A stretch of 64,000 nucleotides of DNA from a virus: IMG/VR virus record IMGVR_UViG_3300050120_000156, positions 7,714 to 71,713 of that record; one strand, given 5' to 3'. The number at the start of each line of letters is the position of its first letter. The stretch's first letter is position 1. Under the pieces are notes generated by a model. The model was not told where the DNA came from. It did no database searches and saw only the letters and a list, made by a program, of their open reading frames with translations. Made by a program: the position numbers and the translations under genes. Shown here piece after piece: positions 1 through 64,000 of this stretch.

Positions 1-843
1 GATTTCGCGCGGGAATGGACGCTGAACCACGGCGGCCGCATCAAGGATCCGAAGGCGCTGGGCTCGTTCCTGCGCGAGCAATACGCCTTCCTGCGCCGCA
101 CCAAGCACGATGTCGGGCAGCAGATGCCGGCGGTCAACCGCATCGTGGAGTATGTCGAGCACGACGCCGAGGCGCTCCGCTCGGTCGAGACGCTGGCGCG
201 GTCTCTGGCGCTGCGCGCGACGACGGGTGCTTTTCACGAGCGCGGCGACGCGACGCGGCAACTCGACCTGCTGATGCGCCACCAGACCGGCGTCGCCAAG
301 GCCAAGCAGGTCGCGGATTTCGTGCGCATACTGGTCGAGGCCGGCGAGCCGGTACTCCTCGCGGGCTGGCACCGCGACGTTTACGACATCTGGCTGGACC
401 GCCTCGCCGATCTGCGGCCGGCGATGTACACCGGCTCCGAGACGCCAGGGCGCAAAGGTGAGAGCGCGGCGGCGTTCATTAACGGCGAGACGGACCTGAT
501 GTTCATCTCGCTGCGCTCCGGCGCCGGGCTCGACGGGCTGCAACGGCGCTGTTCGACCGTCGTCGTCGGCGAGCTCGACTGGTCGCCTGGCGTCCATCAC
601 CAATTGATCGGCCGGCTCGACCGCGAGGGCCAGCTTGATCCGGTGACGGCAATCTTCCTCGTCAGCGACGACGGCTCTGACCCGCCCATGATGGAGGTGC
701 TCGGCTTGAAGGCCTCCGAGTCGGCGCAGATCCTCGACCCGGCGCTCGGCGTCACCTCCGTTCATTCCGATTCGTCGCCGCTCCAGGCACTGGTGCGGCG
801 CTACCTCGCCAAGCAACGACAGCCAGAGGAAGCCACCGCATGA
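1..843 (+). CDS. SNF2-family helicase, C-terminal part (5' end outside window)
   Basis: Frame open from base 1 (..FLRRTKHDVGQQMP..); motifs ISLRSGAGLDGLQ, ELDWSPGVHHQLIGRLDREGQ. Confidence 0.9.
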   Translation, partial: DFAREWTLNHGGRIKDPKALGSFLREQYAFLRRTKHDVGQQMPAVNRIVEYVEHDAEALRSVETLARSLALRATTGAFHERGDATRQLDLLMRHQTGVAKAKQVADFVRILVEAGEPVLLAGWHRDVYDIWLDRLADLRPAMYTGSETPGRKGESAAAFINGETDLMFISLRSGAGLDGLQRRCSTVVVGELDWSPGVHHQLIGRLDREGQLDPVTAIFLVSDDGSDPPMMEVLGLKASESAQILDPALGVTSVHSDSSPLQALVRRYLAKQRQPEEATA

Positions 844-1079
844 CCCTCATTCACAGCCCTGCGCTTTCCGCCCTGCTCGGCGCCGCCTACGCCGCCCGCC
901 CGCTCGGCCGCGGCTCGTGGTCAGCGGCCTGCACCGCCGCCACCGCCGCGTTCCTCGCCGATCCTGTTCTAGCGCAGGAGGCGAAAACGTATTACGACAG
1001 TCTGGTTGCCGCCAATCTGCCGCCGCAGCGCGACGTGATCGGCAACCTGTACCGGACTTTTCTCGCGGAGGTGCTGTGA
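840..1079 (+). CDS. hypothetical protein
   Basis: ATGA overlap with helicase stop; GAGGA upstream. Confidence 0.7.
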   Translation: MTLIHSPALSALLGAAYAARPLGRGSWSAACTAATAAFLADPVLAQEAKTYYDSLVAANLPPQRDVIGNLYRTFLAEVL

Positions 1080-2158
1080 TGCCAGCGTGGAAATGCAGTG
1101 GGTGCGGCACCCGACTGAGTGCCTATCATAATCTCGATTGCCCAGAGATTGCGGCCGGACCGAGGAACCAGGAGTCACCGGCCGAACGCGCCAAGCGGTT
1201 GCCGCTTGCCGGTAAGCGCGCCGATATGCTGATCGTCGATGACCCGCAGGCGCCGGAGCCGCAGCGCGCTGCGGTCGAGGCGCATTTCCGGGAGATCTAT
1301 CAAGATGACTTGATCCGGTATCTGCCGAGCCGCATCCACATGGAGGACAAGCCGGGTGACCTTTCGGCCGGCCCGATGGTCGCGATGGACATCCCGACGC
1401 ACTACGATCCAACCGAGCGCGGCACGTTTGCTGCCATCGACCTGGCAAGCGGCCCGGACCGCATGGCCGGCATCCGCATCAACGCGGACGGCACCTCGAC
1501 GTTTCTGACCGACACCGAATTGGCGGCCGAGTTCCGTCATGACACCGCGCTGGTTGCCGGGAAGCCGCTGCCGGCGAAGACCGCGCGGGATCGGATGATG
1601 GACGCGGTCAAGCTTGCGCAGCGCAACTTCCTGGACAGCGACATGAACCATACCTGCCTGCACTGCGGGACCGTGCGGGGCCACAAGTCGAATTGCATCT
1701 GGTCGCATGAACTGCAAGACCGGCCGATCCCGCCAAAGGCCGCGCGCGACCGCCAGATGCTGGCGCTGATCGGCGCCGAAGGCTGCGGCATCCCGGCGTT
1801 GACGGCGACCGAGGCAGCATCTCGGCAGGCCGAGCAAGCGCGGCTCACCGCCGATCTGCTCGCCGCGCCGGCGATGGTGGTCAACCCCGACGGAAGTTGC
1901 CGGCCCGGCACCGAGATGGAGCGCAAGCTTGCTGACGAGAACTCGCTGCTGAAGTGCGCGGCGGACGAATGGCTAAATTTGGCAAACTGGTATTCCAAGA
2001 CGTTGCAGGACACGAGGGCGACGTTGCATGCGGCGGAAGTCGAGATCGCCACGCTCAAGGCCGCCGCTGTTTCCCGTGAAACACCGGCGGCGAGCAAGAG
2101 CGAGGTCATGGGGCGCGCCATCGGTGCGACGCTCGCCGGCTGGAAGCCGGTCGTCTGA
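1079..2158 (+). CDS. hypothetical protein containing a terminase-ATPase-like fragment
   Basis: Start reassigned to ATG 1079 (GGAGG upstream, TGATG coupling); GKRADMLIVDDP and DIPTHYDP segments. Confidence 0.7.
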   Translation: MPAWKCSGCGTRLSAYHNLDCPEIAAGPRNQESPAERAKRLPLAGKRADMLIVDDPQAPEPQRAAVEAHFREIYQDDLIRYLPSRIHMEDKPGDLSAGPMVAMDIPTHYDPTERGTFAAIDLASGPDRMAGIRINADGTSTFLTDTELAAEFRHDTALVAGKPLPAKTARDRMMDAVKLAQRNFLDSDMNHTCLHCGTVRGHKSNCIWSHELQDRPIPPKAARDRQMLALIGAEGCGIPALTATEAASRQAEQARLTADLLAAPAMVVNPDGSCRPGTEMERKLADENSLLKCAADEWLNLANWYSKTLQDTRATLHAAEVEIATLKAAAVSRETPAASKSEVMGRAIGATLAGWKPVV

Positions 2159-2439
2159 TGGCCGGCAAGCTCAACGTCGTCCCGATCAAGCCTGTGATCG
2201 ACGAGGATGTCGTCGAGCGCCTCGAGGCGCTGCTGGCCCGGGCAAAAGGCGGGCAGATCCATTTCATTGCCTACGTTGTCGAGAGCAACGATTCCTGTTT
2301 CGCGACGAACTGGGCTGGCCGCGGCAAGGGCAGCGCCCTGGCGACGGCGTCGATGATCTCGCAGCTCGAGTTCGAGTTCCGGCTCGGCATCGCCGCCAAG
2401 GATGAGGTGCCGTTCGAGCCGCTGCCGCCGGCATCGTGA
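2158..2439 (+). CDS. hypothetical protein
   Basis: TGATG coupling, GC3-rich codons. Confidence 0.75.
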   Translation: MAGKLNVVPIKPVIDEDVVERLEALLARAKGGQIHFIAYVVESNDSCFATNWAGRGKGSALATASMISQLEFEFRLGIAAKDEVPFEPLPPAS

Positions 2440-2516
2440 GCGAGAGTCCAGCGTGAGTTTTTCGAGGTGTCACGGCCGGCCGATGGTGGCCCGCTGCGGA
2501 AAAGCAGGAGAGCACG

Positions 2517-2948
2517 ATGACGAAGAACAGCAAACCGGCGAACGATCCCGATCAGAAAACCTATGATCCGAACAACCCGGTCCATGTGGCCGCCGTCGAA
2601 GAGCAGCGGCGACTGGCGGCGGAAGCCGAACAGGGCGGCGCAATTGCCGCTGCGCCGCGCAGCATCACCATCGCCGACGCGCCCGCCAGGATGCCCTTCG
2701 GCGTCATCAAGGAATGCAGCAACTGTGACGGCTTCCACCGCGCTCCGGCACCGAATCAGGAGCGCGGCCTCTGCCAGCGCCACCCGCCGACGCCGCTGTG
2801 CACCGGCATGCAGTCTGGGCCGGTCGGCCCGGTGCCGGTCATCAGCTCGTATTACCCGGTCGTCGGCGAGCACTCGAAATGCTCGGACTGGGTGGCGAAG
2901 GATGAGACGGCGGCCGTCGACTTCTCGACGCTGGGCGCAAAGCAGTGA
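2517..2948 (+). CDS. hypothetical protein with Cys motif (CSNC...GLCQRHPP...CSDW)
   Basis: AGGAG SD; Cys pattern seen in small phage zinc/Fe-S-like proteins. Confidence 0.75.
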   Translation: MTKNSKPANDPDQKTYDPNNPVHVAAVEEQRRLAAEAEQGGAIAAAPRSITIADAPARMPFGVIKECSNCDGFHRAPAPNQERGLCQRHPPTPLCTGMQSGPVGPVPVISSYYPVVGEHSKCSDWVAKDETAAVDFSTLGAKQ

Positions 2949-3139
2949 ACGGCGGCTGGCAGGTGACACGCTCAGGCGATCAGGCCGTCGTTTCACCGGT
3001 CGCGGACATCCGCGAGCACGAGCACGAGCTCGACGCCGACCTGCCGTGCTGGTGCGCCCCGCGCAACGATGACGGCGTCATCGTCCACAACAGCGCGGAC
3101 GGCCGCGAGCACGACGAGCGCCGGAGGGCGCTGCAGTGA
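2945..3139 (+). CDS. hypothetical protein (EH...CWCxP...VHNSADGRE)
   Basis: GTGA overlap; His/Cys motif. Confidence 0.7.
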   Translation: MNGGWQVTRSGDQAVVSPVADIREHEHELDADLPCWCAPRNDDGVIVHNSADGREHDERRRALQ

Positions 3140-3369
3140 GCCGCGGCGCGAATCACTGGTCGCCGGACCAGCGCGCAGCGGAGGCCGAGCGGATGCGCTG
3201 GGAAGAACCGGGCTTCCGCGACAAGCAGACGCCGAAGACGCTGCCGATCGACATCCCGTCCAGGGACCGGAAGGCCTACAACGCGGCCTATTACCGGCTG
3301 CGGCGGCAGACCGATCCGGCGTTCGGCTACCAGCCGAAGCGCCAGCAGCAGAGTGAGCAAGGAGACTGA
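3136..3369 (+). CDS. hypothetical basic protein
   Basis: GTGA overlap, codon bias. Confidence 0.6.
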   Translation: MSRGANHWSPDQRAAEAERMRWEEPGFRDKQTPKTLPIDIPSRDRKAYNAAYYRLRRQTDPAFGYQPKRQQQSEQGD

Positions 3370-3370
3370 A

Positions 3371-3598
3371 ATGGCGGAAAAGTTGCCGATGCCACTGTCG
3401 CAGGCGATGCGCATCCTCTGCGACATCCATACCAGGGACAATGCCGAGTGCGGGTTTGATATCATTGGCGGAGCGAGCCCAGATCGCTTCTCATATTCGC
3501 TAGCGATGCGGGAGCCCGGCGACTATGCCGAAGCCTGGGCGGTGCTGCGCGCCGCCGCCGGCCTGCCGACGAAACCCGAGCAATACGAGGATCGATGA
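3371..3598 (+). CDS. hypothetical protein
   Basis: AAGGAG SD before ATG 3371. Confidence 0.65.
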   Translation: MAEKLPMPLSQAMRILCDIHTRDNAECGFDIIGGASPDRFSYSLAMREPGDYAEAWAVLRAAAGLPTKPEQYEDR

Positions 3599-4146
3599 TG
3601 GGTATTCCAGTCACCGTCGACAGCGACGATCTCGAGGTTCTCCTGTTCGCAACCGGCGTCGTCAAGGCCGTCGAGGCGGCGGTCCAGGCCGTCGACCGGG
3701 ACCAGCAGTTCAAGATGGCGAAGCCGAAGATTACGGCGGCGCATGACCGCGTCGCCAATGCGTGGCGCGGCGCCACCCGGAAACGCGACATGCCGAACAT
3801 CTTCCGCGACCCGACGAAGGGCGAGGTCGAGGAGCTCGTCATGCTGGCGGATGCCGGTGCCGCTCGCGAGGACGGCATGGAGGTCGAGAAGCCGCACCTC
3901 TACCAGCGCTTCGTCGGCATGGGCCTTGTCGAGATCGGCATCCACGACGAGCGCATCCAATGGAACGTCGGCAGCGGCACCGTCTGGTCGGCGCGGTCGC
4001 CGCTGCAGCGGATGAAGCTGACGGAGCGCGGCCGCGGCTTCCTGCCGGGACCGCCGCTGCTTCCAATCGATGACGACTATGTGCTGCCGGCGGTCGCCGA
4101 GAGTACCAAGCTGCTCGACAGGCTGCGCGGGCTGCTGCGGAGGTGA
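3595..4146 (+). CDS. hypothetical protein
   Basis: GAGGA SD, ATGA overlap. Confidence 0.75.
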   Translation: MMGIPVTVDSDDLEVLLFATGVVKAVEAAVQAVDRDQQFKMAKPKITAAHDRVANAWRGATRKRDMPNIFRDPTKGEVEELVMLADAGAAREDGMEVEKPHLYQRFVGMGLVEIGIHDERIQWNVGSGTVWSARSPLQRMKLTERGRGFLPGPPLLPIDDDYVLPAVAESTKLLDRLRGLLRR

Positions 4147-4457
4147 GCCAGCACGCGATCGACCGCGCCAAGGAGCGTTACGGCGTCGAGATGACGCCCG
4201 AGGATATCGCTGCGATCGTCGCGTTGCTGCTGGCCGGATACGGCTTGCAGTTCGGCTATCTGAACGGCAACGATCGCTGCATCTTCCTGGTCGAGTACGG
4301 CGGCCGCAAATACCGCCTCGTCTTTCACGTCGTCCGCGCCCAGATCGTGACCTTCCTGCCGCTGTTCAGCGACCGGCCGAGGAACAAGAAGCCGGCGGTC
4401 GACTTCCGCCGGAAGCGTGACATCTACCGCGCCGGCCGCCGCCGCCGCCAGAAATGA
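4143..4457 (+). CDS. small protein with HAxxRxxER motif (DUF4258/RelE-like fold possible) and Arg-rich tail
   Basis: SQHAIDRAKERYG...IVTFLP; GTGA overlap. Confidence 0.65.
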   Translation: MSQHAIDRAKERYGVEMTPEDIAAIVALLLAGYGLQFGYLNGNDRCIFLVEYGGRKYRLVFHVVRAQIVTFLPLFSDRPRNKKPAVDFRRKRDIYRAGRRRRQK

Positions 4458-4466
4458 CCGCCCCCG

Positions 4467-4526
4467 TTGTCCCGCCGAGCATTCTGCCGTAAATTGAATT
4501 GACCGAGCCCGGCGCGCCGCCGGGTT
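4467..4526 (+). promoter_or_regulatory. sigma70-like promoter plus GCGCC-loop hairpin (portal leader)
   Basis: TTGTCC-N17-TAAATT (4467-4495); CCCGGC-GCGCC-GCCGGG (4508-4524). Confidence 0.7.
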
Positions 4527-4587
4527 GATGCCTTACGCCGCTTCGCCCGCCGCCCGGGCCAGCCGCGCAACCTCAGCGGCGCGCCCC

Positions 4588-7050
4588 ATGGCAGACATCA
4601 CGATCCCGACCGATGACGGCGAAGTCTCGATCGTCGTCATCGACGCCGACGAGGCCAACGGCCAGGCGGTGATCGGGGAGGATGGCGTCTCGAGGCAGGA
4701 GACGCCGGACGGCGGCATCATCATCGACCTGGCACCCGAGGCCGACGAGCCCGACGAGAAGCCGCTGGCGTTCTACGACAACCTGCTGCCCAAGATCTCG
4801 GCCAGCACTTTGGCGACCATCGCCGACAATCTGCTGCGCGCCATCGAGGCGGACGAGCAGAGCCGGCAGGGCTGGCTGGACAACCGCGCCGAGGGCCTCG
4901 ACCTGTTGGCATTCAAGCTGGAAAAGCCCAAGGATGCCGGGCCCAGCGCCGGCGGCGGCCAAGGCATGTCGACGGTCCGCCATCCGATTCTGCAAGAGGC
5001 GGTGATCCGCTTCCAGTCGAACGCCTCGGCCGAGCTGCTGCCGACATCGGGTCCCGTCAAGGTGCGCGACGATACGCCGCCGAAGCCGCCGGCGGCGCAA
5101 ATGGCCGGCCTCGCCGCGGCGACCGGCATCCAACTGCCGCCGCCCGGCATCGGCGACAACGGCGGGCCGCCGCTCGACGAGCCGGACAGCAACCTGCTGG
5201 CCGAGGCGCTCGAAAAGGATCTCAACCACTACCTGACCGTCGTCGACCGCGGCTACCGTTCCGACACCGACCGCATGCTGTTCTGGGTCGGCTACGGCGG
5301 CTGCGCCTTCAAGAAGGTCTATCACTGCCCGATCCGGCGGATGCCGATCTCGCGCTCGGTCGACGCCAAGGATCTGATCGTCAACCACGCAGCCAACAGC
5401 ATCGAGGACTGCGGCCGGATCACCCATCGCATCATGATGCGGCGCTCCGAGCTCGCCCGCATGAAGATCGCCGGCGTCTATGTCCTGCCGCCGTCGCTGT
5501 TGTCGCAGAACGCGACGCCAACGCCGAACCAATACGACGACAAGATGAAGGAGGCGCAGGGCTTCACCTCGACATCATCGTCGAGCCCGGAGGACCAGCC
5601 TTACGAGATACTCGAATGCTACTGCGAGCTCAACATTCCGGGGCTCGAGCACGAGCTCGACGGCGAGCCCAGCGGTCTCGATCTGCCGTATCGCGTCACG
5701 ATCGAGCGCGAAACCAAGACCATCATCGAGGTGCGGCGGAACTGGCGCGAGGACGACGAGCAGTGCATCGCGAAACAGGTCTTCGTCAAATTTCCCTTCG
5801 TGCCGGCCGACGGCTTCTATGAGATCGGCCTCCTCAACATCCTCGGAAACGGCACCAAGGCGCTGACCGCGGCGTGGCGCATCATGTTGGACAGCGGCAT
5901 GTTCGCGTCGTTCCCAGGCTTCCTCTACGGAACGCAGGCCGGCCGGCAGCAGACCAACAACTTCATGGTGCCGCCGGGCGGCGGCGTGAAGATCGAGACC
6001 GGCGGCCAGAATATCCAGAACGTCGTGATGCCGCTGCCATACAAGTCGGTCGACCAGGGCTTCGTCGCCTTCATGGCGGCGATCGAGGCGACGCTGCAAC
6101 GGGTCGGCGGCACCGCCGAGTTGATGGTTGGTGAGGGCAAGCAGGATGCGCCGGTCGGGACGACGCTGGCGCTGATCGAGCAGGCGACGAAGATGCTGGC
6201 GGCGGTCCATATCCGGCTGCATGCCGCGCAATCGGAAGAGTTTCAGTTGCTCAAGGAGCGGTTGAAAGAGGATCCGAAGGCGTTTTTCGATGCGTTGAAG
6301 AAACGTGCATCGCATGCCTGGGAGGCCGCTGAGTTCCTCGACGCGCTGGAGACCTGCGATCTGGTGCCGGCGGCCGACCCGAACACCCCAAGCCACATGC
6401 ACCGCATCATGAAGGCGGTCTCGATCAAGCAGCTGCAGGGTGCGAGCCCGGGCCTCTACGATCCGAAGAAGGTCGACAGCCGCATCCTCTCCATGATCGG
6501 GGTCAGCGACCCGGAATCGCTCTTCGCGCCGGCACCGCCGGCCGGCGCGCAGCCGCCGGGACCACCGCAGGTGCCGATGGATCCGAACAAGATGGCGCAG
6601 ATCCAGGCGAAGGATCGCCAGTTGCAGCAGCAGGGCGCCGAGGCGCAGCAGGAGCTGGCGACCAAGGGCCAGATCGCCAAGAGCCAGGACACGGCGCGGC
6701 AGATGGAGGTCAACCAGGAGAGCCAGGACCGCGACGCCGACCGGAAGAGCCGCGAGAACATCGCCGCGGCGCGGGAGCGGACCGAGGCGATCCGCACCGC
6801 CGGCCAGCTCGTCGAGAAGGGCATCGATCCGAGCGACGTCCTCGAGGGTGCCGTCAAGGTGCTGGCGCCGGCGGGGTCCGATGCCTCGGCGCCGGCCGGG
6901 GTGTCGCCGCTGGGTGGTGCGCAGCAGCAGCCGCAGGCCGGTGCAGGCGGTGGTCAGGCGCAGCCCGGTCCCTTCGGTGGCCCGTTGCCCGAGGCGACGC
7001 CCAACGGCGCCCTGGCGCGGCCGCCGCAGGGGTGGACGCGGCCGATCTGA
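4588..7050 (+). CDS. portal protein with long Q/P/G-rich C-terminal extension
   Basis: HPILQEAVIRFQ, ELLPTSGPVK, GCAFKKVYH, APVGTTLALIEQ, VHIRLHAAQ, ADPNTPS are typical of this podophage portal family; start set at MADITIPT. Confidence 0.9.
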   Translation: MADITIPTDDGEVSIVVIDADEANGQAVIGEDGVSRQETPDGGIIIDLAPEADEPDEKPLAFYDNLLPKISASTLATIADNLLRAIEADEQSRQGWLDNRAEGLDLLAFKLEKPKDAGPSAGGGQGMSTVRHPILQEAVIRFQSNASAELLPTSGPVKVRDDTPPKPPAAQMAGLAAATGIQLPPPGIGDNGGPPLDEPDSNLLAEALEKDLNHYLTVVDRGYRSDTDRMLFWVGYGGCAFKKVYHCPIRRMPISRSVDAKDLIVNHAANSIEDCGRITHRIMMRRSELARMKIAGVYVLPPSLLSQNATPTPNQYDDKMKEAQGFTSTSSSSPEDQPYEILECYCELNIPGLEHELDGEPSGLDLPYRVTIERETKTIIEVRRNWREDDEQCIAKQVFVKFPFVPADGFYEIGLLNILGNGTKALTAAWRIMLDSGMFASFPGFLYGTQAGRQQTNNFMVPPGGGVKIETGGQNIQNVVMPLPYKSVDQGFVAFMAAIEATLQRVGGTAELMVGEGKQDAPVGTTLALIEQATKMLAAVHIRLHAAQSEEFQLLKERLKEDPKAFFDALKKRASHAWEAAEFLDALETCDLVPAADPNTPSHMHRIMKAVSIKQLQGASPGLYDPKKVDSRILSMIGVSDPESLFAPAPPAGAQPPGPPQVPMDPNKMAQIQAKDRQLQQQGAEAQQELATKGQIAKSQDTARQMEVNQESQDRDADRKSRENIAAARERTEAIRTAGQLVEKGIDPSDVLEGAVKVLAPAGSDASAPAGVSPLGGAQQQPQAGAGGGQAQPGPFGGPLPEATPNGALARPPQGWTRPI

Positions 7051-7089
7051 CGCCATGTTAATTTTTGCGACCAACTTTGAGGGACGGAC

Positions 7090-7440
7090 ATGCAGGTGAG
7101 CGCCGTTCTCCGGAAGGCGGAAACCGGCCACAGCCATTGGTGCCCTGGCTGCGGAGAGATGCATCACATCCCCGATAGTTGGCGATTCGATGGCAATGTC
7201 GAGGCGCCGACGTTCAGCCCGTCTGTCAAGATCACCGGAAAGAAGATCGTGAAGGACGCGCAGGGCAAGTGGACCGGCGAATGGGTGCGCGATGCCGCCG
7301 GCAAAACCATTGACGACTGCTGCCACTACATCCTCACGGCCGGACAACTGAATTTCTGCGCTGACAGCACGCATGACTTGGCCGGGAAAACGGTGCCGCT
7401 GCCGCCGCTGCCTGCCTTCCACCGAGATCCTCCTGCATAG
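7090..7440 (+). CDS. DUF6527-like zinc-binding protein
   Basis: CPGCGEMH...WRFDGN..APTFSPSV...CHYILTAG...FCADSTHDLAGKTVPLP. Confidence 0.8.
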   Translation: MQVSAVLRKAETGHSHWCPGCGEMHHIPDSWRFDGNVEAPTFSPSVKITGKKIVKDAQGKWTGEWVRDAAGKTIDDCCHYILTAGQLNFCADSTHDLAGKTVPLPPLPAFHRDPPA

Positions 7441-7533
7441 GATTTGCATAAATTCGGCGCGAATTGCTGACCTGCGCAGAAACGCAAACTGACGGTTCAT
7501 GCTTGACTGGCCGGTGCCGAGCAGCGTCCGGTT

Positions 7534-7588
7534 GATATCCGGATATCCGTATTCGACCCTTGATCGCTATGGCAATCTGCCGTAGCTT
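7534..7588 (+). promoter_or_regulatory. 14-bp palindrome (operator candidate) and leaderless promoter of HTH gene
   Basis: GATATCCGGATATC 7534-7547; TTGATC-N17-TAGCTT 7560-7588, ending 6 nt before ATG. Confidence 0.55.
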
Positions 7589-7594
7589 GCGGTC

Positions 7595-7804
7595 ATGACA
7601 TCAGAAGAACTCGAGACCGAAGGCAAGGCGATCGCCGGACCCGGCAATGAGAAGCGCTGGCAGACCGTGCTGGCGTCGCGCCTCGGCACGGATCCCGGCA
7701 CGATCAACCGCTGGTTCCACGGCCGCAACAAGATCAAGGAGGCGACGGCGATCGCGATCCGGTCGCTGGCTGCCGAGGCGCGGAAGGAGCGCGAAGCATC
7801 ATGA
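7595..7804 (+). CDS. XRE/Cro-like helix-turn-helix protein
   Basis: WQTVLASRLGTDPGTINRWFHG HTH pattern. Confidence 0.8.
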   Translation: MTSEELETEGKAIAGPGNEKRWQTVLASRLGTDPGTINRWFHGRNKIKEATAIAIRSLAAEARKEREAS

Positions 7805-8124
7805 GCCGGACGAGTTCCGTCGAGATGTCGATGATCCGATGCTGCTGCTGCGACCTCGAGTTCATGGTTCCCGAGACCTTGCGCAAGCGCCGTGTCGCTG
7901 ACGCAATGACCTTTTACTGCCCGAACGGCCACGCGCAGGTGTTCATGGACTCGCTCGGTGAGCGCATCGGAGCGCTGACGAAGGAACGCGATTTCTGGCA
8001 GGCAGAGGCCGAACGGCTGCTCGCCGAGAATGATAAGCTGCGCGACAACAGGGTGTCGTTCGTCAAGCATTTGGAGCGCCGGCGGGAACGCTTCGCATGG
8101 CTGAGACGACTGTTCCGGCGATGA
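7801..8124 (+). CDS. zinc-finger plus coiled-coil protein
   Basis: CCCC...FYCPNGH; ATGA overlap. Confidence 0.75.
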   Translation: MSRTSSVEMSMIRCCCCDLEFMVPETLRKRRVADAMTFYCPNGHAQVFMDSLGERIGALTKERDFWQAEAERLLAENDKLRDNRVSFVKHLERRRERFAWLRRLFRR

Positions 8125-8294
8125 TGCGCGTCGCGCTGCCGATCGACCTGCACGGGCTCGACGACTTCATCGCTGCTGCGATCGAGGCGAAGCAGCGCGA
8201 GGTTGTCGCTCGCGCGGCCGCCGACGAGGGGTTCCGCGCCGTGACCGAGGAATGGCGTCGCCGCTGGGAAGCGCGGCAGGAGGGCGGCATATGA
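8121..8294 (+). CDS. hypothetical protein
   Basis: ATGA overlaps at both ends. Confidence 0.55.
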   Translation: MMRVALPIDLHGLDDFIAAAIEAKQREVVARAAADEGFRAVTEEWRRRWEARQEGGI

Positions 8295-8779
8295 TCGCCG
8301 CCAACCGCCGCCTGCACGACTGGGACTACACCAAGGGCACCTGCACCGGCTGCGCTCGCACGATCGACGACTTCTTGAAGGTCGGCGGCGTCGAGTGCGC
8401 CATGAGTTCCGTTGCGGCGCAGGGGCGGACGCACGATTTCGGGTTCTTTAGCAGCATCTGCCTCACATGCGGCGCGGCGCAGGCCGAGATCGTCGATGGC
8501 CTCCGATCGGCGGTGTGCAGCGGTCAGAAGCCGCGCGTCAGCGCCGCCGAGGATTTCGCCGTCATCCGCAGCCGCATGGCGACGATCGAGCGCGAGGAAT
8601 CGGCGGAGCGGCAGCGGGTGCCGGAGGAGATGATGGCGATGCTGCCGTTTCCGACGATGGATGAAGCCTTCAAGGCCTTCGTCGAGGATCAGGAGCGCTT
8701 CCACGCCATGCTGGTCGAAAGCATGTGCTTTTCGGCTCTGCGCGGGCTGTTTGATGGGAAGGCCGTGAGGAAGCAATGA
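8291..8779 (+). CDS. hypothetical protein with two HD(W/F)...CxxC repeats
   Basis: GGAGG SD; start at MIAANRR. Confidence 0.7.
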   Translation: MIAANRRLHDWDYTKGTCTGCARTIDDFLKVGGVECAMSSVAAQGRTHDFGFFSSICLTCGAAQAEIVDGLRSAVCSGQKPRVSAAEDFAVIRSRMATIEREESAERQRVPEEMMAMLPFPTMDEAFKAFVEDQERFHAMLVESMCFSALRGLFDGKAVRKQ

Positions 8780-9030
8780 CGGACGTCCCACACAGCGTCC
8801 TGCTCGTCGTCAACGGCTATGCCACTGCGCATGATCTCCGGCACAGCCTGCCGCCGGGATGGGTGGTCTTGCCGTTCTGCGGCGCGCTGCTGGGGTATCG
8901 GTTCGATCTCATCCTGCTGCCGAAATTCGACGATGAGGGCAGCGAGATGCGGCGTGCGCAGGCGCAGCAGTGGCTTCGCGAGAATCTCAGCATCAAGCTG
9001 GCGCCCGGCGGCAAGATCGTGAGGATCTGA
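8776..9030 (+). CDS. hypothetical protein
   Basis: GAGGA SD, ATGA overlap. Confidence 0.7.
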   Translation: MTDVPHSVLLVVNGYATAHDLRHSLPPGWVVLPFCGALLGYRFDLILLPKFDDEGSEMRRAQAQQWLRENLSIKLAPGGKIVRI

Positions 9031-9123
9031 CGCGCCGCCTACGTCCGACCGTCCGTTATCAATTATCATAATAATATCAATGGCTTGAATGCCATCTTCC
9101 CAGAATCGTCCGGCTCTTCGTCT

Positions 9124-9213
9124 TGGTGCGCAGGGCGGAGTTGAACCACCTTCGGCCGAAGCCTACCGGGCCGATCCGCCCTGCCTTTCCCGGCTCGCGC
9201 CGGCTGCCGCGCA
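9124..9213 (-). ncRNA. tRNA-like small RNA (T-arm, acceptor stem, CCA; degenerate anticodon arm)
   Basis: Minus strand TGCGCGG...GGTGG-TTCAACT-CCGCC-CTGCGCA-CCA; GGC-TTCG-GCC variable-arm hairpin; own promoter. Confidence 0.55.
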
Positions 9214-9217
9214 CCTG

Positions 9218-9246
9218 ATATAGCCGAACCGGCCGGTTGCACTCAA
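9218..9246 (-). promoter_or_regulatory. promoter for tRNA-like RNA
   Basis: TTGAGT-N17-CTATAT, close to the rhizobial sigma70 consensus CTTGAC-N17-CTATAT. Confidence 0.6.
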
Positions 9247-9424
9247 CATCTTGTCATCGCGCGACCGCGCGTGTAATGATGCGCGCGGTGGTTACATTTC
9301 CGCGTGCCGTGGAAACCTCCGCTGACGCTTCGACGGCTGGAACGCTCCGGCAGCTCGACGCAAGGAATGGGTGCCTCGCTCGCCTCGAGCCGGGATGCCT
9401 GTCGCGTCGAACCGGAGCGCAGCC

Positions 9425-10336
9425 ATGAACCACGCCGACCTCCGCAAGCAAGGCCACAAGGATCACGACCGCAAGCTGCAGCACATGGCTGGCGGCGGTC
9501 ATGTCGAGCGCGGCGGCAAGGCGATGCTGGAACGCGCCATGCGCGAGGACCGCAAGGAAGATGCGGCCATGGTCAAGAAGGCCGTGGCGCAACACGAATC
9601 ACACGACCATCCCGGCAAGTCGAAGACCAAGCTGCACCTCGCGACGGGTGGCCGCGCCGAAGACGCCAAGGCGCCGGCGAGGCTCGACCGGAAGGGGTTG
9701 AAGACCGGCGGCCGCGCCAAGAAGGGCGGTCACACGAATGTCAATGTGATCGTTGCGCCCGGTCACGGTGGCCAGCCGATGCCGATCCCGGTTCCGATGG
9801 GTGCCGGGCCCGGCGGTCCGCCGCCGATGATGCCGCCGCCGGGTGCCGGTGGTCCGCCGCCCGGTTTGGGTGGGCCGCCTCCGGGCATGGGCGCCATGCC
9901 GCCCCGTCCGATGCCGGGTCCGCCCGTCGGCGCCGGCGTCCCCGGCATGGGGATGCGAGCTCGCGGTGGCCGCGCCGGCTACAAGGCCGGCGGCGCCGTC
10001 GACGGCGATCAAGAGAACAAGCCTGCGACCGGCAAGGGCCGCGGCGACCAAGTCGGCGGTGCCGGCGGTGCCGAGGGTCGCCTCGAGAAGATCAAAGACT
10101 ACGGCGCGATGTCCGACAAGGTCGAGCGGAAACGCGGTGGCCGCACCGGGCGCGACATGGGCGGTGCCGCCGACATGAAGGATGTCGCCGGCTCGGCGCC
10201 GTCCAGCGGCGCGCCGAACGCGCCGACGGGGCCGGGGAGTGCGTCCATGGGCAAGGATGCGCCGGCGGCGGCGAAGCCGATCGATGCGAATTCTCCCATC
10301 CTGGGCGCGCCGCACCGCCGCGGCGGTCGCGCCTGA
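9425..10336 (+). CDS. basic Gly/Pro-rich protein with repeated xxGGR(A/T) motifs (probable head-internal protein)
   Basis: GGAG SD; ATGGRA, KTGGRA, ARGGRA, KAGGAV, KRGGRT, RRGGRA. Confidence 0.8.
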   Translation: MNHADLRKQGHKDHDRKLQHMAGGGHVERGGKAMLERAMREDRKEDAAMVKKAVAQHESHDHPGKSKTKLHLATGGRAEDAKAPARLDRKGLKTGGRAKKGGHTNVNVIVAPGHGGQPMPIPVPMGAGPGGPPPMMPPPGAGGPPPGLGGPPPGMGAMPPRPMPGPPVGAGVPGMGMRARGGRAGYKAGGAVDGDQENKPATGKGRGDQVGGAGGAEGRLEKIKDYGAMSDKVERKRGGRTGRDMGGAADMKDVAGSAPSSGAPNAPTGPGSASMGKDAPAAAKPIDANSPILGAPHRRGGRA

Positions 10337-10551
10337 TGGCAGGCGATCGCGTCACCTCGGCGCCGCGCGGCAGTTGGCCCGACGCGCCGAAGGGCAACCA
10401 GGACGCGCTCCCCTGCGCGCCGCCGGAAGCCGCCGCCGACTACTACAAGAATCTCGACATCAACTCGGCGCGGGACAAGGCGAACGCCCGCGTCGCCGGT
10501 GTCGCGCAGTACAAGACCGGCGGCGAGCCCGGCCAGGGGAAGCGCCGCTGA
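10336..10551 (+). CDS. hypothetical protein (YKTGG motif)
   Basis: TGATG coupling; MAGDRVTSAP. Confidence 0.7.
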   Translation: MAGDRVTSAPRGSWPDAPKGNQDALPCAPPEAAADYYKNLDINSARDKANARVAGVAQYKTGGEPGQGKRR

Positions 10552-11081
10552 TGCCGGTGAAACTCAGCGCAATTGCCGAGTTGCTGGCTCCAGCCGTGAG
10601 CCATCTCTGCCCCGGTGGATATGTCGACATCGATTTCGACACCGATACTGTCGTGATGAAGATCGGAGCACAGAGCAGGCTCCTGGCGACGCGGATCGAG
10701 GTCGATGACAACGTCTATCAGGTGCGTGCGCAGGCGCGCATCAAGGCGTTCGCCGAGGACAAGCCGGAACCGACATTCGGCCCGATGGATTTCATCGGCA
10801 TCAAGCTCGGTCCGAACGGCATCGAGCCAACCGGCAAGGTGTCCGACGCGCCGCTGACCTACTTCTTCCCGACCTCGACCATCGATCAGTGCATCGCGCT
10901 CGTCGAGAAGGCCGCGCTGGATGCCCGGGCGCCGAACGGTCTCCGCGTCATCGTCGTCCCGGTCGAGCGGAAGCGCGCCATCGTCATGGAGGCGATCAGC
11001 AAGATGCTGCACGGCTCGCCGATCGACCTGCTCGAGGGCGACTACCTCTCCATCTACGACCGCGAGAAGCCGAAGACCTGA
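10551..11081 (+). CDS. hypothetical protein
   Basis: TGATG coupling; MPVKLSAIAE. Confidence 0.75.
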   Translation: MPVKLSAIAELLAPAVSHLCPGGYVDIDFDTDTVVMKIGAQSRLLATRIEVDDNVYQVRAQARIKAFAEDKPEPTFGPMDFIGIKLGPNGIEPTGKVSDAPLTYFFPTSTIDQCIALVEKAALDARAPNGLRVIVVPVERKRAIVMEAISKMLHGSPIDLLEGDYLSIYDREKPKT

Positions 11082-11090
11082 CTGCCGACT

Positions 11091-11109
11091 GCGGGCCGCG
11101 CCGGCTCGT
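11091..11109 (+). promoter_or_regulatory. GCGCC-loop hairpin (no clear promoter)
   Basis: GCGGGCC-GCGCC-GGCTCGT in intergenic gap. Confidence 0.45.
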
Positions 11110-11135
11110 TCAACCGCCCCACGCTGGAGCACACG

Positions 11136-11609
11136 ATGACCCTCGACGACATCACGCCACCCTCCAATTTCCTCGCGCTCAAGGCGATCTTCCGGTCGAT
11201 GCTGCCGCCGGGCTGGACGCAGCGCGACGGCTATCCGGGACCAACCACGGAGGTCAAAGGCGGCGGCGAGTATTGGGAAATCAGGGGTGGCGGTTCCACC
11301 GAAGCCGAAGCTGTCGGCGCGTGGTGGCGGAATTTCGTGTCCTGCGCCAAGGATTCCGATGGTCAGGAGATCGTCTGGCGGATTAGGCCGGAGCTCGAAT
11401 CGCACCGTGATTTTGCGTCACAGGAGATCGTCCATCGGGCCTATGCGCGACTGTTCCTCCCGACGAAGGTCTACCGCTGCCGGGACTGTGTCCCGCCAAA
11501 GATCTTCACCAGCAAGGCCGAGTACGACGAGCATTTTTCCGAGGTCGACCGCCGCCTCGCCGAGGTCGAGCATCTGCCCAGCGGCGATGTCATGGCGGAG
11601 TCGCCGTAA
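11136..11609 (+). CDS. hypothetical protein with C2H2-like tail
   Basis: GGAG SD; YRCRDC...FTSKAEYDEH. Confidence 0.7.
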   Translation: MTLDDITPPSNFLALKAIFRSMLPPGWTQRDGYPGPTTEVKGGGEYWEIRGGGSTEAEAVGAWWRNFVSCAKDSDGQEIVWRIRPELESHRDFASQEIVHRAYARLFLPTKVYRCRDCVPPKIFTSKAEYDEHFSEVDRRLAEVEHLPSGDVMAESP

Positions 11610-11809
11610 TGGCAGCCGGCGCCGAGTTCCTCCTCCTGCAGGAGATCCGCAAGCACGCCAAGCATCAGGTCGACACCCTCGTCAACCAATTGGCTGACGG
11701 CATTCCGACGAGCTACGAGCACTACCGGGAAAGCGTCGGATATCTGCGGGCATGGCGCGAAATCGTCGAGTACGCCGAGCAGCAAAACGAAATCTTCATG
11801 AGCAAATGA
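11609..11809 (+). CDS. small conserved protein preceding GroES-like gene
   Basis: TAATG coupling; LADG...YEHYRESVGYLRA pattern. Confidence 0.75.
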   Translation: MAAGAEFLLLQEIRKHAKHQVDTLVNQLADGIPTSYEHYRESVGYLRAWREIVEYAEQQNEIFMSK

Positions 11810-11817
11810 GGTCATCC

Positions 11818-12369
11818 ATGTCGACCACGAAAACCACCCGCCGTACCGCAGCCGGCGCCGCCGCGGCAAAACAGCCGGGTCTCGTCATGCCGCGCGACTT
11901 CACCGCCAAGGACATCGCCGCGGCGCGCGACCTCCCCGGTGCCAGGGCCAGCATCACCAACCTCTTCGGCGATCCCGTCGCCGAGGCGAAGAAGCTCTTC
12001 GCCAGGGTCGGCGATCTCTCCGGGCTCAAGCTATTCGGCAACCGCATCCTGGTCGCCAAGTTCGAGCGCACCACCGTCGGCAGTTCGGGAATGCTTTACG
12101 CCGCACCGAAGACGCAACTCGAGGATCAGTATCAGGGCAAGGTCGGGCTCGTCCTCAAGGTCGGCCCCACCGCCTTCGTCGATGATGACGCACACGGCAT
12201 CGTCTGGAACGGCGACGTCGTGAAGCCCGGCGACTGGGTCTTCTACGCCTATGCCGATGGCACCGACATGGATGTCTGCCCGATCGGCAGCACGGAGAAG
12301 GTGCACTGCAAGCTGCTCCGCGAGGGCGACATCAACGGCATCGTGCCGCGCCCCGATTTCCTGTTCTGA
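11818..12369 (+). CDS. GroES-like co-chaperonin
   Basis: LFGNRILV...SSGMLY...GLVLKVGPTAF...VKPGDWVFY...GDINGIV. Confidence 0.85.
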   Translation: MSTTKTTRRTAAGAAAAKQPGLVMPRDFTAKDIAAARDLPGARASITNLFGDPVAEAKKLFARVGDLSGLKLFGNRILVAKFERTTVGSSGMLYAAPKTQLEDQYQGKVGLVLKVGPTAFVDDDAHGIVWNGDVVKPGDWVFYAYADGTDMDVCPIGSTEKVHCKLLREGDINGIVPRPDFLF

Positions 12370-12382
12370 GAGGGGACCATTC

Positions 12383-13453
12383 ATGGCCGACGACGACATC
12401 GTCATCATCGACGCGCCGGACGACGAGGATCTCGTTGCTGGCGCGGCACCCGCAGGCGGCGCATCCGACGCGCCGGCCGACGGCATCGCCGAGTTGCGTC
12501 AGCAGCTCGCCAACGAGCAGGCGGCGAACCAGCGCAAGGATGCCGCTCTGGCGGCGTCCGAAGCCAGCCGGCGCGAGACCGAGCAGCGGTTGGCGGCGGC
12601 GGCCGGCGAGGTCCGCAATGCGTCGGTCGCGGTGCAGAGCGCCGAGCTCGACTCGATCGTCAACGCGCTCGCCGTCTCGGAAAGCGAGCTTGCCGGGCTG
12701 CAACGCGATCAGATCGCGGCGATGGAAGAGGGTGACTTCAAGAAGGCGGCCGATCTCAACATCAAGATCGGCAAGGCGAGCGCCCGGCAGATCCAGCTCG
12801 AGGACGGCAAGACCGAGCTCGAGCGTCGCCGCGAGGCGGCGGCATCGCAGCCAGCAGCGGTCGCGGTGCCACCCAACGTCATGGCGCAGCAGGAAGCCTA
12901 TATCGCCAGCCAGACGCCGCGCGTTGCGGCGTGGATGCGCGCCAATCCGCGTTTCTTCACCGACAAGGATTTCTCCGAGCGCGTCATGGCCGCGCATCAC
13001 AAGGCGCTGGGCAACCGCGTCCAGGCGGAAAGCGACGAGTATTTCCGGCTGATCGATCAGGAGGCCAGCGGTGCGCCGGTGATCGCTGCCGGGGCATCGG
13101 CACAGGCCGCCGGTGGCCGCGTCGTCGACAGTGGTGCGGCAGCGGCCGCCGACCAGCGCACCCATGCCGCCGCCGCAGCTGCTGCAGCGCAGCAGCCGGA
13201 GATGGGCCGCGTCGCCTCGAGCGCGACGCCGGCAGCGACCGTTGCGGCGGTTTCCGCCGGTCGCATCGCCTCGGCGGCGCCGTCGCGCGATGCGGTCAAC
13301 AGCGTCACGGCGCGCGGCGGCCAGACAACGGTGGCGCTGACCAGGGAAGAGCGTGAGTTCGCGCTCCAGAACGCGGACGAGAACGACCCCGATCCCATCA
13401 AGACCTATGCCCGCAACAAGCTCAAAATGCGCGAGATGGGCAAGACGTTTTAA
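12383..13453 (+). CDS. capsid scaffolding protein (probable)
   Basis: Coiled-coil N-half, AWMRANPRF, SDEYFRLID, C-terminal LTREEREFA..YARNK; position before capsid genes. Confidence 0.7.
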   Translation: MADDDIVIIDAPDDEDLVAGAAPAGGASDAPADGIAELRQQLANEQAANQRKDAALAASEASRRETEQRLAAAAGEVRNASVAVQSAELDSIVNALAVSESELAGLQRDQIAAMEEGDFKKAADLNIKIGKASARQIQLEDGKTELERRREAAASQPAAVAVPPNVMAQQEAYIASQTPRVAAWMRANPRFFTDKDFSERVMAAHHKALGNRVQAESDEYFRLIDQEASGAPVIAAGASAQAAGGRVVDSGAAAAADQRTHAAAAAAAAQQPEMGRVASSATPAATVAAVSAGRIASAAPSRDAVNSVTARGGQTTVALTREEREFALQNADENDPDPIKTYARNKLKMREMGKTF

Positions 13454-13467
13454 CCGAGGAGAGTTCG

Positions 13468-14148
13468 ATGGACGACAACACCAATGGCATCGCGCTGCCC
13501 GGTACCGAGATGGCAGCAGCGCATGCACCCAAGGCCCCCCGGAAGTCGGCACGGCCGCGCCGCTCCGCCGCCAAGAAGGTGCCGCGGCAGCCGGAACGCG
13601 ATACGCGATCGGCACCGCGGCAGGCCGCCGAGGATCCGCCGGAGCGCGTCATGCGTGCCGGCCGGCCGGCCGATGCGCGCTTCCAGCGGGCGCCGGTGCG
13701 CGAGGCGGCGGAGCCGGCGCAGCGGGAACGGCCGCGCGCCGATGGTCGCTTGACCCGCACCCGGAAGCGGTCGACCGACCCGCTCTTCATCGACAAGAAG
13801 ATCATCCCGCCGGGCTACAGCTACGAGTTCAAGGCGTTCAAGGCCTACGGTGAAGAGCAGGATGCGCATGTCCAGGGTCTGATGGAGAACCACTGGACGC
13901 CGGTGCCGAAGGGCCGCCATCCCGGCCTCGTCGTCCGTCACGGCGACCTCGTCCTGATGGAGCGGCCGGACTACCTGACGCAGGAAGCCAAGATCGAGGA
14001 TTACGAGATCGCGACGCAGCAGGTCGAGAGCGTCAACGGCAACCTCCGGACGGCGAAAGACGGGCAGGCGCCGCGCAACATCCCGGCGCTGGAGAACGTC
14101 CACAAGCACAACGTCACCTACGAGCGGTTGCCGATCCCGGAGGAGTGA
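13468..14148 (+). CDS. conserved head-module protein with Arg-rich N-terminus
   Basis: GAGGAG SD; IPPGYSYEFK...WTPVP...GDLVLMERP. Confidence 0.8.
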   Translation: MDDNTNGIALPGTEMAAAHAPKAPRKSARPRRSAAKKVPRQPERDTRSAPRQAAEDPPERVMRAGRPADARFQRAPVREAAEPAQRERPRADGRLTRTRKRSTDPLFIDKKIIPPGYSYEFKAFKAYGEEQDAHVQGLMENHWTPVPKGRHPGLVVRHGDLVLMERPDYLTQEAKIEDYEIATQQVESVNGNLRTAKDGQAPRNIPALENVHKHNVTYERLPIPEE

Positions 14149-14218
14149 TGCCGGCGGCGGCAATCCAGCACAAGATTGCCGCCTGCCGCGTGCTGAAACC
14201 GGGAACTTCGATTGCCGG

Positions 14219-14401
14219 TTGATCTCGCTAAATTCTTTTGCTAATGTTCGGTCATCGCCCCGCCCGGCGATGGTCTCAGGACCGCTCATCAACGGCGAGC
14301 CGCCGAAGATAAGCGAAATACGGTAGCCCGCCCGCTACCTCAACCCATCCCACTCCTCGCGGCGCCCGCGGTGGTCAGGATCTGACCCGCAGGGTATCGC
14401 G
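14219..14401 (+). promoter_or_regulatory. capsid-operon promoter and structured leader with CCGCCC-loop hairpins
   Basis: TTGATC-N17-TAATGT (14219-14247); CATCGCC-CCGCCC-GGCGATG (14253-14272); GGTAGC-CCGCCC-GCTACC (14322-14339). Confidence 0.6.
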
Positions 14402-15022
14402 ATGACCACCAACGTCTTCTCGCCGAATGGCTTCCAGTTCAGCCGCCGTGTCGATGGCGCCGCGCTGACCGATGCCCCGAAGACCTTCAAGATCGCGGCG
14501 GCCAATACGCACAGCTTCTTCAAGGGCGACCCCGTCATCGCGCTGTCCACCGGTTACATCGACCGGGTGGCGATCGGCTCGATTCCGACGCAGGGCACCC
14601 TCGGCATCTTCCAGGGCTGCAAGTACTACTCGACCGCGCAGCAGCGCACGGTCTGGTCGCCCCAGTTCCCCGGCGGCGACACCACGCAGGACATCACCGC
14701 CTACGTCCTGATCGATCCCGCCAACATCTACACCTGCTGGGTCGGCACCGGCGCCTCGTCTGCGGCCGGCGGCCCGGCGACGCAGGCCGATATCTTCGGC
14801 AACTACAACTGGCAGATCGGCACCGGGAACACGGCGAACGGCTTCTCCGGCGCGTATCTCGACTACGCCTCGTTCGCGACCACCCCGACCCTCCCCCTGA
14901 CCATCATCGGCATCGTGACCGATCCGCCCGGCGTCAACGGGACGGACGTCACCAGCGTCGGCAATCAGGTCGAGATCATCCTCAACCAGGCCTTCCTCAA
15001 GACGGGCACGACCGGCCTCTAA
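14402..15022 (+). CDS. capsid decoration / minor capsid protein
   Basis: NVFSPNGF...FFKGDPV...GIFQGCKY...AYVLIDP; directly before major capsid gene. Confidence 0.75.
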   Translation: MTTNVFSPNGFQFSRRVDGAALTDAPKTFKIAAANTHSFFKGDPVIALSTGYIDRVAIGSIPTQGTLGIFQGCKYYSTAQQRTVWSPQFPGGDTTQDITAYVLIDPANIYTCWVGTGASSAAGGPATQADIFGNYNWQIGTGNTANGFSGAYLDYASFATTPTLPLTIIGIVTDPPGVNGTDVTSVGNQVEIILNQAFLKTGTTGL

Positions 15023-15068
15023 GCGTAGCCGCGAGACCGATCACCGCTAGTAACAGGGAAACCGCACC

Positions 15069-15983
15069 ATGCCCGTCCAACTCTCTTCGATCGCCAACCT
15101 GCTCTTCCCGGGCCTCATGGAGGTCACCGGCAAGTACAAGCAGATCCCGCGGCAGTACGACAAGATCTTCGCCTTCCGGCGCTCGAACATGGCGCTGGAA
15201 CGCACCACGGAAATGGCGTTCCTCGGCCTTGCCAAGCAGAAGGCGGAGGGTGCGCCGACGTCGTTCGACAACAGCGCCGGCCAGCGCTTCACCTACAACC
15301 AGGAGCACATCGAGCTCGCCAGCGGCTACGCCATCACCCGCAAGGCGATCGATGACAACCTCTACAAGGCGCAGTTCCAGCCGTCGAACCTCGGCCTCAT
15401 GGAGGCCTTCGTCCAGACGAAGGAGATCTACGGCGCCAACGTCCTCAACACCGGCAACGTCCCCGACCCCAATGTCGGCGGCGACGGCCAGCCGCTGTTC
15501 TCGACGGTGCATCCGGTCGACACCGGCAGCTACGCCAACACGCCGTCCGTCCAGGCGGACCTCAACGAGACCTCGCTGCTCGCCGGCATGATCTCGATCC
15601 GGTCGCAGTTCCTCGACCAGCGCGGCCTCCGCATGTTCTCGCGCGCCAAGAAGCTGATCATCCCGTCCTCGCTCGAGCCGGTGGCGATCCGCCTGCTCAA
15701 CACCGAGCTGCGGCCCGGGACGGCGAACAACGATGTCAACGCGATCCGTAGCACCGCCGGCGGCCTCGCCGAGGGCTACATGGTCGACGACTACCTGACG
15801 TCGCCCTATGCGTGGTTCCTGCTGACCAACATCAGCGGCCTCAACTACATGCAGCGGGTCGATTATGAGACCGATATGCAGGTGGACTTCACCACGGATA
15901 ATCTCCTCGTGAAGGCGTATGAGCGCTTCAGCTTCAATTATTCGAATCCGCGCGCAGCGTATGGCAGCTTTCCGACTTCGTAA
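15069..15983 (+). CDS. major capsid protein (Mu gpT-like, HK97 fold)
   Basis: LLFPGL, KAEGA, ITRKAIDDNLY, QTKEIYGANVLN, GDGQPLFSTVHP, RPGTANNDVNA, YLTSPYAWFL, ERFSF. Confidence 0.92.
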   Translation: MPVQLSSIANLLFPGLMEVTGKYKQIPRQYDKIFAFRRSNMALERTTEMAFLGLAKQKAEGAPTSFDNSAGQRFTYNQEHIELASGYAITRKAIDDNLYKAQFQPSNLGLMEAFVQTKEIYGANVLNTGNVPDPNVGGDGQPLFSTVHPVDTGSYANTPSVQADLNETSLLAGMISIRSQFLDQRGLRMFSRAKKLIIPSSLEPVAIRLLNTELRPGTANNDVNAIRSTAGGLAEGYMVDDYLTSPYAWFLLTNISGLNYMQRVDYETDMQVDFTTDNLLVKAYERFSFNYSNPRAAYGSFPTS

Positions 15984-16054
15984 GGTTTGGGCAACGATTT
16001 CGCACCACTTATGTTAGTGTTCTATGATCGGAATCGGACACTAGCGAGGACCAA

Positions 16055-16435
16055 ATGAACGCACCGCACGATCCGCTGACCGCCGCCGCGCCGCCGACCG
16101 TCTGTATCGGTGGTTGCGGTCGCGCGCCGGTCGCGCGTGGCATGTGCCTCATGCACTACAAGCGGTTCGCCAAGCACGGCGACATCAACCACGTCTATCG
16201 TGACGGCCGCCGGAACCACCCCCTGTACTCCATCTGGCAGGCCAGCAAGCGGCGCGGCGTCATCGCCGGAGAGTGGATGGATTTCCGCAAGTTCGTCGCA
16301 GCCGTTGGGGAACGGCCGACGGCAGAATCGATGCTCGTCCGAAGGGATGCGTCGCTGCCGTATGGCCCTGACAATTTCTTCTGGAGAACCCCGCCGACGG
16401 CCGGCACCACCGGCCTCGTCGTCACCGCGTCGTAG
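16055..16435 (+). CDS. degenerate HNH-type endonuclease-like protein
   Basis: C..GC...ARGMCLMHYKR; HPLYSIW...EWMDF..F...GERP...LVRRDASLPYGPDNFFWRT (canonical IDRIDN..GY.P.NCRWAT altered). Confidence 0.65.
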   Translation: MNAPHDPLTAAAPPTVCIGGCGRAPVARGMCLMHYKRFAKHGDINHVYRDGRRNHPLYSIWQASKRRGVIAGEWMDFRKFVAAVGERPTAESMLVRRDASLPYGPDNFFWRTPPTAGTTGLVVTAS

Positions 16436-16500
16436 CGATTGCTTTCCCCCAGCGCAGTAGCGCCGGCCGAGCCCACGGATCCGGGCAGAGGAGTTCGACT

Positions 16501-16842
16501 ATGAGCCGAGCACGTCACCACGAAGAGAAGCGCGCCAAGGGCGGCATGGTCGAGCACGAGGCCGAGCCGAAGCCCTACAACGCCGAGGGCTCCAACGTCG
16601 AGGAAGAGGCCGAGGAGAAGGCGCATGGCGGCCGTGCGAAACGGCGCCGCGGCGGCAAGGCGATGGAGGTCGAGGGCGAGAAGGCGCACAAGCGCCTCGA
16701 TCGTGCGGAACGGAAACGCGGCGGCCGCGCGATGGGCGGCAACGCCACGGCGAACCCGATGAGCTCGGCCGACAAGATGACGCAGGCCGGAGGCCACAAG
16801 ACCGAGACCGGCAATGCCGACGGCGATGGAGACCGCCCCTAA
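16501..16842 (+). CDS. basic protein with xxGG repeats
   Basis: GAGGAG SD; RAKGG, KAHGG, RRRGG, RKRGG, RAMGG. Confidence 0.8.
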   Translation: MSRARHHEEKRAKGGMVEHEAEPKPYNAEGSNVEEEAEEKAHGGRAKRRRGGKAMEVEGEKAHKRLDRAERKRGGRAMGGNATANPMSSADKMTQAGGHKTETGNADGDGDRP

Positions 16843-17047
16843 CCGGGCCGCTGGCGGCCGCCTGACGGCGGCGGAACGGCGCGCGCTGCCGGGGAGTGAT
16901 TTCGCGCTACCCGGCGGTAGGTATCCGATTCCAGATCGCGGCCACGCCATCGCGGCGAAAGGCCGCGTGACGGAGTTCGGAACGCCGGAGGAAAAGGCCA
17001 AGGTCCGCGCGGCGGTCGCCCGCAAGTTTCCGGATCTCGGCGAGTGA
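16826..17047 (+). CDS. DUF6582-like small protein
   Basis: LTAAERRALPGSDFALPGGRYPIPDRGHAIAA. Confidence 0.75.
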   Translation: METAPNRAAGGRLTAAERRALPGSDFALPGGRYPIPDRGHAIAAKGRVTEFGTPEEKAKVRAAVARKFPDLGE

Positions 17048-17103
17048 GCATCGGCGGCGCGGCTTCGACAGGGGCCGCGCCGCGTTCGTAACGAGGACCG
17101 AGC

Positions 17104-17769
17104 ATGGCGCTGCCACAAGTCGTAACCAAGAGCCTCGTCGCGGCGAGCTCGAACAACATCGCGACGTCGCAGTCGCCGGGCGCCGCCGGGGCCCTGACGC
17201 TCAACGGGACGACGGTGAATGCGGCCGGCATCGCGGTGCTCGACACCGCCCGCCGCGTCCTCATCACCTCGGGCGGCAACGACAGCGGGAAAACCTTCAC
17301 GATCTCGGGCTACCCCGACGACAACATGAACACGCCGATCAGCGAGACGCTGGCCGGCGGCAATGCCGCTGCCGTCGCATCGCTGCGCGACTACAAGCGG
17401 ATCACCTCCGTCAAGATCTCCGCGGCATCGGCCGGCACCGTCATCGTCGGGACGAACACGGTCGGTTCGAGCCCGTGGAAGAACGTCAACTACAACTTTG
17501 GCCCGTCGAACGTCGCCTTCGGCTGCATCGTCAGCGGCGCCGTCAACTACACGATCGAGTACACATACGACGCGCTGAACAACGATCTGGCGCCGGCGTC
17601 TCCGCCGATCCCGAACCCCTGGCCGCACCCGACGCTGAATGCCGTCGCCGCGACGCAGGACGGCACGCTGGGCCCGGCGCCGATCACCGGCTGGCGGCTG
17701 ACCGTCAATTCCGGCACCGGCTCCGTCACCGCCACCGGCATCGCCGGCGGCATCATCAATCAGAGGTAG
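17104..17769 (+). CDS. virion structural protein
   Basis: GAGGA SD; LTLNG...RRVLITSGGNDSGKTFTISG...SETLAG; beta-rich. Confidence 0.8.
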   Translation: MALPQVVTKSLVAASSNNIATSQSPGAAGALTLNGTTVNAAGIAVLDTARRVLITSGGNDSGKTFTISGYPDDNMNTPISETLAGGNAAAVASLRDYKRITSVKISAASAGTVIVGTNTVGSSPWKNVNYNFGPSNVAFGCIVSGAVNYTIEYTYDALNNDLAPASPPIPNPWPHPTLNAVAATQDGTLGPAPITGWRLTVNSGTGSVTATGIAGGIINQR

Positions 17770-17772
17770 GCC

Positions 17773-18246
17773 ATGAAGCGGATCTTCATCAGCGCCGCTT
17801 GCGCCATCATCCTAGCGCTCGGCGGTCTTGCCGGAGGCATCCTCACGGGCATGGCACCGGCATGGGCCGCGCCGGCTACCTTCGTCATCATTCTTGATGC
17901 TCTGACAGGAAAGGCCTACTCGTCGACCAATCCTCTCCCGGTAGGCTCGGGGACGGTCACAGTTACCCAAACCGTCGTGACACTGACAGCCGCGACATCG
18001 CGGACACTGATCGCAGCAAATGCAAGCCGGAAATACCTCTTCTGGATGAACATCGGGACCGCTCCGATGACGGTGGCACCGGGAGCCGTAACCGTCACGG
18101 CAGGGCAAGGCGCGAACTTCGATCCGGGATCGTCCTCGAGCAATCAGGGCGGGACCTTCTCGATGGAAAACTCCTCCGTCTCTCAGCAAGCCTTCTCCGC
18201 CATCTCTACGGCAGGAACAACGGTTGTCGTGTGGGAGGGGCAGTAA
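17773..18246 (+). CDS. structural-like protein with N-terminal signal peptide
   Basis: MKR + hydrophobic stretch + AWA/APA; LIAANASRKYLFWMN. Confidence 0.75.
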   Translation: MKRIFISAACAIILALGGLAGGILTGMAPAWAAPATFVIILDALTGKAYSSTNPLPVGSGTVTVTQTVVTLTAATSRTLIAANASRKYLFWMNIGTAPMTVAPGAVTVTAGQGANFDPGSSSSNQGGTFSMENSSVSQQAFSAISTAGTTVVVWEGQ

Positions 18247-18375
18247 TCACATGGACAATTACTTAGCGATGCCTTCGGCCCGCGCTCTTGCGCTTCGCGT
18301 GGAGCCCGCAAGCGGTCTCCATCCATTCGGACTGCGATCGACTATCGCGGCGATCTCTTCGGACAAGGTGATCTG

Positions 18376-20418
18376 ATGAAGTTTGTTCGCCTTGTGGCGC
18401 CGCTGATTGCGTTCGTCCTGTTGGTTGGGGGTGCACTGGCCGGATCAAGCCTGCCGCCATACACAGCGCCGATCGCCACGAACATCCCTGGCATCGTCTG
18501 CAACGACACGACCAAGGGCGCGCAGAACCTCGCGGCGATCCAAGCCGGCCTCGGCGGGTCGACTGCTCCCGGCAATGTCGGGCGCGTCGCGATCAACGCT
18601 CCGGCTGCGGGCCTCCCGGTCAACGGTACGCCTGCAACGTGTGTCGTGACGATGAACACGCCGGCTGTAATCGGGTCTAACACGGACCTGCACATCGGCA
18701 AAAACGTTCGGCTGACGCAGGCGAGCGGCCAGAACAATAATCTCTTCGTCAGCTACGCCTACAGCCAGATCGCCAACTTTCAGACGATCACCGGCATCAC
18801 ATGGTCGTCTTCGACGCCGCTGCTCGCGACCCTGAATCTGGGCTCGGCGCTGCCTGGGGTAACGCAAGACACCGCGATCATCGTCAAGGGCACGCTTGGA
18901 ACGACTGACCCCGCTTTCACGGGCGTCTTTCAGGTCATCAATGCAATCGACCCGGCCAATCCAATTGTTGTGCTGCGCCGGATGCCGGCAGGCGCGGCGA
19001 CAGGCACGATCAAGGCCCTAATCGCTGATCAGCACATCCGCATTGAGGGCGGGATTTTCGACTACAACATGGCGCAAAATTCCAGCCCGCCGAATGCGTT
19101 AGCCAATCACGCCATCATCATGTACGGGGTCCGCGACCTCGGGGTGCGAGACATCATCGTCACCAACGTCGCAAAGTTCGGCCTCTGTCTTGGGGCCGTA
19201 TCCATCTACGACGTGGATGGCGTCGAGGCGATCACAACGAACTCCGATATCGTCAAGGTCTACGGCCCAGCTTTTGACGGCGTGGTCCAGCGCGTCAGCG
19301 GCGACAATGGGGATGATGACCTATCCTTCCAGACCGAAGAGGCCAGCACTTTCTCGACGTATGACTTCACCGGCGGCGACGTCATCAATGCAACAGGGCG
19401 CCGGATTAATGTAACGCGCGGCAGCGGCGTTGGCGTGTATCCCACCAATGGATGGTGGATCATGGATGGCATCACGCTCGACGACATCAACATGCACGCG
19501 GCCAATCTCGCGGGCAGCGCCAAATCTCTAATCCACACTGCCGGCGCGCCATCAGGCGACGCGTTCCCGTCGAGCACAATCAAGTCGCTTTATATCAAGA
19601 ACGTAGAAGCCCGCGACTTGCTGAGCGCCCCGGCAATCTCTTTCAATGGAACGACGGTCAACTACGATAAAGTTGAGATCGAATATTTCCGAAGTGCTAT
19701 CAACCCACAGGCAACGAATGGTTCGAGCATTCAGTTTGCTCAAACTGGAGGGGAGATCAAGCAGCTCTCGATCTCGAAGAGTCGGTTCTACCTTCCTGCT
19801 GCGACATCGGCCGCTATCGGCCTGGGCGCGATGACGCAGTATCGCGAGATCAACATTTTTGACAATCTGGTGGAAGGTCAGAGCATAAGTTCCGGACAAT
19901 TTATTTCAGCGACGAATTCCTCGTATGAAAAAATATCCCTTTGGAACAACAGGATAGATTTGATTGCTGATGTAATAAAGCTAACCCAGGCCAGTGGAAA
20001 TACGCCATCCTATTTGTTCCGCGATAATTATTTTAATACGGCAACTATTCTCAATACGGTACGCGCAGCGACGGTTTATTTTAACGGAAACACCGCAACT
20101 GGCCTCGGAAACGGCGCGGTGCGAGCGACCGGATCAATTGCCATTACGCTGGCTTCCGGCGGGGGGAACTCGCTGCCCGCAAACAGTCTCTGGACGCCCG
20201 TCTCGGGCTCTCCGACGCTTACTTTCGTCGGGAACGCCGCAGATGTTCAGCAGGACATCTCGGCCACCGGAATAGCTCGCTCACCCGACGCTATCGTGAA
20301 CAACACGAATGCCGCTCTTGGGACGCTTGGTGTTGCTGGGTTGGTCGTCGGCGATCATGCCGCGGCAGGATCGGGTTCCTGGCACCTCATGACCAACCCA
20401 ACAGGGGCGACGTACTAG
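18376..20418 (+). CDS. beta-helix (pectin-lyase-like) depolymerase/tailspike-like protein with signal peptide
   Basis: IRIEGGIFDYN, NSDIVKVYGP, GDDDLSF, Asn/Ile ladder repeats; lower GC than flanks. Confidence 0.8.
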   Translation: MKFVRLVAPLIAFVLLVGGALAGSSLPPYTAPIATNIPGIVCNDTTKGAQNLAAIQAGLGGSTAPGNVGRVAINAPAAGLPVNGTPATCVVTMNTPAVIGSNTDLHIGKNVRLTQASGQNNNLFVSYAYSQIANFQTITGITWSSSTPLLATLNLGSALPGVTQDTAIIVKGTLGTTDPAFTGVFQVINAIDPANPIVVLRRMPAGAATGTIKALIADQHIRIEGGIFDYNMAQNSSPPNALANHAIIMYGVRDLGVRDIIVTNVAKFGLCLGAVSIYDVDGVEAITTNSDIVKVYGPAFDGVVQRVSGDNGDDDLSFQTEEASTFSTYDFTGGDVINATGRRINVTRGSGVGVYPTNGWWIMDGITLDDINMHAANLAGSAKSLIHTAGAPSGDAFPSSTIKSLYIKNVEARDLLSAPAISFNGTTVNYDKVEIEYFRSAINPQATNGSSIQFAQTGGEIKQLSISKSRFYLPAATSAAIGLGAMTQYREINIFDNLVEGQSISSGQFISATNSSYEKISLWNNRIDLIADVIKLTQASGNTPSYLFRDNYFNTATILNTVRAATVYFNGNTATGLGNGAVRATGSIAITLASGGGNSLPANSLWTPVSGSPTLTFVGNAADVQQDISATGIARSPDAIVNNTNAALGTLGVAGLVVGDHAAAGSGSWHLMTNPTGATY

Positions 20419-20467
20419 CGACGATCGGGCTGCTTCCAACAGCCCTTTCGCCGATATCGCCACGCCG

Positions 20468-20524
20468 TTGCCGCGCTATCGCCTTCGGCGTATCATCGTT
20501 GCGGTCCTACGCGCCGTAGGCCGC
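20468..20524 (+). promoter_or_regulatory. promoter plus GCGCC-loop hairpin
   Basis: TTGCCG-N17-TATCAT; CCTAC-GCGCC-GTAGG extended by GCGG/CCGC. Confidence 0.75.
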
Positions 20525-20581
20525 TGATCCACCAGCCTCGAGCTGCGGTGCCCGCCGCGACAGGCCAGCGGTAGCGGCGTC

Positions 20582-21790
20582 ATGGGCAGCCCTTCAGGAG
20601 TCAGCAGCTACAATCCGCCCTTGTCGGATCTCGGCCTTGAGGCTTTCAGCCGGATTCAGATCCGGCCCGGCATGCTGACGCCCAATCACATGCGCGATCT
20701 TCTGTCGTCGGCCCAGCTTCTGCTCGTCGAATGGTCGACCAAGCCGGATCTCCCCAACTTGTGGAAGATGCAGCTGAACAGCGTGCAGCTCGTCCAGGGG
20801 ACGCCGAGCTATACCGTGCCGCGGAATGTCGTCGGCATCCTCGACTATTACGTCCGCCAGTATCAGATGGGCGGGCCGGTCAACCTGACGCCGGTCTTCT
20901 CGACCGTGCAGAACTCGCCGGTGGTGACGATCACGGATCCGCAGAGCGGTGCCGTGCCTGGCGCCTTCATCTCGATCGGCGTCCCAGTCGCGGTCGGCGG
21001 TCTTGTCCTGCTCGGATTCTACCCGGTCGTTTCGGTGATCGACCCGGATCATTTCACGGTGACCGCGGCGAGCTCGGCGACGGCGACGGTCAACAACGGC
21101 GGTGCCGTCCCGGTCTTCACGACGGTCGCCGGGGCGTCCTCGGTCAACGTCCATCTCGCCAACCATGGGCTCTACCCGCAGCAGAATTTCGCGGTGCAGG
21201 TGCCGACGCAGGTCGATGGCGTCGTCCTGCAGGGCATCTATCCTGTCGCGACGGTGGTCGACGCCAACAACTTCACGATCGTCGCCAGCGTGGCGGGCTC
21301 GCCGGCGACCGCATCTGAGAATGGCGGTCAGACGCAGATCTCGATCTCGCTGCCGGAGACGCCGCCGTCGAGCCAGGGCTACACCGACTTCGTCATTACG
21401 CCGATCAGCCGCACCGAATACGCCGATCAGCCGCGGAAGAAGGACCAGGCGCGGCCGACGACGGTCTGGTGGAACCGCCAGATCGATTCGGTGCTGACGA
21501 TGTGGCCGGTGCCGGATCAGGGTCCATATACCCTCTTTTATTGGGCTCTTGTTCAAATACAAGACGCGGCTCTTGCTGGTGGCACTACCCTTGATTTGCC
21601 ATACAGGTTCTTGGAAGCTTTTACTGCCGGATTGGCAGCAAAACTTGCTGAAAAATATCCTCCTCCGCCGCCCAATACGATCGAACGGCTTGAGGCGCGA
21701 GCGGCAATGCAATGGCAGCAGGTGAGTTCGCAGGATAGCGAGGATGTGCCGCTCTACATCACGCCTGCCTTGGGCAGCTATTTTCGTTGA
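20582..21790 (+). CDS. head-tail adaptor / tail tubular protein A-like with inserted tandem beta modules
   Basis: EAFSRIQI...NLWK...ISRTEY...KKDQARPT..W..R...WPVPD...DLPYRFLEAFTAGLA. Confidence 0.8.
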   Translation: MGSPSGVSSYNPPLSDLGLEAFSRIQIRPGMLTPNHMRDLLSSAQLLLVEWSTKPDLPNLWKMQLNSVQLVQGTPSYTVPRNVVGILDYYVRQYQMGGPVNLTPVFSTVQNSPVVTITDPQSGAVPGAFISIGVPVAVGGLVLLGFYPVVSVIDPDHFTVTAASSATATVNNGGAVPVFTTVAGASSVNVHLANHGLYPQQNFAVQVPTQVDGVVLQGIYPVATVVDANNFTIVASVAGSPATASENGGQTQISISLPETPPSSQGYTDFVITPISRTEYADQPRKKDQARPTTVWWNRQIDSVLTMWPVPDQGPYTLFYWALVQIQDAALAGGTTLDLPYRFLEAFTAGLAAKLAEKYPPPPPNTIERLEARAAMQWQQVSSQDSEDVPLYITPALGSYFR

Positions 21791-21848
21791 ACCTAAGTGG
21801 CTTGCACTGCGTCTATTCTGGCGGTTGCACCTCTGGTAGAATTGAAAA

Positions 21849-22787
21849 ATGCACATCGTCTATCTCGCCACCAACTTGGTAAACGGCAAGACCTACATTG
21901 GCGTCACGTCGCGCCCGCTCGCGGTTCGTGCTGCGCACCATGCCCGCGCGAAGGATCGTCGCACGCCGGTCTGGCACGCGATCCGGAAATACGGTCGAGA
22001 CATGATCCGATTTCGCGTCGTGAAGGTCTGCGATTCGAGGGACGATGCTTTTGCCGAAGAGATCAGGCTGATTGCACTTTGGAAGCCGGAATATAATCGG
22101 ACTGCTGGCGGCGAAGGATCACCTGGGCATATCCTCTCGGCAGAGGCGAGAAAGAAGATCGGCGATGCTCACAGAGGGCAGTCAAATCCCGACACCATGC
22201 GAGCCATGAGATCACCTGAGGCGATCGCCAAGGCAAAGGCCACACGGCTCGCCAACGGCACCGTTCCGCGTCATTGGCTCGGTAAGAAGCGTGATCCTGA
22301 GATGGTTCGCGCCAGTGCCGAGAAACAACGAAAGAACGGTCACTACGACAGGCTTCGTGCGCTATATGCCAAGCCCGTCAGATGCCTCAACGATGGCGTC
22401 GTCCACGCTTCGCTCGGGGACGCGGCGCGATGCTACTGCGTATCGAAGCGGCGCGTTTTAGCGGTTTGCAACGGCCAAACTTTAGCGGTGAAGGGCTTCC
22501 ATTTTGAGTACGTCGGTGCCGCTGATGAACAGATCGTTCTTTCCCCGGAACGCCGCGCCGCATGGCTGACGCAGCAGGCTGAAATCCGCGACCGCGCAAA
22601 TGATAAAAATAGGCGTCCCGTTATCTGCCTGACCGATGGAGCGGTGTATCCTAGCGTGTCGGCTGCCGCTGATTTCTATGGTTGCGACAAGGCAACCCTA
22701 GGAGCTTTGTGCCTCGGCAAAAGGGGGCGGAAAAGCCTGCGCGGTCGTCGCTTCGCCTTCGTCGATACTATGGCGGAGGCAGCCTAG
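21849..22787 (+). CDS. GIY-YIG homing endonuclease with NUMOD3/NUMOD1-like DNA-binding repeats
   Basis: IVYLATNLVNGKTYIGVT...R...AIRKYG...EEI..I...YNRTAGGEG; two PV.CL.DG.V..S repeats. Confidence 0.9.
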   Translation: MHIVYLATNLVNGKTYIGVTSRPLAVRAAHHARAKDRRTPVWHAIRKYGRDMIRFRVVKVCDSRDDAFAEEIRLIALWKPEYNRTAGGEGSPGHILSAEARKKIGDAHRGQSNPDTMRAMRSPEAIAKAKATRLANGTVPRHWLGKKRDPEMVRASAEKQRKNGHYDRLRALYAKPVRCLNDGVVHASLGDAARCYCVSKRRVLAVCNGQTLAVKGFHFEYVGAADEQIVLSPERRAAWLTQQAEIRDRANDKNRRPVICLTDGAVYPSVSAAADFYGCDKATLGALCLGKRGRKSLRGRRFAFVDTMAEAA

Positions 22788-23119
22788 TGGCTTGGCGCTT
22801 CCATGGACGAGCTCGAGTCAGCACGACGCATCCGGCAGCCTGGGGCGTCTGCGACAGGTGCTACCTGCTATATTCCAGGTCAGATCTCGTCAAGCAATAC
22901 GAGTGGCGCGGCAACAGCCTGAAATGGCTCGGCATCTACGTCTGCACGCGGACCTGCCTCGATGTCCCGCAGCAGCAGCTGCGGCCGCAGATCCTGCCGC
23001 CCGACCCCGTACCGATTCTGCAGCCGCGGCCGGAATCCTACGGCCAGGACAACGCCGGCTCGTCGCCGGATCCGGCGGCGGTCTACCCGGACGGCGGCAT
23101 TCCGATTCCGATCGATTAA
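22787..23119 (+). CDS. conserved CDRC zinc-binding neck-region protein
   Basis: GTG start overlapping TAG; WGVCDRC...VC..CLD.PQ.QLRP...PDPVPI..PRPE. Confidence 0.8.
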   Translation: MAWRFHGRARVSTTHPAAWGVCDRCYLLYSRSDLVKQYEWRGNSLKWLGIYVCTRTCLDVPQQQLRPQILPPDPVPILQPRPESYGQDNAGSSPDPAAVYPDGGIPIPID

Positions 23120-23128
23120 GGGCGCGCC

Positions 23129-23854
23129 ATGACGACACCAGCACCAGGATACGATTACGCCAGCTGGCTCGAGGGGGTGAACTCCATCCTCGAGTTCGAC
23201 CTCGTCGATCCGACCTCGGCGACGCCGTTCGGGACCGACCAGATCAACCAGTTCATGCCGCGGGCGATCGAGTTCGCCGAGCAGAGCGTCTATCGCGATC
23301 TCGATCTCCTGGCGACGCGGGTCACCGATTCGAGCGGCGTCACGACGGGCAGCAGCCGGACCTTCACGCTGCCGACCGACATCGGCCGCTTCATCGTGCT
23401 GGAACAGGTTTCGCTGACCGTCGGCGACCAGCGGCAGGCGCCGCTGCTGCCGGTCTCCAAGGATGCGCTCGATGCCTTCTGGCCGAGCGACACGCCGCCG
23501 GGGACACCGAGCATCCCGACGATGTGGTGCCCGGTCGACCAGGTCTCGATCCTGCTCGGCCCGGCGCCGGATGCCGCCTACACCGTGAACTGCTTCGGGA
23601 CGCAGCGGCCGCAGGCGTTGAGCTCGACGAACGTAACCACGCTTTTGACCCTGTACGAACCTGACCTGTTCTTCGCCGGGACGATGATCGCCTGGGCCGA
23701 CTTCCAGCGCGATACCGAGATGGCGGGGGCTTGGCAGGCCGTCTATCAACAGAAATTGCAGTCGGTCAATGTAGAATCGTTCAGGTCGAAGTTGATGAGC
23801 CAGGGCTGGACGACGCGGCTGCCGTCGCCGATCGCGTCGCCGCAGCAGAATTGA
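23129..23854 (+). CDS. tail/neck adaptor protein
   Basis: FMPRAIEFAEQSVYRDLD...LGPAPDAAY...T.L....PDL..AG. Confidence 0.8.
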   Translation: MTTPAPGYDYASWLEGVNSILEFDLVDPTSATPFGTDQINQFMPRAIEFAEQSVYRDLDLLATRVTDSSGVTTGSSRTFTLPTDIGRFIVLEQVSLTVGDQRQAPLLPVSKDALDAFWPSDTPPGTPSIPTMWCPVDQVSILLGPAPDAAYTVNCFGTQRPQALSSTNVTTLLTLYEPDLFFAGTMIAWADFQRDTEMAGAWQAVYQQKLQSVNVESFRSKLMSQGWTTRLPSPIASPQQN

Positions 23855-23996
23855 TATAAGCTGCCGGCGCTGCGGCATCACGGAAGGACGTGAGAGAGGC
23901 AGAGGGGCGCTGGGTGCATCCAGACGCCTTATCGGCCGTGGGGGCGGAGCCCACATTGCACAAGCCGGTACTCAAGCCCGGCCCGCAGCGCCTTCC

Positions 23997-24053
23997 TTGC
24001 CCGCCACGCCCTGTCGCCGTATGATGGCGTCACCACGTCGGCGCGCCGCCGAC
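23997..24053 (+). promoter_or_regulatory. promoter plus GCGCC-loop hairpin
   Basis: TTGCCC-N17-TATGAT; GTCGGC-GCGCC-GCCGAC. Confidence 0.75.
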
Positions 24054-24111
24054 CGCCATCCTGCCGCTGCCGCCCGATGCCCTGGCGCAGCCGCAACGAA
24101 GCGGTCGCGCC

Positions 24112-25041
24112 ATGGGCTCCTTTACGCAGAACTTGACTCTTGCGGAACCCACGCCGGGAGACCCAGCTGTAACGAATAGCTGGGGGACCATTTTAAATAC
24201 CAACGCTGCGCTGATCGATTCGGCGGTCGCCGGCATCCTGGCGCTGGATGTCTCCGGCAGCAGCGATGTCATCCTCACCTCGATCTCGGGCCAGCCTGAC
24301 CAGGCGCGCAATGCCCGCTTCGTTTTCTCCGGCGTGCTCACCGGCAACATCAAGATCTTCTGGCCGATCTCGCTGACGAGCGTGTTCAGCGTGCTCAATG
24401 CGACGACCGGAGCCTTCTCGCTGACGCTCGCCGTCAACAACGGCAGCGGCGCGCCGGATGGCGCCACGGTCGTCATTCGGCAGGGCGACACGCTGGCGCT
24501 CTCGAGCAACGGCACGGACATCCTGCCGAACAGCGCGACATCGGAATTTGCATCGGGGACGGCGCTCGTCTTTCCGCAGGCGTCGGCGCCGACAGCATGG
24601 ACGCAGGACATCAGCAAGAATGACCGCGTTCTGCGCGTCGTCGATACGGCTGGCGGTGGTACCGGTGGCACCTGGACGGTCGGTGGCCTGACGACGGCGG
24701 TGACGGTCGCGAGCCATGTCCTATCGGTGACGGAACTTCCCAGCCATACCCACAACGCCAGCGGCACGACGGCGACGGAGAACGCGCCGCACGAGCATCC
24801 GGTCACCATCCCGAACGCCGGGACGCCGGGGCCCTTTGCCGCGGGTGCTGCCTGCGGCGGTGCGACAAGCGTCGCGACCGGTACGGAATCGCCAGACCAC
24901 ACCCACACCTACGCCGGCACGACCGATGGTGGCACCGGCGGCGGCGGCGGCCATACCCATGCCGGTTCGACGGCGCCGATCACCTCCGACGGCACATGGC
25001 GTCCTTCGTATGAGGATGTCATCGTCGCGACGAAGGACTAG
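24112..25041 (+). CDS. tail fibre-like protein (collar region and HxH metal-binding tip)
   Basis: NSWGTILNTN..LIDSAVAG; QASAPTAWT; ELPSHTH, HEH, HTH repeats. Confidence 0.8.
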   Translation: MGSFTQNLTLAEPTPGDPAVTNSWGTILNTNAALIDSAVAGILALDVSGSSDVILTSISGQPDQARNARFVFSGVLTGNIKIFWPISLTSVFSVLNATTGAFSLTLAVNNGSGAPDGATVVIRQGDTLALSSNGTDILPNSATSEFASGTALVFPQASAPTAWTQDISKNDRVLRVVDTAGGGTGGTWTVGGLTTAVTVASHVLSVTELPSHTHNASGTTATENAPHEHPVTIPNAGTPGPFAAGAACGGATSVATGTESPDHTHTYAGTTDGGTGGGGGHTHAGSTAPITSDGTWRPSYEDVIVATKD

Positions 25042-25044
25042 GCG

Positions 25045-25419
25045 ATGGCGAAGAAAACCGCCAATCCCGAAACCTGCGAGAAGTGCCCGCATCGTTATGA
25101 CGCGGCGGGGTGCCCGTGCTGGATCGGGCCGCAGGCCGGCTTCATGGAAACGAATGTCGTGACCAAGGAAGAGCGGTTCGTCACCGGCTGCTTCTATCAG
25201 GTCATCCCGAAGCTGATGGTCGAGGTCATCAAGGCGAGCAACCGGCCAGCGGCCGCCGTTGAGGGCATCCGCAACGAGATGGTGCGCGGCATGACGATGA
25301 TCGCGCAAGGGCTCCCGGTGCTCCGGGCTCGTCACGATGAGCCACGACACGACGCCATCGCAGGGCCAGCAGGGGCGGCACCGGCGATGATCGAGCACAG
25401 CAAAGCGCAGCCGGGGTAG
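25045..25419 (+). CDS. Cys-rich protein following tail fibre (possible chaperone)
   Basis: CEKCP..GCPCW...GC...AAAVEGIRNEMV. Confidence 0.7.
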   Translation: MAKKTANPETCEKCPHRYDAAGCPCWIGPQAGFMETNVVTKEERFVTGCFYQVIPKLMVEVIKASNRPAAAVEGIRNEMVRGMTMIAQGLPVLRARHDEPRHDAIAGPAGAAPAMIEHSKAQPG

Positions 25420-25426
25420 TCTCGGC

Positions 25427-27439
25427 ATGCCGCTCACCATCCTCCGCTTCAAGCCGGGTGTCGACACCGAGACGACGCCGGTGCTGTCGGAAGCCGGCTG
25501 GAACAATTCGCAGCTGATCCGCTGGCGGGCCGGCCTGCCGGAGAAGCTCGGCGGCTGGGTGCATCTCAATCAGGTGGCGCTGGTCGGCACCGGCCGCGGT
25601 ATCCATGTCTGGGCCGATCTCGCCGGCATCGCCTATGTCGCGGTCGGCACCGAGCAGCGGCTGCAACTCTTCACCGGCGGCTTGATGTACGACATCACGC
25701 CGCTGCGGGCGACCAGCAACATCTCGCCGGACTTCAGCACGGTCTCAACATCGAAGACGGTTACCGTCCACGATACCGCCCATGGTGCGTCGCCGGGCGA
25801 CTGGACCGACGAGTTCGTCGTCGTCTCGGTCGGCGGCATCCTGCTGCTCGGCTTCTATCAGGTGCAGACCGTCGTCGATGCCAACAACTACACGATCACG
25901 GCGCCGACGGCCGCGACGGCGACGGTCAACAACGGCGGTGCCGTCCCAAGCTTCACGACGACGAATGCCTCGCCCAACGTCACGGTTCTTCTTGCCAATC
26001 ATGGGCTCTCGGCGGGGGGCCTCTTCCAGGTGCAGGTCTCGACCACCGTCGGCGGCATCACGCTGCTCGGCACGTATCCGGTCATCTCCTCGGCCGACAG
26101 CAGTCACTTCGTCATCGCGCCGGGGCCGGCGGCGACCGCCGATTCGGTTTCCGAGAACAGCGGTCATGCCAGGATCGAGTACCTGATCCAGAGCGGCCTC
26201 GCATCGGCGACGCCGCTCTCCGGTTACGGCATCGGCGCCTATGGCTCCGGCCTCTACGGTGAGGGCGGCGATCCGTCGGTCAACGACATCGCGCCGCTGC
26301 GCCAATGGTTCCTCGACAACTGGGGCCAGGATCTCATCGGCAACTACAACGGCTCGACGATGTATGTCTGGGCGCCGCCGGAGGTGCCCGGCAACGTCGC
26401 CGTCCCGACCGGCGGCACGACGCCGACCGAGATCAACTCGTCGTTCGTCGCGATGCCGGCGCAGATCGCCGTCGCGCTCGGTGCGGAAACCAGCGGCACC
26501 TTCGATCCCAACCTCATCCGCTGGAGCGACGTCGACGACTTTACCGATTGGGTTGCGACGGCGGTCAACCAAGCCGGCTCCTACCGGCTGCCGACCGGGT
26601 CGAAGATTATCGGCGGCATCCAGGGGCCGCAGTTCGCCTGCATCTGGACCGACATCGATATGTGGCTGATGGAATATATCCAGCCGCCGTTCATCTTCGG
26701 CTTCAACAAGATCGGTGCCACCTCGACGGTCTCGGCGCGCGCCGCCGGCATCTATGCGTCATCGGTCTACTGGCTGTCGCAGAACAATTTCTGCGTCTAC
26801 GACGGCAACAGCATCCAGGTGCTGGACTGCACCGTCTGGGATCAGTTCTTCTACGACGTCAACCTCGCGCAGGCCGACAAGATCTTCTGCGCCGTCAATC
26901 TGGCATTCAACGAAATCGGTTGGTTCTATCCCTCGCTGAACAGCAACGAGGTCGACAGCTACGTCAAATACAATGTCGTCGAGAAGGCTTGGGATTACGG
27001 CACGCTGATCCGCACCTGCTGGGCCGGCCGCAGCGTCCTCGGACCGCCGATCGGCACCGATACGGCCGGGCTTCTCCAGCAGCACGAGATCGGTCACGAC
27101 GCCGATGGCCAGGCCATGCTTCCATCGGTGCAGTCCGGCTATCTCAGCCTCTCCGATGGCGAAATCTTCACCTTCGTCGAGCGGCTGATCGGCGATTTCA
27201 TCCTGACCGGTGGGGTGGCGCCGAACAACCGCGTCATGATCTCGCTGACCTTCCAGGATTATCCCAACGGGCCGACGCGGACCTATGGACCGTTCCAATG
27301 GAGCGGCACCATGCCGAACTACTCGATCGTGCGCGGTCGCTCCCGCACCGTCTCAGTGACGATCTCGAGTTTGGATCTCGGCGTCTTCTGGCGGATGGGT
27401 GGCCTCCGGCTGCTCAACAAGCCGGCCGGCAAACGGTAG
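25427..27439 (+). CDS. tail nozzle / packaged-DNA stabilisation protein (P22 gp10 / tubular protein B-like)
   Basis: FKPGVD.E.T...GLPEKLGGW; W.LDNWGQDLI; IRWSD; NQAGSYRL..GS.I; FNEIGWFYPS; YVKYN..E..W..G.L.RT.W. Confidence 0.85.
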   Translation: MPLTILRFKPGVDTETTPVLSEAGWNNSQLIRWRAGLPEKLGGWVHLNQVALVGTGRGIHVWADLAGIAYVAVGTEQRLQLFTGGLMYDITPLRATSNISPDFSTVSTSKTVTVHDTAHGASPGDWTDEFVVVSVGGILLLGFYQVQTVVDANNYTITAPTAATATVNNGGAVPSFTTTNASPNVTVLLANHGLSAGGLFQVQVSTTVGGITLLGTYPVISSADSSHFVIAPGPAATADSVSENSGHARIEYLIQSGLASATPLSGYGIGAYGSGLYGEGGDPSVNDIAPLRQWFLDNWGQDLIGNYNGSTMYVWAPPEVPGNVAVPTGGTTPTEINSSFVAMPAQIAVALGAETSGTFDPNLIRWSDVDDFTDWVATAVNQAGSYRLPTGSKIIGGIQGPQFACIWTDIDMWLMEYIQPPFIFGFNKIGATSTVSARAAGIYASSVYWLSQNNFCVYDGNSIQVLDCTVWDQFFYDVNLAQADKIFCAVNLAFNEIGWFYPSLNSNEVDSYVKYNVVEKAWDYGTLIRTCWAGRSVLGPPIGTDTAGLLQQHEIGHDADGQAMLPSVQSGYLSLSDGEIFTFVERLIGDFILTGGVAPNNRVMISLTFQDYPNGPTRTYGPFQWSGTMPNYSIVRGRSRTVSVTISSLDLGVFWRMGGLRLLNKPAGKR

Positions 27440-27448
27440 GGGACCAGC

Positions 27449-28042
27449 ATGGCACCAAACGACGGCAACGGCATCGGCGGCCTGCAGAACCTCGTCAACG
27501 CGATCCAGAACGGCCAGCAGAGCACCAACAACCTGCTGACCTCGCTGATCGGTGCCGTCAAGGCGCAGACCACCGCCCTCAACACCGAGTTGACGGCTCT
27601 GATCGCGCAGCTCGCCGGTCAAGGGCCGATCCTGCCGCTGACCGGCTACGTCGAGGGCACCTGGACGCCGGGTCTCGCCTTCGGCGGCTCCGCCACCGGC
27701 ATCACCTACGGCGCGCAGACCGGCACCTATACGAAGATCGGCCGTATCGTCCTCTGCCAGTTTCACATCCTGCTGACGAGCAAGGGCTCCGCGACCGGCG
27801 CCGCGACGCTGACCGGCCTGCCGGCGACGCCGAACGCCTCGACGGCGAGCGCCGGCAGCGGCGGTGCGGTCGGGCATTACGCCGCGCTGGCGAGCCTGAC
27901 CGGTGCGCCGCAGCTCTACGGTACCGCCGGCTCGGCGGTGATGAACCTCGCCGACTTCGGTGCCGCGGCATCGGCCAATCTTGCCGACACCAATTTCACG
28001 AACACCTCCGAGATGGACGGTTCATTCAGTTTCTTCGTGTAA
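27449..28042 (+). CDS. tail needle/fibre-like protein
   Basis: N-terminal coiled coil; YVEGTWTP...G.YTKIGR.V...TGLP fibre motif. Confidence 0.75.
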   Translation: MAPNDGNGIGGLQNLVNAIQNGQQSTNNLLTSLIGAVKAQTTALNTELTALIAQLAGQGPILPLTGYVEGTWTPGLAFGGSATGITYGAQTGTYTKIGRIVLCQFHILLTSKGSATGAATLTGLPATPNASTASAGSGGAVGHYAALASLTGAPQLYGTAGSAVMNLADFGAAASANLADTNFTNTSEMDGSFSFFV

Positions 28043-28111
28043 AACCTGACGTTGTTCGTTGCCGCCGTCGTGGTGTATGCTGGCAACGACGAGACGCTAT
28101 AGGTTGAATCG

Positions 28112-29017
28112 ATGCCGCTGGTGAACGGCCATTCCCGTGAGGCGATCGGCGAGAACATCCGCCGGCTGCATCTTGGCGACGGTCGCCCGCTCAACCAGAG
28201 CGTCGCCATCGCGCTCCGTCTGGCGCACCAATCCGCCGTCAATCATCGCGCCAGTGGCGGCTACAACCCGCCATCTCCCTCGCTCGAGGAGCGCGAATAC
28301 CTCCGCGACGAGGATTCCCGGCCGTTCTCCGGTGGGCTCATCAACTCGGCGATCCCCGGCCGCACCGATCGCCACAACATCGACGTCCCCTCCGGCAGCT
28401 ATGTCCTGCCGGCCGACGTCGTCTCCGGGCTCGGTGAGGGCAACACCATGGCCGGCGCCGCCGTCGTCCAGAAGATGTTCGGGACGGCACCCTATGGCGT
28501 TCCCCTGGCACATGGCTCCGGCGGCGGCGGCGGCAGCTACGGACACATGCCATCGCCGCCGCCACCGTTCCGTGAGCCGGCGTCACCGCCGGTGACCTTC
28601 GCGGCGGGCGGCATGCCGCATCTGGCATCAGCTCCGATGCCGGCCCGGGCTCCCGTCGTTTCCGGCATTGCGCCGCATGCGCCGGCCCTACCGACCAGGA
28701 TGCCGGGAAACCCGATGACGCCGCGCGTCATGCGGCCGGTGCAGGCGTCGCCGGTCTATCATGGCGGCGCGGCCGGCCCGCCGATGGCGCAGGCCTTCGC
28801 GATGGGTGGCGGCGCCAGCGAAGGCCACGAGAACGGCTGGGTGCCGATCGTTGCGGCTGGTGGCGAAATCGTTATAAGTCCCAGTATCGTTAAGAACCAC
28901 CCATTGCTTGGACGTGGGTCTCTTCATCGCGGCCATCAGATTTTGGATGAATTCGTGAAGCAACGGCGCGCCAAGACAATCAAGCAATTGAAGTCACTGC
29001 CTGGTCCGGCGAAATAG
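28112..29017 (+). CDS. internal virion protein with MPL..G.S...I..NI...QSVAIAL N-domain and two GG..D.(I/V)P..GE.V modules
   Basis: RASGG, PFSGG..PGRTD..NIDVPSGSYVLPADVVSGLGEGN, FAMGG..VPIVAAGGEIVI. Confidence 0.8.
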   Translation: MPLVNGHSREAIGENIRRLHLGDGRPLNQSVAIALRLAHQSAVNHRASGGYNPPSPSLEEREYLRDEDSRPFSGGLINSAIPGRTDRHNIDVPSGSYVLPADVVSGLGEGNTMAGAAVVQKMFGTAPYGVPLAHGSGGGGGSYGHMPSPPPPFREPASPPVTFAAGGMPHLASAPMPARAPVVSGIAPHAPALPTRMPGNPMTPRVMRPVQASPVYHGGAAGPPMAQAFAMGGGASEGHENGWVPIVAAGGEIVISPSIVKNHPLLGRGSLHRGHQILDEFVKQRRAKTIKQLKSLPGPAK

Positions 29018-30049
29018 ATGATCTCCGCCAGCGAACTCAGGGAAATTCTGCATTATGATCCTCTGTCGGGAGAGTTTCGGTGGCGGGTAACTCGCGGCTC
29101 TTCACGGGCTGGTGATCTCGCTGGATCTGTCGGTGCCAATGGTTACCGACGCATCAGCCTCGGGAAAAAATCTTACCAAGCCTACAGGCTTGCGTGGCTC
29201 TATGTTTACGGTAAATGGCCGCTCGGCTGGGTTGACCATCGGAGTCGACAGAAGTCCGACGACAGGATTGCAAATCTCCGCGATGCGACACCGCAGCAAA
29301 GCGCCATCAACAGACATCACGGCACGCCTAATAAGTATGGGTTGATGGGGGTTTCAAAAAAGGGGGGGAAGTGGGTAGCAAAAATCCGTGATGGTGAGAA
29401 TCGGCGCTACCTTGGTACATACAATACTGCGGAAGAAGCTAACGCATCTTTTGAAAAAGCCCGCGCGATGCTTCACGGAGAGTTTGCAGAAGCCGAAGCT
29501 TGTGGGGAAATATGCCCATCTGATCCTTGGTCGCCAGAGAAGCGCTTGACGGAATTGACGGCAGAAGGGCTGCGGTCTCTTCTCGATTACGATCCTGCGA
29601 CTGGCCTCTTCCGATGGAGAGACTCCCGCACGAACGTGAAGGCCGGCAGCGTCGCCGGAACGATCTCGCGTTACGGCTATAGGATATTGTCGCTCAGCGT
29701 CGGCGGAAAGAAGCGCAAGTACCTTTCCGGAAGACTGGTGTGGCTCTACGTCCACGGCGCGTGGCCGGTTGACGAGATCGACCATATCAATGGGGTAAGG
29801 GATGACGACAGGCTAAGCAATCTACGCGAAGCCAACCGAGACCAGCAGATGGCTAATCGGCGTTGTCACTTGCGGAGCAAATCCCAGTTAAAGGGGGTCG
29901 AGAGCCACCATTCCGGAAAATGGTCGGCGCGAATTTGTGTCTTCAAAAAGAGAATCTACATCGGCAATTTTGACACGCCGGAAGAGGCGTCGTGGGCCTA
30001 CCGCGTGCATGCTGAATTTTACCATGGCGAATTTGTGAGGACGGCATGA
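29018..30049 (+). CDS. homing endonuclease with two tandem HNH-AP2 units
   Basis: Two copies of L..LL.YDP..G.FRW...R.L.WLYV.G.WP...DH....DDR..NLR.A followed by AP2-like G...GKW.A.I...Y.G...T.EEA. Confidence 0.9.
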   Translation: MISASELREILHYDPLSGEFRWRVTRGSSRAGDLAGSVGANGYRRISLGKKSYQAYRLAWLYVYGKWPLGWVDHRSRQKSDDRIANLRDATPQQSAINRHHGTPNKYGLMGVSKKGGKWVAKIRDGENRRYLGTYNTAEEANASFEKARAMLHGEFAEAEACGEICPSDPWSPEKRLTELTAEGLRSLLDYDPATGLFRWRDSRTNVKAGSVAGTISRYGYRILSLSVGGKKRKYLSGRLVWLYVHGAWPVDEIDHINGVRDDDRLSNLREANRDQQMANRRCHLRSKSQLKGVESHHSGKWSARICVFKKRIYIGNFDTPEEASWAYRVHAEFYHGEFVRTA

Positions 30050-30594
30050 CGGGCACCACGGCTCTGAAAATCAGCGAGGGGGCGCGGCCCGATGCAGGCC
30101 TGCCGATCGCCGCCGTGCCGACGGTGCGCCTCGCGATGCCGACGGACAGCGACGAGATCCTCGAGCTGCTCAAGATCCGCAACGCCGAGGAACGCCGAGG
30201 TCCGATGGATGTCGACAAGGTGATGGATGCCGTCACCGCCGGGATCTGCCGCCGTGGTGCCCTGATCGGCATCATCCGCGGTGCCTCCCGCATCGTCGCC
30301 TCGATCGGCCTCTACCTCGATCGTGACTGGGACAGCGCCGTACCGCTGGTGAAGAGCCGCTGGGACTTCGTCCATCCCGAACACCGCCGCAAGACGACGC
30401 ATGCCCGCGACCTCATCACCTTCGCGAAATACGCCGCCGGCGAGATGGGCTGCCCGCTCGAGATGGTGCAGACCGAGAATCCGGACACCGCCGAGAAGGT
30501 CAAGATGGTCGGCCGCCAGATGCCGCTCGGGGCCAAGATCTTCATCGTGCTGCCGACGGCGCCGAGCTACCACCTGGATCCTCCGCAAGGCTAA
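30046..30594 (+). CDS. GNAT-like acetyltransferase fold protein
   Basis: VRLAMPTD..EI; FVHPEHRRK..A..LI.FAK. Confidence 0.7.
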   Translation: MTGTTALKISEGARPDAGLPIAAVPTVRLAMPTDSDEILELLKIRNAEERRGPMDVDKVMDAVTAGICRRGALIGIIRGASRIVASIGLYLDRDWDSAVPLVKSRWDFVHPEHRRKTTHARDLITFAKYAAGEMGCPLEMVQTENPDTAEKVKMVGRQMPLGAKIFIVLPTAPSYHLDPPQG

Positions 30595-30611
30595 CCCGTT
30601 CCGCTCCATGA

Positions 30612-30669
30612 TTGCGCCGTTTCTCGCGTCGCGGTAGACTACAGCCAACAGCTCGGCGCGCCGTCGGGC
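30612..30669 (+). promoter_or_regulatory. promoter plus GCGCC-loop hairpin
   Basis: TTGCGC-N17-TAGACT; GCTCGGC-GCGCC-GTCGGGC. Confidence 0.7.
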
Positions 30670-30727
30670 ACCTGCACCGCCAGTCTCCGCCCTGCGCTTG
30701 GGCACGAGGCTTCAACGCGAGGCGGCC

Positions 30728-31243
30728 ATGCCCGACGGCGAAGCCTTCCATCTCCGAACCACCGACCGACCGGCGACGGTCCGCATGGCGACCGCTGCGG
30801 ACGAAGAGCCGCTGTTCGACCTCCTGTTCGAGATGTACGGCGAGAATGCCATCGGTGGTCATCCGGTCAGCCGCGACAAGGTGATGGCGGCGATCCGCAA
30901 GGGCACCCGGCAGCAAGGCACCTTCATCGGCGTCATCGATGGGCCGGATGGTCGGCCGGCGGCGTCCATGGCGCTCGAGCTGACCGATTACTGGTATTCC
31001 GACGATTGGTTCCTGCATGAGCGCTGGCTGTTCGTGCGCGGCGATAGCCGGCATAGCCGGTACGACGAGGCGCTGTTCCGCTGGGCCGACGGTATCCGGC
31101 GCGATATGGGCCAGCGCACCGGCCAGCGCTGGGAGATCGTGATGGCCTTCTGGACGCCGGCACGGCTCGCCGCGAAGCTGCGGCTCTGGGGGCGCTACGC
31201 CCGGCAGGTCGGCGGCGTGTTCATCATGGACGGGGACCGCTGA
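30728..31243 (+). CDS. GNAT-like acetyltransferase fold protein (paralogue of previous)
   Basis: VRMATAADE; YWYSDD.FL.E.WLFV..DSR.SR...LFRWA; KLRLW.R....VGGVF. Confidence 0.75.
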   Translation: MPDGEAFHLRTTDRPATVRMATAADEEPLFDLLFEMYGENAIGGHPVSRDKVMAAIRKGTRQQGTFIGVIDGPDGRPAASMALELTDYWYSDDWFLHERWLFVRGDSRHSRYDEALFRWADGIRRDMGQRTGQRWEIVMAFWTPARLAAKLRLWGRYARQVGGVFIMDGDR

Positions 31244-31342
31244 AATGAGCGGCGCGATGATGCCCGATGTAGCAACCGGAGGTCGCGACAAATGCGGCCT
31301 TAATGTTGCACGTATTGGTGTGGTAGATTAAGGAGAAGTACA

Positions 31343-34300
31343 ATTTCTGGTGGCGGGACTAACACAAATACTGTCCAGTCAGCGCCTCCGCAGCAGGTGC
31401 TGGACGCCTACTCCGCTGCGCAGGCGAAGGCGACTTCTGCCGCGTCGGCGCCCTTGCAGCAATACACCGGCAACACCGTCGCCGGCTTCACGCCGGACCA
31501 GACTGCGGCGATGCAGACGATCGACAATTCGCAGGGCATCGCGCAGCCCTACATCAACCAGGCGGCTGGATATGCCGCGAATGCCGCGACGCCAATCACG
31601 CCGACCGCCTTCTCGCCGGCGGCGGTCTCGCAATACGAATCGCCCTACACCTCGCAGGTCGTCAATGCGACCGAAGCGCAGATGCAGAACATGGACGCGC
31701 AGCAGCAGCAGGGGGTTGTCGGCAACGCGATCTCCAAGGGCGCCTGGGGCGGGGACCGTGCCGGCATCGCGCAGGCCGAGCTCTCGAACCAGCAGGATCT
31801 CGCCAACAACCAGACCATCGCCGGGCTCGAGAATTCCGGCTATACGCAGGCGCTCGGCGAGTTCAACCAGCAGCAGACGACCGGCGTCAATGCGCAGACC
31901 GCCTCGGACTGGCTGAATGCCAACGCCGCCTCGACCTATGGTGCCCTCGGCAACGAGGCGCAGAACACGGCGCTGACCGGCGCGTCGGCGCAGATGCAGT
32001 CCGGTACCGCGCAGCAGACGCTGGCGCAGGAGAATCTCAACGTCCCCTATCAGCAGTTCTTGCAGCAGCAGGCCTATCCGTTCCAGACCTCGCAGTTTCA
32101 GACGCAAGCGGCGACCGGGCTGTCGAATCAAGGCGGCGGATCGACGTCGACATCGCCGGGCGCCGACACCACCGGTCAGACGATTGGCACCTTGGCCTCG
32201 ATCGCCGCGCTCGCCGCCATGGCCTATGAGCGTGGTGGCGCCGTCAAGCCGCGTGGCTTCGATACCGGCGGCAACGTCTTCGGTGCCGGTTTCAAGTTGC
32301 CGGCCGTTCCCGGCGCCTCGGTCAATATCGTGCCCGGGCCGATGAACCTTCCCGGCGGTGGCGGCAGCAACGGCGGCATCCCGGCGCCGCCGCAGGCACC
32401 GGTGGCCGGCAGCGGTGCGGGCGGCGGTTCCAACCCGAGCGCGGCGCTGGTGGGGCTAGGCAAGGAGATCAAGGACGCCAAGGTGCAGAGCGCGGCGCAG
32501 CAGGCGAAGATAGATGCCAATTCCAATGATGGCTTCGGTTCCAAATCGGTGCCTGACCAGTCGCTGTACGGCAAGCCGCCGGTTCCCGACGTGATGACGA
32601 CTGGCAACACGAATTTCAGCGACCCGTCGATGTTCGGCGATATGTACGGGGGCGCCGATATTGGTGCCGCCGGCGCCGGTGCTGATGCCGGGGCTGCGGC
32701 CGATGCCTCCGTCGCCAGCGATGCGATGATGGTGGCGGCGGCGCGTGGCGGCGTCATCCGTCGCCACGGCTTCGATGCTGGCGGCGATGTCCAGGATGCG
32801 GGCCTGATCGCGGCCGGTGTCCCGGATGCCATGGGCGGATCGCCGATCGCCAACAGCCAATTGCAGCGCTATCAGGGGATGTCTCCGGAGCAACTTCAGG
32901 AGATGTCGCAGCGCATCCCGTCGTCCTCGCCGCAGAGCCAGATCGTAAATCGCGCGCTGATGGCGGCGCGGATGAAGCCGTCATCGACCGCGGTGCAGCC
33001 GGTCGCCAAGGGAGCGCCCAGCGTCGCAGGCATGGCTCCGGTGGCGCCGACGGTGGCGAGCGCGGCCGGCGTCCAGCCGCAGCAGGGCCAGCCGCAGCAG
33101 CCGCAACAGCAGGGCCAGCAGATGGGCAGCTATGGTCCCTACCGCCGCGGCGGCCCTGTGGGTTTTGCGGATGGTGGCATGCCGGGTCTTCCCTCGTACA
33201 TGAACCCGACCAGCATGCCAGGCGCCGGCGTTTCGATCCCGGGTGCCGCTGCATCGGCGCTGCGCCGCGGCGGCATCGCGCGCGGCTTCGATGATGGCGG
33301 CCCGGTCGACGATGCTGATCTCGACGGTATCGGCGATCTTTATGCCGGGGGCTATTCGCCGCCACGGTATGTGCCGGTGCAGAAGGGCGAGCAGCCGGCG
33401 CTCGAAACCGGAGCATGGCTGCGCGGCACTGCCGGCGATGTCGGCACGTCGATCGGTGACGCCGCCTCGGCGCTGTTGAACAAGGACAATTCCTCGGTGC
33501 ATTACGGGCTCGGCGATAATTTCGGCGCGGATGCCGTACCGTCGCAAGCGGCGAAGGGTAAGCCGCCAGCACCGCCGGAGGGCGCGCCGGCCGACCTTTC
33601 CGGGATCGGCGATGTCTACGCCGATCCGCGCGGTGCGATTCCGGCTGGGATCGATCTCTCCGGGATCGGCGATCTCTATGGCGGCAGCGCTGCCGTGCCG
33701 GCGCGCGGGCTCTCGGCGCCGCCGCCAGACGATGTTGTCATGCCGGCTGGTCGCAAGCCTTCGGCGCCTCGGCTTGCATCGGCGATGCCTGCCGGGATCT
33801 CTGCGCCGCCGGCCGGGCTGGCACCGCCGCCGTCAGGCCTCGACGACGATCTCGATGATACCGTTCCGTCGCAGGCGCTTGAAGGCAAGCCGCCGATCCC
33901 GGACGATACGGCGCCGCAACCTGACCTCTCCGGCAAGCCGGCGAGCGCGCTGAGCCCGGCCGGAGGCAAGCCTGCGGCGGCTGCGGCATCTTCGGATGCG
34001 GCCGCGCCGGACAAGGGCGGTACGGCATGGAACGATCAAAGCATCTGGATGCCGATCCTGGCGGCCGGTCTCGGGGCGATGTCGTCGCACAACACCACGG
34101 CGCTTGGCGTTCTCGGCGAGGGCGGCTTGCGCGGCCTCGAGTACATGAGCGCGTCGCAGAAGGCTGCGCTCGAGGCGAAGAAAGCCGCCAGCGACGACAC
34201 CTACCGTCAAGGCGAGCTCGCCAACTCGTCGCAGAAGAACCAGCAGGACGCGAAACGGCTCGACCAGGAAGCCGATCGCTACCGGGGGACGCTGGGCGAG

Positions 34301-34960
34301 ACGACGCGCCACAACCAAGCCGATGAGATCCTGAAAGGCCAGCAGCAGCAGCAGACTGCGACGTATCAGCAAGGGATGCTGGACCGCGGCAAGTTCACGG
34401 TGGTTGCTGGCACAGGCACCGATGAAAATGGCAACACTGTTCCTGGTGCCTATGAGGTCGACTCGGTCAACAAAACATCGACGTTCCGGCCAGGCATGGT
34501 GCTGACCGGCAAGCCCGGCGGTGGACAGGGTCAGAGGGCGGCGCTGGCCGACATACTGATGAAACCGGGTCAGCATGGAGAGACGCCAGCGGCCGCGACG
34601 CTAACGCAGGCGTTGGCGATGCTCGATGATCCGACCGGAAAACACGCCGCGCAGATACAGAATGCGCGGGACAGTCTCGCGGCACGCGAGGCGATGGCGG
34701 ATGTCGGTTATGTCTCCGATCCGCTTGGGACGCTCGACAAATACCGGGCTCATAATGGCCTCCCGCCGGCACCAGGGGCGCAGCCGAGCGCCGCGGCACC
34801 GCAGCAGCGGCCGGCGGCGGCTCCGGCCCAGCGGCAGGCTCCCGGCCCGACCTTCCCGGCGATGCCGGCTGGTGTTCCGGCTGGCGCGCAATTCAGCCCC
34901 TCGAAAAATTCGTGGTGGTGGCAGCAAAATGGGAAGTGGCAATCTGCGCCCGGTGGTTGA
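31343..34960 (+). CDS. DNA ejection / pilot internal virion protein; probable ATT start
   Basis: TAAGGAG 7 nt before in-frame ATT-SGGGTNTNTVQSAPP; YTG..VAGFTPDQ..A, YESPYT.QVV, GAWGGDRAGI; many (F/Y)xxGG motifs. Confidence 0.85.
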   Translation: MSGGGTNTNTVQSAPPQQVLDAYSAAQAKATSAASAPLQQYTGNTVAGFTPDQTAAMQTIDNSQGIAQPYINQAAGYAANAATPITPTAFSPAAVSQYESPYTSQVVNATEAQMQNMDAQQQQGVVGNAISKGAWGGDRAGIAQAELSNQQDLANNQTIAGLENSGYTQALGEFNQQQTTGVNAQTASDWLNANAASTYGALGNEAQNTALTGASAQMQSGTAQQTLAQENLNVPYQQFLQQQAYPFQTSQFQTQAATGLSNQGGGSTSTSPGADTTGQTIGTLASIAALAAMAYERGGAVKPRGFDTGGNVFGAGFKLPAVPGASVNIVPGPMNLPGGGGSNGGIPAPPQAPVAGSGAGGGSNPSAALVGLGKEIKDAKVQSAAQQAKIDANSNDGFGSKSVPDQSLYGKPPVPDVMTTGNTNFSDPSMFGDMYGGADIGAAGAGADAGAAADASVASDAMMVAAARGGVIRRHGFDAGGDVQDAGLIAAGVPDAMGGSPIANSQLQRYQGMSPEQLQEMSQRIPSSSPQSQIVNRALMAARMKPSSTAVQPVAKGAPSVAGMAPVAPTVASAAGVQPQQGQPQQPQQQGQQMGSYGPYRRGGPVGFADGGMPGLPSYMNPTSMPGAGVSIPGAAASALRRGGIARGFDDGGPVDDADLDGIGDLYAGGYSPPRYVPVQKGEQPALETGAWLRGTAGDVGTSIGDAASALLNKDNSSVHYGLGDNFGADAVPSQAAKGKPPAPPEGAPADLSGIGDVYADPRGAIPAGIDLSGIGDLYGGSAAVPARGLSAPPPDDVVMPAGRKPSAPRLASAMPAGISAPPAGLAPPPSGLDDDLDDTVPSQALEGKPPIPDDTAPQPDLSGKPASALSPAGGKPAAAAASSDAAAPDKGGTAWNDQSIWMPILAAGLGAMSSHNTTALGVLGEGGLRGLEYMSASQKAALEAKKAASDDTYRQGELANSSQKNQQDAKRLDQEADRYRGTLGETTRHNQADEILKGQQQQQTATYQQGMLDRGKFTVVAGTGTDENGNTVPGAYEVDSVNKTSTFRPGMVLTGKPGGGQGQRAALADILMKPGQHGETPAAATLTQALAMLDDPTGKHAAQIQNARDSLAAREAMADVGYVSDPLGTLDKYRAHNGLPPAPGAQPSAAAPQQRPAAAPAQRQAPGPTFPAMPAGVPAGAQFSPSKNSWWWQQNGKWQSAPGG

Positions 34961-34995
34961 TAATGGGTGCCGCTCCTAACGCTGGGTGATATCTC

Positions 34996-37900
34996 GTGGT
35001 TGGTGCTGTCGACGATCCGGCAAAAGCGGCTTTTGACCGCAACCAGAAATGGGTGAAGCCTGGCGCCGATGGCTTCACGACGGCGCTGGCACCCGACGAC
35101 GAGGCGGCCTATCAGGGTTGGGTGAAGAAGAACAACGTGCCGTGGCGGGACTCGCCGACCGCCGATTACGACATGCGCGGCTTCTGGCAGACCTCGCAGT
35201 ATCCCGCGCAATGGCAGGCGTTGCAGAAGACGGGGAAGATTCCGCCCGACATGGCGCCGTTCGGAACGTCGGTCGATCCGAATGACAGGTTGCCGCACTA
35301 CCCGGATTACTGGAAGACGCCGTATCACGAGACCTTTTCGAACGAGAGCCAGTGGGCGACCCCGGATGCGCCGGCGTGGACCAACACGACGCCGAATAAG
35401 CCCGAGGGGACTGACGCTGATCGGCTCGTCGACCAGGACGGCAACATCCTGTTCGATGACCGTGTCCCGGCCGGCGACTACGGCGATGCCGGCGCCCAGC
35501 GGCAGTACATGGCCGATGGCGGCACACCGGATGACGGAGCGCCCGATGATCTGATGACGCCGCCGCCGGACCTCGTCGCGGCACCGGAGGCCCATGCCGA
35601 CGAGCCGCCGACCGATCTTCTGACGCCGCCGCCGGATCTCATGCCGGCAGCGGCGGCGTCCTCGAGCGAGAAGCCGACGGCAACCGACGCCGCGGCGACC
35701 GAGAAGCCGTCGCTGCTCTCCGAGTTCACCGGGCCGATCTACAATACCGGTCGCGAGGCCGTGATGGGCATCCACAGCCTCGCCAACAGGATGCAAGGCG
35801 CCATCGCCGATACGACCGGCATCGGTGCCGATACGGCCGCCGCCAACACGGCCGCGCTTGCCAAGATGAAGGCCGACAATCCGCCGATGCCGTCGGCGGC
35901 GCCGCCGGTGACGCAAATCGGCTCGCTCGATGATGCCGCCCGCTGGGCCTTCTCGGTGACCGGCAGCGTCGCCGGCGCCGTCGCCCAGCTGGCAACGATG
36001 GGCATCCCGCGCGCCGCGGCGCTGGCCGCGATGGAAGGGTTCGAGGAGACCAAGGAAAAGACCGGCTCGACCGCCTCGGCGCTCGAATCGGCAGGCGTCC
36101 AGGCGGCGGCGCAGGCCGTCCCGCTGCATCTCCTCGGTACCGCGTTCAAGGGTACCGTCCCGGCGATCGCCGGCGCCGCCGCGGGCATGGCCGGCACCAA
36201 CGTCGCCGCCGAGGCGGCGCAGCGCGCCATCGAGGGTGACAAGCCGATGACGGCGGCGGATGCCGCCGACCAGGTCGCGCGCGGCATCGCGATGGGCGTC
36301 ATCCCCGGTGTCGCCGGTCATTTCATGGGGCGCGGCACGCCGACACCGGGCCCCGACGACATCGTCCAGCAGGCGCAGGTGCAGGGCACCAAGGTGCCGT
36401 CGCCCGACGAAGCCAGCCAGATGGCGGCCGATCAGGCGGCGATCCGCGGGCAGGCGTCACCGGCGACCTCGAGCCCGGCACCGCAACCCGGCGATGCGAT
36501 CGGGCTCAAGTTCCCGAAGGGGCCGTCGCAGCGCGCCACCGTCGATCAGTATTTCGACAACGGCCAGTCGGTTCGGGTGCGCTTCGACAACGGGCAGGTG
36601 CAGGATTATCTCACCGCCGATGTTCTCCGCGACCGCGTCGAGCCGCCGCCGCCGATGAACGAAGCCCCGGCGCCGGTCGTCCGGCCGGGAACCGATGTCA
36701 GCCAGGGCGAATCGTTCGACCTCATGATGGAGGGCGAGCGCGCCGCGCAGGCGGCACAGCCGCAGCGGCAGGCCTCGACGCCGACGCTGGGCGGTGCTGC
36801 CGTCCAGGCGTTGCAGCAAGCCGACGCGCTCGAGTTCCGCGCCGCGAACGATCCCAGCCGGACGGCGGAGCAGCGCGCCGACGATTACGCTGCGGCAATG
36901 AACCTGCGCCGCCGCTTCGGTGCCTCGACCGAGGCGCCGGCGTTCAGCGATGACCAACTCGAGCGTGCCGCGCAGCAGCGCGCCGCCGGGCCCGGCACGC
37001 CGATGATGGGGCAGAACGTCCCGCCGATCGATCTGCAGCCGCCGCAGTTCACCGATGAGCAGCTCGGCCGTGCCGCCGTCATCCGCCAGCAGGCGGCGGT
37101 GGCGGCGCAGCAGGCGCGTGATGCCGCGGCCGCAGCTGCAGAGACCAAGCTGAAACAGGATGCCGACAACCCGCCGCGGCGGCCGGCCGATCTCCTCGAC
37201 TTCCTGTCGAAGTCTGGCGGCGTCCGTGACGACACCGGCGACCTCGCCGCGATGGATGCCGGGCTCTGGCACACCAACCAGCCTTTCCGCCGCAAGCTCG
37301 TCAACCCAGATGGCCTCTCGCTGCCGATGGCGTTCGAGAAGGCGAACGAGGCCGGCTACGGGCCCTATCACGATGAAGCGGAATTGCTCGATGCGATCCG
37401 CGACAACCTCGGGTCGACACCGCACTTCTCGGCGGCGGACCTGACGCAGGCGCAGCGCTGGGAAGAGGCGCAGCAGCAGCAGGAGCCGATCCTCGATCAG
37501 TTGCATGCCAGGGCGCACGAGCTCGGGCTCGACATCCCGCCGAATTGGACCGGCCCGGAAATCCTTGCCGAGATCCATGAACGTGAGGGTATGATGGCGG
37601 ACAACGGCAGCGCGGAAGCGTTGGCCGACCGCCAGGAGGCCGAAGACGATGCCTGGCTTCGGGTTGCGCACCCGGATCTTTTCTCGGAGATCCACGATGG
37701 ACGCGCCGACCAAACTGCACAACAGCCAGAACCGGCTCAAGGTCTTGCAGAAGGCCTTCACGGACCGCAACCGGCCGCTGGCGGAGCGGGAGAGCATCCG
37801 GCACCTGCTGCGATCGGCCCGGGCGGCGGTCAAGCTGCGGGTGCGGGCGCTGATGCACAGCCGCAAGGCGTAAGCCGCACCACTCCCGAGCCGGCGTCCG

Positions 37901-40900
37901 ACATCCGGGCGCAGATCTCGGCAATGATGGATCCGGCGACGTCGAAGGACGCCGTCTTTGTTGCCGCCGAGAACGAGGATGCCATCCCCTACGGCTTGCC
38001 GCGCGGCATCATCGCCGTGGCGCGACCGGAAGGCATCCTGCTGACGACGAACCGCGCCAAGGCGGAGCGCTTCCAGGCGTCCGACCTGAACGACAACGAC
38101 ATGGCGCAGCTGCTCGGCTATCCCGAGACGAAGGCCGATGCCGTCGCCAGCGGCCAGCCGGTCGCGATCCAGGGCAAGGATGCCGCCGGCAACGTCGTCG
38201 CCGACGCCGTGGCGTCGCCGCAGCGCGCCGGCGAGACCGCCGCCGCGATCGCCGCGCAGGTGCCGGAGGGTGGCAGCGTCGCGCCGGTATCGCCGGTTGA
38301 GGCGCAGCAGCGGCGGGCCGCGCTGGTCGAGCAGGAGCAAGTGGGTATGATACCCACTTCCCCGGCCGAAACCGTGAACGAACCGGCACCGGAACTCGGC
38401 ACCCGCCACCAGCCGGTCCGCGTCGAGACCGCCGAGGATCTCGCGCACGCCGAGCGCCACGTCAACACGGAGCCCAGCGAAGCGCAGATCGAGGCCGGCA
38501 ACTACGCCAAGGGCCACCTCAAGCTGCACGGGCTCGACATCACGATCGAAAATCCGAAGGGCTCCATCCGCCGCGGCGTTGGGCCGGACGGCAAGCCCTG
38601 GGAAGTCGAGATGCCCGCTGCCTACGGCTACATCCGTAGGACCGAGGGTGCCGACGGCGATCATGTCGACGCCTATATCGGTCCCGACCCGAGGAGCGAC
38701 CGCGTCTTCCTGATCGACCAGCATGAGCCCGGCGGCGGCAAGTTCGACGAGCACAAGGTGATGGCTGGCTTCCCGGATGCCGCCTCTGCGTTCGACACCT
38801 ATCACCGTGCCTTCAGCGACGGCAGCGGTCCGGAGCGCATGGGCCACGTCGCCGAGATGTCGGTCGACCAGTTCAAGGACTGGCTGAAGCGCGGCGACAC
38901 AACGGCGCCGGCGCGCGAGGCGGTCAACCCCGCCAATCCGATGGAGCTCCACGAGGTCAAGCACACCAAGACGGGAGCCGATCTCTTCGCGGTGCGCCTG
39001 GTCGACCGCGTCGAGGGCGATCATTTCAAGGTGCTGTCTCAGGCGGCGAAGAAGCTCGGTGGCTATTACTCGTCGTTCCGCGGCAAGGGTGCGGTGCCGG
39101 GCTGGCAGTTCAAGACGCGCGAGGCCGCCGAGCAGTTCATGCGCGACAACGGCGGCGGCCTGGCGGAGCGCCCCGGCGCGAAGGTGGCGACGCCGGCCGA
39201 GAAGATCGGCCGCATCGCCGACCTGCAAACGGAGCGCGGCGCCGAGGCGCGGGGTGACCGCGTCGCCGGCTCGCCGGCGCAGTCATTCGCGGCGATCGAG
39301 GCGGCGGGGCGCAAGCCTTGGGAGATGTCGCGGCAGGAATTCATCGACGCGCACCGCGATGCCTTCGTTCGAGCAGAGGGAGCCAAGCAGATCGCCGGCG
39401 TGCAGTCGAGGGATGGCTCGACGATGTGGCCGCTCCGCCCAGGCGATCAGACGAGCGGCGGAAAGCTGCTGCGGTCGCCGGAAGAGATCCTTGGACGCAT
39501 CCACGACGAAGGGGTTGCCGGTCACAACGCTGTGGTCGAGCGCGGTAAGTTGCCGAATGCGCTGCCGCATGAGCGGGCAGCGGCAGAGGCGGCGCAGCGC
39601 GAGCCGCCGCCGTGGGTGACATCGACGACGCCAGAGGGCAAGCGCCAACTCGCTGTTGCGGCTGGCTTCTCGCCATCTCAGGCCGTGAGCCTCTCCAAGA
39701 TCGGTTGGCCCAACCTCACGCCGGAAGAAGCCGCGCGGATGACGGCGCAGTGGCGCAAGGGCGACATCCAGGCACGGTGGGAAGACGAGCGCAAGGCCGC
39801 GATCGGATCGGTCGGCCAGAACGCCGCCGGCCGGGATCTGTTCGAGGATGATCGCGGTGTGCGGTCCTATGTGCTGAACGGGGTGCGGCGGACCGAGCCG
39901 GTCGGCATCGTTCCAGGCCGCGGCATCACGATCGACCCGTCGCGCCGCGGCGACGAGTTCAGTACGACCGAGGAGCGCGGCGCCGCCGCACCGGCGCAAG
40001 GGGACTTGCTGAACCAAGCGCCGCGCGCGACCTCGACGGAAGAAGAGCCCCACCAGATTGTCGCCGGGCCGTCGGCGGATGGCTCAAAGGGCACAGAGCC
40101 GACCGGCAAGAATGCTGGCGAGAAGATCATCCAAGATGCCGGGGAAAAGATCGGTGGCGCGCGGAAGGATCGATGGGCAGAACGTGGTCTCGCTCTGAGC
40201 GACCTTGATGGGATGACTGGCGGCGAAGAGGCGAAATACGTCACCAAGGATGCTGTCTGGCCGAAACCGGATTATGCCGCTCTCGTCGAAAATGGGATGG
40301 AGCCAGAAGCTGCCGCCCTGCTGAAAATCATCCGCGACCGCCTCGCCGCGAAGCCATCAAAGGACACGCCGCAGGGGCGGCGCGACTTCGTCGAGACGAT
40401 GGGCAACATCAAGACCGCCTTCGAATCGGCGAAGACGGCAGCGGATATCAAGTCCGCGCGCGATGCCGTGCTTTACGACAAGATCGGGCTTCCGAAGGAT
40501 CGTTACGGCCGCGGTGCGCCGGAGCAGCGCGACAAGCTGTTCTCGGTCATCAAGGGCCGCACCGAGAATCTTTGGGCCGACAACGACGATGTCCGCAAAG
40601 CGCAGGCGATGGTTCGCCAGGGCTTCCCAGGGGAGCCGGAGCAGCCGTGGTTGAAAGACCACGAGATCATCGAGGCTAGTGGCCGCGCGACGTTGCGGCG
40701 CAACGGCAAGTTCGTTCAGAGTTTTCCAGACAAGGCGGCGGCCGAGGCTTACCTCAAGGATCGTTATGACGCGCGACGGTCCGGCAATGGCGCTGCCGGT
40801 AAGGTGCCGGAGCGCCCGCATCTCGACAATCTCGACCGGAGCGGCCCGGATAATCGCAACGGCAGAGATGTTGCCGGAGAGGATTTTGTCAAGGATTTCG

Positions 40901-43900
40901 GCTTCCGCGGTGTCGAGTTCGGAAACTGGGTCGCCGGCGACGAGCGTCAGAAGTCGGTCAATCTCGCCTACGATGCCTTGCACGACCTGGCGCATGCCGT
41001 CGGCATCCCGCCCGAGGCACTCAGTCTCGACGGAAAATTGTCGCTTGCGTTCGGTGCGCGTGGCACCGGCCGCGCGGCGGCGCACTACGAGCCGGGAAAA
41101 CTCGTCATCAACATGACGAAGCTGTCAGGTGCCGGCTCGCTGGCGCACGAATGGGGCCATGCGCTCGACCATTATTTCGGCGAGATGGGACGCCCCGACG
41201 CTTACGAGGGCGCCGCTCGCGGTGCATCGGGCTGGTACGATCAGCAGGATTATAGCGGGAAACCGCGCCAGCGCTTCGACCGCGCGACGGGCAAAGCCAT
41301 CACGGAGACGCGGCTTGCCCATCTCCGTCCCGAGATGGCACAGGCCTTCGACACGGTGATGTCGACGCTGTTCAAGCGCCAGAAGGATCGCGCCGAGGCT
41401 GTGCGCGATGCGGAGTTGAGGCTCGAGGAGATCAAGGGCGGCATCGAGCAGCAGAAGCAGCGTGTCGCAGCGTCGCGCGCGCGCCTTGATGCTGCCGACA
41501 GCGGCACGACCGACAAGTCGCATGGGAAATTCGCCAAGGACAGCGCGGCGTGGATCTCCGAACAGGAACGCCGCCTTGATGTTGCGCAGCGCCGGCTGGC
41601 CGATCTGCGGGGCGATGGGCCAGTGTCGTTGCCGCAAGTCGATTCGTCCTATTACGAAAATGCCCGGCGCCTGTCCGGCAAAACTGGTGCTCAAGGCTAT
41701 TGGGCGCGGCCGACAGAGATGTTCGCCAGGGCTTTCGAGGCGCACGTCTTCGACAAGATGAAGGAGACTGGGACGAAGAGCGACTACCTCGTCCACGGTG
41801 TCGAGGGTGACCGCTACGCTTCCGATCTCTACAAGGGAAATCCCTATCCGACCGCCGCCGAGCGGACAGCTATCAATGCCGCGTTCGACGAACTCACCAA
41901 ATCGATCAGGGTGCGTCCTGGCGAAAGTGGGAACGAGACCATGTTCCAGCGGGCGCCGGCACCGGCTCCGGGCTTCTATTCGGCGCTGGAGCGCGGCGTC
42001 GAGGCAGCGCAGCAGGAGCGTGCGCCGGCGGCGACCTGGAAGGGCTTCATCCGCAACCTCGCCGGCAAGGGCGTCAAGCAGGACGAAATCGAGTGGTCCG
42101 GCGTCAACGACTGGCTCGACACGCAAAAGGGCGTCATCTCCAAGGCCGATGTCCTCGAGCATCTCCGGCAGAACGATGTCGGCTTGCAGGAGGTCATGAA
42201 GGGGCCGGACTCAGCGGATGAAGGTGGCTGGACGCATGTCCCGGCGCGCACCACCAAGTTCGATGAATACACGCTGCCCGGCGGCGAGAACTATCGCGAG
42301 ATGCTGCTGACCCTGCCGGAAAGCGCGGCGCTGCGGTCGCGCCGGACGGTCTTCAACCGCTACGCGCCGGAGATAGCCAAGCAGCAGCGCCTCATCGACG
42401 ACCCGCTGCTGACGCGCGAGGAGCGCGCTGCGGCGCGCACCGAGATGGATCGCGTCATTGCCGAGCGCGACGACAAGGCCGATCGCATCGCCGGGAGCTC
42501 GCCGGATTTCCGGTCGCCGCATTTCGAGGAGCCGAACGTTCTGGCGCATATCCGGATGGCCGATCATACCGACGCCGAGGGCAAGAAGACGCTGCTGCTC
42601 GAGGAGGTGCAATCCGACTGGCACCAGCAGGGGCGTCGCAAGGGCTACGTCGGCGCGAAACCGGAACTGCCGGAGGGCGTCGAGATCCGGCCGGTCGGCC
42701 GCGAGTTCGGATACTTCGTCGATGGCCGCGACACCGGGCTGCGGGCGCCGACGGCACAGCGCGCCGCCGAGGACTATCAGTCGCTGCACGGTGGTCAGGA
42801 GCCGGCTGGCGGTGTCCCCAACGCGCCGTTCAAGTCGACGTGGCAAGAACTCGCCATGAAACGGATGCTGCGATACGCGGCTGAAAACGGCTACGACAAA
42901 TTGGCGTGGACCCGTGGAGAAACGCAGGCGGACCGCTACGATCTGTCGAAGCGGGTCAGCGAGATTTGGGCAAAGCCGGTCGGCGGCGACAGGTTCGAGA
43001 TGACCGTCACCGGTCATGACGGGGTGCCGATCTACGATACGGCCCGCACGGGGGCTGTCCGGGCTGCCGAACTAGAAAACGTCGTCGGCAAGGAGATGGC
43101 GCAGAAGATCATTGACCATGCGGCGGCGAACCCCAGCGCGCCGGCCGAATTCTCCGGCCTCGACCTCAAGGTCGGCGGCGAGGGCATGCAGGCATTCTAC
43201 GACAAGATGCTGCCGTCCTTCGTCAACAAGTATGCGAAGAAATGGGGTGCCAAGGTCGGCGAGTCCGAGATCAACTCCGGCACGCGGAAATACTCCGGGC
43301 CGGAGCCGACCGAGGATGCCATCGACAAGGTCGACCGCTGGATCGAGCACCGCGAAGGCGACCCGATGGTCAACCCGCTGACCGGTGCCCGCCAGATCTT
43401 CGGAGTCGACAACGTCTCGACGCGCCGCGCATGGGATGAGGTGATGCATGCCCATGCCGTTGGGGGGCTCGACTTTGCGGAGGCGCTGAACCGGCACGGC
43501 ACCCCGGAAATCACCGATATTTTCGGTGGCAAGACGATGCACGAGGAGCCCACGACGGAGCGTGTCCACTCCGTCGACATCACGCCGCAGATGCGTGACA
43601 GCGTCATGGGCGGCCAGCCCCTGTTCCAGCGCGGTGCCGAGGGTGACCGCGCCGGCGAGATGACGCCGGTGACCCGCGGGCTCGAGGGCGAGGCGCGGCC
43701 GTCCGAGGCTTACACGGCACACGAGGCGGAGATCGCCGGTCAGTTCCGCGGCATCGTCGAGAAGATGTTCCCTGGTGCCGAGGGGCGCGTCTTCGGCAAG
43801 CTGCGCGCCACCGCCGAGAGCGGCGAGGCCGGGCAGGTGTTCGGTGCCTACCATCGCGACCGCGCCGGCGACATGATGCAGCACGTCATCGCCGGCTCGC

Positions 43901-46900
43901 TCGAGATGACCGATCCCAAGGGAACGGCACGTCACGAGGGTTTCCATTACGTGCTGCGCTCCGGGATTCTCCGTCCGGAAGAGGACCGTGTCCTCGACGA
44001 GGCGGCCGAGCGTAACGGCTGGGTCGATGCCGGGATCAAGCGCGATTACGGCCACCTGCCGGAGCGGCAGCAGCTCGAGGAGGCGAAAGCCGAGGCCTAT
44101 CGCAAATGGGCGGCCGATCGCGCCGGCTTCGCCAAGAGCCTGCCGGCACCGGTACAGGCTATCTTCCAGAAGATCGACCTGCTGATGCGCCGCGTCGCGG
44201 CGATGGCGCGGCAGGTGCTCGGCAAGGATGCGACGGCGGACGATGTCTTCGGCCGGATCGAATCGGGCGAGGTCGGGCGTCGCGCGCTCGAGGGGCAGAC
44301 CGAGACCGAGCCGCAGGTGCCGTGGGTCACCGAACAGGATCTCGACAAGCTGCAGGGTGCCTTCGGCACCGGCTCGCCGCAGTTCCGTGAGGCGCTCGAT
44401 GCCTATGACCGCCAGCAGCCGAGTTCGGAACTGACATCGAACGATTACCCGAGGCTCAACACGTTGGCCGGCATGCACGCCGCCGAGGCGGAGAGCACCG
44501 GCCGCGAGGGCATCGCGATGCCGCCGGCCGATGCCTACGAGGCAGCGCAGGCCCAGCAGCGGCTGGCACGCCCGCCGGCGAACGACCGCGACGCAGCGGC
44601 GTTGCAGCGGCGTCCGTTCGAGCAAAGCCCGGAGTTCCGGCGCTGGTTCGCCGGCAGCGCCATCGTCGACCAGGATGGCCGTCCGAAGATGGTCTACCAC
44701 GGCACCGATGCCGAGGATTTTCAGACGTTCGACCGCTCCGACGACATCGGCTTCCATTTCGCCGATCAGCCGGAGGTCGCGGATACGCGGTTGCAGCAGA
44801 TGGGCGCGCATGATGCCGATGCCGAGGGCTCGCCGCGCGTCATCCCGGCTTACCTGTCTATCAAGAACCCGTTGCGCCTGTCGGATCTCCATACCTGGGA
44901 TCCCCGCGCCGTCATCAATGAGTTGCACGACCGCGGGCTGCTGACCGATGCCGAGGCGCTGGGCGATCACGTCGTCGACCGCGAATTCGTCAAGGACGCG
45001 CTCGATCGCCATGGCTACGACGGCATCGTCTACAAGAACGAGACCGAAGGGGGCGGCGACAGCTACATCGCGCTGGATCCGCGCCAGATCAAGTCGCCCT
45101 ACAACGACTTCAAGCCGGGCACGGCCGGCGACACTGCCTTCCAGCGGGTGCCGCGCGACGAGCAGCCGGAGGTGGCGCCGACCGGCCAGGATTATCTCGA
45201 TGACGTCAGCGACCAGATCGCCGAGACGGTGCACGGGCAGGGTGCCGGCACCTATGCCAGGCGCCTCGCGCGCTCGCTGCCCGATGCCGGCGCGCCGCTC
45301 GGCACCAAGATGCTCGGCACCTACGAAAAGTTCGTCATCCAGCCGCGCACCCTGGCGGCGACGGACTGGCGATCGGCGCGCTACTGGGATGCGTGGCGCC
45401 GCAAGGACACGACGATGAACGGGCTCCGCCACGACTGGGCGGATCAGAGCAAGAGCTATGTCGCCCTGTCCTCGGCGCAGCGCCGGCAGCTTGCTGCGGT
45501 CGAGGAGATCGACCGCGTCACCGGCACCGTCCGGCCGAACGATGGTCGCCGCGTCGTCGCCCGCAACGAGCGCGACGCCGAGGCCGAGTTCTCGAAACCC
45601 GGCCAGATGATCGCCTTGGACCCGGCGACGACGGCGGCCTATCACGATCGGCGGGCGCTGTTCGGGCAGGTCTGGCACACGATGATGGAGGCCTCGGCGA
45701 AGCGGCTCGGCTGGGATGGCCCGGTCGATGCCGATGCGATCCGTGAGGCGGCGAAGAAGCCGATGCTGCCGGCCGGCGAGGCGAAGCGCCTCAACGGCAT
45801 CGCCGATCTGGTACAGGCGATGGCGGCGCAGGAGCAGACCGGCTACTCGCCGCTGATGCGGTTCGGCGATTATTACATCGCGGTCAAGCCGAAGGAGGGC
45901 ACCGAACCGGATTCGCTGGGTGGCTTCCCGGAGACGAAGCGGTTCGAGCTCGTCGACAGCCGGGCGCCGTTCGACACGCTCTTCGGCAAGACGATCAAGG
46001 AGGGTGATGCGGTGCCGGCGGCGGCGGCGAAGCGGATCGCCGAGCTCCAGGCCAAGTACGGGCCGGATTTCGACATCGAGCACGGCTATCTGGCGCGCAA
46101 CGCCGAGGCGCTCCGCAAGCTCGACATCCCGGCGATCGAGAAGATGTTCGTCGCATTGGGCCAGAAGGACAGCGAGCTCTTCGGGCCGATGGTCGAGCAG
46201 CTGCGCGACAAGATGTACGAGGAGCTCAAGGCCGGCTTCAAGAAGCGGGCCCGCACCGTCCCGGGCTATTCGACCGACTGGGACCGCGCCACCGGCGCCT
46301 ACCTCGGCTGGACCTCCGGCAACGCCGCCGAGATGCTGCACGGCGACGAGATCCGCCAGGCGCAGGAAGCCTATGTCGATCGCCACCCCGACAAGGCGGT
46401 GCAGCGCTATTGGCAGAAATGGGCCGAATATCAGAAAGACCCTGCCGAGGAGATGCAGAAGCTGCGGCAGTTCGGCTTCTACTGGGCGCTCGCCGGCAAC
46501 CCGTCCTCGATGGCACTGATCGCGACGCATGGCCCGATGGTGGCGCATGCGACGCTCGGCGCCGGCGGCGGCTTCGTGGAAGCTGGCCGGCACCTCTACG
46601 GCGCGCTCGGCGAGGCGATCAAGCACATCGGCTTCGACACCGAGCACGGGCTGCACATCAACCTCGACGCGCTCGGCAAGACGCCGGCCGAGAAGGCGTT
46701 GCTGGCGCAGATGGTGAAGGGCGGCCAGTTGCATGAGGCGGCGTCCGACGACATCCGCGGCCTCGGTCAGAACACCATGGAATCGCTGGAACCGGTGCGG
46801 CAGACCTGGAAGAAGATGCTGAACATCGCGGCCTCGACCGTCGGCGTCACCGACCAGATGAACCGCGCCGGCGTCGCGCTGGCGTCGTACCGGCTGGCGC

Positions 46901-48021
46901 AGGACCCGGCGCAGCTTGCCCGCATCGCCAAGACCTGGGGCGGCAACGAGATCTTCCGCGAGATGACGAAGCGTGACGGGCTCAACCCTGAGACGGTCGC
47001 CAAGTTCATGGTCGACGAAGGGCTCTTCGTCTGGGGCAAGCACAACCGGGCGCCGATCCAGCGCGGCACCGCTGGGACGATGCTGTTCCAGTTCCGCAAT
47101 TTCGAGGCGAACTATCTCGGGACGCTGTGGAAGATGATGCACCGCATGGGCCCGGAGGGGAAAGGTGCCGCGGTCTTCATGCTCGGCGGCCTCGGCGTCC
47201 TCGGCGGTGCGATGGGGTTGCCGTTCTCGCAGGATCTCGAGAATGCCGGCGATGCCCTCGGCAAGGTCGTCACCGGCATCGACCCGCAGATCGGCGCCAA
47301 GCTGGCCAGCCTGCTCGAGGATAGCGGCTTCTCGCAGATGGGTGCCGAGATGCTGCTGCGCGGACCGTCGCGCGCCGCGCTCGGGATCGATCTCACCAGC
47401 CGGCTCGGCATGGGCGAGGCGGCGACGCGCAACCTGACGCCGACCGAGGCGCTCGGGGTGGTGCCGTCGATGCTCTACGGGAGGCTTTCAGCGGCCTGGA
47501 ACCGGCTCAACCATGCACAGCCGCTGGGTGCCACGGCCGAGCTTCTGCCGTCGGCGGCGCGCAATTTGATGCGCGGGACGATGGTCTATCCGAATGAGGG
47601 CGTCCGGACGGTGGCGAAGGGCAATGTCGTCGTCCCACCGAACAAGATCACGACCGGCGAACGCGTCGCCCAGTCTCTCGGTTTCGAGCCGGCAAATGTG
47701 GCGCGGGCCTACGAGGAGCGTGAATACGGCTATCGCACGGCGAATGCTGGGCAGGAGCGCCATTCCCGGGTTCTGAGCCAGGCGACGGAGCTTATCTCGC
47801 AGGCGGCCGATGCGCAGAAGGCCGGCGATGCCAATGGTGCGCAGGCGGCGAAAGATAGTTTGGCTGCCCTTCTCAAGGCAAATCCGGATCAGCACATCAC
47901 GCCAAAGGCGATCGAGGCGCAGATCATGGCGCGGGAAAACGCGCAGGCGGCGGCGCTGAAGCATGCACCAAAGGGCGCCAAGGCGGCGATCATGGGCAGC
48001 CCGTTCGTGCCGCCGCAATGA
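34996..48021 (+). CDS. giant polyvalent virion protein (InPase, LPD5, LPD1, zincin MPTase, ART-PolyVal, PLxRFG domains)
   Basis: GNYAKGH..IENPKGS..YGYI..TEGADGDHVD (~38460-38900); GEKIGGARKD (~40140); FRGVEFGNW..LAFGARG..AHYEP..LAHEWGHALD (HEWGH at 41146)..EMFARAFE; HEGFH (43933); FRRWF...YHGT...YLSIKNP...GYDGI...QIKS (~44620-45100); PLMRFG (45850). Confidence 0.9.
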   Translation: MVGAVDDPAKAAFDRNQKWVKPGADGFTTALAPDDEAAYQGWVKKNNVPWRDSPTADYDMRGFWQTSQYPAQWQALQKTGKIPPDMAPFGTSVDPNDRLPHYPDYWKTPYHETFSNESQWATPDAPAWTNTTPNKPEGTDADRLVDQDGNILFDDRVPAGDYGDAGAQRQYMADGGTPDDGAPDDLMTPPPDLVAAPEAHADEPPTDLLTPPPDLMPAAAASSSEKPTATDAAATEKPSLLSEFTGPIYNTGREAVMGIHSLANRMQGAIADTTGIGADTAAANTAALAKMKADNPPMPSAAPPVTQIGSLDDAARWAFSVTGSVAGAVAQLATMGIPRAAALAAMEGFEETKEKTGSTASALESAGVQAAAQAVPLHLLGTAFKGTVPAIAGAAAGMAGTNVAAEAAQRAIEGDKPMTAADAADQVARGIAMGVIPGVAGHFMGRGTPTPGPDDIVQQAQVQGTKVPSPDEASQMAADQAAIRGQASPATSSPAPQPGDAIGLKFPKGPSQRATVDQYFDNGQSVRVRFDNGQVQDYLTADVLRDRVEPPPPMNEAPAPVVRPGTDVSQGESFDLMMEGERAAQAAQPQRQASTPTLGGAAVQALQQADALEFRAANDPSRTAEQRADDYAAAMNLRRRFGASTEAPAFSDDQLERAAQQRAAGPGTPMMGQNVPPIDLQPPQFTDEQLGRAAVIRQQAAVAAQQARDAAAAAAETKLKQDADNPPRRPADLLDFLSKSGGVRDDTGDLAAMDAGLWHTNQPFRRKLVNPDGLSLPMAFEKANEAGYGPYHDEAELLDAIRDNLGSTPHFSAADLTQAQRWEEAQQQQEPILDQLHARAHELGLDIPPNWTGPEILAEIHEREGMMADNGSAEALADRQEAEDDAWLRVAHPDLFSEIHDGRADQTAQQPEPAQGLAEGLHGPQPAAGGAGEHPAPAAIGPGGGQAAGAGADAQPQGVSRTTPEPASDIRAQISAMMDPATSKDAVFVAAENEDAIPYGLPRGIIAVARPEGILLTTNRAKAERFQASDLNDNDMAQLLGYPETKADAVASGQPVAIQGKDAAGNVVADAVASPQRAGETAAAIAAQVPEGGSVAPVSPVEAQQRRAALVEQEQVGMIPTSPAETVNEPAPELGTRHQPVRVETAEDLAHAERHVNTEPSEAQIEAGNYAKGHLKLHGLDITIENPKGSIRRGVGPDGKPWEVEMPAAYGYIRRTEGADGDHVDAYIGPDPRSDRVFLIDQHEPGGGKFDEHKVMAGFPDAASAFDTYHRAFSDGSGPERMGHVAEMSVDQFKDWLKRGDTTAPAREAVNPANPMELHEVKHTKTGADLFAVRLVDRVEGDHFKVLSQAAKKLGGYYSSFRGKGAVPGWQFKTREAAEQFMRDNGGGLAERPGAKVATPAEKIGRIADLQTERGAEARGDRVAGSPAQSFAAIEAAGRKPWEMSRQEFIDAHRDAFVRAEGAKQIAGVQSRDGSTMWPLRPGDQTSGGKLLRSPEEILGRIHDEGVAGHNAVVERGKLPNALPHERAAAEAAQREPPPWVTSTTPEGKRQLAVAAGFSPSQAVSLSKIGWPNLTPEEAARMTAQWRKGDIQARWEDERKAAIGSVGQNAAGRDLFEDDRGVRSYVLNGVRRTEPVGIVPGRGITIDPSRRGDEFSTTEERGAAAPAQGDLLNQAPRATSTEEEPHQIVAGPSADGSKGTEPTGKNAGEKIIQDAGEKIGGARKDRWAERGLALSDLDGMTGGEEAKYVTKDAVWPKPDYAALVENGMEPEAAALLKIIRDRLAAKPSKDTPQGRRDFVETMGNIKTAFESAKTAADIKSARDAVLYDKIGLPKDRYGRGAPEQRDKLFSVIKGRTENLWADNDDVRKAQAMVRQGFPGEPEQPWLKDHEIIEASGRATLRRNGKFVQSFPDKAAAEAYLKDRYDARRSGNGAAGKVPERPHLDNLDRSGPDNRNGRDVAGEDFVKDFGFRGVEFGNWVAGDERQKSVNLAYDALHDLAHAVGIPPEALSLDGKLSLAFGARGTGRAAAHYEPGKLVINMTKLSGAGSLAHEWGHALDHYFGEMGRPDAYEGAARGASGWYDQQDYSGKPRQRFDRATGKAITETRLAHLRPEMAQAFDTVMSTLFKRQKDRAEAVRDAELRLEEIKGGIEQQKQRVAASRARLDAADSGTTDKSHGKFAKDSAAWISEQERRLDVAQRRLADLRGDGPVSLPQVDSSYYENARRLSGKTGAQGYWARPTEMFARAFEAHVFDKMKETGTKSDYLVHGVEGDRYASDLYKGNPYPTAAERTAINAAFDELTKSIRVRPGESGNETMFQRAPAPAPGFYSALERGVEAAQQERAPAATWKGFIRNLAGKGVKQDEIEWSGVNDWLDTQKGVISKADVLEHLRQNDVGLQEVMKGPDSADEGGWTHVPARTTKFDEYTLPGGENYREMLLTLPESAALRSRRTVFNRYAPEIAKQQRLIDDPLLTREERAAARTEMDRVIAERDDKADRIAGSSPDFRSPHFEEPNVLAHIRMADHTDAEGKKTLLLEEVQSDWHQQGRRKGYVGAKPELPEGVEIRPVGREFGYFVDGRDTGLRAPTAQRAAEDYQSLHGGQEPAGGVPNAPFKSTWQELAMKRMLRYAAENGYDKLAWTRGETQADRYDLSKRVSEIWAKPVGGDRFEMTVTGHDGVPIYDTARTGAVRAAELENVVGKEMAQKIIDHAAANPSAPAEFSGLDLKVGGEGMQAFYDKMLPSFVNKYAKKWGAKVGESEINSGTRKYSGPEPTEDAIDKVDRWIEHREGDPMVNPLTGARQIFGVDNVSTRRAWDEVMHAHAVGGLDFAEALNRHGTPEITDIFGGKTMHEEPTTERVHSVDITPQMRDSVMGGQPLFQRGAEGDRAGEMTPVTRGLEGEARPSEAYTAHEAEIAGQFRGIVEKMFPGAEGRVFGKLRATAESGEAGQVFGAYHRDRAGDMMQHVIAGSLEMTDPKGTARHEGFHYVLRSGILRPEEDRVLDEAAERNGWVDAGIKRDYGHLPERQQLEEAKAEAYRKWAADRAGFAKSLPAPVQAIFQKIDLLMRRVAAMARQVLGKDATADDVFGRIESGEVGRRALEGQTETEPQVPWVTEQDLDKLQGAFGTGSPQFREALDAYDRQQPSSELTSNDYPRLNTLAGMHAAEAESTGREGIAMPPADAYEAAQAQQRLARPPANDRDAAALQRRPFEQSPEFRRWFAGSAIVDQDGRPKMVYHGTDAEDFQTFDRSDDIGFHFADQPEVADTRLQQMGAHDADAEGSPRVIPAYLSIKNPLRLSDLHTWDPRAVINELHDRGLLTDAEALGDHVVDREFVKDALDRHGYDGIVYKNETEGGGDSYIALDPRQIKSPYNDFKPGTAGDTAFQRVPRDEQPEVAPTGQDYLDDVSDQIAETVHGQGAGTYARRLARSLPDAGAPLGTKMLGTYEKFVIQPRTLAATDWRSARYWDAWRRKDTTMNGLRHDWADQSKSYVALSSAQRRQLAAVEEIDRVTGTVRPNDGRRVVARNERDAEAEFSKPGQMIALDPATTAAYHDRRALFGQVWHTMMEASAKRLGWDGPVDADAIREAAKKPMLPAGEAKRLNGIADLVQAMAAQEQTGYSPLMRFGDYYIAVKPKEGTEPDSLGGFPETKRFELVDSRAPFDTLFGKTIKEGDAVPAAAAKRIAELQAKYGPDFDIEHGYLARNAEALRKLDIPAIEKMFVALGQKDSELFGPMVEQLRDKMYEELKAGFKKRARTVPGYSTDWDRATGAYLGWTSGNAAEMLHGDEIRQAQEAYVDRHPDKAVQRYWQKWAEYQKDPAEEMQKLRQFGFYWALAGNPSSMALIATHGPMVAHATLGAGGGFVEAGRHLYGALGEAIKHIGFDTEHGLHINLDALGKTPAEKALLAQMVKGGQLHEAASDDIRGLGQNTMESLEPVRQTWKKMLNIAASTVGVTDQMNRAGVALASYRLAQDPAQLARIAKTWGGNEIFREMTKRDGLNPETVAKFMVDEGLFVWGKHNRAPIQRGTAGTMLFQFRNFEANYLGTLWKMMHRMGPEGKGAAVFMLGGLGVLGGAMGLPFSQDLENAGDALGKVVTGIDPQIGAKLASLLEDSGFSQMGAEMLLRGPSRAALGIDLTSRLGMGEAATRNLTPTEALGVVPSMLYGRLSAAWNRLNHAQPLGATAELLPSAARNLMRGTMVYPNEGVRTVAKGNVVVPPNKITTGERVAQSLGFEPANVARAYEEREYGYRTANAGQERHSRVLSQATELISQAADAQKAGDANGAQAAKDSLAALLKANPDQHITPKAIEAQIMARENAQAAALKHAPKGAKAAIMGSPFVPPQ
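37697..37873 (+). CDS. nested out-of-frame small basic protein (58 aa) inside the giant gene
   Basis: GGAG SD at 37686-37689; 56 of 58 codons end in G/C while the host frame falls to 26 of 58 over the same stretch. Confidence 0.6.
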   Translation: MDAPTKLHNSQNRLKVLQKAFTDRNRPLAERESIRHLLRSARAAVKLRVRALMHSRKA

Positions 48022-48054
48022 ACGCCTGACGTTCAGTCGACTGTTCCAAATCCA

Positions 48055-48112
48055 TTGTAACGATAAGCAACCGTTGGTATCTTCGCGGTGACAGTGACGG
48101 GCGCGCCGCCCG
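48055..48112 (+). promoter_or_regulatory. lysis-cassette promoter plus GCGCC-loop hairpin
   Basis: TTGTAA-N17-TATCTT; CGGGC-GCGCC-GCCCG. Confidence 0.7.
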
Positions 48113-48171
48113 GGCGAATTTCATAGGCAGGCCACCGCGGAGCTCGCGGCCGCTGCCGGGGATGCCGTCCG

Positions 48172-48522
48172 ATGTGGGAACTCCTCGCGAAGATCTTCAA
48201 CAACCCGAAGGCGACGGCGCTGTCGCGCGGGGCGATGTTGACCTTCGCCGTGATGGGCATCGTCTTCCTGCCGTTGTCGTGGTGGGTCGGGCAGGCCGCC
48301 TACGACGAGTTTCAAAGCACGCGAAGCGACGTCAAGACCATCCTGACATCGATCAACGGCCTCAACACCAAGATCGAGGTCTCGAATGCCGATGCCGCCG
48401 CCCGCGACCGCCGCATCACCGATATCGAAGCCATCAACCAGGTGCAGGGCGGCTACATCGCGCGCTTCGCCGAGCACATCGCCAGGCTCGAGGGCCAGAT
48501 CAACCAAGGAGAGCGCCGATGA
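48172..48522 (+). CDS. single-TM plus coiled-coil lysis-region membrane protein (holin/antiholin-like)
   Basis: Hydrophobic segment then heptad-rich tail; first gene of lysis cassette. Confidence 0.65.
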   Translation: MWELLAKIFNNPKATALSRGAMLTFAVMGIVFLPLSWWVGQAAYDEFQSTRSDVKTILTSINGLNTKIEVSNADAAARDRRITDIEAINQVQGGYIARFAEHIARLEGQINQGERR

Positions 48523-49085
48523 TCCTCTGGAAATTCATCGTCGGGCTCGAGGGTGGCTTGAATCTGAGGGGCTACGTGCCGCGCGGCGCCGATGGCACCG
48601 TTGCCGGGCACAGCGGCGTCTCGATAGCCGACGGCGTCGACCTCGGCCAGCGCAATGTCTCGGATCTCGCCAAGCTGAAGCTCGACCCGGCGTTGGATCG
48701 GCTGCTGTCGCCGTATGCCGGCGTCACCGGCGACGCGGCTGCGGCATTCCTGGCGCGGATCCCGCTGGTGCTGACCGCCGACCAGGCGCGGCAGCTGAGC
48801 GATGCCGTCCACGCCGCCAACCTGCCGGTGCTGGCGCACGACTACGATGCGGCGATCGCGGCCGGTGCCGTCGTCTTCGACCAGTTGCCCGATGAGCCGG
48901 CGACGGTGATCTGCAGCGTCGCGCACCAGTATGGGAGCCTCGCCAAGGCTTGCCCGCGGTTCTGGCGCGCGGCGGTTGCGCAGGATTGGGGCGCCGTCAT
49001 CGCTGAGTTGGAGAATTTTGGCGACGCGTACAAAACGCGGAGGTATAACGAGGCAGACTTTCTTCGCGGCATGATGCTGGCGTAG
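48519..49085 (+). CDS. endolysin, pesticin C-terminal-like muramidase
   Basis: WKFIVGLEGG...GYVP...SGVSIADGVDLGQ...PY.G..G..A...TVI.SVA.QYG...F.D.Y.TRR..EA. Confidence 0.9.
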   Translation: MILWKFIVGLEGGLNLRGYVPRGADGTVAGHSGVSIADGVDLGQRNVSDLAKLKLDPALDRLLSPYAGVTGDAAAAFLARIPLVLTADQARQLSDAVHAANLPVLAHDYDAAIAAGAVVFDQLPDEPATVICSVAHQYGSLAKACPRFWRAAVAQDWGAVIAELENFGDAYKTRRYNEADFLRGMMLA

Positions 49086-49117
49086 GGCTGGCTGGCCGCT
49101 TCACGAGGGAGTGTCTC

Positions 49118-49675
49118 GTGCAGGGCTACCGGACCATCATCGTCAATGCCGTCATGACCATCGCCGCCGGCGGCACCGTCCAGTTCACCGATCTCCCGCC
49201 GCAGGCACAGCACTGGCTGACGATCGCCGTCATCGCATGGAGCATGCTCAACGTCATCCTCCGGCTGCTCACCAAGACGCCGATCGCGGTCAAGGTGGCG
49301 GATGCCGTCGAGAAGACGACCGGGCTGACGCCGGCGCAGGCGAATGAGATCTACGCGGAGGTTTCTCGGCGGGTTGCGGCGACCGTGGCGACGATGCCGC
49401 CCGACCGGCAGAGATCCATTCTGCCGGGCACCGTCTTGGGCGGGATCAAGCCGGTGCTGGCGACTGCGGCGCAGGACATCGCCAAGGTAGCGGCGGCGCT
49501 GCCGGCGCAGGAGTCCGCCGTCCAACAGTTCACGCGAGATGTCGTCGGGTTGAGTGCGCCTCCCCAAGATGCCGCCGTCATGCCGCCGCAAAACATTGCG
49601 GCCCCGCCACCTGCACAGCTGCAGGCGGCAGCGCCGGTGCCCGCCACTGCGGCGGCGGCAGCACCGGCGATCTGA
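49118..49675 (+). CDS. holin-like membrane protein with soluble C-terminal extension
   Basis: GYRTII.N...LNVILRLLTKTP holin-type signature; two hydrophobic segments. Confidence 0.65.
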   Translation: MQGYRTIIVNAVMTIAAGGTVQFTDLPPQAQHWLTIAVIAWSMLNVILRLLTKTPIAVKVADAVEKTTGLTPAQANEIYAEVSRRVAATVATMPPDRQRSILPGTVLGGIKPVLATAAQDIAKVAAALPAQESAVQQFTRDVVGLSAPPQDAAVMPPQNIAAPPPAQLQAAAPVPATAAAAAPAI

Positions 49676-49697
49676 TTTCCGAGCCAGGGAGACCGCC

Positions 49698-49958
49698 ATG
49701 TCGTACTCGTTCAGCTTCATCGCCCGCACCAAGGAACGCGCCATCGAGCTCGTCGAGGTGCAGGGCAAATATCCGAACGTCGACCGCTGCGTCGTCGACA
49801 TCGTCGTCTCGGCGATCCGCGCGCTGCCGGAAGAGGGCGACGGCAGCTCGGACAAGATGATCTCGGTCAGCGCCAGCGGCCATCACGCCATCAAGGGCGG
49901 ATCGCATCCGGTGACGACGCACCAGATCGAGGTCAAGCCGGTCACCATCACCGAATGA
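49698..49958 (+). CDS. hypothetical protein
   Basis: GGGAG SD; MSYSFSF...ISVSASGH. Confidence 0.7.
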   Translation: MSYSFSFIARTKERAIELVEVQGKYPNVDRCVVDIVVSAIRALPEEGDGSSDKMISVSASGHHAIKGGSHPVTTHQIEVKPVTITE

Positions 49959-49994
49959 CCGGTGCCATCCGGTCGCAACCAGGAAGGAACCACC

Positions 49995-50480
49995 ATGCGT
50001 AATCTACTCAATCTGCTCGGTGCCACGGCGCTGTTCGCGCTCGCCGCCTGCGTCGGCGGCACCACGCCAACCGCCTCGGCCGACACGATGACCTTCGCCC
50101 AGCAGGTCGCCGCGTTCAACACCAAGGCGCAGGCCGACATCGCGGCATTCAACGCCAACGCGCTGACCGATTCGATCGCGGTCGGCAAGTCCGCCTGCGG
50201 CTACGTCTCGGAGGCCAACGGGCTCTTCCAGAATGTCGCGACGGTCGGGGCGGTGGTCGGCAACATCGATCCCGCCGTCGGGGCGGCCGAGCAGGGCGTC
50301 ATGATCGGCGTCAACCTTTCCTGCAAGCGGATCGACAACGCCGATCCGACGCAGCCGGCGGCGCCGCAGGTCGTCAACGCGGTGCTCCAGGTCGTCGCGG
50401 CGATCCCGCAGATCAAGTCGGCGCTGGTGACGGCGAACCCGACGGTCGCGGCCGTGGCGACTGCACCGGTCACGAATTAG
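49995..50480 (+). CDS. lipoprotein (spanin-like role possible)
   Basis: Lipobox LAAC after hydrophobic leader; AGGAAGG SD. Confidence 0.75.
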   Translation: MRNLLNLLGATALFALAACVGGTTPTASADTMTFAQQVAAFNTKAQADIAAFNANALTDSIAVGKSACGYVSEANGLFQNVATVGAVVGNIDPAVGAAEQGVMIGVNLSCKRIDNADPTQPAAPQVVNAVLQVVAAIPQIKSALVTANPTVAAVATAPVTN

Positions 50481-50484
50481 CACA

Positions 50485-51156
50485 GTGACCGCCGATCTGA
50501 CGCTGCGCCTCGCCGAGGCGGCGGCCGGCACCTATCAGCCGAATGCGGTGCAGCAGTGGCATGGGCGCGACAACCGCGTCCATGTCTACCTCTCGCTGAT
50601 CGATGGCGTCCACGTCATCTCGCACGAAGGCACGACGGATTGGATCGACCGGTCGTCGCTGCCGGAATGGCTGATCGACTTCGATGCCTGTCCGGTGCTG
50701 TCGCCGGGTGGCGCCTACGGCTACGTCCATGCCGGGATGCTGCGCGACGTCCTTTCCGTCGTCGACGACATCGAGGCCTATCTGGCGGGGCTCGGCTGGC
50801 CGCCCTATATGCTGGATGGGCACAGCAAGGGCGGCGGCGAGGTCACGCTCGAGGCTGCCGAGTTTAAACGCCGCGGCCATCCGCCTCTGGCGGTGCGCGC
50901 CTACGAGCCGCCGCAGGTCGGTGGCTTCGCGCTGCGCGACTATCTCTCCGACATCGATTTCGCCTGGACCTGCACGGTGAACGCCGCCGGACGCGATCTC
51001 GTTACCAGGGTGCCGGAAGGCTTGCAGCTACCGCATCTCTGCGACTGGTCGCACATCAACGACCCGATCCTGCTGACCGTGCCGGACGGCATGGACATCG
51101 TGACGAAGCACAAGATTCCGGCGGTGCTCGCGGCGCTGACGGCGCTCGCCGCCTGA
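50485..51156 (+). CDS. class 3 lipase (alpha/beta hydrolase)
   Basis: EGT..W..DF; VHAG; GHSKGG nucleophile elbow; PPQVG; N...DLVTRVP; C-terminal His. Confidence 0.85.
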   Translation: MTADLTLRLAEAAAGTYQPNAVQQWHGRDNRVHVYLSLIDGVHVISHEGTTDWIDRSSLPEWLIDFDACPVLSPGGAYGYVHAGMLRDVLSVVDDIEAYLAGLGWPPYMLDGHSKGGGEVTLEAAEFKRRGHPPLAVRAYEPPQVGGFALRDYLSDIDFAWTCTVNAAGRDLVTRVPEGLQLPHLCDWSHINDPILLTVPDGMDIVTKHKIPAVLAALTALAA

Positions 51157-51185
51157 CAAACGTTTTTCCCGCAAGAGAGGTCACC

Positions 51186-51884
51186 ATGAAACAGCCGCAT
51201 CACACGCTGAACACGCTGAACAACAACCAGCATCTCGTCGTCGCCTTCAACGTCGACCTGCCGCCCGAGGTCGAGATCCTCTCCTATGGCGTCCCGCGGC
51301 TGTCGATCGACGGCGTGACGGAGGTATCGGCCGTGCTGGTGCCTGCGCCGACGGAAGGGCCTGGCCGCTTCGCGTTGGATTTCGTGCCGGCGTTCAACCT
51401 CGCCTTCGGTCACTACGCCGTCGAGGTCGAGATCGATGTCGTGCTGGCGACGGAGGGCGAGGTGACGCTCGACCGGCACATCCATTTTTTCGTGCTGAAC
51501 CCGGAAGGCGATGCGATCGCCGTCACGCCGCAGACGCCGGTCGACCAGGATGCGGCGATGCAGGCGGCGAGCGCGCCGACCAGCACGGCGATCGAGGAAG
51601 TGCCGGCGGGTGCCGGCAGCGGCGTTCCGGGGCCGGCCGCGCCGCTGGCACCAGTCGAGCAGCCGGCGCCGCAGGCACCGGAGCCGCTGACGGACGAGCA
51701 GCGGGCAGCCGCCGCCGCAGTGGCTGAGCAGGCTGCGCTCAACCAGGCGGCTGGGGATCAGAGTGGCGAGCAGCCGCCGGTGCCGCTGACGGACGCGGAG
51801 AAGGCGCTCGATGCGGCCAAGCAGTCGGCGGCGCAGCAGGCGCTGGTCAACCAGGGCGCGAGCGGCGAGCAGCCTCAGATCTGA
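51186..51884 (+). CDS. hypothetical protein with Ala/Gln/Pro-rich repeated C-terminus
   Basis: GAGG SD; PLTD..A...QAALNQ/QQALVNQ...SGEQP repeated twice. Confidence 0.75.
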   Translation: MKQPHHTLNTLNNNQHLVVAFNVDLPPEVEILSYGVPRLSIDGVTEVSAVLVPAPTEGPGRFALDFVPAFNLAFGHYAVEVEIDVVLATEGEVTLDRHIHFFVLNPEGDAIAVTPQTPVDQDAAMQAASAPTSTAIEEVPAGAGSGVPGPAAPLAPVEQPAPQAPEPLTDEQRAAAAAVAEQAALNQAAGDQSGEQPPVPLTDAEKALDAAKQSAAQQALVNQGASGEQPQI

Positions 51885-51903
51885 CGATCGCAAGGGGTGC
51901 GAC

Positions 51904-51934
51904 GGGCGGCGGCCGAAGGGTCGCCGCCCTTTTT
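51904..51934 (+). terminator. rho-independent terminator ending the late arm
   Basis: GGGCGGCGGCC-GAAG-GGTCGCCGCCC then TTTTT; lies between convergent genes. Confidence 0.85.
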
Positions 51935-52399
51935 CTATTCCTGCAGAGCGGCGATTTCCGATATGGCGGACAGCATAATCTCCACGGCGCGGCAGGCGAC
52001 CTCTGGGGTGATATCGAACCATTCTCCTGATCGGCGATACCGCGCCAGCGCGACGTGCAGGAGCGGCTCGATGTGCTTTGCCGCCACCCTTGTGATCTGA
52101 CGATGCAGCACGAGGATCGCGCCGTGCGGGTTGTCGACCCTGAGATTGCTGAACCTGAGATAGAGGTTGGAGGCGATTCAGATCTTCACCAAGCCAGAGG
52201 ATTCTATCACGTAGATGAAGGTATCGTCCGGGCTTGATGGTGCCTGCGGGACGCGGACGACGGGTACCTCGGCCTCGTCAGACTCATCGACGACGGGTGC
52301 GATGGATGCAAGATGCTTGGCCGCAGCCTCCGCCACGGCGGCGACAGACCACCGATCTTCGCGGAGCGGAAGCCCATTCTCGAATTCGTTCAACGCCAT
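51935..52399 (-). pseudogene. T5orf172/MUG113-like GIY-YIG protein interrupted by an in-frame TGA
   Basis: FIYVIESSGLVKI*IASNLYLRFSNLRVDNP...IEPLLH..L..YR.SGEWF; TGA at 52178-52180 replaces the Gly of KIG. Confidence 0.8.
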
Positions 52400-52450
52400 C
52401 TATAAATCCCGCTCTGCTCGAATTGAAAAAAGGCTCGTCGCGCGATCGGA

Positions 52451-53070
52451 TGTGCCGGCTTCTGTGCGCTAGGGAACCGCGTCGCCAAGACAGCAATCAT
52501 ACCCTATCCACGCTCTGAAAGCCGCAGAAAACCGCCATTCCTTAGGCTTCCTGCGGCTTCCTTAGCAGTGGTGTGTATGGTTTGCTAAACCGTTATACTG
52601 GGAAACCGGTATCGTGAGTTCGAATCTCATCCCCTCCGCCAACCCATTGTTCCTAAGCATATTTATCGGTTGAATGCGCCTCTGGCGTGTTCAATCGGCC
52701 TGAGAAACCGCCGCCTCTGTGCCGACAAACGTGCCAGGCATGGCATCCGATCCGATGCGCTTCGCGATTTGCTGCTCGGCCGGCGTCAGGTAGCGGAGAT
52801 AGACCTCCGTCGTCTTGATCGACTCGTGCCCGAGGATCTGCTGGCAGTCGTAGATCGAGCCGCCGCGGCGGAGATAATCGACGGCATACCAGTGGCGCAG
52901 ATCGTGGAATTTGAAGCGCCGGAAGTCCTTCCCGTCCTTGATTGCCTTGGCTGCGACGCGTCTGACGATCGCGGCGAATCGGCTCGAGACGTTGGCGTAG
53001 CGTTCGCCCTTGCCGTGCCAGAAGACGTACCGCGATTTGATGTGCGGGACTGTGCCGGCAATTGTGCCGA
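52451..53070. repeat. three pairs of 12-bp-spaced TGTGCCG-like direct repeats (integrase arm-site candidates)
   Basis: 52451/52463, 52718/52730, 53051/53063. Confidence 0.55.
52577..52641 (+). other. attP core: 3' portion of tRNA-Ser(GCT)
   Basis: Anticodon arm ATGGT-TTGCTAA-ACCGT, long variable arm, GTGAG-TTCGAAT-CTCAT T-arm, CCCCTCC-G-CCA; 5' acceptor and D-arm absent; adjacent to integrase 3' end. Confidence 0.9.
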
Positions 53071-53761
53071 CGGCTCGATCGTCGAGCGGTACCGAGCGCG
53101 GTCGCCGTGTCTTCGTTTTCGTGAGATCGATGGCGCGGCGCTTCAGGTTCGTCTGCGGCCGTTCCAGGCTGGCGATCTCCTCCTCGCGCATGCCGGTGAA
53201 CTGGGCGGTCAAGATCATCTTGGCGAAGTTCCCTGGTGCGTTGGCGACGACCATGGCGATGTGCTCGGGCTCCGGCAGCGCGATCGGATCGCGCCGCTCC
53301 TTGATCGAAGACCGGCTCCGCTCTCGAGCTGGGTTGTCGTCGCGCCAACCCTTGGCGACGGTCCATTCGATGACCGACGATACGGCGGTCAGGTCGCGGC
53401 GCCGCGTCGCGTTGGTGATGCCGGCGCGGCCGGCGATCTGGCCCATGGTCTTCTTGGTGATCTCGTCGACGTGCATGTCGTCGAGGATCGTCCTGCACTG
53501 TCCGAGCGAGACGAGGTAGCGCTGGATCGTGCTGGTGCCGAGATGGTCGCTGGCGTTCTCTGCCCAGCCCTTGACGGCGTCCTGCCAGGAATGGCGCTCC
53601 TCACCGTGGTAGCGAAAATGCTCGACCTCGCCGAGCATCGCTTTCAGGCGCTTTTTTGCTTCCGCGAGAACAGCCGTTCGTAGGCTGCGTCGAACGTCCT
53701 TCCCGTGAACTTGGATGCGTGCCCACCAAGTTTCACCACGCCGATAGAGATTGTCTGGCAT
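52691..53761 (-). CDS. int: tyrosine integrase
   Basis: FTGMREEEI, KTK, FHDLRHWYA, ILGHESIKTTEVY catalytic R-K-H-R-H-Y. Confidence 0.95.
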   Translation of the reverse strand: MPDNLYRRGETWWARIQVHGKDVRRSLRTAVLAEAKKRLKAMLGEVEHFRYHGEERHSWQDAVKGWAENASDHLGTSTIQRYLVSLGQCRTILDDMHVDEITKKTMGQIAGRAGITNATRRRDLTAVSSVIEWTVAKGWRDDNPARERSRSSIKERRDPIALPEPEHIAMVVANAPGNFAKMILTAQFTGMREEEIASLERPQTNLKRRAIDLTKTKTRRPRSVPLDDRAVGTIAGTVPHIKSRYVFWHGKGERYANVSSRFAAIVRRVAAKAIKDGKDFRRFKFHDLRHWYAVDYLRRGGSIYDCQQILGHESIKTTEVYLRYLTPAEQQIAKRIGSDAMPGTFVGTEAAVSQAD

Positions 53762-53949
53762 GCCATGCTCTCCCGATCATCGATCCATTGCCGCAGCTTC
53801 TTCTCGTCGATGCGCCAGCAGTCGCCGAGCTTCGCTGCGCCAGGGACGATGCCACGCTTCAGCCAGCCGTAGAAGGTCCGGCGGTCGACGCCGCAGATCA
53901 TTGCGGCCCGCGATGCCGTGATGCGCTCCATGGAGACTTTGCGTGCCAT
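53644..53949 (-). CDS. xis: excisionase / MerR-like HTH recombination directionality factor
   Basis: AAMICGVDRRTFYGWLKRGIVPGAAKLGDCWRID; overlaps integrase start. Confidence 0.8.
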   Translation of the reverse strand: MARKVSMERITASRAAMICGVDRRTFYGWLKRGIVPGAAKLGDCWRIDEKKLRQWIDDRESMACQTISIGVVKLGGHASKFTGRTFDAAYERLFSRKQKSA

Positions 53950-54010
53950 CTTGGGTTGCTCACGGGGTTGAGGGAGGACGATCTTTAGAGCGGAGATGGT
54001 TAGCGGATCG

Positions 54011-54985
54011 TTAAGCGAGCACGACCTTGCGGTGTGCCTCCGCCACGAAGTCGGCGATCCATGCATGGTCTGGCTCATCGGGCAGGCTCGAGCGCTCGGC
54101 AGCCGCCTCGACATCGACCAGCAGCTGCTCGATATCGGCGGCGACCTCCTGGTACGGTATCCGGCCCAGCTTGATATCGAGAATGTGCGCCGCATCGGGC
54201 AGCGGGAAGGTGACGCGCGCCGTCGTCAGCAGCTCGATCGCCTGGCGCCCGACGCGAACGGCATGCGACAGGGCCTTCCAGTCGACGCCCTGCTGCGCCT
54301 CGGCCTTGAGCGCGCGGTGACCGTATTCCCGGACCAGCGCTTCCATGATGCCGTGGGCGAGCTTGATCGTCGCCGTGAAGGGCATCTTGCGGCCGCAGAC
54401 ATCGAGGTGCGGGATGGTGGCGCCGCTGACCTGCGGGACATCGATCATCGCCATGTGCTCGGTCTCGGCCGCCATGGCACTCACGGCATCGCCGACGACG
54501 CCGAGCTTCACCACGGTGCCATGCTCTTCCAACGCTGCGGTTAGGAAATCGAGTGCCTTGCGCGCGGCTGCGACGCGGGAACCCTTGATGCCGTATTTGT
54601 TGGCCTGCTGGCGACAGTAGCCGATGAAGGATGCCGACTTCCTGGTGAGCAGCCGCGGCGTCGCCGCGCGGATCGCCAGCCATTCCCGCGCCGGCACCGC
54701 CTCGAGCGCCCAGTCTGGCGCGAACAGCATGTCGAGCGCGACCGTCTGCCCCTCGGCGACGAGGCCGAGGAAGCGCTGCAGGCTGTAGCTCTCCTCGTCG
54801 ATCTCGCCGGCGAAATTCTTCTCGCCTTCAGCCTTCGCGCGTTTCGTAGAAACCGAGCCCTTGACGCGTTGCAACAAGATATCCCGCGCGCTCGGAAGGA
54901 ATACGCCTTTCAGGTCGATATCGGACTGCGGGGTGGCCGTGCCATAGAGGTGCGACCCGAACTTGATTCTGACGATTGGCTTCAT
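54011..54985 (-). CDS. Pol-beta superfamily nucleotidyltransferase (Nuc-transf / RlaP-like)
   Basis: FGSHLYGTATPQSDIDLKGVFLP; GYCRQQANKYG; DWKALSHAVR; LL.IK.G. Confidence 0.9.
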   Translation of the reverse strand: MKPIVRIKFGSHLYGTATPQSDIDLKGVFLPSARDILLQRVKGSVSTKRAKAEGEKNFAGEIDEESYSLQRFLGLVAEGQTVALDMLFAPDWALEAVPAREWLAIRAATPRLLTRKSASFIGYCRQQANKYGIKGSRVAAARKALDFLTAALEEHGTVVKLGVVGDAVSAMAAETEHMAMIDVPQVSGATIPHLDVCGRKMPFTATIKLAHGIMEALVREYGHRALKAEAQQGVDWKALSHAVRVGRQAIELLTTARVTFPLPDAAHILDIKLGRIPYQEVAADIEQLLVDVEAAAERSSLPDEPDHAWIADFVAEAHRKVVLA

Positions 54986-55202
54986 GGCTCTCTTGCTCCG
55001 GTAGATCATCAAACGCGGTGATTGCGGCGACGCCGACGATCAGGACTTCCTCGGTGCCTTTGGCGCCCCAGGACACGCCGAATCGGCCGGCGGACCAGTA
55101 TCGGAAGAGGGCCGTCAGCTGCCGGTCGTCGACCCAGCCGCGGACGACGCGTGCACCAAAGAACGTGCCGATCTCCCAGTCATCTATCGTGCGTCGCTTC
55201 AC
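54828..55202 (-). CDS. hypothetical protein
   Basis: Fills gap with GTG start; long overlap with next gene makes the 3' end doubtful. Confidence 0.35.
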   Translation of the reverse strand: MKRRTIDDWEIGTFFGARVVRGWVDDRQLTALFRYWSAGRFGVSWGAKGTEEVLIVGVAAITAFDDLPEQESHEANRQNQVRVAPLWHGHPAVRYRPERRIPSERAGYLVATRQGLGFYETREG

Positions 55203-55212
55203 GTCCGACCCG

Positions 55213-55437
55213 CTATTCCTTGATCGGGCGCTGACGGTCGTAGAACGCGGCCATGCGCCGGCAATATCTGGCGTTCTCGAGTTCGCGGGCAGCATCGGCC
55301 TGCAGGTGCATCTTGCGGCTGACTGCGGCGGAGCACACCGCGATCGCACCGGCCCGGATCCACCAGCGCCGCCATGTCCAGCGGCGACCGCGCATCTTGC
55401 GGAAGATCCGCGCCTCGAGCTGATAGCGCGGCGTCAT
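55213..55437 (-). CDS. hypothetical basic protein
   Basis: ATGA overlap with DUF1643 stop. Confidence 0.55.
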   Translation of the reverse strand: MTPRYQLEARIFRKMRGRRWTWRRWWIRAGAIAVCSAAVSRKMHLQADAARELENARYCRRMAAFYDRQRPIKE

Positions 55438-55949
55438 GCCATACCTTTTTTCCAGAGGGTTGGTTTCGTGTCGTCGGGGATGCGTTCCTTGCCGCGGGCG
55501 AGCGGATGCTTCGGCGCGCCGGCGCGCGTCAGCCCGAACGCATAGAGGTCGATTCCAGCCTGCTGGAGCGTGTCTGCGAAGGTGAGGGGCCAACGGTCGT
55601 CCGGAGAGCCGTTGCCCCACGCCGCGACGAAGAGGTCAGCGTCCATGGCCTCCGCGAGTGCGACCGCCAATGCTGCGGCGCGGTGCGTCTCGCGCTCGAT
55701 CATGCGGAGGTCGAAGAGCCAGCGGTACAGCTCGAGCGGATCGGTTGCCCGGTACAGGTAGGTGTTGACGACGACGAGCCGGCCGAAGCCGAGCCGCGTC
55801 GTGAAGCCGCAGAGGCGGTGGATCGTCGGGTCGTTCATCGTCGGATCGTCGGCCTCGGCCTTGCTCGGATTCTGCATGCAGACGCAAAGCGTGAGACTGC
55901 CGCCGAGTTCGCGGACGAGACGCTCGCGGAAGGTGGATTGCTCGGTCAT
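55434..55949 (-). CDS. DUF1643 family protein
   Basis: MQNPSKA...DPTI.R...F....G....VVN...RATDP..L...AAWG...G.PKHPL. Confidence 0.9.
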   Translation of the reverse strand: MTEQSTFRERLVRELGGSLTLCVCMQNPSKAEADDPTMNDPTIHRLCGFTTRLGFGRLVVVNTYLYRATDPLELYRWLFDLRMIERETHRAAALAVALAEAMDADLFVAAWGNGSPDDRWPLTFADTLQQAGIDLYAFGLTRAGAPKHPLARGKERIPDDTKPTLWKKGMA

Positions 55950-55950
55950 T

Positions 55951-56376
55951 TCAGTTACTCGATGCCTCACCGACGCGACCGGCGCCGGAGACCGGAATCA
56001 TCACGTCGAGGTTGGGCGAACGGCATAGGAAGCTCCGGCGCTTGTGGTCAGCGCCGACCAGTGGCATCGCGACCTTCTCGAGCCACTGAATGACGTCCTC
56101 GGTACCGCGCGCTGGAACCGGTGCCGATGCCTTACGGAGGCCGCAGGTATGGCAGGTGTAGAGAACGTCGATCGTCAGGTCGATGGTGATCGGCGGCTGC
56201 GCGAAGGCGTCAATGATGCTGCGGCAGGCGCGCTCGTCGTGCTCGGCGCCGCAGGTGCAGCGCCAGTGCATGTGCCCGACTTGTCGCATCCGGACGAGGC
56301 CGGGGCACCGCATGCAATACGGGCTGTAGCCGGGACGCTCTATCGCGTTGCGCAGGACGATGCTTTCCCGTGTCAT
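55951..56376 (-). CDS. multi-Cys zinc-finger hypothetical protein
   Basis: YSPYCMRC...CTCG; YTCHTCG; ATGA overlap. Confidence 0.65.
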   Translation of the reverse strand: MTRESIVLRNAIERPGYSPYCMRCPGLVRMRQVGHMHWRCTCGAEHDERACRSIIDAFAQPPITIDLTIDVLYTCHTCGLRKASAPVPARGTEDVIQWLEKVAMPLVGADHKRRSFLCRSPNLDVMIPVSGAGRVGEASSN

Positions 56377-56816
56377 GCTGCCTCCTCGGCCTTGGCCTTC
56401 TTTCCGATCGCGCCGCAGATATCGACGACGCGGCGGCACTGCTCGATGTCCATCATACCGATGTGGCAACTGCTGCGACGGATACCCATCTCGCCGGCGA
56501 GCCAGCTGTAGGCGAGCTCGCGCGCCGCCGATTTCGTGCAGCCAGGGGTTCGGTTCATCTTGATGCGCCACAGCGGATCGAAGACGGCATGTGCCGCGGC
56601 CTTGGCGGCGCGGAGCTCGGTGTTGGCCAGGCGTCCCAGCGGCGCGTAGGCAAGGCTGTTCTTGTGGGTACCGACCCAGGCGCCGCAGGGGCGGCAGATC
56701 CAGACCGGGCCGAAGTCGCGGCCGTGGTAGACCTCCGAGCTGTCGGTGAGCAGCACGGCGGCGTGGCTGCAATAGGGGCAGATCGGGGCCGTGATCGGCC
56801 GATGCGGGCGCTTCAT
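56373..56816 (-). CDS. DUF3268-like zinc-finger protein
   Basis: CPYC...W.C.PC.AWVGTH...PLGRLAN.ELR...AH..FDPLW...AY.WLA..MG......HIGM.D...C. Confidence 0.85.
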   Translation of the reverse strand: MKRPHRPITAPICPYCSHAAVLLTDSSEVYHGRDFGPVWICRPCGAWVGTHKNSLAYAPLGRLANTELRAAKAAAHAVFDPLWRIKMNRTPGCTKSAARELAYSWLAGEMGIRRSSCHIGMMDIEQCRRVVDICGAIGKKAKAEEAA

Positions 56817-56992
56817 GCGTCGAGATCCTCCATGCCGATCGGCTCGTCATCGACCTCGACCTCGCCGGTTTCGTCGCAGGCGCGGCAGGGCACCCACCGC
56901 TCGATCAGGGCACCGTTCACGCGGTCGATGTCGTAGGGGACGTCGTGGCCGCGATCGCCGAGGCATGCCTCGCACACGATGATGCGGGTCAT
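56813..56992 (-). CDS. small DnaJ-type CxxCxGxG zinc-finger protein
   Basis: CEACLGDRG...CRACDETG. Confidence 0.65.
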   Translation of the reverse strand: MTRIIVCEACLGDRGHDVPYDIDRVNGALIERWVPCRACDETGEVEVDDEPIGMEDLDA

Positions 56993-57399
56993 GGTGCCGC
57001 CGAGTTTGCGAGCGTGAGCAGCACGTCGCCGTGACACAAGTCGTCGATCCCGCACCAGCAGGCGACGTTATGGCCTCGGTGATGGACCCGGACGTACTCG
57101 GCGATCGACATGCCCTTGATGCGCTCTCGCCAGCGGCGCATGAAGTCGTGGCCCGTCGGATACATCTCCGGGATCAGATGGCCATCGGCCAAGTTCAGGT
57201 AGAACTCGACGCATTGCTCGCGCGACAGAGCCGGGATCAGAACCTCGCCAGAATCGGCAAAGATGCCGCAGGGTTGGCCGACGATGAAGGGGTTCCCGAG
57301 GCGCGTCCCGCGCGAGACGCAAATGATCGGAAGCCCGTTCGGCGAGACGAGGCGCGAGCCCTTCGCGCGGCTGCGCTGGATGCGGATTGGCGTCGTCAT
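56989..57399 (-). CDS. DUF4326 family protein
   Basis: PIRIQRSR.KG...V.R.T..GNPF...G.NVACWC.....CHGDVLL. Confidence 0.85.
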   Translation of the reverse strand: MTTPIRIQRSRAKGSRLVSPNGLPIICVSRGTRLGNPFIVGQPCGIFADSGEVLIPALSREQCVEFYLNLADGHLIPEMYPTGHDFMRRWRERIKGMSIAEYVRVHHRGHNVACWCGIDDLCHGDVLLTLANSAAP

Positions 57400-57821
57400 G
57401 CTCCGATCCTGTCGATGATGTCCTGCGGTGCGTGCTGCAGGCCGAGCATGCCTTTGTGCGGGATCGGATCGGCGAGCGGTCGCGCATCCTTCAGCACGAT
57501 CCCGTACCGCCCCATGAACCAGGGGCTCGGATGGTGGTCGACGCAATCGACGATCTCGGCGCGGCCGACGATGTGGCCGCCCAGCTTGCGGATCTCGCCG
57601 AGAGTGATCGAGGTCGTGCTGACGAAGCCGGCTTCATCCTGCATGTCGCGCGCCGCCCGCGAGTCGAGCATGATCTCGTCGGCGTCGAACCAGCTGCTGG
57701 CGTGGATCAGGATCGGCCCGCGGAAGTCAGTGTGCCAGTCGCGATTTTCGATCCGTTTTCCGCGGTGCAATATGTAAAACCACCATGGCGCGCGGATGCT
57801 GAGAATCCTGATATCCGTCAT
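57396..57821 (-). CDS. ASCH domain protein
   Basis: LSIRAPW...I..GKRIENRDW.T.FRGPILIHAS...G.IVG...IVDCV...SPWF.G.YG. Confidence 0.9.
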   Translation of the reverse strand: MTDIRILSIRAPWWFYILHRGKRIENRDWHTDFRGPILIHASSWFDADEIMLDSRAARDMQDEAGFVSTTSITLGEIRKLGGHIVGRAEIVDCVDHHPSPWFMGRYGIVLKDARPLADPIPHKGMLGLQHAPQDIIDRIGA

Positions 57822-58087
57822 GCGACTCTCCTGTCTTGCTGCTGCGCCAGCGCGGCCTCGGCGCGATCGGCGCGTTCCTTCTCCTCGAGCCAGCGGGCGC
57901 GGTAGCGGTTGGCGGCGCCGTGCTGCTGGGCGCGTTCCACCATGTAGCCGTCGCGCTCCCGGATGGTCTGTTCCAACGCGGCGGCGAGCTCGTCGAGCAA
58001 CGCATCGCGCGGCGGTGCCGTCGTCCATTTGCGATCGGCTGCCGCTGCCTCCCGGCTGCGGCGGATGATGTCGAAGAGGTCGGTCAA
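57818..58087 (-). CDS. coiled-coil hypothetical protein
   Basis: 4-nt overlaps at both ends; codon bias. Confidence 0.6.
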   Translation of the reverse strand: MTDLFDIIRRSREAAAADRKWTTAPPRDALLDELAAALEQTIRERDGYMVERAQQHGAANRYRARWLEEKERADRAEAALAQQQDRRVA

Positions 58088-58374
58088 GGCTTCCCTCCCA
58101 TCAGCGCCCGAGCCCGAAGGGAGGCGTCGAAGGCTGCTACTCGTGCATCGGCTTCGGCATTGAGTTCAGCCAGCCGCTTGAAGTCGTTGCGCGCCAGGGC
58201 GTGGGTATACGCGGCTTCGTCGGCATCTGATCCCATGCCGAGTTCACCCCTAATCCAACTGTTCCTCTGCGCCTCGTGCATTGCCTCTTTTTCGGCCGGC
58301 GTCATGGCCTTGTACCGAGCGACCGCATCTTCCAGCTTGGCGAGGAGATCGGTGGGGGTGCTATTCGCGTCCAT
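58084..58374 (-). CDS. hypothetical protein
   Basis: MTPAEKEAM..AQR.SW.RGE motif. Confidence 0.65.
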   Translation of the reverse strand: MDANSTPTDLLAKLEDAVARYKAMTPAEKEAMHEAQRNSWIRGELGMGSDADEAAYTHALARNDFKRLAELNAEADARVAAFDASLRARALMGGKP

Positions 58375-58675
58375 CGTTCTCGACCTTGCATCGCATCCAA
58401 TGGTTCTTGAGCGCGCCGTAGGATTTGGCGTCAAGCGCGACGGTGTCGACAATGGAGCCTTCGACGTCCATCACGTCGGCGAAATGGTTCTTGATCTCGC
58501 CGTTGAACTCGACACGGCCGGAAATTCTCGCGCGGCGCAACGTTACCTCGACTGCGGCTCGGCGGCCGGTGAATAGGACGGGTTCGCAGAGAATTAGGCG
58601 TTCGCCGGAAATCCGGCACAGGCGTAGCCCAGCGGCGTCGGCCGAAAGCTCGGCATTGAGATCCTGGCTCATCAT
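58361..58675 (-). CDS. hypothetical protein
   Basis: GGAAGG SD; ATGA overlap. Confidence 0.6.
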   Translation of the reverse strand: MMSQDLNAELSADAAGLRLCRISGERLILCEPVLFTGRRAAVEVTLRRARISGRVEFNGEIKNHFADVMDVEGSIVDTVALDAKSYGALKNHWMRCKVENDGRE

Positions 58676-58986
58676 TCCGTTCCTTCCGGGGTGAGGGGCT
58701 TGGCGATGCGGCGGTTCATCGTGCTGTGCGTTACGCCGTCGTCGTACCGTTCGGTCTTGAAGAACTCGCGGTATCGTGCGCGGCGATCGATCGAGTTCGA
58801 CGTGGTGCGGCGGATTGCCTCCGGCGATCGGTCTTTCCAGATCACCCGTGGTATGAGTTTGAGCAGCGACGTCGGCGTGCAGACCGCTTCGACCTGCTTG
58901 TTGCGCTTCGCCCAGGCGACGAGTTTGTGCCAAGGCTGGTTGCACGGATCGCGGCGCAACCGTTGCCGGCGAGACGGGCGTTTCAA
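58672..58986 (-). CDS. hypothetical basic protein
   Basis: TTGA overlap; fills gap in operon. Confidence 0.45.
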   Translation of the reverse strand: MKRPSRRQRLRRDPCNQPWHKLVAWAKRNKQVEAVCTPTSLLKLIPRVIWKDRSPEAIRRTTSNSIDRRARYREFFKTERYDDGVTHSTMNRRIAKPLTPEGTE

Positions 58987-59393
58987 GACCGCTCTCCTTC
59001 GGTTGGTGATGGGGTGAGGGCGTCGATTTGCGCCAACGCGACGTCGAGAGCCTCCTTGCACGGTCCCGACAGGATGGCCTCGGCAGCGATCGCCTCCAGC
59101 GCCATGCGGGCTGAAATAAGCGGGCCAGCTAGGCGCTCCCTCTCCCTTTTCACCCCGGCCTCGATCCCGGCCTCGTAGATGGAGGAGAACTCGCTTGCGA
59201 GCATCATTTGCGAGGGCTGGCCAATCGCCTTATAGCCAAGTCGCTCGTAGAAGCTGAAGGCCCTCTCTATCCATTCCTGGGACGGGGACTCGATGGGTAA
59301 TGTCGACCGAACGATGCGCGCCGGATCGCGCATTCGGATCATGGCCTCGGTGGCCTCCTGCCGGCGCATCGCTTCGTCGCGTTCTTCGGTCAT
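58983..59393 (-). CDS. hypothetical protein
   Basis: GAGGAGG SD; TGATG coupling. Confidence 0.6.
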   Translation of the reverse strand: MTEERDEAMRRQEATEAMIRMRDPARIVRSTLPIESPSQEWIERAFSFYERLGYKAIGQPSQMMLASEFSSIYEAGIEAGVKRERERLAGPLISARMALEAIAAEAILSGPCKEALDVALAQIDALTPSPTEGERS

Positions 59394-59617
59394 CACTTCC
59401 TCCTCAAGGCCGATGGCGGCAGTGTGCCAGCGGCGGCGTGCAGGTTGTAGGCGACGGCGAGCGCAGGCAGCTGCATCTGGCACCATGACGGCGGCAGCTC
59501 GCAGGCGTAGTACATCGTAGCGCGCTCCTCCTTCGTCGGATTGAACTCGTCGTGGAACAGCATCGGTGTCAAAGCACCGTTCTGCCAGCGCACGGCGAAG
59601 AAGACGCGGCGGCTCAT
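59393..59617 (-). CDS. hypothetical protein
   Basis: GGAG SD; ATGA overlap. Confidence 0.6.
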
Positions 59618-60747
59618 GTCGGAGCTCCGTTGTGCTCGACGCCGTCGAGCAGCCGGCCGGCGCGATGCTTGCCAACGCGATAAACTAAGTCGGTCGCATG
59701 TTCGGTGAAGCTGTGGCCGTCGAGACGGTCAGCTCGGTCGGCGCAGATGACGTATCGCTTCATCCAGTCTCGTACGTCGCCGGTGCGCGTCATCACTGGA
59801 CCATCTTCGATAGCGCCGAATGCCTCGCCGGGAGCCCATTCACCCCATTGCTTGAAGAAGAACGGCACCTCCGCAGCGGCACACCGATCGCGCAATGACC
59901 GCGCCCAATCGGGGTGCATAGGCCGCGCGCCCGGGCCACTCTCGCCGCCGACGATGACCCAATCGATTAGCGAGCGCGGCGTCTCCATCACGAAAGAACC
60001 GCAGCGGCTGAACACTTCTGCGCTGTCGGCCCTAAGAGTGGGGCTGCATTCGGGATGCAGGCAGTTCGGGCATAGATTGGCAGTCCACCGCGTCAGATCG
60101 ACCGGCCCGAGCAGCGGCTCGCACGAGAGGAAACGCACCGCTGCCGGCGTCGCGAGCAGATCGGGGATGCGCTCGTCGGCGTTCGGCTGATCCTCGACGC
60201 TGACGCCGAGCCAGACGTTCGGCAGCGGGAACGCGACGTCCTCGATCGCGCCGGCGGCGCACGGCGAATAGGTCACGTCGACAGCAGCTTGACCCCATCG
60301 GCGGGCGAAGGTTTCCGGCGAACCGTGAAAGCATCGCTCCATCGTCTCGACGTAGTCGCGCATGCGCTCGGCGCGCTTCGTCAGGATTTGAAACGTGTGC
60401 TGCGGCGCCAGCGCCATGACGGCAAAGACGCGGTCGATCGCCTCGTCGGGCAGCGATTCGTGGAATAGGTCCGACATGCTGTTGACGAAGATCATGCGCG
60501 GCTTCGTCCAGCGCAGCGGCAGCGATAGCGCATCCTCGGCCAGCCGGACCGTGCCGTTCCAGATCGGCCCGGCCTTCGTCGGGATCGTCAACCCGGCATA
60601 GCGCGCGCCGCCGACACCGCCCATCGCCTCGATCCGCGCCGCCATCCGCATCGCATAGCAGCGCTTACATCCTGGCGACAGGACGGAACATCCGACCGTC
60701 GGATTCCACGTCGCGTCGGTCCACTGGATACCGGTCTTATCGCCCAA
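59614..60747 (-). CDS. phage Gp37/Gp68 (DUF5131) radical-SAM-like protein
   Basis: [14 protein letters not shown]...SPGC..CYA; [11 protein letters not shown]; HTFQILTKR; NVWLGVSVE; [10 protein letters not shown]; WVIVGGESG; FFFKQWG. Confidence 0.92.
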
Positions 60748-61000
60748 GTCCGTTCTCCCTCAGTTTCCGCTCGGCCGCACGGGCGCGCTCGAGCAAGACG
60801 TTGTTGGCTTCCAGCAGCCCGGTGACCCGCCAGTCGTGGATACGTTTGATCTCCGCGATGCCGGCGCGCAGGATTTCGTTGTTCGCGCGCAGCGCGGCGA
60901 TCGCGACGCGGAGGTTGCGCTCGGTTAGCGGCTGGCCGTGCGCGATCGGCGTCCCGTCGGGCTGCTTGCCGCTGCGGAATGTCGCTTCATCCATGGCCAT
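60737..61000 (-). CDS. hypothetical coiled-coil protein
   Basis: [14 protein letters not shown]; GAAGG upstream. Confidence 0.6.
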
Positions 61001-61313
61001 CGCCTTCGTGGTCGGTTGCACTCGGCCCCTTGGCCTCTCCGTCGCGGTCAGCGCGCCGACGTTCCCGCTGCGCTTCTTCTTCGGCCCGCTCCGCTGCCGT
61101 CAGCATCCGGAAGCGCGGCTTCATGAGTGGGCCGGAATAGAGCATGCTGACGATCTGCCCGAGCATTTCGTCGAAGGCGAGGTGATCGGCGATTCCGTCA
61201 CCTTCCTGTATGTTGAACAGGCATTGGGAAATGACTTGGCCATCCGAGGTAACGCGCTCGATGAGTTCGATCGTGACGGTGCGGATAACGTGGTCGCGGA
61301 TCTCGTCGCTCAT
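60987..61313 (-). CDS. hypothetical protein
   Basis: AAGGAG SD; L..DEMLG.IV. Confidence 0.65.
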   Translation of the reverse strand: MSDEIRDHVIRTVTIELIERVTSDGQVISQCLFNIQEGDGIADHLAFDEMLGQIVSMLYSGPLMKPRFRMLTAAERAEEEAQRERRRADRDGEAKGPSATDHEGDGHG

Positions 61314-61600
61314 GATGTCAGGTCTCCTTGCCCTGATGCACCGGGCCCGTGCTCGTTGAGGAGATCGCGGATGCGGAGCGCTGTCGCGAGGTTGTCGATA
61401 TGGCCGGCGATGGTCTGCTCGTTGCCGGCGACGATCTTGTAGGGCCGCATGTAGCGGCCGGTGCCTTCGCCGGGGCCGTGGCTCCACAACATGGAAAGAC
61501 GGTACGGCCCGGCCGGGACAGGCTCGCCATCGGCCAGCGTTGGCATCTTGGGGCCGCCATCCGGCAGAAAGAGGTCGATCTGATCGCCGTTGTGCTTCAC
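61310..61600 (-). CDS. hypothetical protein
   Basis: GGGGGA upstream of GTG; ATGA overlap. Confidence 0.6.
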   Translation of the reverse strand: MKHNGDQIDLFLPDGGPKMPTLADGEPVPAGPYRLSMLWSHGPGEGTGRYMRPYKIVAGNEQTIAGHIDNLATALRIRDLLNEHGPGASGQGDLTS

Positions 61601-61651
61601 TGGAATCCCCCGATGCAGGCGCGCCCGGCCGATGCCGAGCGCGCGCCGCCG

Positions 61652-63364
61652 CTACTTGCCCTTGGTGATCGCCTTCTCGCAGTCGACGAACTGCTGGCGG
61701 AGGTTGTCAGCCGACCGCTTGTAGGCAGGGCCGCCCGCCTCGAACTCCTTCCAGAGGGTGGCGTTGTCGTCGCGCAACTTGCCGATCTCGTCGAGGTTCT
61801 TGCAGTCCTTTGCGGCCGATATCATCCAGGTATTCCAGCGCTGCCAATTGGCTTTGCCGGCGGCATCGCGGAGCGGCTCGATGATGTATTCGGCGCGCTT
61901 GAAGAACTCGTCGTCGCGAGGTTTCGCCGCTGCTGCGGCCGGCTTCTCGGTAGCCTTTGCCGGTGCCGGTGCCGGTGCCGGGGTGTGAGATGGCGTCGGT
62001 GCTGTCGTCGCCGTGCCGTAGGCGTTGCCGGTCTCGCTGGCATCATCCTGCGGCCCGGAATCGTCGCCCTGATCGCCAGGGAATCCGTCGCCCTGGGAAC
62101 CTTCGCCTTCGCCTTCGCCTTCGCCCAGCACCTCGCCGGTCTCGCTGTCGACGTGACCGCCGGCCTCGGCGACCGCGTTGGCGCGGGCCTCCTGCTGCTG
62201 GCGCTCCTGCTCGGCGACGCGTTGGCGGTTGGCGTCGTCGAATTTCTTGAGGCAGTTGTCATGTACGGTGCGCAGGCTGCTGCCGATCCCTTCGGCCGCC
62301 TCGGTCAGCTGCGTCATGGCCTCGGCGTTGTCGCTCCAGATACCCTCGAGCTGAGCCTCGGTGCCGCTCTCCTTCATGGCATCTACGAAGGCGTCATGTG
62401 CGTCCATCGGATCATTGAACGTCAGCTCGCCTTTCTCGGTCAGGATGGTGAACTCCTCGACGTCGGTGATCGTCGCGCCGCCGGTTTCCGCTGCGGCGGC
62501 CGGCTTGCCGGCGTCGTAGTCGGTGCGCTCCGGCTTGCGGGGCGTCACATTCTTGGCGTGCTCGAATCCGATCGGCTGATAGTCGTCGTCCTCGCCAGGC
62601 ATGCCCATCAGCAGCGCCGGCACGGCAACATTACCGAAGGCGCGGACGGCGGTGTACTGGATCTGGCGGTCCGGTGCCGTCGCCCAAAGGGTGGAGTTCC
62701 GCGGCCAGGCCTGCGCAAGATCGAAATGCAGGACACGGGGCTCGACCTCGTCCTTGATCTTGCCGCTGACCGTGATGCCGAGACCCTTGGTGTCGGCCTG
62801 CGTCCATGTCGGCGCGACGTAATCGTTGCCGCTTTTGCTTTTTCTGACCTCGAACTTGCCCTTGACGTTGTCCCAGTCGTATTGCCGCGTGATCGTGACG
62901 CCTTCGGCCTTGCGCGCCTCGGTCAGCGCAGGATCGTTGGTGCGATAGGTCTTCTCGAGGCCGTCCTTGAATTTGAGGACGACGCTGCCGTAGAGCTCGA
63001 ACCTGATGCCGCCCTCGAACTTGCCGCTGGCCTCGAGCACCGCCTGCACAAGTTTGCCCTCGTAGCCGATCGTGCCGCCAGGCGTCGAATAGGTCGAGGC
63101 GGCGACGGCGCTCGGCGATAAGCCCCAGACCAGCGATTTCTCGACGACAGCGAAACAGGCGGCGACATTGCCGAGGAGATGCTTCGGCGTGAAGCCGTTG
63201 GCCTGCGATATCTGCTTGGCGATGCGGCTGGCGTGGTTGAAGAACGATTCGTCGAGCCAGAGGCGGAGCGCCATCGGCATCGGGCGCCCGGTCTCGAGCT
63301 GGATTAACGGAACGTGGTTGCTGCCGCGCTCGGCCGGCAGGGCGGCTTTGTCGATGGTGTCCAT
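61652..63364 (-). CDS. recT: RecT-family single-strand annealing protein with long acidic C-terminal region
   Basis: PKHLLGN...CFAVV..SL.WGLSP.AVA..TY...G.IGYEGKLV.AV; RNSTLW...PD.QI.Y.AV. Confidence 0.8.
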   Translation of the reverse strand: MDTIDKAALPAERGSNHVPLIQLETGRPMPMALRLWLDESFFNHASRIAKQISQANGFTPKHLLGNVAACFAVVEKSLVWGLSPSAVAASTYSTPGGTIGYEGKLVQAVLEASGKFEGGIRFELYGSVVLKFKDGLEKTYRTNDPALTEARKAEGVTITRQYDWDNVKGKFEVRKSKSGNDYVAPTWTQADTKGLGITVSGKIKDEVEPRVLHFDLAQAWPRNSTLWATAPDRQIQYTAVRAFGNVAVPALLMGMPGEDDDYQPIGFEHAKNVTPRKPERTDYDAGKPAAAAETGGATITDVEEFTILTEKGELTFNDPMDAHDAFVDAMKESGTEAQLEGIWSDNAEAMTQLTEAAEGIGSSLRTVHDNCLKKFDDANRQRVAEQERQQQEARANAVAEAGGHVDSETGEVLGEGEGEGEGSQGDGFPGDQGDDSGPQDDASETGNAYGTATTAPTPSHTPAPAPAPAKATEKPAAAAAKPRDDEFFKRAEYIIEPLRDAAGKANWQRWNTWMISAAKDCKNLDEIGKLRDDNATLWKEFEAGGPAYKRSADNLRQQFVDCEKAITKGK

Positions 63365-63409
63365 GGTGTCCTCGGGTTGCAACGGGGCTTCGGGATGGTG
63401 TGCCGCCAG

Positions 63410-63685
63410 CTACGAGAGCTTCTCGTAGGTGTAGCCGGCCTTCTTGACGTGAGCGTTGACATAGCCGCCGGCGCTCTCCGCCGCCAGGATCTGCGCATGG
63501 TGGTGCTCGTGCGGCAGCGCGCCGTCCTTCGGCGCATAGCGATAGGTCGACTCGGGCGCGCCGGGCCGGAAGCTCTTGAAGGTGACATAGAGGTGGCCGT
63601 CGCGGTGGCCGACCTTCGCGATCTGCGAGGATTCCTTGGTCGGCGGCGTCATCTCCGGGAGGTCGGTAGTCTTGCTGGCATCCAT
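63410..63685 (-). CDS. KTSC domain protein
   Basis: SSQIAKVGH..G.LYVTFK......YRY......H..IL.AES.G.Y.N..VK..Y.Y. Confidence 0.85.
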   Translation of the reverse strand: MDASKTTDLPEMTPPTKESSQIAKVGHRDGHLYVTFKSFRPGAPESTYRYAPKDGALPHEHHHAQILAAESAGGYVNAHVKKAGYTYEKLS

Positions 63686-63713
63686 GCTGGTGTGCTCCTG
63701 GTTGGTGGTGAAA

Positions 63714-63938
63714 TTATTCGTCGACGTCGTCGAAGATCGAGCGGTTGCCGTGCTCGTCGAGCATGGTGCCGTCGGCGGCGAACACCGGCTTGCCGTTGTC
63801 GTGCCTCATGTCGCGCCAGCCTGAGATATTGGCGTCGAGGCCGGCGATCTTCTCTGCGTTCTCGACGGCGACGGCGACGGCGACGGCGACGAAGAGGTGC
63901 GGCGCGAACTCGCCCGTCATGTCGCGCAGCGTCAGCAT
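63714..63938 (-). CDS. hypothetical protein
   Basis: Acidic C-terminus DGTMLDEHGNRSIFDDVDE; codon bias. Confidence 0.6.
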   Translation of the reverse strand: MLTLRDMTGEFAPHLFVAVAVAVAVENAEKIAGLDANISGWRDMRHDNGKPVFAADGTMLDEHGNRSIFDDVDE

Positions 63939-64000
63939 GCCGTTCCAGCCGACCGACTGGACGGTGTGATCGGGGCCGTCAGGCTGGTGGGCGAACCGGA

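What the first reader, a model, noticed from the sequence alone, without database searches (positions are those of the whole stretch)
4467..48112. Promoter-proximal C(GCGCC)G pentaloop hairpin regulon across the morphogenesis and lysis genes (candidate boxB-like RNA control system)
Seen: five intergenic sigma70-type promoters, all TTGnnn-N17-TAnnnT (4467, 20468, 23997, 30612, 48055). They precede the portal, adaptor, fibre, GNAT/ejection and lysis genes. Each is followed, 19/15/18/18/20 nt after the -10 box, by the identical loop GCGCC closed by C-G. The stems differ but all pair: CCCGGC/GCCGGG, CCTAC/GTAGG, GTCGGC/GCCGAC, GCTCGGC/GTCGGGC, CGGGC/GCCCG. A sixth copy sits at 11091-11109. Fixed loop, covarying stems, G-U pairs and fixed distance from the start site indicate selection on an RNA structure. 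Most downstream genes lack a canonical SD; three have AGCGG there instead. Known: lambda nut boxB is a pentaloop hairpin bound by Arg-rich N, and HK022 put RNAs act directly on RNA polymerase. Inference: an undescribed phage antitermination, attenuation or translational switch that times late genes from host-type promoters. Alternatively, the loop pairs with GGCG(C/T) near the start codon (e.g. 4578, 20576, 30721). Arg-rich ORFs at 4143, 13468 and 37697 are candidate binders (speculative).
Basis: partly seen in the sequence, partly recalled or inferred. Interest (0 to 1): 0.85.

Follow-up and report, generated by a model that had tools for sequence, protein, structure and literature searches.

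The report
Conserved leader hairpins after phage promoters
A temperate phage from peat starts five of its virion-gene operons with a host-type promoter followed by a small RNA hairpin that always has the same loop, a lineage-specific control signal whose reader and effect are still unknown.

Summary
In the 71.7-kb phage record, 5 of 12 plus-strand TTGNNN-N16-18-TANNNT matches are followed 15-20 nt later by a C[GCGCC]G loop with 5-8 flanking pairs. 300 dinucleotide shuffles gave a mean of 0.01 such composites. A sixth copy lies at 11091-11109. A weaker seventh lies just outside the window.

One syntenic relative (G001, portal 55% identical) has the element at four homologous places and one non-homologous place, with loop GCGCY, or GUGCU at its fibre site. 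Two stem pairs there changed on both sides. Across 12 sites, 89.6% of stem cells pair, and there are 13 G·U against 2 A·C. This points to a sense-strand, hence RNA, hairpin under selection.

Function is not shown. I found no boxA, no sigma-pause element and no U-tracts in the leaders. Terminator-like sites are not above chance. No NusG or Q family gene was found. This weakens classical antitermination.

Start regions of the hairpin-led genes are enriched in sequence complementary to the hairpin core, but not in a cognate-specific way. My best guess is a factor-recognised leader hairpin that controls translation or stability. The element is absent from Rfam and from more distant relatives.

The parts
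4467..4495 (+). Sigma-70-type promoter S1 (TTGTCC-N17-TAAATT), upstream of the portal gene (ATG at 4588)
   Evidence: Portal: PHROG 1216 and homologues. Not listed by the stricter scan.
4506..4526 (+). Hairpin S1, CCCGGC-GCGCC-GCCGGG with two outer pairs
   Evidence: 8 pairs; 29.0 bits; -16.5 kcal/mol.
4574..4587 (+). Second copy of the GGCGCGCC core directly before the portal ATG. It can pair with the hairpin core.
   Evidence: duplex -31.9 kcal/mol; 0 of 80 control start regions as good. A GCGCGCC copy is also present before the portal ATG of G001.
11091..11109 (+). Hairpin S6, GCGGGC-C[GCGCC]G-GCTCGT. It is intergenic, after the stop codon at 11081, and has no promoter of this type upstream.
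   Evidence: 26.9 bits. In runs X2/X3 position 11091 reads A instead of G, which turns the outer G·U into A-U, and no other change is listed from 11092 to 11110.
14357..14371 (+). Variant hairpin in the capsid-operon leader. It has the same GCGCC loop but a G-C closing pair. It lies beside two CCGCCC-loop hairpins (14250-14275, 14322-14339).
Evidence: Not among the matches that model R1 listed (E up to 10).
20468..20496 (+). Promoter S2 (TTGCCG-N17-TATCAT), upstream of the 402-aa gene at 20582
   Evidence: 9 of 12 matches.
20506..20520 (+). Hairpin S2, CCTAC-GCGCC-GTAGG
   Evidence: 24.5 bits. The relative in X2/X3 aligns at 80% or more only from 20502 onward.
23997..24025 (+). Promoter S3 (TTGCCC-N17-TATGAT), upstream of the 309-aa gene at 24112 (fibre-like by position; no family hit)
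24037..24053 (+). Hairpin S3, GTCGGC-GCGCC-GCCGAC
   Evidence: 28.9 bits.
30612..30640 (+). Promoter S4 (TTGCGC-N17-TAGACT), upstream of the small gene at 30728 and the 1187-aa ejection-type protein
   Evidence: PHROG 4287 for 31397-34960.
30651..30669 (+). Hairpin S4, GCTCGGC-GCGCC-GTCGGGC, with two G·U pairs
   Evidence: 28.7 bits. In X2/X3 the 50 nt from 30593 to 30642 do not align but 30643 onward does.
48055..48083 (+). Promoter S5 (TTGTAA-N17-TATCTT), directly after the 4341-aa polyvalent protein gene
48098..48112 (+). Hairpin S5, CGGGC-GCGCC-GCCCG
   Evidence: 22.9 bits.
3595..4146 (+). 183-aa gene, 320 nt upstream of promoter S1 with the 104-aa ORF 4143-4457 between them. It is 50% identical in G001 at the same place. 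It is a speculative candidate regulator.
   Evidence: 10 homologues only; pLDDT 73.8; best hits are MarR-type winged-helix proteins, but E is 0.045 or worse, so none is significant.

Best explanation
The element is a cis-acting RNA stem-loop transcribed at or near the 5' end of five virion-gene operons from host sigma-70-type promoters. It also occurs at one or two internal sites. Its invariant C-G closing pair and GCGCY loop are the recognition surface for an unidentified trans-acting factor, of phage or host. The stem needs only to pair.

Most likely mode of action (inferred, not shown): post-initiation control of the leader. The hairpin core, which contains the self-complementary GGCGCGCC, competes with, or is matched by, a second GC-rich copy in the translation start region. 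Formation or factor binding of the 5' hairpin would then set whether the start region is open. It would also cap the 5' end against decay. This would give one common switch for genes that are needed late and in low copy number.

Shown: the motif, its excess over chance, its covariation, its strand bias, its conservation in a relative, and the class-level complementarity to start regions.

Inferred: that it is transcribed, that a factor binds it, and what the effect is.
For: 1. Non-random composite: 5 observed against a mean of 0.01 in 300 shuffles.
2. Structure under selection: 5 of 8 pairs change on both sides, 89.6% of cells pair, and no shuffle reached this on four of the five measures (53 of 500 did on pairs that change on both sides). 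Slid controls give 25-63.5%.
3. Sense-strand bias: 13 G·U against 2 A·C. All 11 sites in the two phages lie on the gene strand.
4. Loop and closing pair: C13, G16, C17 and G19 are invariant and G14 and C15 are at least 90% conserved in 12 sites, while the stems vary.
5. Independent recovery: a pattern with no stem requirement hit 45 IMG/VR stretches. The 2 from the syntenic relative have stems of 7 and 5 pairs. Only 1 of the other 43 reaches 5 pairs.
6. Orthologous places in G001 (ejection-protein, post-giant-gene, portal and fibre leaders), with double compensatory changes: C-G to A-T in S4 versus G1e, and G-C to C-G in S5 versus G1l. The surrounding leaders are only 40-52% identical.
7. Start regions of the 9 hairpin-led genes pair with hairpin regions at -20 to -29 kcal/mol, against -18.2 +/- 4.3 for 46 other genes (Mann-Whitney p = 8e-5; 1e-4 after regression on GC). 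MFE folds of 6 of 10 leaders pair the hairpin region with the start region.
8. There are no terminators to antiterminate.
Against: - There are no transcript data at all. No RNA run holds the sequence, so even transcription of the hairpins is inferred from promoter matches. Only 2 of the 5 promoters pass the stricter scan.
- The complementarity to start regions is not cognate-specific (permutation p = 0.13). It rests on a GC-rich palindromic core, so it could reflect a shared motif and not pairing.
- Forcing the hairpin raises predicted start-region accessibility only slightly (0.22-0.40 to 0.25-0.41; it rises in 6 of 9 leaders).
- Equilibrium folding of the whole leader disfavours the hairpin in 8 of 9 leaders.
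- Three G001 leaders have ordinary GGAG Shine-Dalgarno sequences, so absence of an SD is not part of the system.
- No candidate RNA-binding protein was identified.
- Several of the 12 sites were found by looking for hairpins, which inflates the pairing counts.
- Only two full genomes and one fragment carry the element.
Confidence: 0.4

Rival explanations
1. Processive antitermination site (nut-, put- or LoaP-like). A factor binds the nascent hairpin, rides with RNA polymerase and suppresses Rho-dependent or non-canonical termination in the C-rich untranslated leaders and the long operons, which include a 13-kb gene.
For: - The position close to the promoter is fixed: the loop starts 15-20 nt after the -10.
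- The loop is invariant and the stems covary, as expected for a protein-bound hairpin.
- The leaders after S1-S4 are C-rich and SD-poor: C is 40-51% against 32.5% for the strand. This suits Rho loading.
- The operons are long.
- Copies without a promoter (11091; genome 93-111) recall nutR, which lies within an operon (recalled).
- LoaP needs a small hairpin that is nearly identical in two leaders (PMC12691694, abstract and passages read).
Against: - Terminator-like sites are at chance level: 13 against 12.5, 12 against 11.6, and 11 against 9.9.
- No T run of 4 or more, no boxA-like word and no -10-like pause element occurs in the five leaders.
- The one strong canonical terminator (51904-51929) ends the whole plus-strand block, so the host does use U-tract terminators.
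- No NusG, Phage_antitermQ or Antiterm domain occurs in either phage record. The records are 82% and 89% complete.
- Each operon has its own promoter.
- Rho dependence cannot be tested here.
Confidence: 0.25
2. PeSL-like mobile regulatory cassette. The promoter-plus-stem-loop unit mainly serves as a portable expression signal and as a short homology that mediates module exchange between related phages. The hairpin would act as an insulator or attenuator for read-through from upstream.
For: - PeSLs of T4-type phages are sigma-70 promoters joined to stem-loops. One subclass has the stem-loop downstream of the -10. They recombine to shuffle genes (PMC2839356, abstract and passages read).
- In the roughly 90%-identical relative in runs X2/X3, homology at 80% or more resumes at 20502 and at 30643, a few nt after the -10 of S2 and S4. 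It stops at 30592, so those promoters are replaced while the hairpins are kept.
- The S2 leader shares GGCCGCTGATC with the G001 leader of a different gene.
- S2 follows a 2.7-kb stretch that G001 lacks.
- Other promoters of this phage have stems across their spacer or -10 (7566-7586; 28052 by eye).
Against: - PeSL stem-loops are effective terminators. Here there is no U-tract and the loop sequence is conserved, which recombination or termination alone does not require.
- Compensatory stem changes with a fixed loop point to recognition of the folded RNA.
- The X2/X3 breakpoints are read from a table of aligned pieces. The contig sequence itself was not visible.
Confidence: 0.15
3. DNA-level operator. 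A phage regulator, for example the conserved 183-aa protein with a possible winged helix, binds the double-stranded core (C)GGCGCGCC(G) just downstream of the start site and represses or gates the late promoters in the lysogen.
For: - GGCGCGCC is a perfect 8-bp palindrome, present in 4 of 5 window sites and 2 of 5 G001 sites.
- The phage is temperate (integrase) and must silence five host-type promoters.
- The 183-aa protein, 320 nt upstream of S1 with one ORF between, is shared with G001. Its best fold matches are MarR-type DNA binders.
- The position around +10 to +20 suits a roadblock.
Against: - The palindrome is not conserved in S2, S6, G1 portal, G1 v or G1 fibre, whereas the hairpin register is.
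- Sliding the partner to the palindrome register gives 63.5% pairing against 89.6%.
- The arms covary and do not keep a half-site sequence.
- G·U exceeds A·C by 13 to 2, which has no meaning for duplex DNA.
- The fold matches are not significant (E 0.045 or worse; no hit at 0.001 or better).
Confidence: 0.1
4. Plain 5' stabiliser hairpins spread by duplication. The loop is alike only because the copies are recent.
For: 5'-terminal stem-loops protect mRNAs from 5'-end-dependent decay (established for ompA and for the T7 gene 10 leader; recalled, not read here). Leaders S1-S3 share other blocks, CAGCCGC...AGCGG, which suggests a common origin.
Against: The stems have diverged at most positions, with compensation, while the 7-nt C-loop-G stays fixed across two phages whose proteins are only about 50-60% identical. 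Neutral loops would have drifted.
Confidence: 0.08

Closest known systems
PeSL cassettes (promoter-early stem-loop) of T4-type phages (PMC2839356, passages read; PMC4122927, search listing only)
   Same: Both are repeated intergenic composites of a sigma-70-type promoter and an adjacent stem-loop. One PeSL subclass has the stem-loop after the -10. Both sit at module boundaries, and there are signs of exchange at the cassette.
   Different: PeSL stem-loops are poly-G/poly-C terminators, precede early ORFans and lack a conserved loop. Here the loop is fixed, the stems covary, there is no U-tract, the genes are virion genes of a temperate phage, and only 5-7 copies exist.
Lambda/P22 nut boxB with N protein (features recalled, not read here)
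   Same: A short hairpin with a pentaloop in the leader RNA. The loop sequence is conserved and the stem is free to vary. It occurs both near promoters and inside operons.
   Different: The loop is GCGCY and not GNRA-like. There is no boxA. The sites head structural operons and not early ones. No N-like protein is shared by the two phages. There are no terminators to override.
LoaP (specialised NusG paralogue) and the UNCG hairpin of the dfn and mln leaders (PMC12691694, abstract and passages read)
   Same: A small hairpin that is nearly identical in the 5' leaders of several long operons and is required for factor action after initiation.
   Different: A UNCG tetraloop; intrinsic NusA-dependent terminators in the leaders; the factor is a NusG paralogue. 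No NusG domain occurs in either phage.
5' stem-loop of T7 late mRNAs and the ompA-type 5' stabilisers (recalled)
   Same: A hairpin at or near the 5' end of transcripts from a set of late promoters.
   Different: Those act through structure alone. Here a sequence-specific loop is conserved, and a matching motif recurs at the start codons.
Mu Com / mom translational activation, and MS2-type coat-operator hairpins (recalled)
   Same: A protein-recognised hairpin in a leader that decides whether the start region is open.
   Different: Those are single-gene systems. No homologous protein was found here. This is a multi-operon set.

Membership tests
Lambda-type nut site (boxA + boxB, N protein) | boxB hairpin with a GNRA-like pentaloop (GAAAA or GACAA; recalled) | tested here: not met
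   The loop is GCGCC in 7 of 12 sites, GCGCT in 2 and other in 3.
Lambda-type nut site (boxA + boxB, N protein) | boxA word (CGCUCUUA-like; recalled) next to the hairpin | tested here: not met
   No GCTCTT or CTCTT in any of the five leaders. The host's own boxA is unknown.
Lambda-type nut site (boxA + boxB, N protein) | Small Arg-rich N-type protein encoded by the phage | tested here: inconclusive
   The 104-aa ORF 4143-4457 has an Arg-rich tail but no counterpart in G001. No N-family model was searched.
Q-type late antitermination (qut) | Q protein gene | tested here: not met
   PF06530 and PF03589 are absent from G000 and G001. The records are 82% and 89% complete.
Q-type late antitermination (qut) | Sigma-dependent pause element (-10-like) in the initially transcribed region, and a terminator downstream | tested here: not met
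   No TANNNT and no T run of 4 or more in the five leaders. Terminator-like sites are at chance level.
LoaP / NusG-paralogue leader hairpin | NusG-family factor | tested here: not met
   PF02357 is absent from both phage records. A host paralogue cannot be tested because the host is unknown.
PeSL (T4-type promoter-stem-loop cassette) | Sigma-70-like promoter physically joined to a stem-loop and repeated between genes | tested here: met
PeSL (T4-type promoter-stem-loop cassette) | The stem-loop works as a transcription terminator | not testable with these tools
   No U-tract follows any copy. The activity would need an assay.
PeSL (T4-type promoter-stem-loop cassette) | Recombination between cassettes shuffles the flanked genes | tested here: inconclusive
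   Homology breaks at S2 and S4 in the X2/X3 relative, and one leader is shared between non-orthologous genes. This rests on one relative, and its sequence was not visible.
Intrinsic (Rho-independent) terminator | GC-rich hairpin followed by a U-tract | tested here: not met
   None of the sites is listed by the terminator scan. The tails are TTGATG, CCGCTG, CGCCAT, ACCTGC and GGCGAA.
N4-type hairpin promoter for a virion RNA polymerase | Phage-encoded single-subunit RNA polymerase inside the giant virion protein | tested here: not met
   Pfam hits on the 4341-aa protein are InPase, LPD1, ART-PolyVal and a weak LPD5. No polymerase domain was found.
Any Rfam family | Match at the gathering threshold | tested here: not met
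   0 matches in the whole window.

The most novel reading that the evidence does not exclude
A previously undescribed phage 'late regulon' run at the RNA level. One sequence-specific RNA-binding factor reads an invariant C[GCGCY]G hairpin at the head of every low-copy virion and exit operon. Through competition between that hairpin and a matching GC-rich word at the start codon, it switches translation (and message survival) of all of them at once. This would let a temperate phage keep five constitutive host-type promoters harmless in the lysogen without a repressor at each one.
Probability: 0.2. Interest if true: 0.8.

Novelty: new variant of a known kind. Interest (0 to 1): 0.55.

Why it matters
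Late-gene timing in temperate phages is textbook for the lambda (Q), P2 (Ogr) and Mu (C) types. It is almost unexplored in the uncultivated soil and peat phages that dominate metagenomes. This lineage appears to mark its virion operons with a common leader RNA signal instead of a special promoter. If a factor reads that hairpin, it would be a new handle on how such phages avoid late-gene leakage in lysogens. It would also be a compact, orthogonal RNA tag and reader pair. Even without a known mechanism, the motif can be used as an annotation marker for operon starts in this lineage.

Tried and rejected
- **Chance GC-rich palindrome.** Rejected by the shuffles and by the independent recovery in G001.
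- **N4-like hairpin promoter.** Considered because the hairpin can be read as a 6-9-bp stem with a 3-nt loop and the phage has a giant virion protein. Rejected because that protein is a polyvalent protein without a polymerase domain, and because the purine-centred loop lies on the non-template strand.
- **RfaH ops.** The S2 leader contains GCGGTAGCG, which matches my recalled ops core. The homologous G001 leader has GCGGCTGCG instead, so I treat this as coincidence.
- **Distant relatives.**
  - A search for the exact CGCGCCG core in the 80 portal loci of 42-51% identity found no promoter-linked hairpin.
  - The upstream regions of 26 of those 80 loci were read, and none has the leader architecture.
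  - 9 of the 80 loci related to the 670-aa virion protein, plus L082, were scanned for promoter-plus-hairpin. Among them only L139, which is part of G001, has it.
  - Those loci other than L139 were also scanned for GYGCY-loop hairpins, and none lies after a promoter.
  - Model R1 over 100 of these loci (1.19 Mb) gave 5 hits of 22 bits or more. All are antisense, and the four I checked against the table lie inside portal-gene matches.
- **Searches for more close relatives.** All of these returned only G001 or chance coding hits:
  - portal protein alone in IMG/VR (none);
  - alignment A2 in JGI metagenomes (one 56%-identity fragment, L082);
  - alignment A2 in GTDB genomes (one Terracidiphilus MAG contig, identical in length to L137, without the element);
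  - the S2/G1v leader word in IMG/VR (24 hits, 1 real, which is G001);
  - the 183-aa protein alignment in IMG/VR (G001 only).
- **Expression.** No RNA holder is listed, so nothing can be said about expression.
- **Read laying.** Only the first 40 of 830 differences were shown, so the relative's bases at S2-S4 were not seen.
- **Structure lead.** The 183-aa protein gave no significant fold match. The Atlas search for the 104-aa ORF gave only scores under 0.9.
- **Cognate hairpin-to-start-codon co-evolution.** Not supported. The Fisher p of 6e-4 mixes homologous leaders and two probably mis-set G001 start codons, so I do not rely on it.
- **Other.** Supplementary files of the papers were not opened. 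Earlier-findings look-ups by sequence found nothing.

Full report
**What the window is.** The window is bases 7714-71713 of a 71,713-base virus record. CheckV rates it 82% complete and linear. It is 66% G+C, and its only full-length holder among public runs is a peat metagenome.

Genes run rightward to about 52 kb and leftward beyond that. The rightward genes include:
- a portal;
- a major head protein;
- a 670-aa virion protein;
- an ejection-type protein;
- a 4341-aa polyvalent protein with InPase, LPD1 and ART-PolyVal domains;
- two homing endonucleases.

The leftward block holds an integrase, a RecT-like protein and several DUF proteins, so the phage is temperate. Upstream of the window lie a C5-methyltransferase, an SNF2 helicase and a 981-aa protein with a weak LAGLIDADG hit. 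I read that last protein as a probable intein-bearing large terminase. This is inference only.

**The observation.** All five composites are present as described. Each promoter has a 17-nt spacer, and the loop starts 19, 15, 18, 18 and 20 nt after the -10.

In the whole genome the pattern TTGNNN-N16-18-TANNNT occurs 12 times on the plus strand, and 5 of these carry the hairpin. It occurs 3 times on the minus strand, and none carries it.

Hairpins of 5 or more pairs around CGCGCCG number 13, against 3.06 +/- 1.63 in 300 dinucleotide shuffles. Composites number 5 against a mean of 0.01.

The sixth copy, at 11091-11109, is intergenic but has no such promoter. A weaker seventh (20.9 bits) lies at genome 93-111, ahead of the first rightward genes and outside the window.

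Only the promoters at 20468 and 23997 pass the tool's stricter consensus scan.

**Relatives.** The portal family is very large (4933 hits). The leader architecture is nonetheless missing from the distant relatives I checked:
- the 80 portal loci of 42-51% identity, by a search for the exact core, with the upstream regions of 26 of them read;
- the loci related to the 670-aa protein. 9 of these plus L082 were scanned for promoter-plus-hairpin, nearly all were scanned for GYGCY-loop hairpins, and three had their genes mapped. The only one with the element is L139, which is part of G001.

A degenerate promoter-plus-core pattern without any stem requirement hit 45 IMG/VR stretches. The two from one 101-kb contig (G001) have stems of 7 and 5 pairs, against 1 of 43 others with 5 or more.

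G001 is syntenic with the window. Its portal is 55% identical, its head protein 74%, and the end of its giant protein 62%. It carries the element in five places:
- before the ejection-protein gene;
- directly after the giant gene;
- in the portal leader, with loop GCGCT;
- before the 670-aa protein gene, with loop GCGCT;
- in weakened form before the fibre gene, with loop GTGCT and one G·G mismatch.

A JGI fragment (L082) has a degenerate copy, with loop ACGCC, after a fibre promoter.

Runs X2/X3 hold a relative that is roughly 90% or more identical. The only hairpin differences visible there leave 11092-11110 untouched and turn the outer G·U pair into A-U.

**Structure.** An ungapped alignment of the 12 sites shows C13, G16, C17 and G19 invariant.
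- Counted on the 8-pair structure, 89.6% of cells pair, against 75.5% in shuffles.
- 5 of 8 pairs change on both sides.
- Sliding the partner column gives 25-63.5% pairing. The highest value comes from the overlapping GGCGCGCC palindrome.
- There are 13 G·U cells and 2 A·C cells, and both A·C cells are in the degenerate L082 copy.

This means the fold works on the sense strand only, which fits RNA and not a cruciform or a duplex protein site.

Orthologous pairs show double compensatory changes: S4 versus G1 eject, and S5 versus G1 lysis. The surrounding leaders are only 40-52% identical.

Some sites were found by searching for hairpins, so the pairing percentage is partly circular. The G001 ejection and post-giant-gene sites are free of that bias.

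Local stabilities are -10 to -16.5 kcal/mol for 11 sites and -5.1 kcal/mol for L082.

A covariance model scores the 12 sites at 22-31 bits and nothing else in the two phages above 21 bits. In 1.19 Mb of distant relatives it finds 5 hits of 22 bits or more. All are antisense, and the four I checked lie inside portal-gene matches. Rfam has no match.

**What it does.** Antitermination is the obvious analogy, but the leaders lack its usual companions:
- there is no boxA-like word, no -10-like pause element and no T run of 4 or more;
- terminator-like sites are at chance level in all three 20-kb scans;
- the only strong canonical terminator, 51904-51929, closes the whole rightward block;
- neither phage record encodes a NusG, Phage_antitermQ or Antiterm domain.

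Rho-dependent attenuation in the C-rich leaders remains possible and is untestable here.

A second feature emerged from folding. In 6 of 10 leaders the minimum-energy fold pairs the hairpin region with the start region. The portal leaders of both phages carry a second GCGCGCC word directly before the ATG.

As a class, the start regions of the 9 hairpin-led genes pair with hairpin regions better than those of 46 other genes (p = 8e-5; 1e-4 after GC correction). The match is not better for the cognate hairpin than for the others (p = 0.13). Forcing the hairpin opens the start region only slightly.

I therefore rank the explanations as follows:
1. a factor-read leader hairpin that gates translation or stability (0.40);
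2. antitermination (0.25);
3. a PeSL-like cassette role (0.15);
4. a DNA operator (0.10);
5. a plain 5' stabiliser hairpin spread by duplication (0.08).

**Cassette behaviour.**
- In the X2/X3 relative, alignment at 80% or more stops at 30592 and resumes at 30643, inside otherwise 98.6%-identical sequence.
- It also resumes at 20502 after a non-alignable stretch that begins at 17771. In both cases the promoter is replaced while the hairpin and leader are kept.
- The S2 leader shares an 11-nt block with the G001 leader of a different gene.
- S2 follows a 2.7-kb lower-GC stretch that G001 lacks.

This resembles the modular shuffling described for PeSLs (PMC2839356), but it rests on one relative whose sequence I could not read.

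**Candidate readers.** The 183-aa protein at 3595-4146 is shared with G001 at the same place, and only 10 homologues are known. It gives a medium-confidence model whose best but non-significant matches are MarR-type winged-helix proteins. The Arg-rich 104-aa ORF at 4143 is not shared. The Arg-rich 226-aa ORF at 13468 is shared. None of these is shown to bind anything.

**Verdict.** This is a real, selected, lineage-restricted leader RNA motif. It lies outside Rfam, I found no description of it in the three literature searches I ran, and its mechanism is open.

Noticed in passing
window 14219-14401: The capsid-operon leader (promoter TTGATC-N17-TAATGT) carries two hairpins with the same CCGCCC loop and different stems (14250-14275 and 14322-14339), plus a GCGCC-loop hairpin closed by G-C (14357-14371). 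The portal leader has a CCGCC-loop hairpin at 4545-4559. The G001 capsid leader has stems that I read by eye with ACGCC and UCCGCCG loops. 'CGCC' loops may form a wider family.
   Followed up: partly
window 7560-7597: Promoter TTGATC-N17-TAGCTT has a 9-bp stem (7566-7586) across its spacer and -10. The ATG of the next gene (7595) lies 7 nt after the -10, so that mRNA may be leaderless.
   Followed up: no
window 51904-51929: A strong canonical intrinsic terminator (11-bp stem, 10 G-C pairs, then TTTTT) closes the whole rightward gene block. It shows that the host uses U-tract terminators.
   Followed up: no
L081:1462-4407 (genome coordinates; upstream of the window): A 981-aa protein whose G001 homologue has only 604 aa. 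It has a weak LAGLIDADG_3 hit at residues 483-540. It is possibly an intein-containing large terminase, preceded by a Lys/Pro/Arg-rich 247-aa ORF that may be the small subunit.
   Followed up: no
window 21849-22787 and 29018-30049: Two homing-endonuclease genes (GIY-YIG-type and HNH-type) are inserted in the virion module. The first is replaced by other sequence in the X2/X3 relative.
   Followed up: partly
window 9304-11081: Two long overlapping ORFs in different frames (9304-10551 / 9371-10336 and 10182-11081) with no family hit. This could be a frameshift, an assembly error or overlapping genes.
   Followed up: no
window 48162-49085: The gene after site S5 is ambiguous. GC3 favours the 116-aa frame from 48172, but residues 122-305 of the 307-aa frame from 48162 hit PHROG 24780 at 1e-39. 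This could be a frame change or two genes. No lysis function was confirmed.
   Followed up: partly
L137 / L216: A 62-kb contig of this phage group (48% identity in the 670-aa protein) is filed within a Terracidiphilus (Acidobacteriota) MAG. This is a hint, no more, about the host range of the wider group.
   Followed up: no

What the first reader, a model, noticed from the sequence alone, without database searches (positions are those of the whole stretch)
9124..9246. Promoter-driven tRNA-like RNA with degenerate anticodon arm, antisense to the late region
Seen on the minus strand: TTGAGT-N17-CTATAT, then TGCGCGGCAGCCGGCGCGAGCCGGGAAAGGCAGGGCGGATCGGCCCGGTAGGCTTCGGCCGAAGGTGGTTCAACTCCGCCCTGCGCACCA. 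It has a canonical T-arm (GGTGG-TTCAACT-CCGCC), an acceptor-like stem and a terminal CCA; the stem is 6 bp if that CCA is the true end. It also has a GCC..GGC D-like stem enclosing a GCGA-tetraloop hairpin and a C(UUCG)G variable arm. The anticodon position holds only GGGC-GGATCG-GCCC, with no 7-nt U-turn loop. Caveat: GCAGGGCGGA (9184-9175) can pair perfectly with TCCGCCCTGC in the T/acceptor strand, giving a competing rod fold. Inference: a non-decoding tRNA mimic (e.g. decoy for anticodon nucleases or tRNA-sensing defences), a bistable RNA, or a decayed class II tRNA.
Basis: partly seen in the sequence, partly recalled or inferred. Interest (0 to 1): 0.7.

Follow-up and report, generated by a model that had tools for sequence, protein, structure and literature searches.

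The report
Orphan anticodon-less tRNA-shaped RNA in phage
A temperate soil/peat phage carries, in a gap between its structural genes, a 90-base stretch that has the top half of a transfer RNA but no usable anticodon arm; it is probably a real small tRNA-mimic RNA gene, but it has no detectable relatives outside very close strains and its function is untested.

Summary
The sequence is exactly as described. It lies on the minus strand in a 394-nt non-coding gap (9031-9424) between plus-strand genes of an uncultured temperate podovirus-like phage. The T arm is canonical. It directly abuts an acceptor stem of 8-9 flawless pairs. That combination occurs once in the window and in 1 of 300 simulated windows.

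No tRNA model accepts it. ARAGORN at default finds nothing. Rfam finds nothing at gathering score. The best weak hit is tRNA-Sec at 22.8 bits, the level of ordinary tRNAs cross-hitting that model. The anticodon arm is 3 nt short and has no U33.

A rod fold and the cloverleaf differ by only 1.8 kcal/mol.

Two related strains in public runs keep 9134-9343 at 89-95% identity, against 83-88% for the flanks. A third strain has other DNA there. No covariation test was possible. No homologue was found in 80 portal-related phage loci, IMG/VR, JGI metagenomes or GTDB genomes.

The nearest look-alike is an unannotated 68-nt top-half tRNA mimic in Xanthomonas phages.

It is probably a non-decoding tRNA-derived RNA gene (0.45). 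A decoy role is untested. Interest is moderate.

The parts
9124..9215 (-). tRNA-shaped RNA candidate, 90-92 nt
   Evidence: Sequence read. Rfam tRNA-Sec hit of 22.8 bits over 9126-9214. It is the only T-arm-plus-acceptor hit in the window. ARAGORN calls it only at -ps85.
9207..9215 (-). Acceptor 5' strand GGUGCGCGG. It pairs with 9125-9133.
   Evidence: Nine pairs with one G.U (one search hit, n = 9). Pair probabilities are 1.0 for the outer 5 pairs.
9125..9133 (-). Acceptor 3' strand CUGCGCACC. The encoded CCA is 9126-9124.
   Evidence: In the related run X6 the alignment breaks exactly at 9133/9134.
9190..9203 (-). D-position hairpin CCGGC-GCGA-GCCGG (5 bp with a GNRA-type loop). The alternative is a 3-bp D stem 9204-9202 / 9185-9183.
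   Evidence: Pair probabilities 0.94-0.99.
9168..9181 (-). Anticodon-position hairpin GGGC-GGAUCG-GCCC (4 bp, 6-nt loop, no U33)
   Evidence: The arm is 14 nt rather than the canonical 17 nt. In the thermodynamic ensemble it is replaced by the rod (probability 0.02).
9154..9163 (-). Variable-arm-position hairpin GGC-UUCG-GCC
   Evidence: The same GGCUUCGGCCGA block precedes the T arm in the Xanthomonas-phage look-alike.
9134..9150 (-). T arm GGUGG-UUCAACU-CCGCC, with a canonical T loop and a G53-C61 pair
   Evidence: The identical 17-mer occurs in 3 genuine phage tRNAs and 2 tRNA-Phe 3' halves in IMG/VR.
9175..9184 (-). Rival strand GCAGGGCGGA. It pairs perfectly with 9139-9130 and destroys the T arm (rod fold).
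   Evidence: The MFE fold uses it. A helix of at least 10 bp occurs in 27 of 2000 shuffles.
9217..9246 (-). Promoter-like TTGAGT-N17-CTATAT. It can also be read as TTGAGTG-N15-GCTATATC.
   Evidence: The sigma-70 scan does not call it. It is the only TTG..GCTANAWC match in the window. The GCTANAWC motif is recalled from the Caulobacter promoter literature and was not checked in a paper.
9068..9096 (-). Terminator-like hairpin GAUGGC-AUUCAA-GCCAUU followed by an AU-rich tail
   Evidence: 6 pairs, 3 of them G-C; weak.

Best explanation
The stretch 9215-9124 (minus strand) is a small RNA gene derived from a tRNA, most likely a long-variable-arm (class II or Sec-like) type. Its upper half is intact: the acceptor stem, the T arm, and a hairpin at the variable-arm position. 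Its lower half has been rebuilt into short, very stable hairpins that cannot read a codon.

It sits in a variable accessory slot between structural genes of a temperate phage and is transcribed antisense to them, from its own weak promoter to a weak terminator.

Inferred mechanism, not shown:
- The RNA presents a tRNA-like acceptor/T-arm 'top half' to proteins that recognise tRNAs by that half. Examples are RNase P, the CCA-adding enzyme, class-II synthetases that ignore the anticodon, and tRNA-end-modifying toxins or repair enzymes.
- It thereby acts as a mimic or sponge rather than as an adaptor in translation.
- The internal strand 9184-9175 can capture the T-arm 3' strand, so the RNA may toggle between a tRNA-like form and a rod form.
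For: 1. The tRNA-like architecture is unlikely by chance. A canonical T loop with G53-C61, a 5-bp T stem and a directly abutting 9-bp acceptor occur once in the window, and in 1 of 300 simulated windows. The Rfam tRNA-Sec hit has E = 0.063.
2. It lies in a 394-nt gap with no coding signal, between plus-strand genes 8776-9030 and 9425-10336.
3. All 26 proposed pairs are standard pairs. Two of them are G.U (U9148.G9136 and G9208.U9132). These would be A.C mismatches on the plus strand, which favours the minus strand.
4. Two loops are of the extra-stable kinds (GCGA, and UUCG closed by C-G). This looks rebuilt rather than decayed. This is read from the sequence. That these two loop classes are extra-stable is recalled from the literature and comes from no call.
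5. Promoter-like and terminator-like signals flank it in the correct orientation.
6. Local conservation in related strains:
- Run X6 keeps 9134-9421 with 26 differences and 6 gaps in 288 nt. Its neighbouring coding pieces show 18 differences in 107 nt and 31 in 190 nt.
- Run X5 keeps 9185-9343 with 8 differences in 159 nt. Its flanks show 51 differences plus 5 gaps in 331 nt, and 28 plus 6 in 294 nt.
7. It is not the att site. An integrase and a separate tRNA 3' fragment lie at 52.6 kb.
8. A look-alike design exists in 12 cultured Xanthomonas/Xylella phages. It has an acceptor, a cUUCGg hairpin and a GGUGGUUCAA T arm. The model R1 scores it 33.6 and 29.6 bits, against 15-22 bits for genuine tRNAs with the same T arm. 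It folds cleanly (z = -2.65). It sits beside sub-threshold YrlA-like tRNA mimics.
Against: - No expression data exist. No RNA run is listed.
- No covariation test was possible.
- No homologue was found in:
  - 80 portal-related IMG/VR loci, where the best other hit was 19.8 bits in coding-looking DNA;
  - 26 whole records of those relatives;
  - six IMG/VR pattern scans (and the protein-seeded);
  - two JGI metagenome scans;
  - one GTDB scan, which gave only a chance hit inside a coding frame.
- In X6 the alignment stops exactly at the border between the T stem and the 3' acceptor strand. There, 9032-9133 is replaced by 106 unalignable letters, so the acceptor pairing may not be conserved.
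- In X2 the whole element (9032-9239) is not alignable.
- The conserved block also contains a plus-strand promoter-like site and a palindrome, so its conservation need not concern the RNA.
- The ensemble favours the rod. The T-arm pair probability is 0.02.
- Folding z-scores are unremarkable and equal on both strands.
- The promoter fails the sigma-70 scan.
Confidence: 0.45

Rival explanations
1. It is a decayed tRNA pseudogene. A once-functional class-II phage tRNA lost 3 nt of its anticodon arm and now drifts without function in a variable slot.
For: The anticodon arm is 14 nt instead of 17. U8, A14 and U33 are missing. All tRNA models reject it. It is absent or unalignable in the X2 strain, and X6 breaks at the acceptor border. 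Distribution is orphan. Mukai et al. 2017 describe inactive allo-tRNA pseudogenes with disrupted stems (PMC5389517, section 16 read).
Against: None of the five helices has a mismatch, and the loops are of the extra-stable classes. Decay usually breaks stems first. The stretch is locally better conserved than the neighbouring genes in X5 and X6. Related phages place their genuine tRNAs elsewhere: upstream of the portal on the plus strand in 7 of the 60 loci scanned.
Confidence: 0.2
2. It is not tRNA-related. The GC-rich inverted repeats form a rod-like hairpin, as RNA on either strand or as DNA. That hairpin belongs to the conserved regulatory region in front of the 9425 operon, as an operator, processing site or attenuator. 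On this view the T-loop match is chance.
For: The MFE and centroid folds are the rod. The 10-bp perfect helix occurs in only 27 of 2000 shuffles. The plus strand folds equally well (-46.1 kcal/mol, z = -1.97). The adjacent 9240-9421 is highly conserved in three strains and carries a plus-strand promoter-like site and an 11-bp palindrome. A scan of about 250,000 windows would be expected to turn up chance tRNA look-alikes at a rate of about 0.3% per window.
Against: The T loop, G53-C61 and a flush acceptor occurring together are rare (1 of 300 simulated windows). The rod fold does not explain them. Two G.U pairs favour the minus strand. X2 keeps the regulatory block from 9240 onward but not the element, so the two are separable.
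Confidence: 0.2
3. It is a working but irregular decoding tRNA, allo-tRNA-like or Sec-like. One example is the ARAGORN reading tRNA(CGG) with a long variable arm.
For: ARAGORN at -ps85 draws a class-II cloverleaf with the 7-nt loop GGCGGAU and anticodon CGG. The 8/5 branch and the 5-bp D hairpin with a 4-nt loop recall tRNA-Sec and allo-tRNAs (PMC5389517, section 13 read). Such tRNAs occur in peat and soil bacteria and in alphaproteobacterial phages (same paper).
Against: That fold needs G32 and G33, an A.G mismatch, a shifted acceptor with a C.C mismatch and two G.U pairs, and a 4-bp T stem. It evaluates at -15.6 kcal/mol against -48.3 for the D-hairpin cloverleaf. The tRNA-Sec score of 22.8 bits compares with 62-76 bits for the Sec-type hits listed from 151 Acidobacteriaceae genomes, 131 of which have a match over the cut-off. 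It is at the floor of ordinary tRNAs, which score 22-46 bits. There is no UCA anticodon. The branch has 13-14 bp, not the 12 bp (8/4 or 9/3) that defines allo-tRNAs.
Confidence: 0.05

Closest known systems
Allo-tRNAs and 'irregular tRNAs' of Acidobacteria, peat soils and alphaproteobacterial phages (Mukai et al. 2017, PMC5389517; abstract and sections 12-16 read, supplements closed)
   Same: They have a Sec-like D arm (long stem and tetraloop), a lengthened acceptor stem and an extra arm before the T arm. They come from soil and peat. Some members are inactive in translation and were suggested to be regulatory RNAs.
   Different: Allo-tRNAs have a 12-bp branch (8/4 or 9/3) and a normal 7-nt anticodon loop. 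Here the T stem has 5 bp (branch 13-14 bp) and the anticodon arm is 4 bp plus 6 nt. [quoted passage not shown] This element scores 22.8 bits.
Unannotated 68-nt element of Xanthomonas phage MET23-P3, Xylella phage Usme and 10 relatives (L135 1478-1545)
   Same: It has an acceptor of about 9 pairs starting GGUGCG, the block GGCUUCGGCCGA (a cUUCGg hairpin), then the T arm GGUGGUUCAA.UCC.CC flush with the acceptor 3' strand. It has no anticodon arm and lies in an unannotated gap. R1 scores 33.6 and 29.6 bits.
   Different: It has no D-position or anticodon-position hairpins; a 12-nt single strand takes their place. It sits in a cluster with a tRNA-Asn and YrlA-like RNAs on the coding strand. The host group differs. 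Homology is uncertain: the BLAST E-value was 0.02, and no bridging sequences were found in IMG/VR.
Bacterial and phage Y-RNA-like YrlA (Rfam RF02553)
   Same: It is a non-decoding RNA with a tRNA-like T arm, D arm and acceptor module. It is known in phages. Sub-threshold matches of 52.3 and 37.5 bits lie next to the Xanthomonas-phage look-alike.
   Different: YrlA has a permuted order, with its ends in a Ro-binding stem. The family gives no match in this phage record, and no TROVE/Rsr or RtcB gene is present.
tRNA-Sec (Rfam RF01852)
   Same: The acceptor/T branch can be read as 8/5, and the D hairpin has a 4-nt loop. This is the best Rfam match.
   Different: The score is 22.8 bits against a gathering score of 47. 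There is no UCA anticodon. Eight nucleotides separate the D and anticodon hairpins.
tmRNA tRNA-like domain
   Same: It consists of an acceptor plus T arm without an anticodon arm.
   Different: ARAGORN -m finds nothing and RF00023 gives no match. There is no tag reading frame and no pseudoknots.

Membership tests
Canonical tRNA (RF00005 / ARAGORN) | Model score at or above threshold | tested here: not met
   ARAGORN at default finds 0 genes in the window, and nothing at -ps95 or -ps90. The RF00005 search of the whole record reports only an 11.1-bit partial hit at the att site.
Canonical tRNA (RF00005 / ARAGORN) | 5-bp T stem, T loop UUCRANY, G53-C61, flush with an acceptor of at least 7 bp | tested here: met
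Canonical tRNA (RF00005 / ARAGORN) | 5-bp anticodon stem with a 7-nt loop, Y32-U33 and a purine at 37 | tested here: not met
   The arm is 4 bp with the 6-nt loop GGAUCG. The only 7-nt reading has G32 and G33 and a mismatch.
Canonical tRNA (RF00005 / ARAGORN) | U8, A14 and free G18-G19 in the D loop | tested here: inconclusive
   The element has C8 and G14. The run GGG 9191-9189 is free only in the 3-bp D-stem reading. That reading evaluates at -34.2 kcal/mol, against -48.3 for the D-hairpin reading.
tRNA-Sec (RF01852) | Score of at least 47 bits | tested here: not met
   The score is 22.8 bits. Ordinary tRNAs of one bacterial genome score 22.2-46.4 bits on this model. Listed Sec-type hits score 62-76 bits.
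tRNA-Sec (RF01852) | UCA anticodon | tested here: not met
tRNA-Sec (RF01852) | 13-bp branch (8/5 or 9/4) and a 6-bp D stem with a 4-nt loop | tested here: inconclusive
   An 8/5 reading is possible. The D hairpin has 5 bp plus a G.G, with loop GCGA.
Allo-tRNA (Mukai 2017) | 12-bp branch as 8/4 or 9/3 | tested here: not met
   The T stem has 5 standard pairs and the acceptor has 8-9, giving 13-14 bp.
Allo-tRNA (Mukai 2017) | Sequence-level similarity to published allo-tRNAs | not testable with these tools
   The sequences are in supplementary files, which are closed. No allo-tRNA model was built.
tmRNA | Match to the tmRNA model or ARAGORN tmRNA mode | tested here: not met
YrlA | Match to RF02553, and an Rsr or RtcB gene nearby | tested here: not met
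Phage attP with a tRNA 3' fragment | Lies next to the integrase gene and is identical to a host tRNA 3' end | tested here: not met
   The integrase gene is at 52691-53761, with a separate tRNA 3' fragment at about 52606-52643. The element's 23-mer has no tRNA match in 185,579 species genomes.

The most novel reading that the evidence does not exclude
The element is a switchable, anticodon-less tRNA mimic. In one fold it shows an acceptor/T-arm top half ending in CCA, with discriminator A73 and an extra arm. That form could be processed, and possibly aminoacylated, by enzymes that ignore the anticodon. In the other fold an internal pseudo-strand (9184-9175) swallows the T arm and hides that identity. 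The phage would use it as a regulated sponge or substrate. The target would be a host tRNA-end-targeting defence toxin or an RNA-repair enzyme. The phage itself encodes an RlaP-type RNA-repair nucleotidyltransferase. Together with the Xanthomonas-phage 68-nt element, it would define an undescribed class of phage 'top-half' tRNA mimics.
Probability: 0.12. Interest if true: 0.75.

Novelty: new variant of a known kind. Interest (0 to 1): 0.42.

Why it matters
Phage tRNAs are now seen as counter-measures to tRNA-targeting defences. One example is PMC10264068; I saw only the search listing and the start of its abstract. RNAs that keep only the enzyme-recognition half of a tRNA would point to a different tactic: mimicry rather than replacement.

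If this element and the Xanthomonas-phage look-alike are expressed and conserved in structure, they would add a new, unannotated class to the small set of bacterial and phage tRNA mimics (tmRNA, YrlA, inactive allo-tRNAs). They would also give a testable handle on which host or phage proteins read the tRNA top half during infection.

As it stands, the element is an orphan with no expression or covariation evidence, so its value is as a lead.

Tried and rejected
1. **attP or captured host tRNA end: rejected.** The integrase gene and a separate tRNA 3' fragment lie at 52.6 kb. The element's T-arm-plus-acceptor 23-mer hit only one place in the GTDB species genomes. That place lies inside a coding frame (YRWWFNSALRSN).

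2. **tmRNA, YrlA or Sec machinery: rejected**.

3. **Homologues among relatives: none found.**
- The single-protein scans found nothing. One search used a start that was off by one base (9424), which gave a junk frame. The correct gene is 9425-10336.
- The portal alignment A1 gave 80 IMG/VR loci at 41-51% portal identity.
- ARAGORN was run on 60 of the 80 loci. It found ordinary tRNAs in 7 loci, all upstream of the portal on the plus strand.
- The model R1 was run on all 80 loci plus the window. Only the self hit appeared. The L025 hit (19.8 bits) lies in coding-looking DNA and was judged chance.
- R1 on 26 whole records gave 0 hits. The other 54 loci already covered their whole short contigs or nearly so.

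4. **Pattern scans.**
- Empty.
- One search gave 2 loci with no R1 or ARAGORN hit.
- One search gave 11 loci with the T-arm 17-mer: 3 ordinary tRNAs, 2 tRNA-Phe 3' halves, 4 coding-looking places, one tRNA with a 47-nt insert in the anticodon loop (L124, RF00005 39.6 bits), and one irregular tRNA-like element (L128, no Rfam hit). None is a whole-length homologue.

5. **Host guess Acidobacteriaceae: not supported.** The att tRNA fragment was found in 0 of 301 genomes of that family searched, at up to 2 mismatches.

6. **RNA evidence.** No RNA holder is listed. Parts of the region without cover in runs X2 and X4 are not used as evidence.

7. **Letter-level variants in X5 and X6 for 9134-9215.**

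8. **Earlier notes of this scan** gave no look-alike by sequence.

9. **Literature.** Searches found no description of this element type in phages. That claim rests on those three searches only.

10. **Calibration of the tRNA-Sec model** includes hits from two genomes flagged unpublished (G029 and G052).

11. **Supplementary files of PMC5389517** (allo-tRNA sequences and structures) are closed and may bear on the allo-tRNA comparison.
Full report
**What is there**

The window is part of an IMG/VR virus record of 71,713 bases, rated 82% complete, with 65.6% G+C. Annotated or inferred features:
- a portal gene at 4525-7050 and a major head protein gene at 15069-15983;
- a 4341-codon ORF;
- a tyrosine integrase gene at 52691-53761 on the minus strand;
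- next to it, an RlaP-type RNA-repair nucleotidyltransferase gene at 54011-55012.

Cultured relatives are distant. The portal reaches at most 45% identity in 18 phage records, among them Caulobacter, Roseobacter and Pelagibacter podoviruses.

The finding lies in a 394-nt gap (9031-9424) between plus-strand genes 8776-9030 and 9425-10336. The gap shows no third-position G+C signal.

**Is it tRNA-like beyond chance?**

The T arm GGUGG-UUCAACU-CCGCC is canonical. It is flush with an acceptor helix of 8 pairs (G9214-C9126 to G9207-C9133), or 9 with G9215-C9125, containing a single G.U.

A scan for 'canonical T arm plus abutting acceptor of at least 7 bp' finds exactly one hit in the window. It finds a hit in 1 of 300 Markov-simulated windows.

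No tRNA model accepts it:
- ARAGORN at default finds no gene in the window. Nothing appears at -ps95 or -ps90. A strained 'tRNA-Pro(cgg)' appears at -ps85.
- Rfam at gathering scores finds nothing.
- At E up to 10 the best match is tRNA-Sec at 22.8 bits, against a gathering score of 47.
- That score is generic. Ordinary tRNAs of one bacterial genome score 22.2-46.4 bits on the Sec model. The Sec-type hits listed from 151 Acidobacteriaceae genomes score 62-76 bits, and 131 of those genomes have a match over the cut-off. Two of those genomes, G029 and G052, are flagged unpublished, and the claim does not depend on them.
- RF00005, tmRNA and YrlA searches of the whole record do not report the element.

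**Anatomy**

Two readings of the 5' half are possible.
- Sec-like or allo-like reading: 2 nt, then the 5-bp hairpin CCGGC-GCGA-GCCGG.
- Class-II reading: C8, A9, the D stem GCC/GGC (9204-9202 / 9185-9183), a 14-nt loop containing GGG, then A26.

In both readings the anticodon position holds only GGGC-GGAUCG-GCCC. That is 14 nt instead of 17, with no U33. A cUUCGg hairpin follows at the variable-arm position.

ViennaRNA evaluation:

| Fold | kcal/mol |
|---|---|
| MFE rod | -50.1 |
| Cloverleaf with 9-bp acceptor and D hairpin | -48.3 |
| 8/5 version | -44.3 |
| Class-II D-stem version | -34.2 |
| ARAGORN fold | -15.6 |

The rod uses the 10-bp perfect pairing 9184-9175 with 9139-9130. A perfect helix that long arises in 27 of 2000 shuffles. 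In the ensemble the T arm has probability 0.02. Thermodynamics alone therefore does not choose the tRNA fold, as is often the case for unmodified tRNA transcripts.

Folding z-scores are unremarkable and similar on both strands. Two G.U pairs, one in the T stem and one in the acceptor, would be A.C on the plus strand. This mildly favours the minus strand.

**Transcription signals**

The same DNA reads TTGAGTG-N15-GCTATATC. The second part fits the GCTANAWC -10 motif that I recall for Caulobacter housekeeping promoters. That motif is recalled, not checked in a paper. This is the only such combination in the window.

A weak terminator-like hairpin with an AU-rich tail follows the element on the same strand (9096-9079).

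A plus-strand promoter-like site (TTGTCA-N18-AATGAT, 9251-9280) and an 11-bp palindrome (9264-9289) lie back to back with the element's promoter-like site.

**Relatives**

The portal has many homologues.

- Eighty IMG/VR loci with portals of 41-51% identity contain no counterpart. The single-sequence covariance model R1 finds only itself at 124.8 bits. The next best is 19.8 bits, in coding-looking DNA.
- Twenty-six whole records of those relatives give nothing.
- The tRNAs of those relatives sit upstream of the portal on the plus strand, in 7 of the 60 loci scanned.

Public runs hold related strains. Laid on 8200-10200:
- X6 aligns 8925-9031. Then 106 unalignable letters stand in place of 9032-9133. 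Then it aligns 9134-9421, with 26 differences and 6 gaps.
- X5 has one contig on 8794-9124 and another on 9185-9343, the latter with 8 differences in 159 nt.
- X2 aligns up to 8763, then a 26-nt piece at 9006-9031, and resumes at 9240.

From this:
- The element lies in a variable slot.
- It is present in at least two strains and is better conserved there than the neighbouring genes.
- In X6 the similarity ends exactly where the 3' acceptor strand begins.
- The letter-level table was cut, so no covariation count was possible.

**Wider searches**

Exact and degenerate pattern scans found no whole-length homologue in IMG/VR, JGI metagenomes or GTDB genomes. The T-arm 17-mer is shared with genuine phage tRNAs and with tRNA-Phe 3' halves. 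This shows that the T arm is of ordinary tRNA type.

A relaxed BLAST against cultured phages found a 30-33-nt match (E = 0.02 to 0.9) in unannotated gaps of Xanthomonas and Xylella phages. There a 68-nt element has an acceptor starting GGUGCG, a 12-nt single strand, a cUUCGg hairpin and a GGUGGUUCAAGUCCACC T arm.
- R1 scores it 33.6 and 29.6 bits. Genuine tRNAs with the identical T arm score 15-22 bits.
- Its MFE fold is exactly that three-way junction, with z = -2.65 and -2.85.
- The hairpin base pair differs between two phages as U-A against C-G.
- It sits beside two sub-threshold YrlA-like matches (52.3 and 37.5 bits) and a tRNA-Asn.
- Only 12 near-identical records carry it, and no bridging sequence exists in IMG/VR. 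Homology with the window's element therefore remains open. The shared design is a tRNA top half without an anticodon arm.

**Interpretation**

The most likely reading (0.45) is a real, tRNA-derived, non-decoding small RNA gene in an accessory slot. It would work by presenting a tRNA top half to tRNA-recognising proteins.

What is shown:
- the architecture and its rarity by chance;
- the non-coding location;
- the strand hint from the two G.U pairs;
- local conservation in two strains;
- rejection by all decoding-tRNA criteria.

What is inferred: transcription, processing, and any binding partner or decoy role.

Enzymes that read the acceptor end or the elbow are better candidates.

Rivals:
- a drifting pseudogene (0.2);
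- a rod-shaped regulatory structure unrelated to tRNA (0.2);
- an irregular decoding tRNA (0.05);
- the remainder is pure chance.

**Comparison with known families**

The closest described kinds are the allo-tRNAs and irregular tRNAs of peat and soil bacteria and alphaproteobacterial phages. Some of these are inactive in translation (PMC5389517; abstract and sections 12-16 read). The element fails their defining 8/4 or 9/3 branch and their 7-nt anticodon loop.

It is not tRNA-Sec, tmRNA, YrlA or an att fragment, by the tests listed in the membership table.

Notes from earlier agents of this scan describe other 'anticodon-less tRNA mimics' in phages. I did not test them, and they are leads only.

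**Verdict**

The element is a new variant of a known kind (phage and bacterial tRNA-like RNAs). Interest is moderate (0.42), because the element is an orphan without expression or covariation evidence.

Noticed in passing
window 51885-52690 (core about 52606-52643): The gap beside the integrase gene holds a tRNA 3' fragment: a T arm GTGAG-TTCGAAT-CTCAT, then CCCCTCC, G, CCA. RF00005 gives a partial hit of 11.1 bits there. This is a likely attP. The G73 discriminator suggests a Ser-type tRNA; that is my inference. The fragment was not found in 301 Acidobacteriaceae genomes.
   Followed up: partly
window 54011-55012 (-): A phage gene matches RlaP, the RNA-repair-pathway polymerase-beta-type nucleotidyltransferase (PF10127, E = 9.9e-15). 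No RtcB or TROVE gene is in the record. It is a possible link to tRNA or RNA-damage conflicts.
   Followed up: partly
window 9240-9421: This non-coding block upstream of gene 9425 is unusually conserved in three related strains. No differences to the X2 strain are listed for 9240-9293 or 9317-9375. The block contains a plus-strand promoter-like site TTGTCA-N18-AATGAT (9251-9280), which overlaps an 11-bp palindromic hairpin at 9264-9289.
   Followed up: partly
window 9425-11081: The third-position G+C signal moves through three successive plus-strand frames: 9425-10336, about 10340-10551, and about 10520-11081. These could be overlapping genes, a frameshift or an assembly error. The first product is a Gly/Pro-rich low-complexity protein.
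   Followed up: no
L124 6755-6867 (-): An IMG/VR phage contig carries a tRNA (RF00005, 39.6 bits) with a 47-nt insertion in the anticodon loop. ARAGORN does not call it.
   Followed up: partly
L128 4979-5079 (-): An IMG/VR phage contig carries a tRNA-like element of about 100 nt. It has a 7-bp acceptor GCCGCAG/CUGCGGC, a canonical D arm and T arm, and an expanded middle. Neither Rfam nor ARAGORN reports it.
   Followed up: partly
L135 1040-1760 (Xanthomonas phage MET23-P3), and L136: A 700-nt unannotated gap holds two sub-threshold YrlA-like (Y-RNA-like) matches (52.3 and 37.5 bits, gathering score 69), a mascRNA-like hit, a 68-nt top-half tRNA mimic and a tRNA-Asn. The gap is conserved in 12 Xanthomonas/Xylella phage records.
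   Followed up: partly
L122 10486-10579 and L130 about 2700-2790 (-): Two IMG/VR contigs carry the 3' half of a tRNA-Phe(GAA) ending CCTGGGCACCA. These are probably att sites.
   Followed up: no

What the first reader, a model, noticed from the sequence alone, without database searches (positions are those of the whole stretch)
37686..37873. Hidden 58-aa gene overprinted in the +1 frame inside the 13-kb polyvalent gene
Seen: GGAG-N7-ATG at 37697 opens MDAPTKLHNSQNRLKVLQKAFTDRNRPLAERESIRHLLRSARAAVKLRVRALMHSRKA*. By hand count 56 of 58 codons end in G/C, while the host frame drops to 26 of 58 and reads as a low-complexity linker (DGRADQTAQQPEPAQGLAEG..). The codon bias therefore switches frame exactly over this ORF. 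Inference: a real nested gene encoding a basic amphipathic helical peptide, possibly an inhibitor or chaperone for a neighbouring toxic domain during virion assembly, or a nucleic-acid binder. Standard gene callers would miss it.
Basis: partly seen in the sequence, partly recalled or inferred. Interest (0 to 1): 0.7.

Follow-up and report, generated by a model that had tools for sequence, protein, structure and literature searches.

The report
Small gene nested in phage giant gene
A 58-codon reading frame hidden inside a 13-kb phage gene carries the sequence marks of a real small gene, and the giant protein seems to read through it in another frame to make a flexible linker; nested genes are known in phages, and what this one does is unknown.

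Summary
GGAG-N7-ATG at 37697 opens a 58-aa +1-frame ORF ending at TAA 37873, inside a 4341-aa polyvalent-protein gene. 56 of 58 nested codons end in G/C, against 26 of 59 host codons. This is the lowest host GC3 in the whole gene. No other +1-frame stretch of the gene comes near its codon-usage score (0 of 4149).

The ORF exactly fills the gap between two host domains. Its stop overlaps the first conserved codon of the downstream domain.

Two metagenomic relatives about 9-10% diverged show no listed indel here. One encodes the peptide at 91% identity, with the last 36 residues unchanged. Listed substitutions in the ORF are 0 of 5 host-synonymous, against 26 of 35 in the flanks.

Best reading (about 0.6): a real, internally initiated small gene for a very basic helical hairpin. 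Codon usage suggests it is the older frame and the host's Ala/Gly/Pro/Gln linker the younger read-through frame.

There is no expression data, no homologue outside this small clade and no assigned function. The main rival is an untranslated relic. This is a new member of a known kind, of moderate interest.

The parts
34996..48021 (+). Host gene: 4341-aa polyvalent protein, one open frame with no stop
   Evidence: ORF list and translation. Pfam hits: InPase at residues 1162-1298 (E 3e-51), LPD1 at 2232-2304 (E 1e-21), ART-PolyVal at 3225-3368 (E 1e-16).
37177..37695 (+). Host domain A, acidic, last globular region before the overlap. Host-frame coding signal holds up to 37695.
   Evidence: 43% identical to residues about 1041-1225 of P0003. 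Its N-terminal part recurs inside large ORFs in L028 and L029. Codon blocks favour the host frame up to 37695.
37634..37651 (+). Alternative upstream start: AGGAGG-N9-ATG (ATG 37649) in the same +1 frame, giving a 74-aa form. Less likely than 37697.
   Evidence: One of 6 AGGAGG in the gene. The 16 codons 37649-37696 score -8.6 in +1 against +6.6 in the host frame. The one change seen there in P0019 (F to C) can be made by a host-synonymous change, CTT to CTG; this is inferred from the window codons, and the relative's DNA was not seen.
37686..37689 (+). Shine-Dalgarno-like GGAG, 7 nt before ATG 37697
   Evidence: GGAG-N5-9-ATG occurs only 3 times in the 13,026-nt gene.
37697..37873 (+). Nested +1-frame gene: 58 codons plus TAA. 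Product is 6.8 kDa, pI 12, a two-helix hairpin.
   Evidence: GC3 56 of 58. Codon score +17.8, unique among +1 windows. P0019 is 91% identical. AlphaFold2 pLDDT 85.
37696..37869 (+). Host-frame linker (DGRADQTAQQPEPAQG...AQPQG): the shadow-frame reading of the nested gene
   Evidence: GC by host codon position 0.95/0.65/0.47. Host codon score -5.6, below every other host window. All 5 listed substitutions here change the host residue.
37870..38334 (+). Host domain B (VSRTTPEPASDI...). Its first conserved codon GTA overlaps the nested TAA.
   Evidence: Alignments to all 16 homologues P0003-P0018 become conserved at the TPEP motif, and in most from the V codon itself. The domain starts a separate gene in L006/L008, L019 and L020. 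AlphaFold2 pLDDT 70, no PDB fold match.

Best explanation
The 58-codon +1-frame ORF at 37697-37873 is a real small gene. It is translated by internal initiation at its own GGAG-N7-ATG, on the same late mRNA as the polyvalent-protein gene. Its product is a 6.8-kDa, strongly basic (pI 12) helix-turn-helix-shaped hairpin.

Ribosomes translating the 13-kb host frame read the same 177 nt one base out of phase. That frame starts each codon on the small gene's G/C-rich third position, so it holds almost no stop codons and yields Ala/Gly/Pro/Gln/Glu codons. This gives a disordered linker joining domain A to domain B.

The codon-usage asymmetry suggests that the small gene is the older frame and the linker is the overprinted, younger one. 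The likely origin is fusion of once-separate module genes across a small intervening gene; in other phages domain B starts a gene of its own right after the stop of an upstream +1-frame gene.

What is shown:
- the frame switch;
- the start and stop signals at the domain boundaries;
- persistence of the arrangement in relatives;
- a substitution pattern that favours the nested frame.

What is inferred:
- translation of the ORF;
- the direction of overprinting;
- the fusion history.

Function is a guess from charge and shape only: binding of nucleic acid or of an acidic partner, co-expressed with the polyvalent protein. I give that guess 0.3 or less.
For: 1. Coding signature.
- GC3 is 56 of 58 in the nested frame against 26 of 59 in the host frame.
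- This is the lowest host GC3 of the whole gene, exactly at codon 899, with binomial P 1e-11.
- The nested codon log-odds score is +17.8. It sits at the 10th percentile of true-frame windows and is reached by 0 of 4149 other +1 windows.
- Minus-strand frames score lower (best +2.8).

2. Signals at the boundaries.
- The switch falls at 37696, in 8-codon blocks.
- GGAG-N7-ATG sits there, one of only 3 such motifs in 13 kb.
- The TAA overlaps the first conserved codon of domain B.

3. Relatives.
- phmmer over 1.84 billion representatives finds a 74-aa protein, P0019, 91% identical (E 5e-24). It comes from a 2567-nt assembly contig.
- A 2567-nt contig in run X3 (76 differences in 872 nt) and a 15,417-nt contig in run X4 (128 differences in 1309 nt) cover the region.
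- No indel is listed between 37438 and 38046.
- P0019 differs at 5 of 58 residues, all within residues 8-22. The last 36 residues are identical.
- Of the 5 substitutions listed inside the ORF, 0 are host-synonymous and 2 are nested-synonymous (codons 31 and 39). In the flanks 26 of 35 are host-synonymous. Fisher P is 0.003.

4. The product is modelled as two confident helices (pLDDT 85.1).

5. Context.
- In L006/L008, L019 and L020, domain B begins a gene whose ATG overlaps, as ATGA, a stop in the +1 frame. In L006/L008 and L020 that stop ends a small ORF with coding-type codon-position GC; in L019 it stands just after the TGA of an upstream 144-aa gene in the other frame.
- The shadow frame of a real gene is open in 1866 of 4115 59-codon windows, so read-through is easy.

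6. Ancestral frames have codon usage closer to the genome's than de novo frames do (PMC3744397, abstract).
Against: - There is no expression evidence of any kind.
- No homologue exists outside this small clade. The only other phmmer hit, P0020, is a TPR-like repeat protein matched in 9 stretches, which I take as chance. There is no paralogue in the 71.7-kb record.
- There is no family, fold or Atlas match.
- At 58 aa and 10 of 58 Arg, the composition is partly what off-frame GC-rich DNA gives.
- The selection argument rests on an incomplete view of the relatives. Only 40 substitution rows were printed (201 further rows and 3 indel rows were not), and the host-frame sequence of the relatives was not seen.
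- That the X3 contig encodes P0019 is inferred.
- In the last third of the ORF the two frames score about equally.
- The host linker aligns to the linker that follows the homologous domain in P0003 slightly better than composition predicts (score 77 against 56.7 +/- 8.0; 1.95% of 2000 shuffles reach it). If that homology is real, it argues that the host frame is old too.
- Short compensated indel pairs occur elsewhere in this gene in the relatives, so frame-shifted patches do arise here.
Confidence: 0.6

Rival explanations
1. Untranslated relic. The stretch used to be read in what is now the +1 frame, either as an in-frame helical segment or as the C-terminal tail of a former gene A. A +1/-1 indel pair, or a fusion event, in the common ancestor of the window and its relatives moved it out of phase. 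The codon signature has not yet decayed, and nothing is made from the +1 frame now.
For: - A phase-shifted codon signature is what a young compensated frameshift leaves.
- A single missing base before GTA would join ...SRKA to VSRTTPEP in one frame (read from the sequence; inference).
- Short +1/-1 indel pairs are listed elsewhere in this gene in the relatives: 37424/37437, 38047/38055, 38078/38083.
- There is no homologue and no function for the peptide.
Against: - An SD plus ATG exactly at the switch would be a coincidence (3 such motifs in 13 kb).
- A stop exactly at the domain B boundary would be a second coincidence.
- The frame relation is already shared by relatives 9-10% diverged. Since then the last 36 +1-frame residues are unchanged in P0019, while the 2 substitutions listed in that part are +1-synonymous and host-nonsynonymous. 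(1-p)^36 is 0.023 to 2e-7 for per-codon change rates of 0.10 to 0.35 (the rates are my assumptions).
- No larger protein among 1.84 billion representatives carries the peptide in frame.
Confidence: 0.22
2. Programmed +1 ribosomal frameshift near 37690-37699. Some ribosomes translating the host frame slip into the +1 frame and stop at TAA 37873. This makes a truncated 900-aa N-terminal protein with a basic helical tail, alongside the full-length protein.
For: - The +1 frame is coding-like and ends at a module boundary.
- A CTT-TTC run and a hairpin lie just upstream.
Against: - No known +1 shift site is present. There is no stop or rare codon after CTT, and no long homopolymer.
- +1-frame codon quality is bad up to 37695 (-9.2 for block 37672), so a shift would have to occur within a few nt of the ATG.
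- The hairpin is not exceptional: z -1.4, and 1 terminator-like site against 0.5 +/- 0.7 expected.
- An SD plus ATG at the spot makes independent initiation the simpler reading.
Confidence: 0.06
3. The 13-kb ORF is not one gene here. Gene A, the small gene and gene B are separate, and the open host frame across the small gene is an annotation or assembly artefact.
For: - Domain B is a separate gene start in L006/L008, L019 and L020.
- A gene caller reported the 74-aa ORF as a gene on the related contig.
- Shadow frames are often open.
Against: - The host frame has no stop anywhere from 34996 to 48021, so gene A has nowhere to terminate.
- There is no host-frame start between 37697 and ATG 37926, yet the conserved domain begins at 37870.
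- No indel is listed in this stretch in contigs from two other studies.
- 16 homologues carry domain B internally.
Confidence: 0.06
4. Chance or composition. A low-complexity Ala/Gly/Pro/Gln linker happens to give an open, GC3-rich +1 frame with no biological meaning.
For: - G/C-initial host codons force a high +1 GC3.
- 35% of 59-codon +1 windows are open.
- Similar linkers precede domain B in homologues.
Against: - This does not explain host GC3 of 0.45 (P 1e-11) or the nested codon score (0 of 4149).
- The 8 distinct loci with an internal domain B keep normal host GC3 in their linkers: 0.58-0.95 against 0.62-0.93 downstream.
- It does not explain the SD and ATG, or the conservation in relatives.
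Confidence: 0.04

Closest known systems
Lambda Rz/Rz1 embedded spanin genes
   Same: A small gene lies wholly inside a larger phage gene, on the same strand, in the +1 frame, with its own start. Both products are made from one mRNA. The +1 embedding is recalled from memory. The papers PMC5295617 and PMC6139136 were seen only as search listings with the start of the abstract.
   Different: Rz1 is a secreted lipoprotein that partners its host protein in lysis. Here the product is a basic cytoplasmic-type helical hairpin with no lipobox or signal peptide. The host is a virion-type polyvalent protein, the overlap lies in an interdomain linker, and no interaction is shown.
Overprinted (same-strand overlapping) genes of viruses, for example phiX174 B/K/E and those covered in reviews of overprinting
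   Same: Two frames of one DNA stretch both code. One frame gives a disordered or low-complexity product. A codon-usage asymmetry tells the older frame from the younger one (PMC3744397, abstract read; PMC8227390, listing only; the phiX174 examples are recalled).
   Different: By codon usage, the younger frame here appears to be part of the large gene (its linker), not the small ORF. The likely origin is gene fusion by read-through rather than birth of a new small ORF.
Polyvalent proteins of phages and conjugative elements (Pfam LPD, InPase and ART-PolyVal domain sets)
   Same: The host gene carries InPase, LPD1 and ART-PolyVal domains joined by low-complexity linkers. Homologues shuffle the same modules.
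   Different: I found no report of a gene nested in such a protein. The one search for 'polyvalent protein' plus 'overlapping gene' found 1 paper, a phage genome description seen only as a listing. Linkers before domain B in 8 distinct homologous loci show no second coding frame.
Arginine-rich helical RNA binders (lambda N, HIV Rev N-terminal hairpin)
   Same: A short, very basic helical or helix-loop-helix peptide. The Rev N-terminal domain appears among the non-significant Foldseek rows (E 4.1).
   Different: This is a resemblance of shape and charge only. There is no significant structural or sequence match and no RNA target is known. The comparison is recalled knowledge and serves as a lead, not a test.

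Membership tests
Embedded same-strand overlapping gene (Rz1-in-Rz type) | ORF lies wholly within another gene, same strand, different frame | tested here: met
   37697-37873 lies at offset +1 inside 34996-48021.
Embedded same-strand overlapping gene (Rz1-in-Rz type) | Own ribosome-binding site and start codon | tested here: met
   GGAG-N7-ATG, one of 3 such motifs in the gene. This is a sequence motif only; its use has not been shown.
Embedded same-strand overlapping gene (Rz1-in-Rz type) | Coding-type codon usage in the embedded frame | tested here: met
   Score +17.8, reached by 0 of 4149 other +1 windows. GC3 56 of 58.
Embedded same-strand overlapping gene (Rz1-in-Rz type) | Purifying selection on the embedded frame in relatives | tested here: inconclusive
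   P0019 is identical at 53 of 58 residues, with the last 36 unchanged. Of the 5 listed substitutions, 2 are nested-synonymous and 0 host-synonymous, against 26 of 35 host-synonymous in the flanks. The full sequences of the relatives were not obtainable (closed; 201 rows hidden).
Embedded same-strand overlapping gene (Rz1-in-Rz type) | Product detected (translation or protein) | not testable with these tools
   This needs ribosome profiling or mass spectrometry of an infected host. The host is unknown, because the record is a metagenomic virus.
Polyvalent protein (host gene) | Several effector-type domains typical of polyvalent proteins in one giant ORF | tested here: met
   InPase 173 bits, LPD1 76.8 bits and ART-PolyVal 62.4 bits, all above the curated cut-offs.
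Programmed +1 frameshift (prfB type) | Shift-prone codon followed by a slow or stop codon, with an upstream SD at short spacing | tested here: not met
   No in-frame stop or rare codon follows CTT at 37681-37686. The +1 codon score is negative until 37696.
Pfam DUF7610 / PHROG 22996 | Score above the family threshold | tested here: not met
   DUF7610 scores 14.7 bits against a cut-off of 27, and only for the 74-aa form. phrog_22996 has E 0.081.

The most novel reading that the evidence does not exclude
A giant phage polyvalent protein gained one of its interdomain linkers by fusing two module genes across a pre-existing small gene. The small gene still works, started from its own SD and ATG. 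Its GC3-rich sequence, read one base out of phase, supplies a stop-free Ala/Gly/Pro/Gln linker. If so, shadow-frame read-through in high-GC phages is a ready route to gene fusion that costs nothing, and small functional genes may lie hidden in the linkers of other giant phage proteins.
Probability: 0.35. Interest if true: 0.6.

Novelty: new member of a known kind. Interest (0 to 1): 0.45.

Why it matters
If the small gene is real, standard annotation of giant phage genes misses products encoded in their linkers. The case would also show a simple way for high-GC phages to fuse module genes without deleting what lies between them. It offers a clean test system: one base change (T37698C) removes the nested start while leaving the host protein unchanged. 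The peptide has no relatives outside its small clade, so any function found would be new. The general phenomenon of nested genes in phages is long known.

Tried and rejected
**Searches for relatives that gave nothing useful**
- The search for related loci with the host stretch 37096-38400 in viral contigs found none.
- tblastn of the same stretch against 50,697 phage records gave no match.
- The peptide P0019 in viral contigs gave 4 loci, L001-L004. All are chance matches of one 8-residue word in low-GC phages.
- The peptide alignment A1 in metagenome contigs and genome contigs found none. The patterns the tool chose there lay partly outside the coding part of the ORF.
- Domain A alignment A3 in genome contigs found none.
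- The search for homologous proteins with domain A ('longer') and with host residues 803-1113 ('near') found none.
- tblastn of host residues 1-958 against loci L005-L026 gave no hit at 1e-3.

**Function searches for the peptide, all blank**
- Pfam, PHROGs, NCBIfam and PADLOC.
- ESM Atlas: best score 0.82, below the 0.9 lead level.
- Foldseek against the PDB: 0 matches at E <= 0.001.
- Domain B model against the PDB: 0 matches at E <= 0.001.

**Other attempts**
- The small ORFs that precede domain B in L006, L008 and L020 are not similar to the nested peptide. The best BLASTP hit has E 0.052 and falls in a non-coding part.
- Complex prediction with domain A, domain B and the peptide as partner gave no verdict. 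The median score was 0.60, but one control scored 0.41. This is neither support for nor evidence against binding.
- The look-up of sequencing runs listed no RNA holder, so nothing can be said on expression.
- The promoter scan found 0 promoter-like sites and 1 terminator-like hairpin (37658-37676), against 0.5 +/- 0.7 expected. The fold of 37630-37720 has z -1.4. I attach no meaning to either.
- The 74-aa form starting at ATG 37649 was considered and ranked second.
- A second out-of-frame SD-led ORF at 47165 (90 aa) is junk by codon score, -98.

**Rows dropped**
- L025 and L026 were left out of the linker survey, because their matches begin inside the domain at a contig end.
- L017 and L024 are the same contigs as L005 and L010. 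L008 printed identically to L006.
Full report
**What is there.** The window comes from a 71.7-kb metagenomic virus record with 65.6% G+C. ORF 34996-48021 is open for 4341 codons. At 37686 a GGAG is followed after 7 nt by ATG 37697.

**Is the frame switch real?** Yes.
- The gene as a whole has G+C of 0.70/0.49/0.84 at codon positions 1/2/3.
- Over the ORF this pattern appears in the +1 frame (0.67/0.45/0.97; 56 of 58 codons end in G/C). The host frame falls to 26 of 59.
- Across all 58-codon windows of the gene, the host GC3 minimum (0.448, against mean 0.838 and sd 0.079) lies exactly at codon 899, the nested start. The binomial P is 1e-11.
- A codon log-odds score trained on the rest of the gene and its upstream neighbour gives the nested frame +17.8. 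That is the 10th percentile of true-frame windows, and 0 of 4149 other +1 windows reach it (their maximum is -15.2).
- The host frame scores -5.6 here, lower than any of its other 4149 windows. It is still better than ordinary off-frames, which average -62.
- In 8-codon blocks the host frame wins up to 37695 and the +1 frame from 37696. In the last third the two are about equal.
- Antisense frames score lower.
- Openness alone means little: 35% of 59-codon +1 windows are open.

**Boundaries.**
- The 16 large homologues found (P0003-P0018) align to the host only from VSRTTPEPASDI onward. Upstream they have unalignable linkers of varying length.
- The V codon GTA (37870-37872) overlaps the nested TAA.
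- Upstream, host-frame homology to P0003 (43% over domain A) runs to about 37690.
- The ORF therefore fills exactly the gap between two modules, with an SD and ATG at one edge and a stop at the other.
- GGAG-N5-9-ATG occurs only 3 times in the gene.
- A second candidate start, AGGAGG-N9-ATG at 37649, exists. The 16 codons after it favour the host frame (+6.6 against -8.6), so 37697 is the better start.

**Relatives.**
- phmmer of the peptide against 1.84 billion representatives gave 2 hits. P0019 is 74 aa, 91% identical, E 5e-24. P0020 is a TPR-like repeat protein that I regard as chance.
- The look-up of sequencing runs listed 13 runs from 7 studies. One of them is the probable source.
- Laying four of these runs showed two useful contigs. 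A 2567-nt contig in X3 covers 37465-38336 with 76 differences and 2 gaps. A 15,417-nt contig in X4 covers 37004-38312 with 128 differences and 6 gaps.
- The printed indels are short +1/-1 pairs at 37424/37437, 38047/38055, 38078/38083 and 38230-38243. None is listed between 37438 and 38046, though 3 indel rows were not printed.
- So the two-frame arrangement is not an assembly error of this record. It predates about 9-10% divergence.
- P0019 differs from the window peptide at 5 of 58 residues, all between residues 8 and 22. The last 36 residues are identical.
- Of the 40 printed substitution rows, 35 lie in the flanks. There 27 fall on host position 3 and 26 are host-synonymous.
- The other 5 lie inside the ORF. 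None is host-synonymous, and 2 (codons 31 and 39) are nested-synonymous. Fisher P is 0.003.
- This favours selection on the nested frame, but the view is incomplete because 201 rows were not printed.

**Is it general?** No.
- In 20 loci carrying domain B (17 distinct; L025 and L026 were dropped as truncated), the 8 distinct loci with an internal domain keep normal host GC3 in the preceding 180 nt (0.58-0.95).
- Seven of those 8 have a +1 stop within the last 60 codons. In the eighth, L011, the +1 frame is open but shows no coding-type pattern.
- The nested peptide hits none of the 16 homologous proteins (best E 0.12).
- In L006/L008, L019 and L020, domain B starts a gene. Its ATG, 4 codons before the V, overlaps a +1-frame stop as ATGA. 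In L006/L008 and L020 an AAGGAG lies inside the end of the upstream +1-frame ORF.
- By eye, in the printout, L012, L014, L018 and L021-L023 also have the coding signal in another frame, or host-frame stops, upstream of the domain.
- The junction at V959 is thus a place where genes meet in other phages, with the same +1 frame relation in several of them.

**Reading.**
- The simplest account is a functioning small gene over which the host frame reads.
- Each host codon here starts on a nested third position, which is 97% G/C. The host frame therefore cannot easily hold a stop, and it spells Ala/Gly/Pro/Gln/Glu/Asp, which is what a linker needs.
- Such shadow frames are open in 45% of 59-codon windows of this gene.
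- By the codon-usage criterion of Pavesi et al. (PMC3744397, abstract), the nested frame is the older one and the linker the younger.
- One caution: the host linker aligns to the linker after domain A of P0003 a little better than shuffles do (1.95% of 2000 shuffles reach its score).

**Product.**
- The peptide is 6.8 kDa, pI 12.0, with net charge +10.8.
- AlphaFold2 without an alignment gives two helices, 3-21 and 28-57, at pLDDT 85.1.
- No family, defence-model, Atlas or PDB fold match was found.
- Function therefore stays a guess from charge and shape: binding of nucleic acid or of an acidic partner.

**Rivals.**
- An untranslated relic of a compensated frameshift or fusion explains the codon phase. 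It does not explain the SD and ATG at the edge, the stop at the domain boundary, or the unchanged 36 residues in a diverged relative.
- A programmed +1 frameshift lacks a shift site, and +1 codon quality is poor until the ATG.
- Separate genes are excluded in this sequence, because the host frame has no stop.
- Pure composition fails on the host GC3 drop and on the comparison with other linkers.

**Verdict.** This is most likely a real nested small gene (about 0.6), a new member of the known class of same-strand overlapping phage genes. Its function is unknown and there is no expression evidence.

Noticed in passing
L006 3975-4001; L020 1472-1498; L019 990-1016: Domain B (V[ST]PSTPEP...) is the start of a separate gene in these phage contigs. 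Its ATG overlaps a +1-frame stop as ATGA. In L006/L008 and L020 an AAGGAG lies inside the end of the upstream +1-frame ORF. In L006 the domain gene is only about 160 aa long.
   Followed up: partly
window 38336-38395: The related 2567-nt contig of run X3 has 736 other letters in place of 58 nt here. This is a module-sized insertion or replacement inside the polyvalent gene between close relatives (table 5).
   Followed up: no
window 37424/37437, 38047/38055, 38078/38083, 38230-38243: The related contigs show short pairs of one base put in and one left out, 5-13 nt apart. These are small compensated frame-shifted patches, or alignment slips, within the same gene (table 4).
   Followed up: no
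window 37658-37685: A terminator-like hairpin with a T-rich tail lies just before the nested SD, inside the 13-kb gene. It is not above shuffled expectation (1 found against 0.5 +/- 0.7; fold z -1.4).
   Followed up: yes
window 40036-40360, 40711-40897, 41560-41734: Three further stretches of the host gene have lowered host GC3 (minima 0.57, 0.62 and 0.64), but the pattern does not move to another frame.
   Followed up: no
window 37870-38334: Domain B is conserved in at least 16 large phage proteins and 20 contigs, yet it has no Pfam, PHROG, NCBIfam or PADLOC match and no PDB fold match. The AlphaFold2 model has pLDDT 70 and is mixed alpha/beta.
   Followed up: partly
window 37177-37430; L028 3001-3330; L029 3001-3168: The N-terminal part of domain A (P.DLL.FL...GG..D..G(D/E)L.A.D ... 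A.E.A.EAGY) recurs inside large ORFs of unrelated phage contigs, including one of 39% G+C. It has no Pfam match in the host protein.
   Followed up: partly
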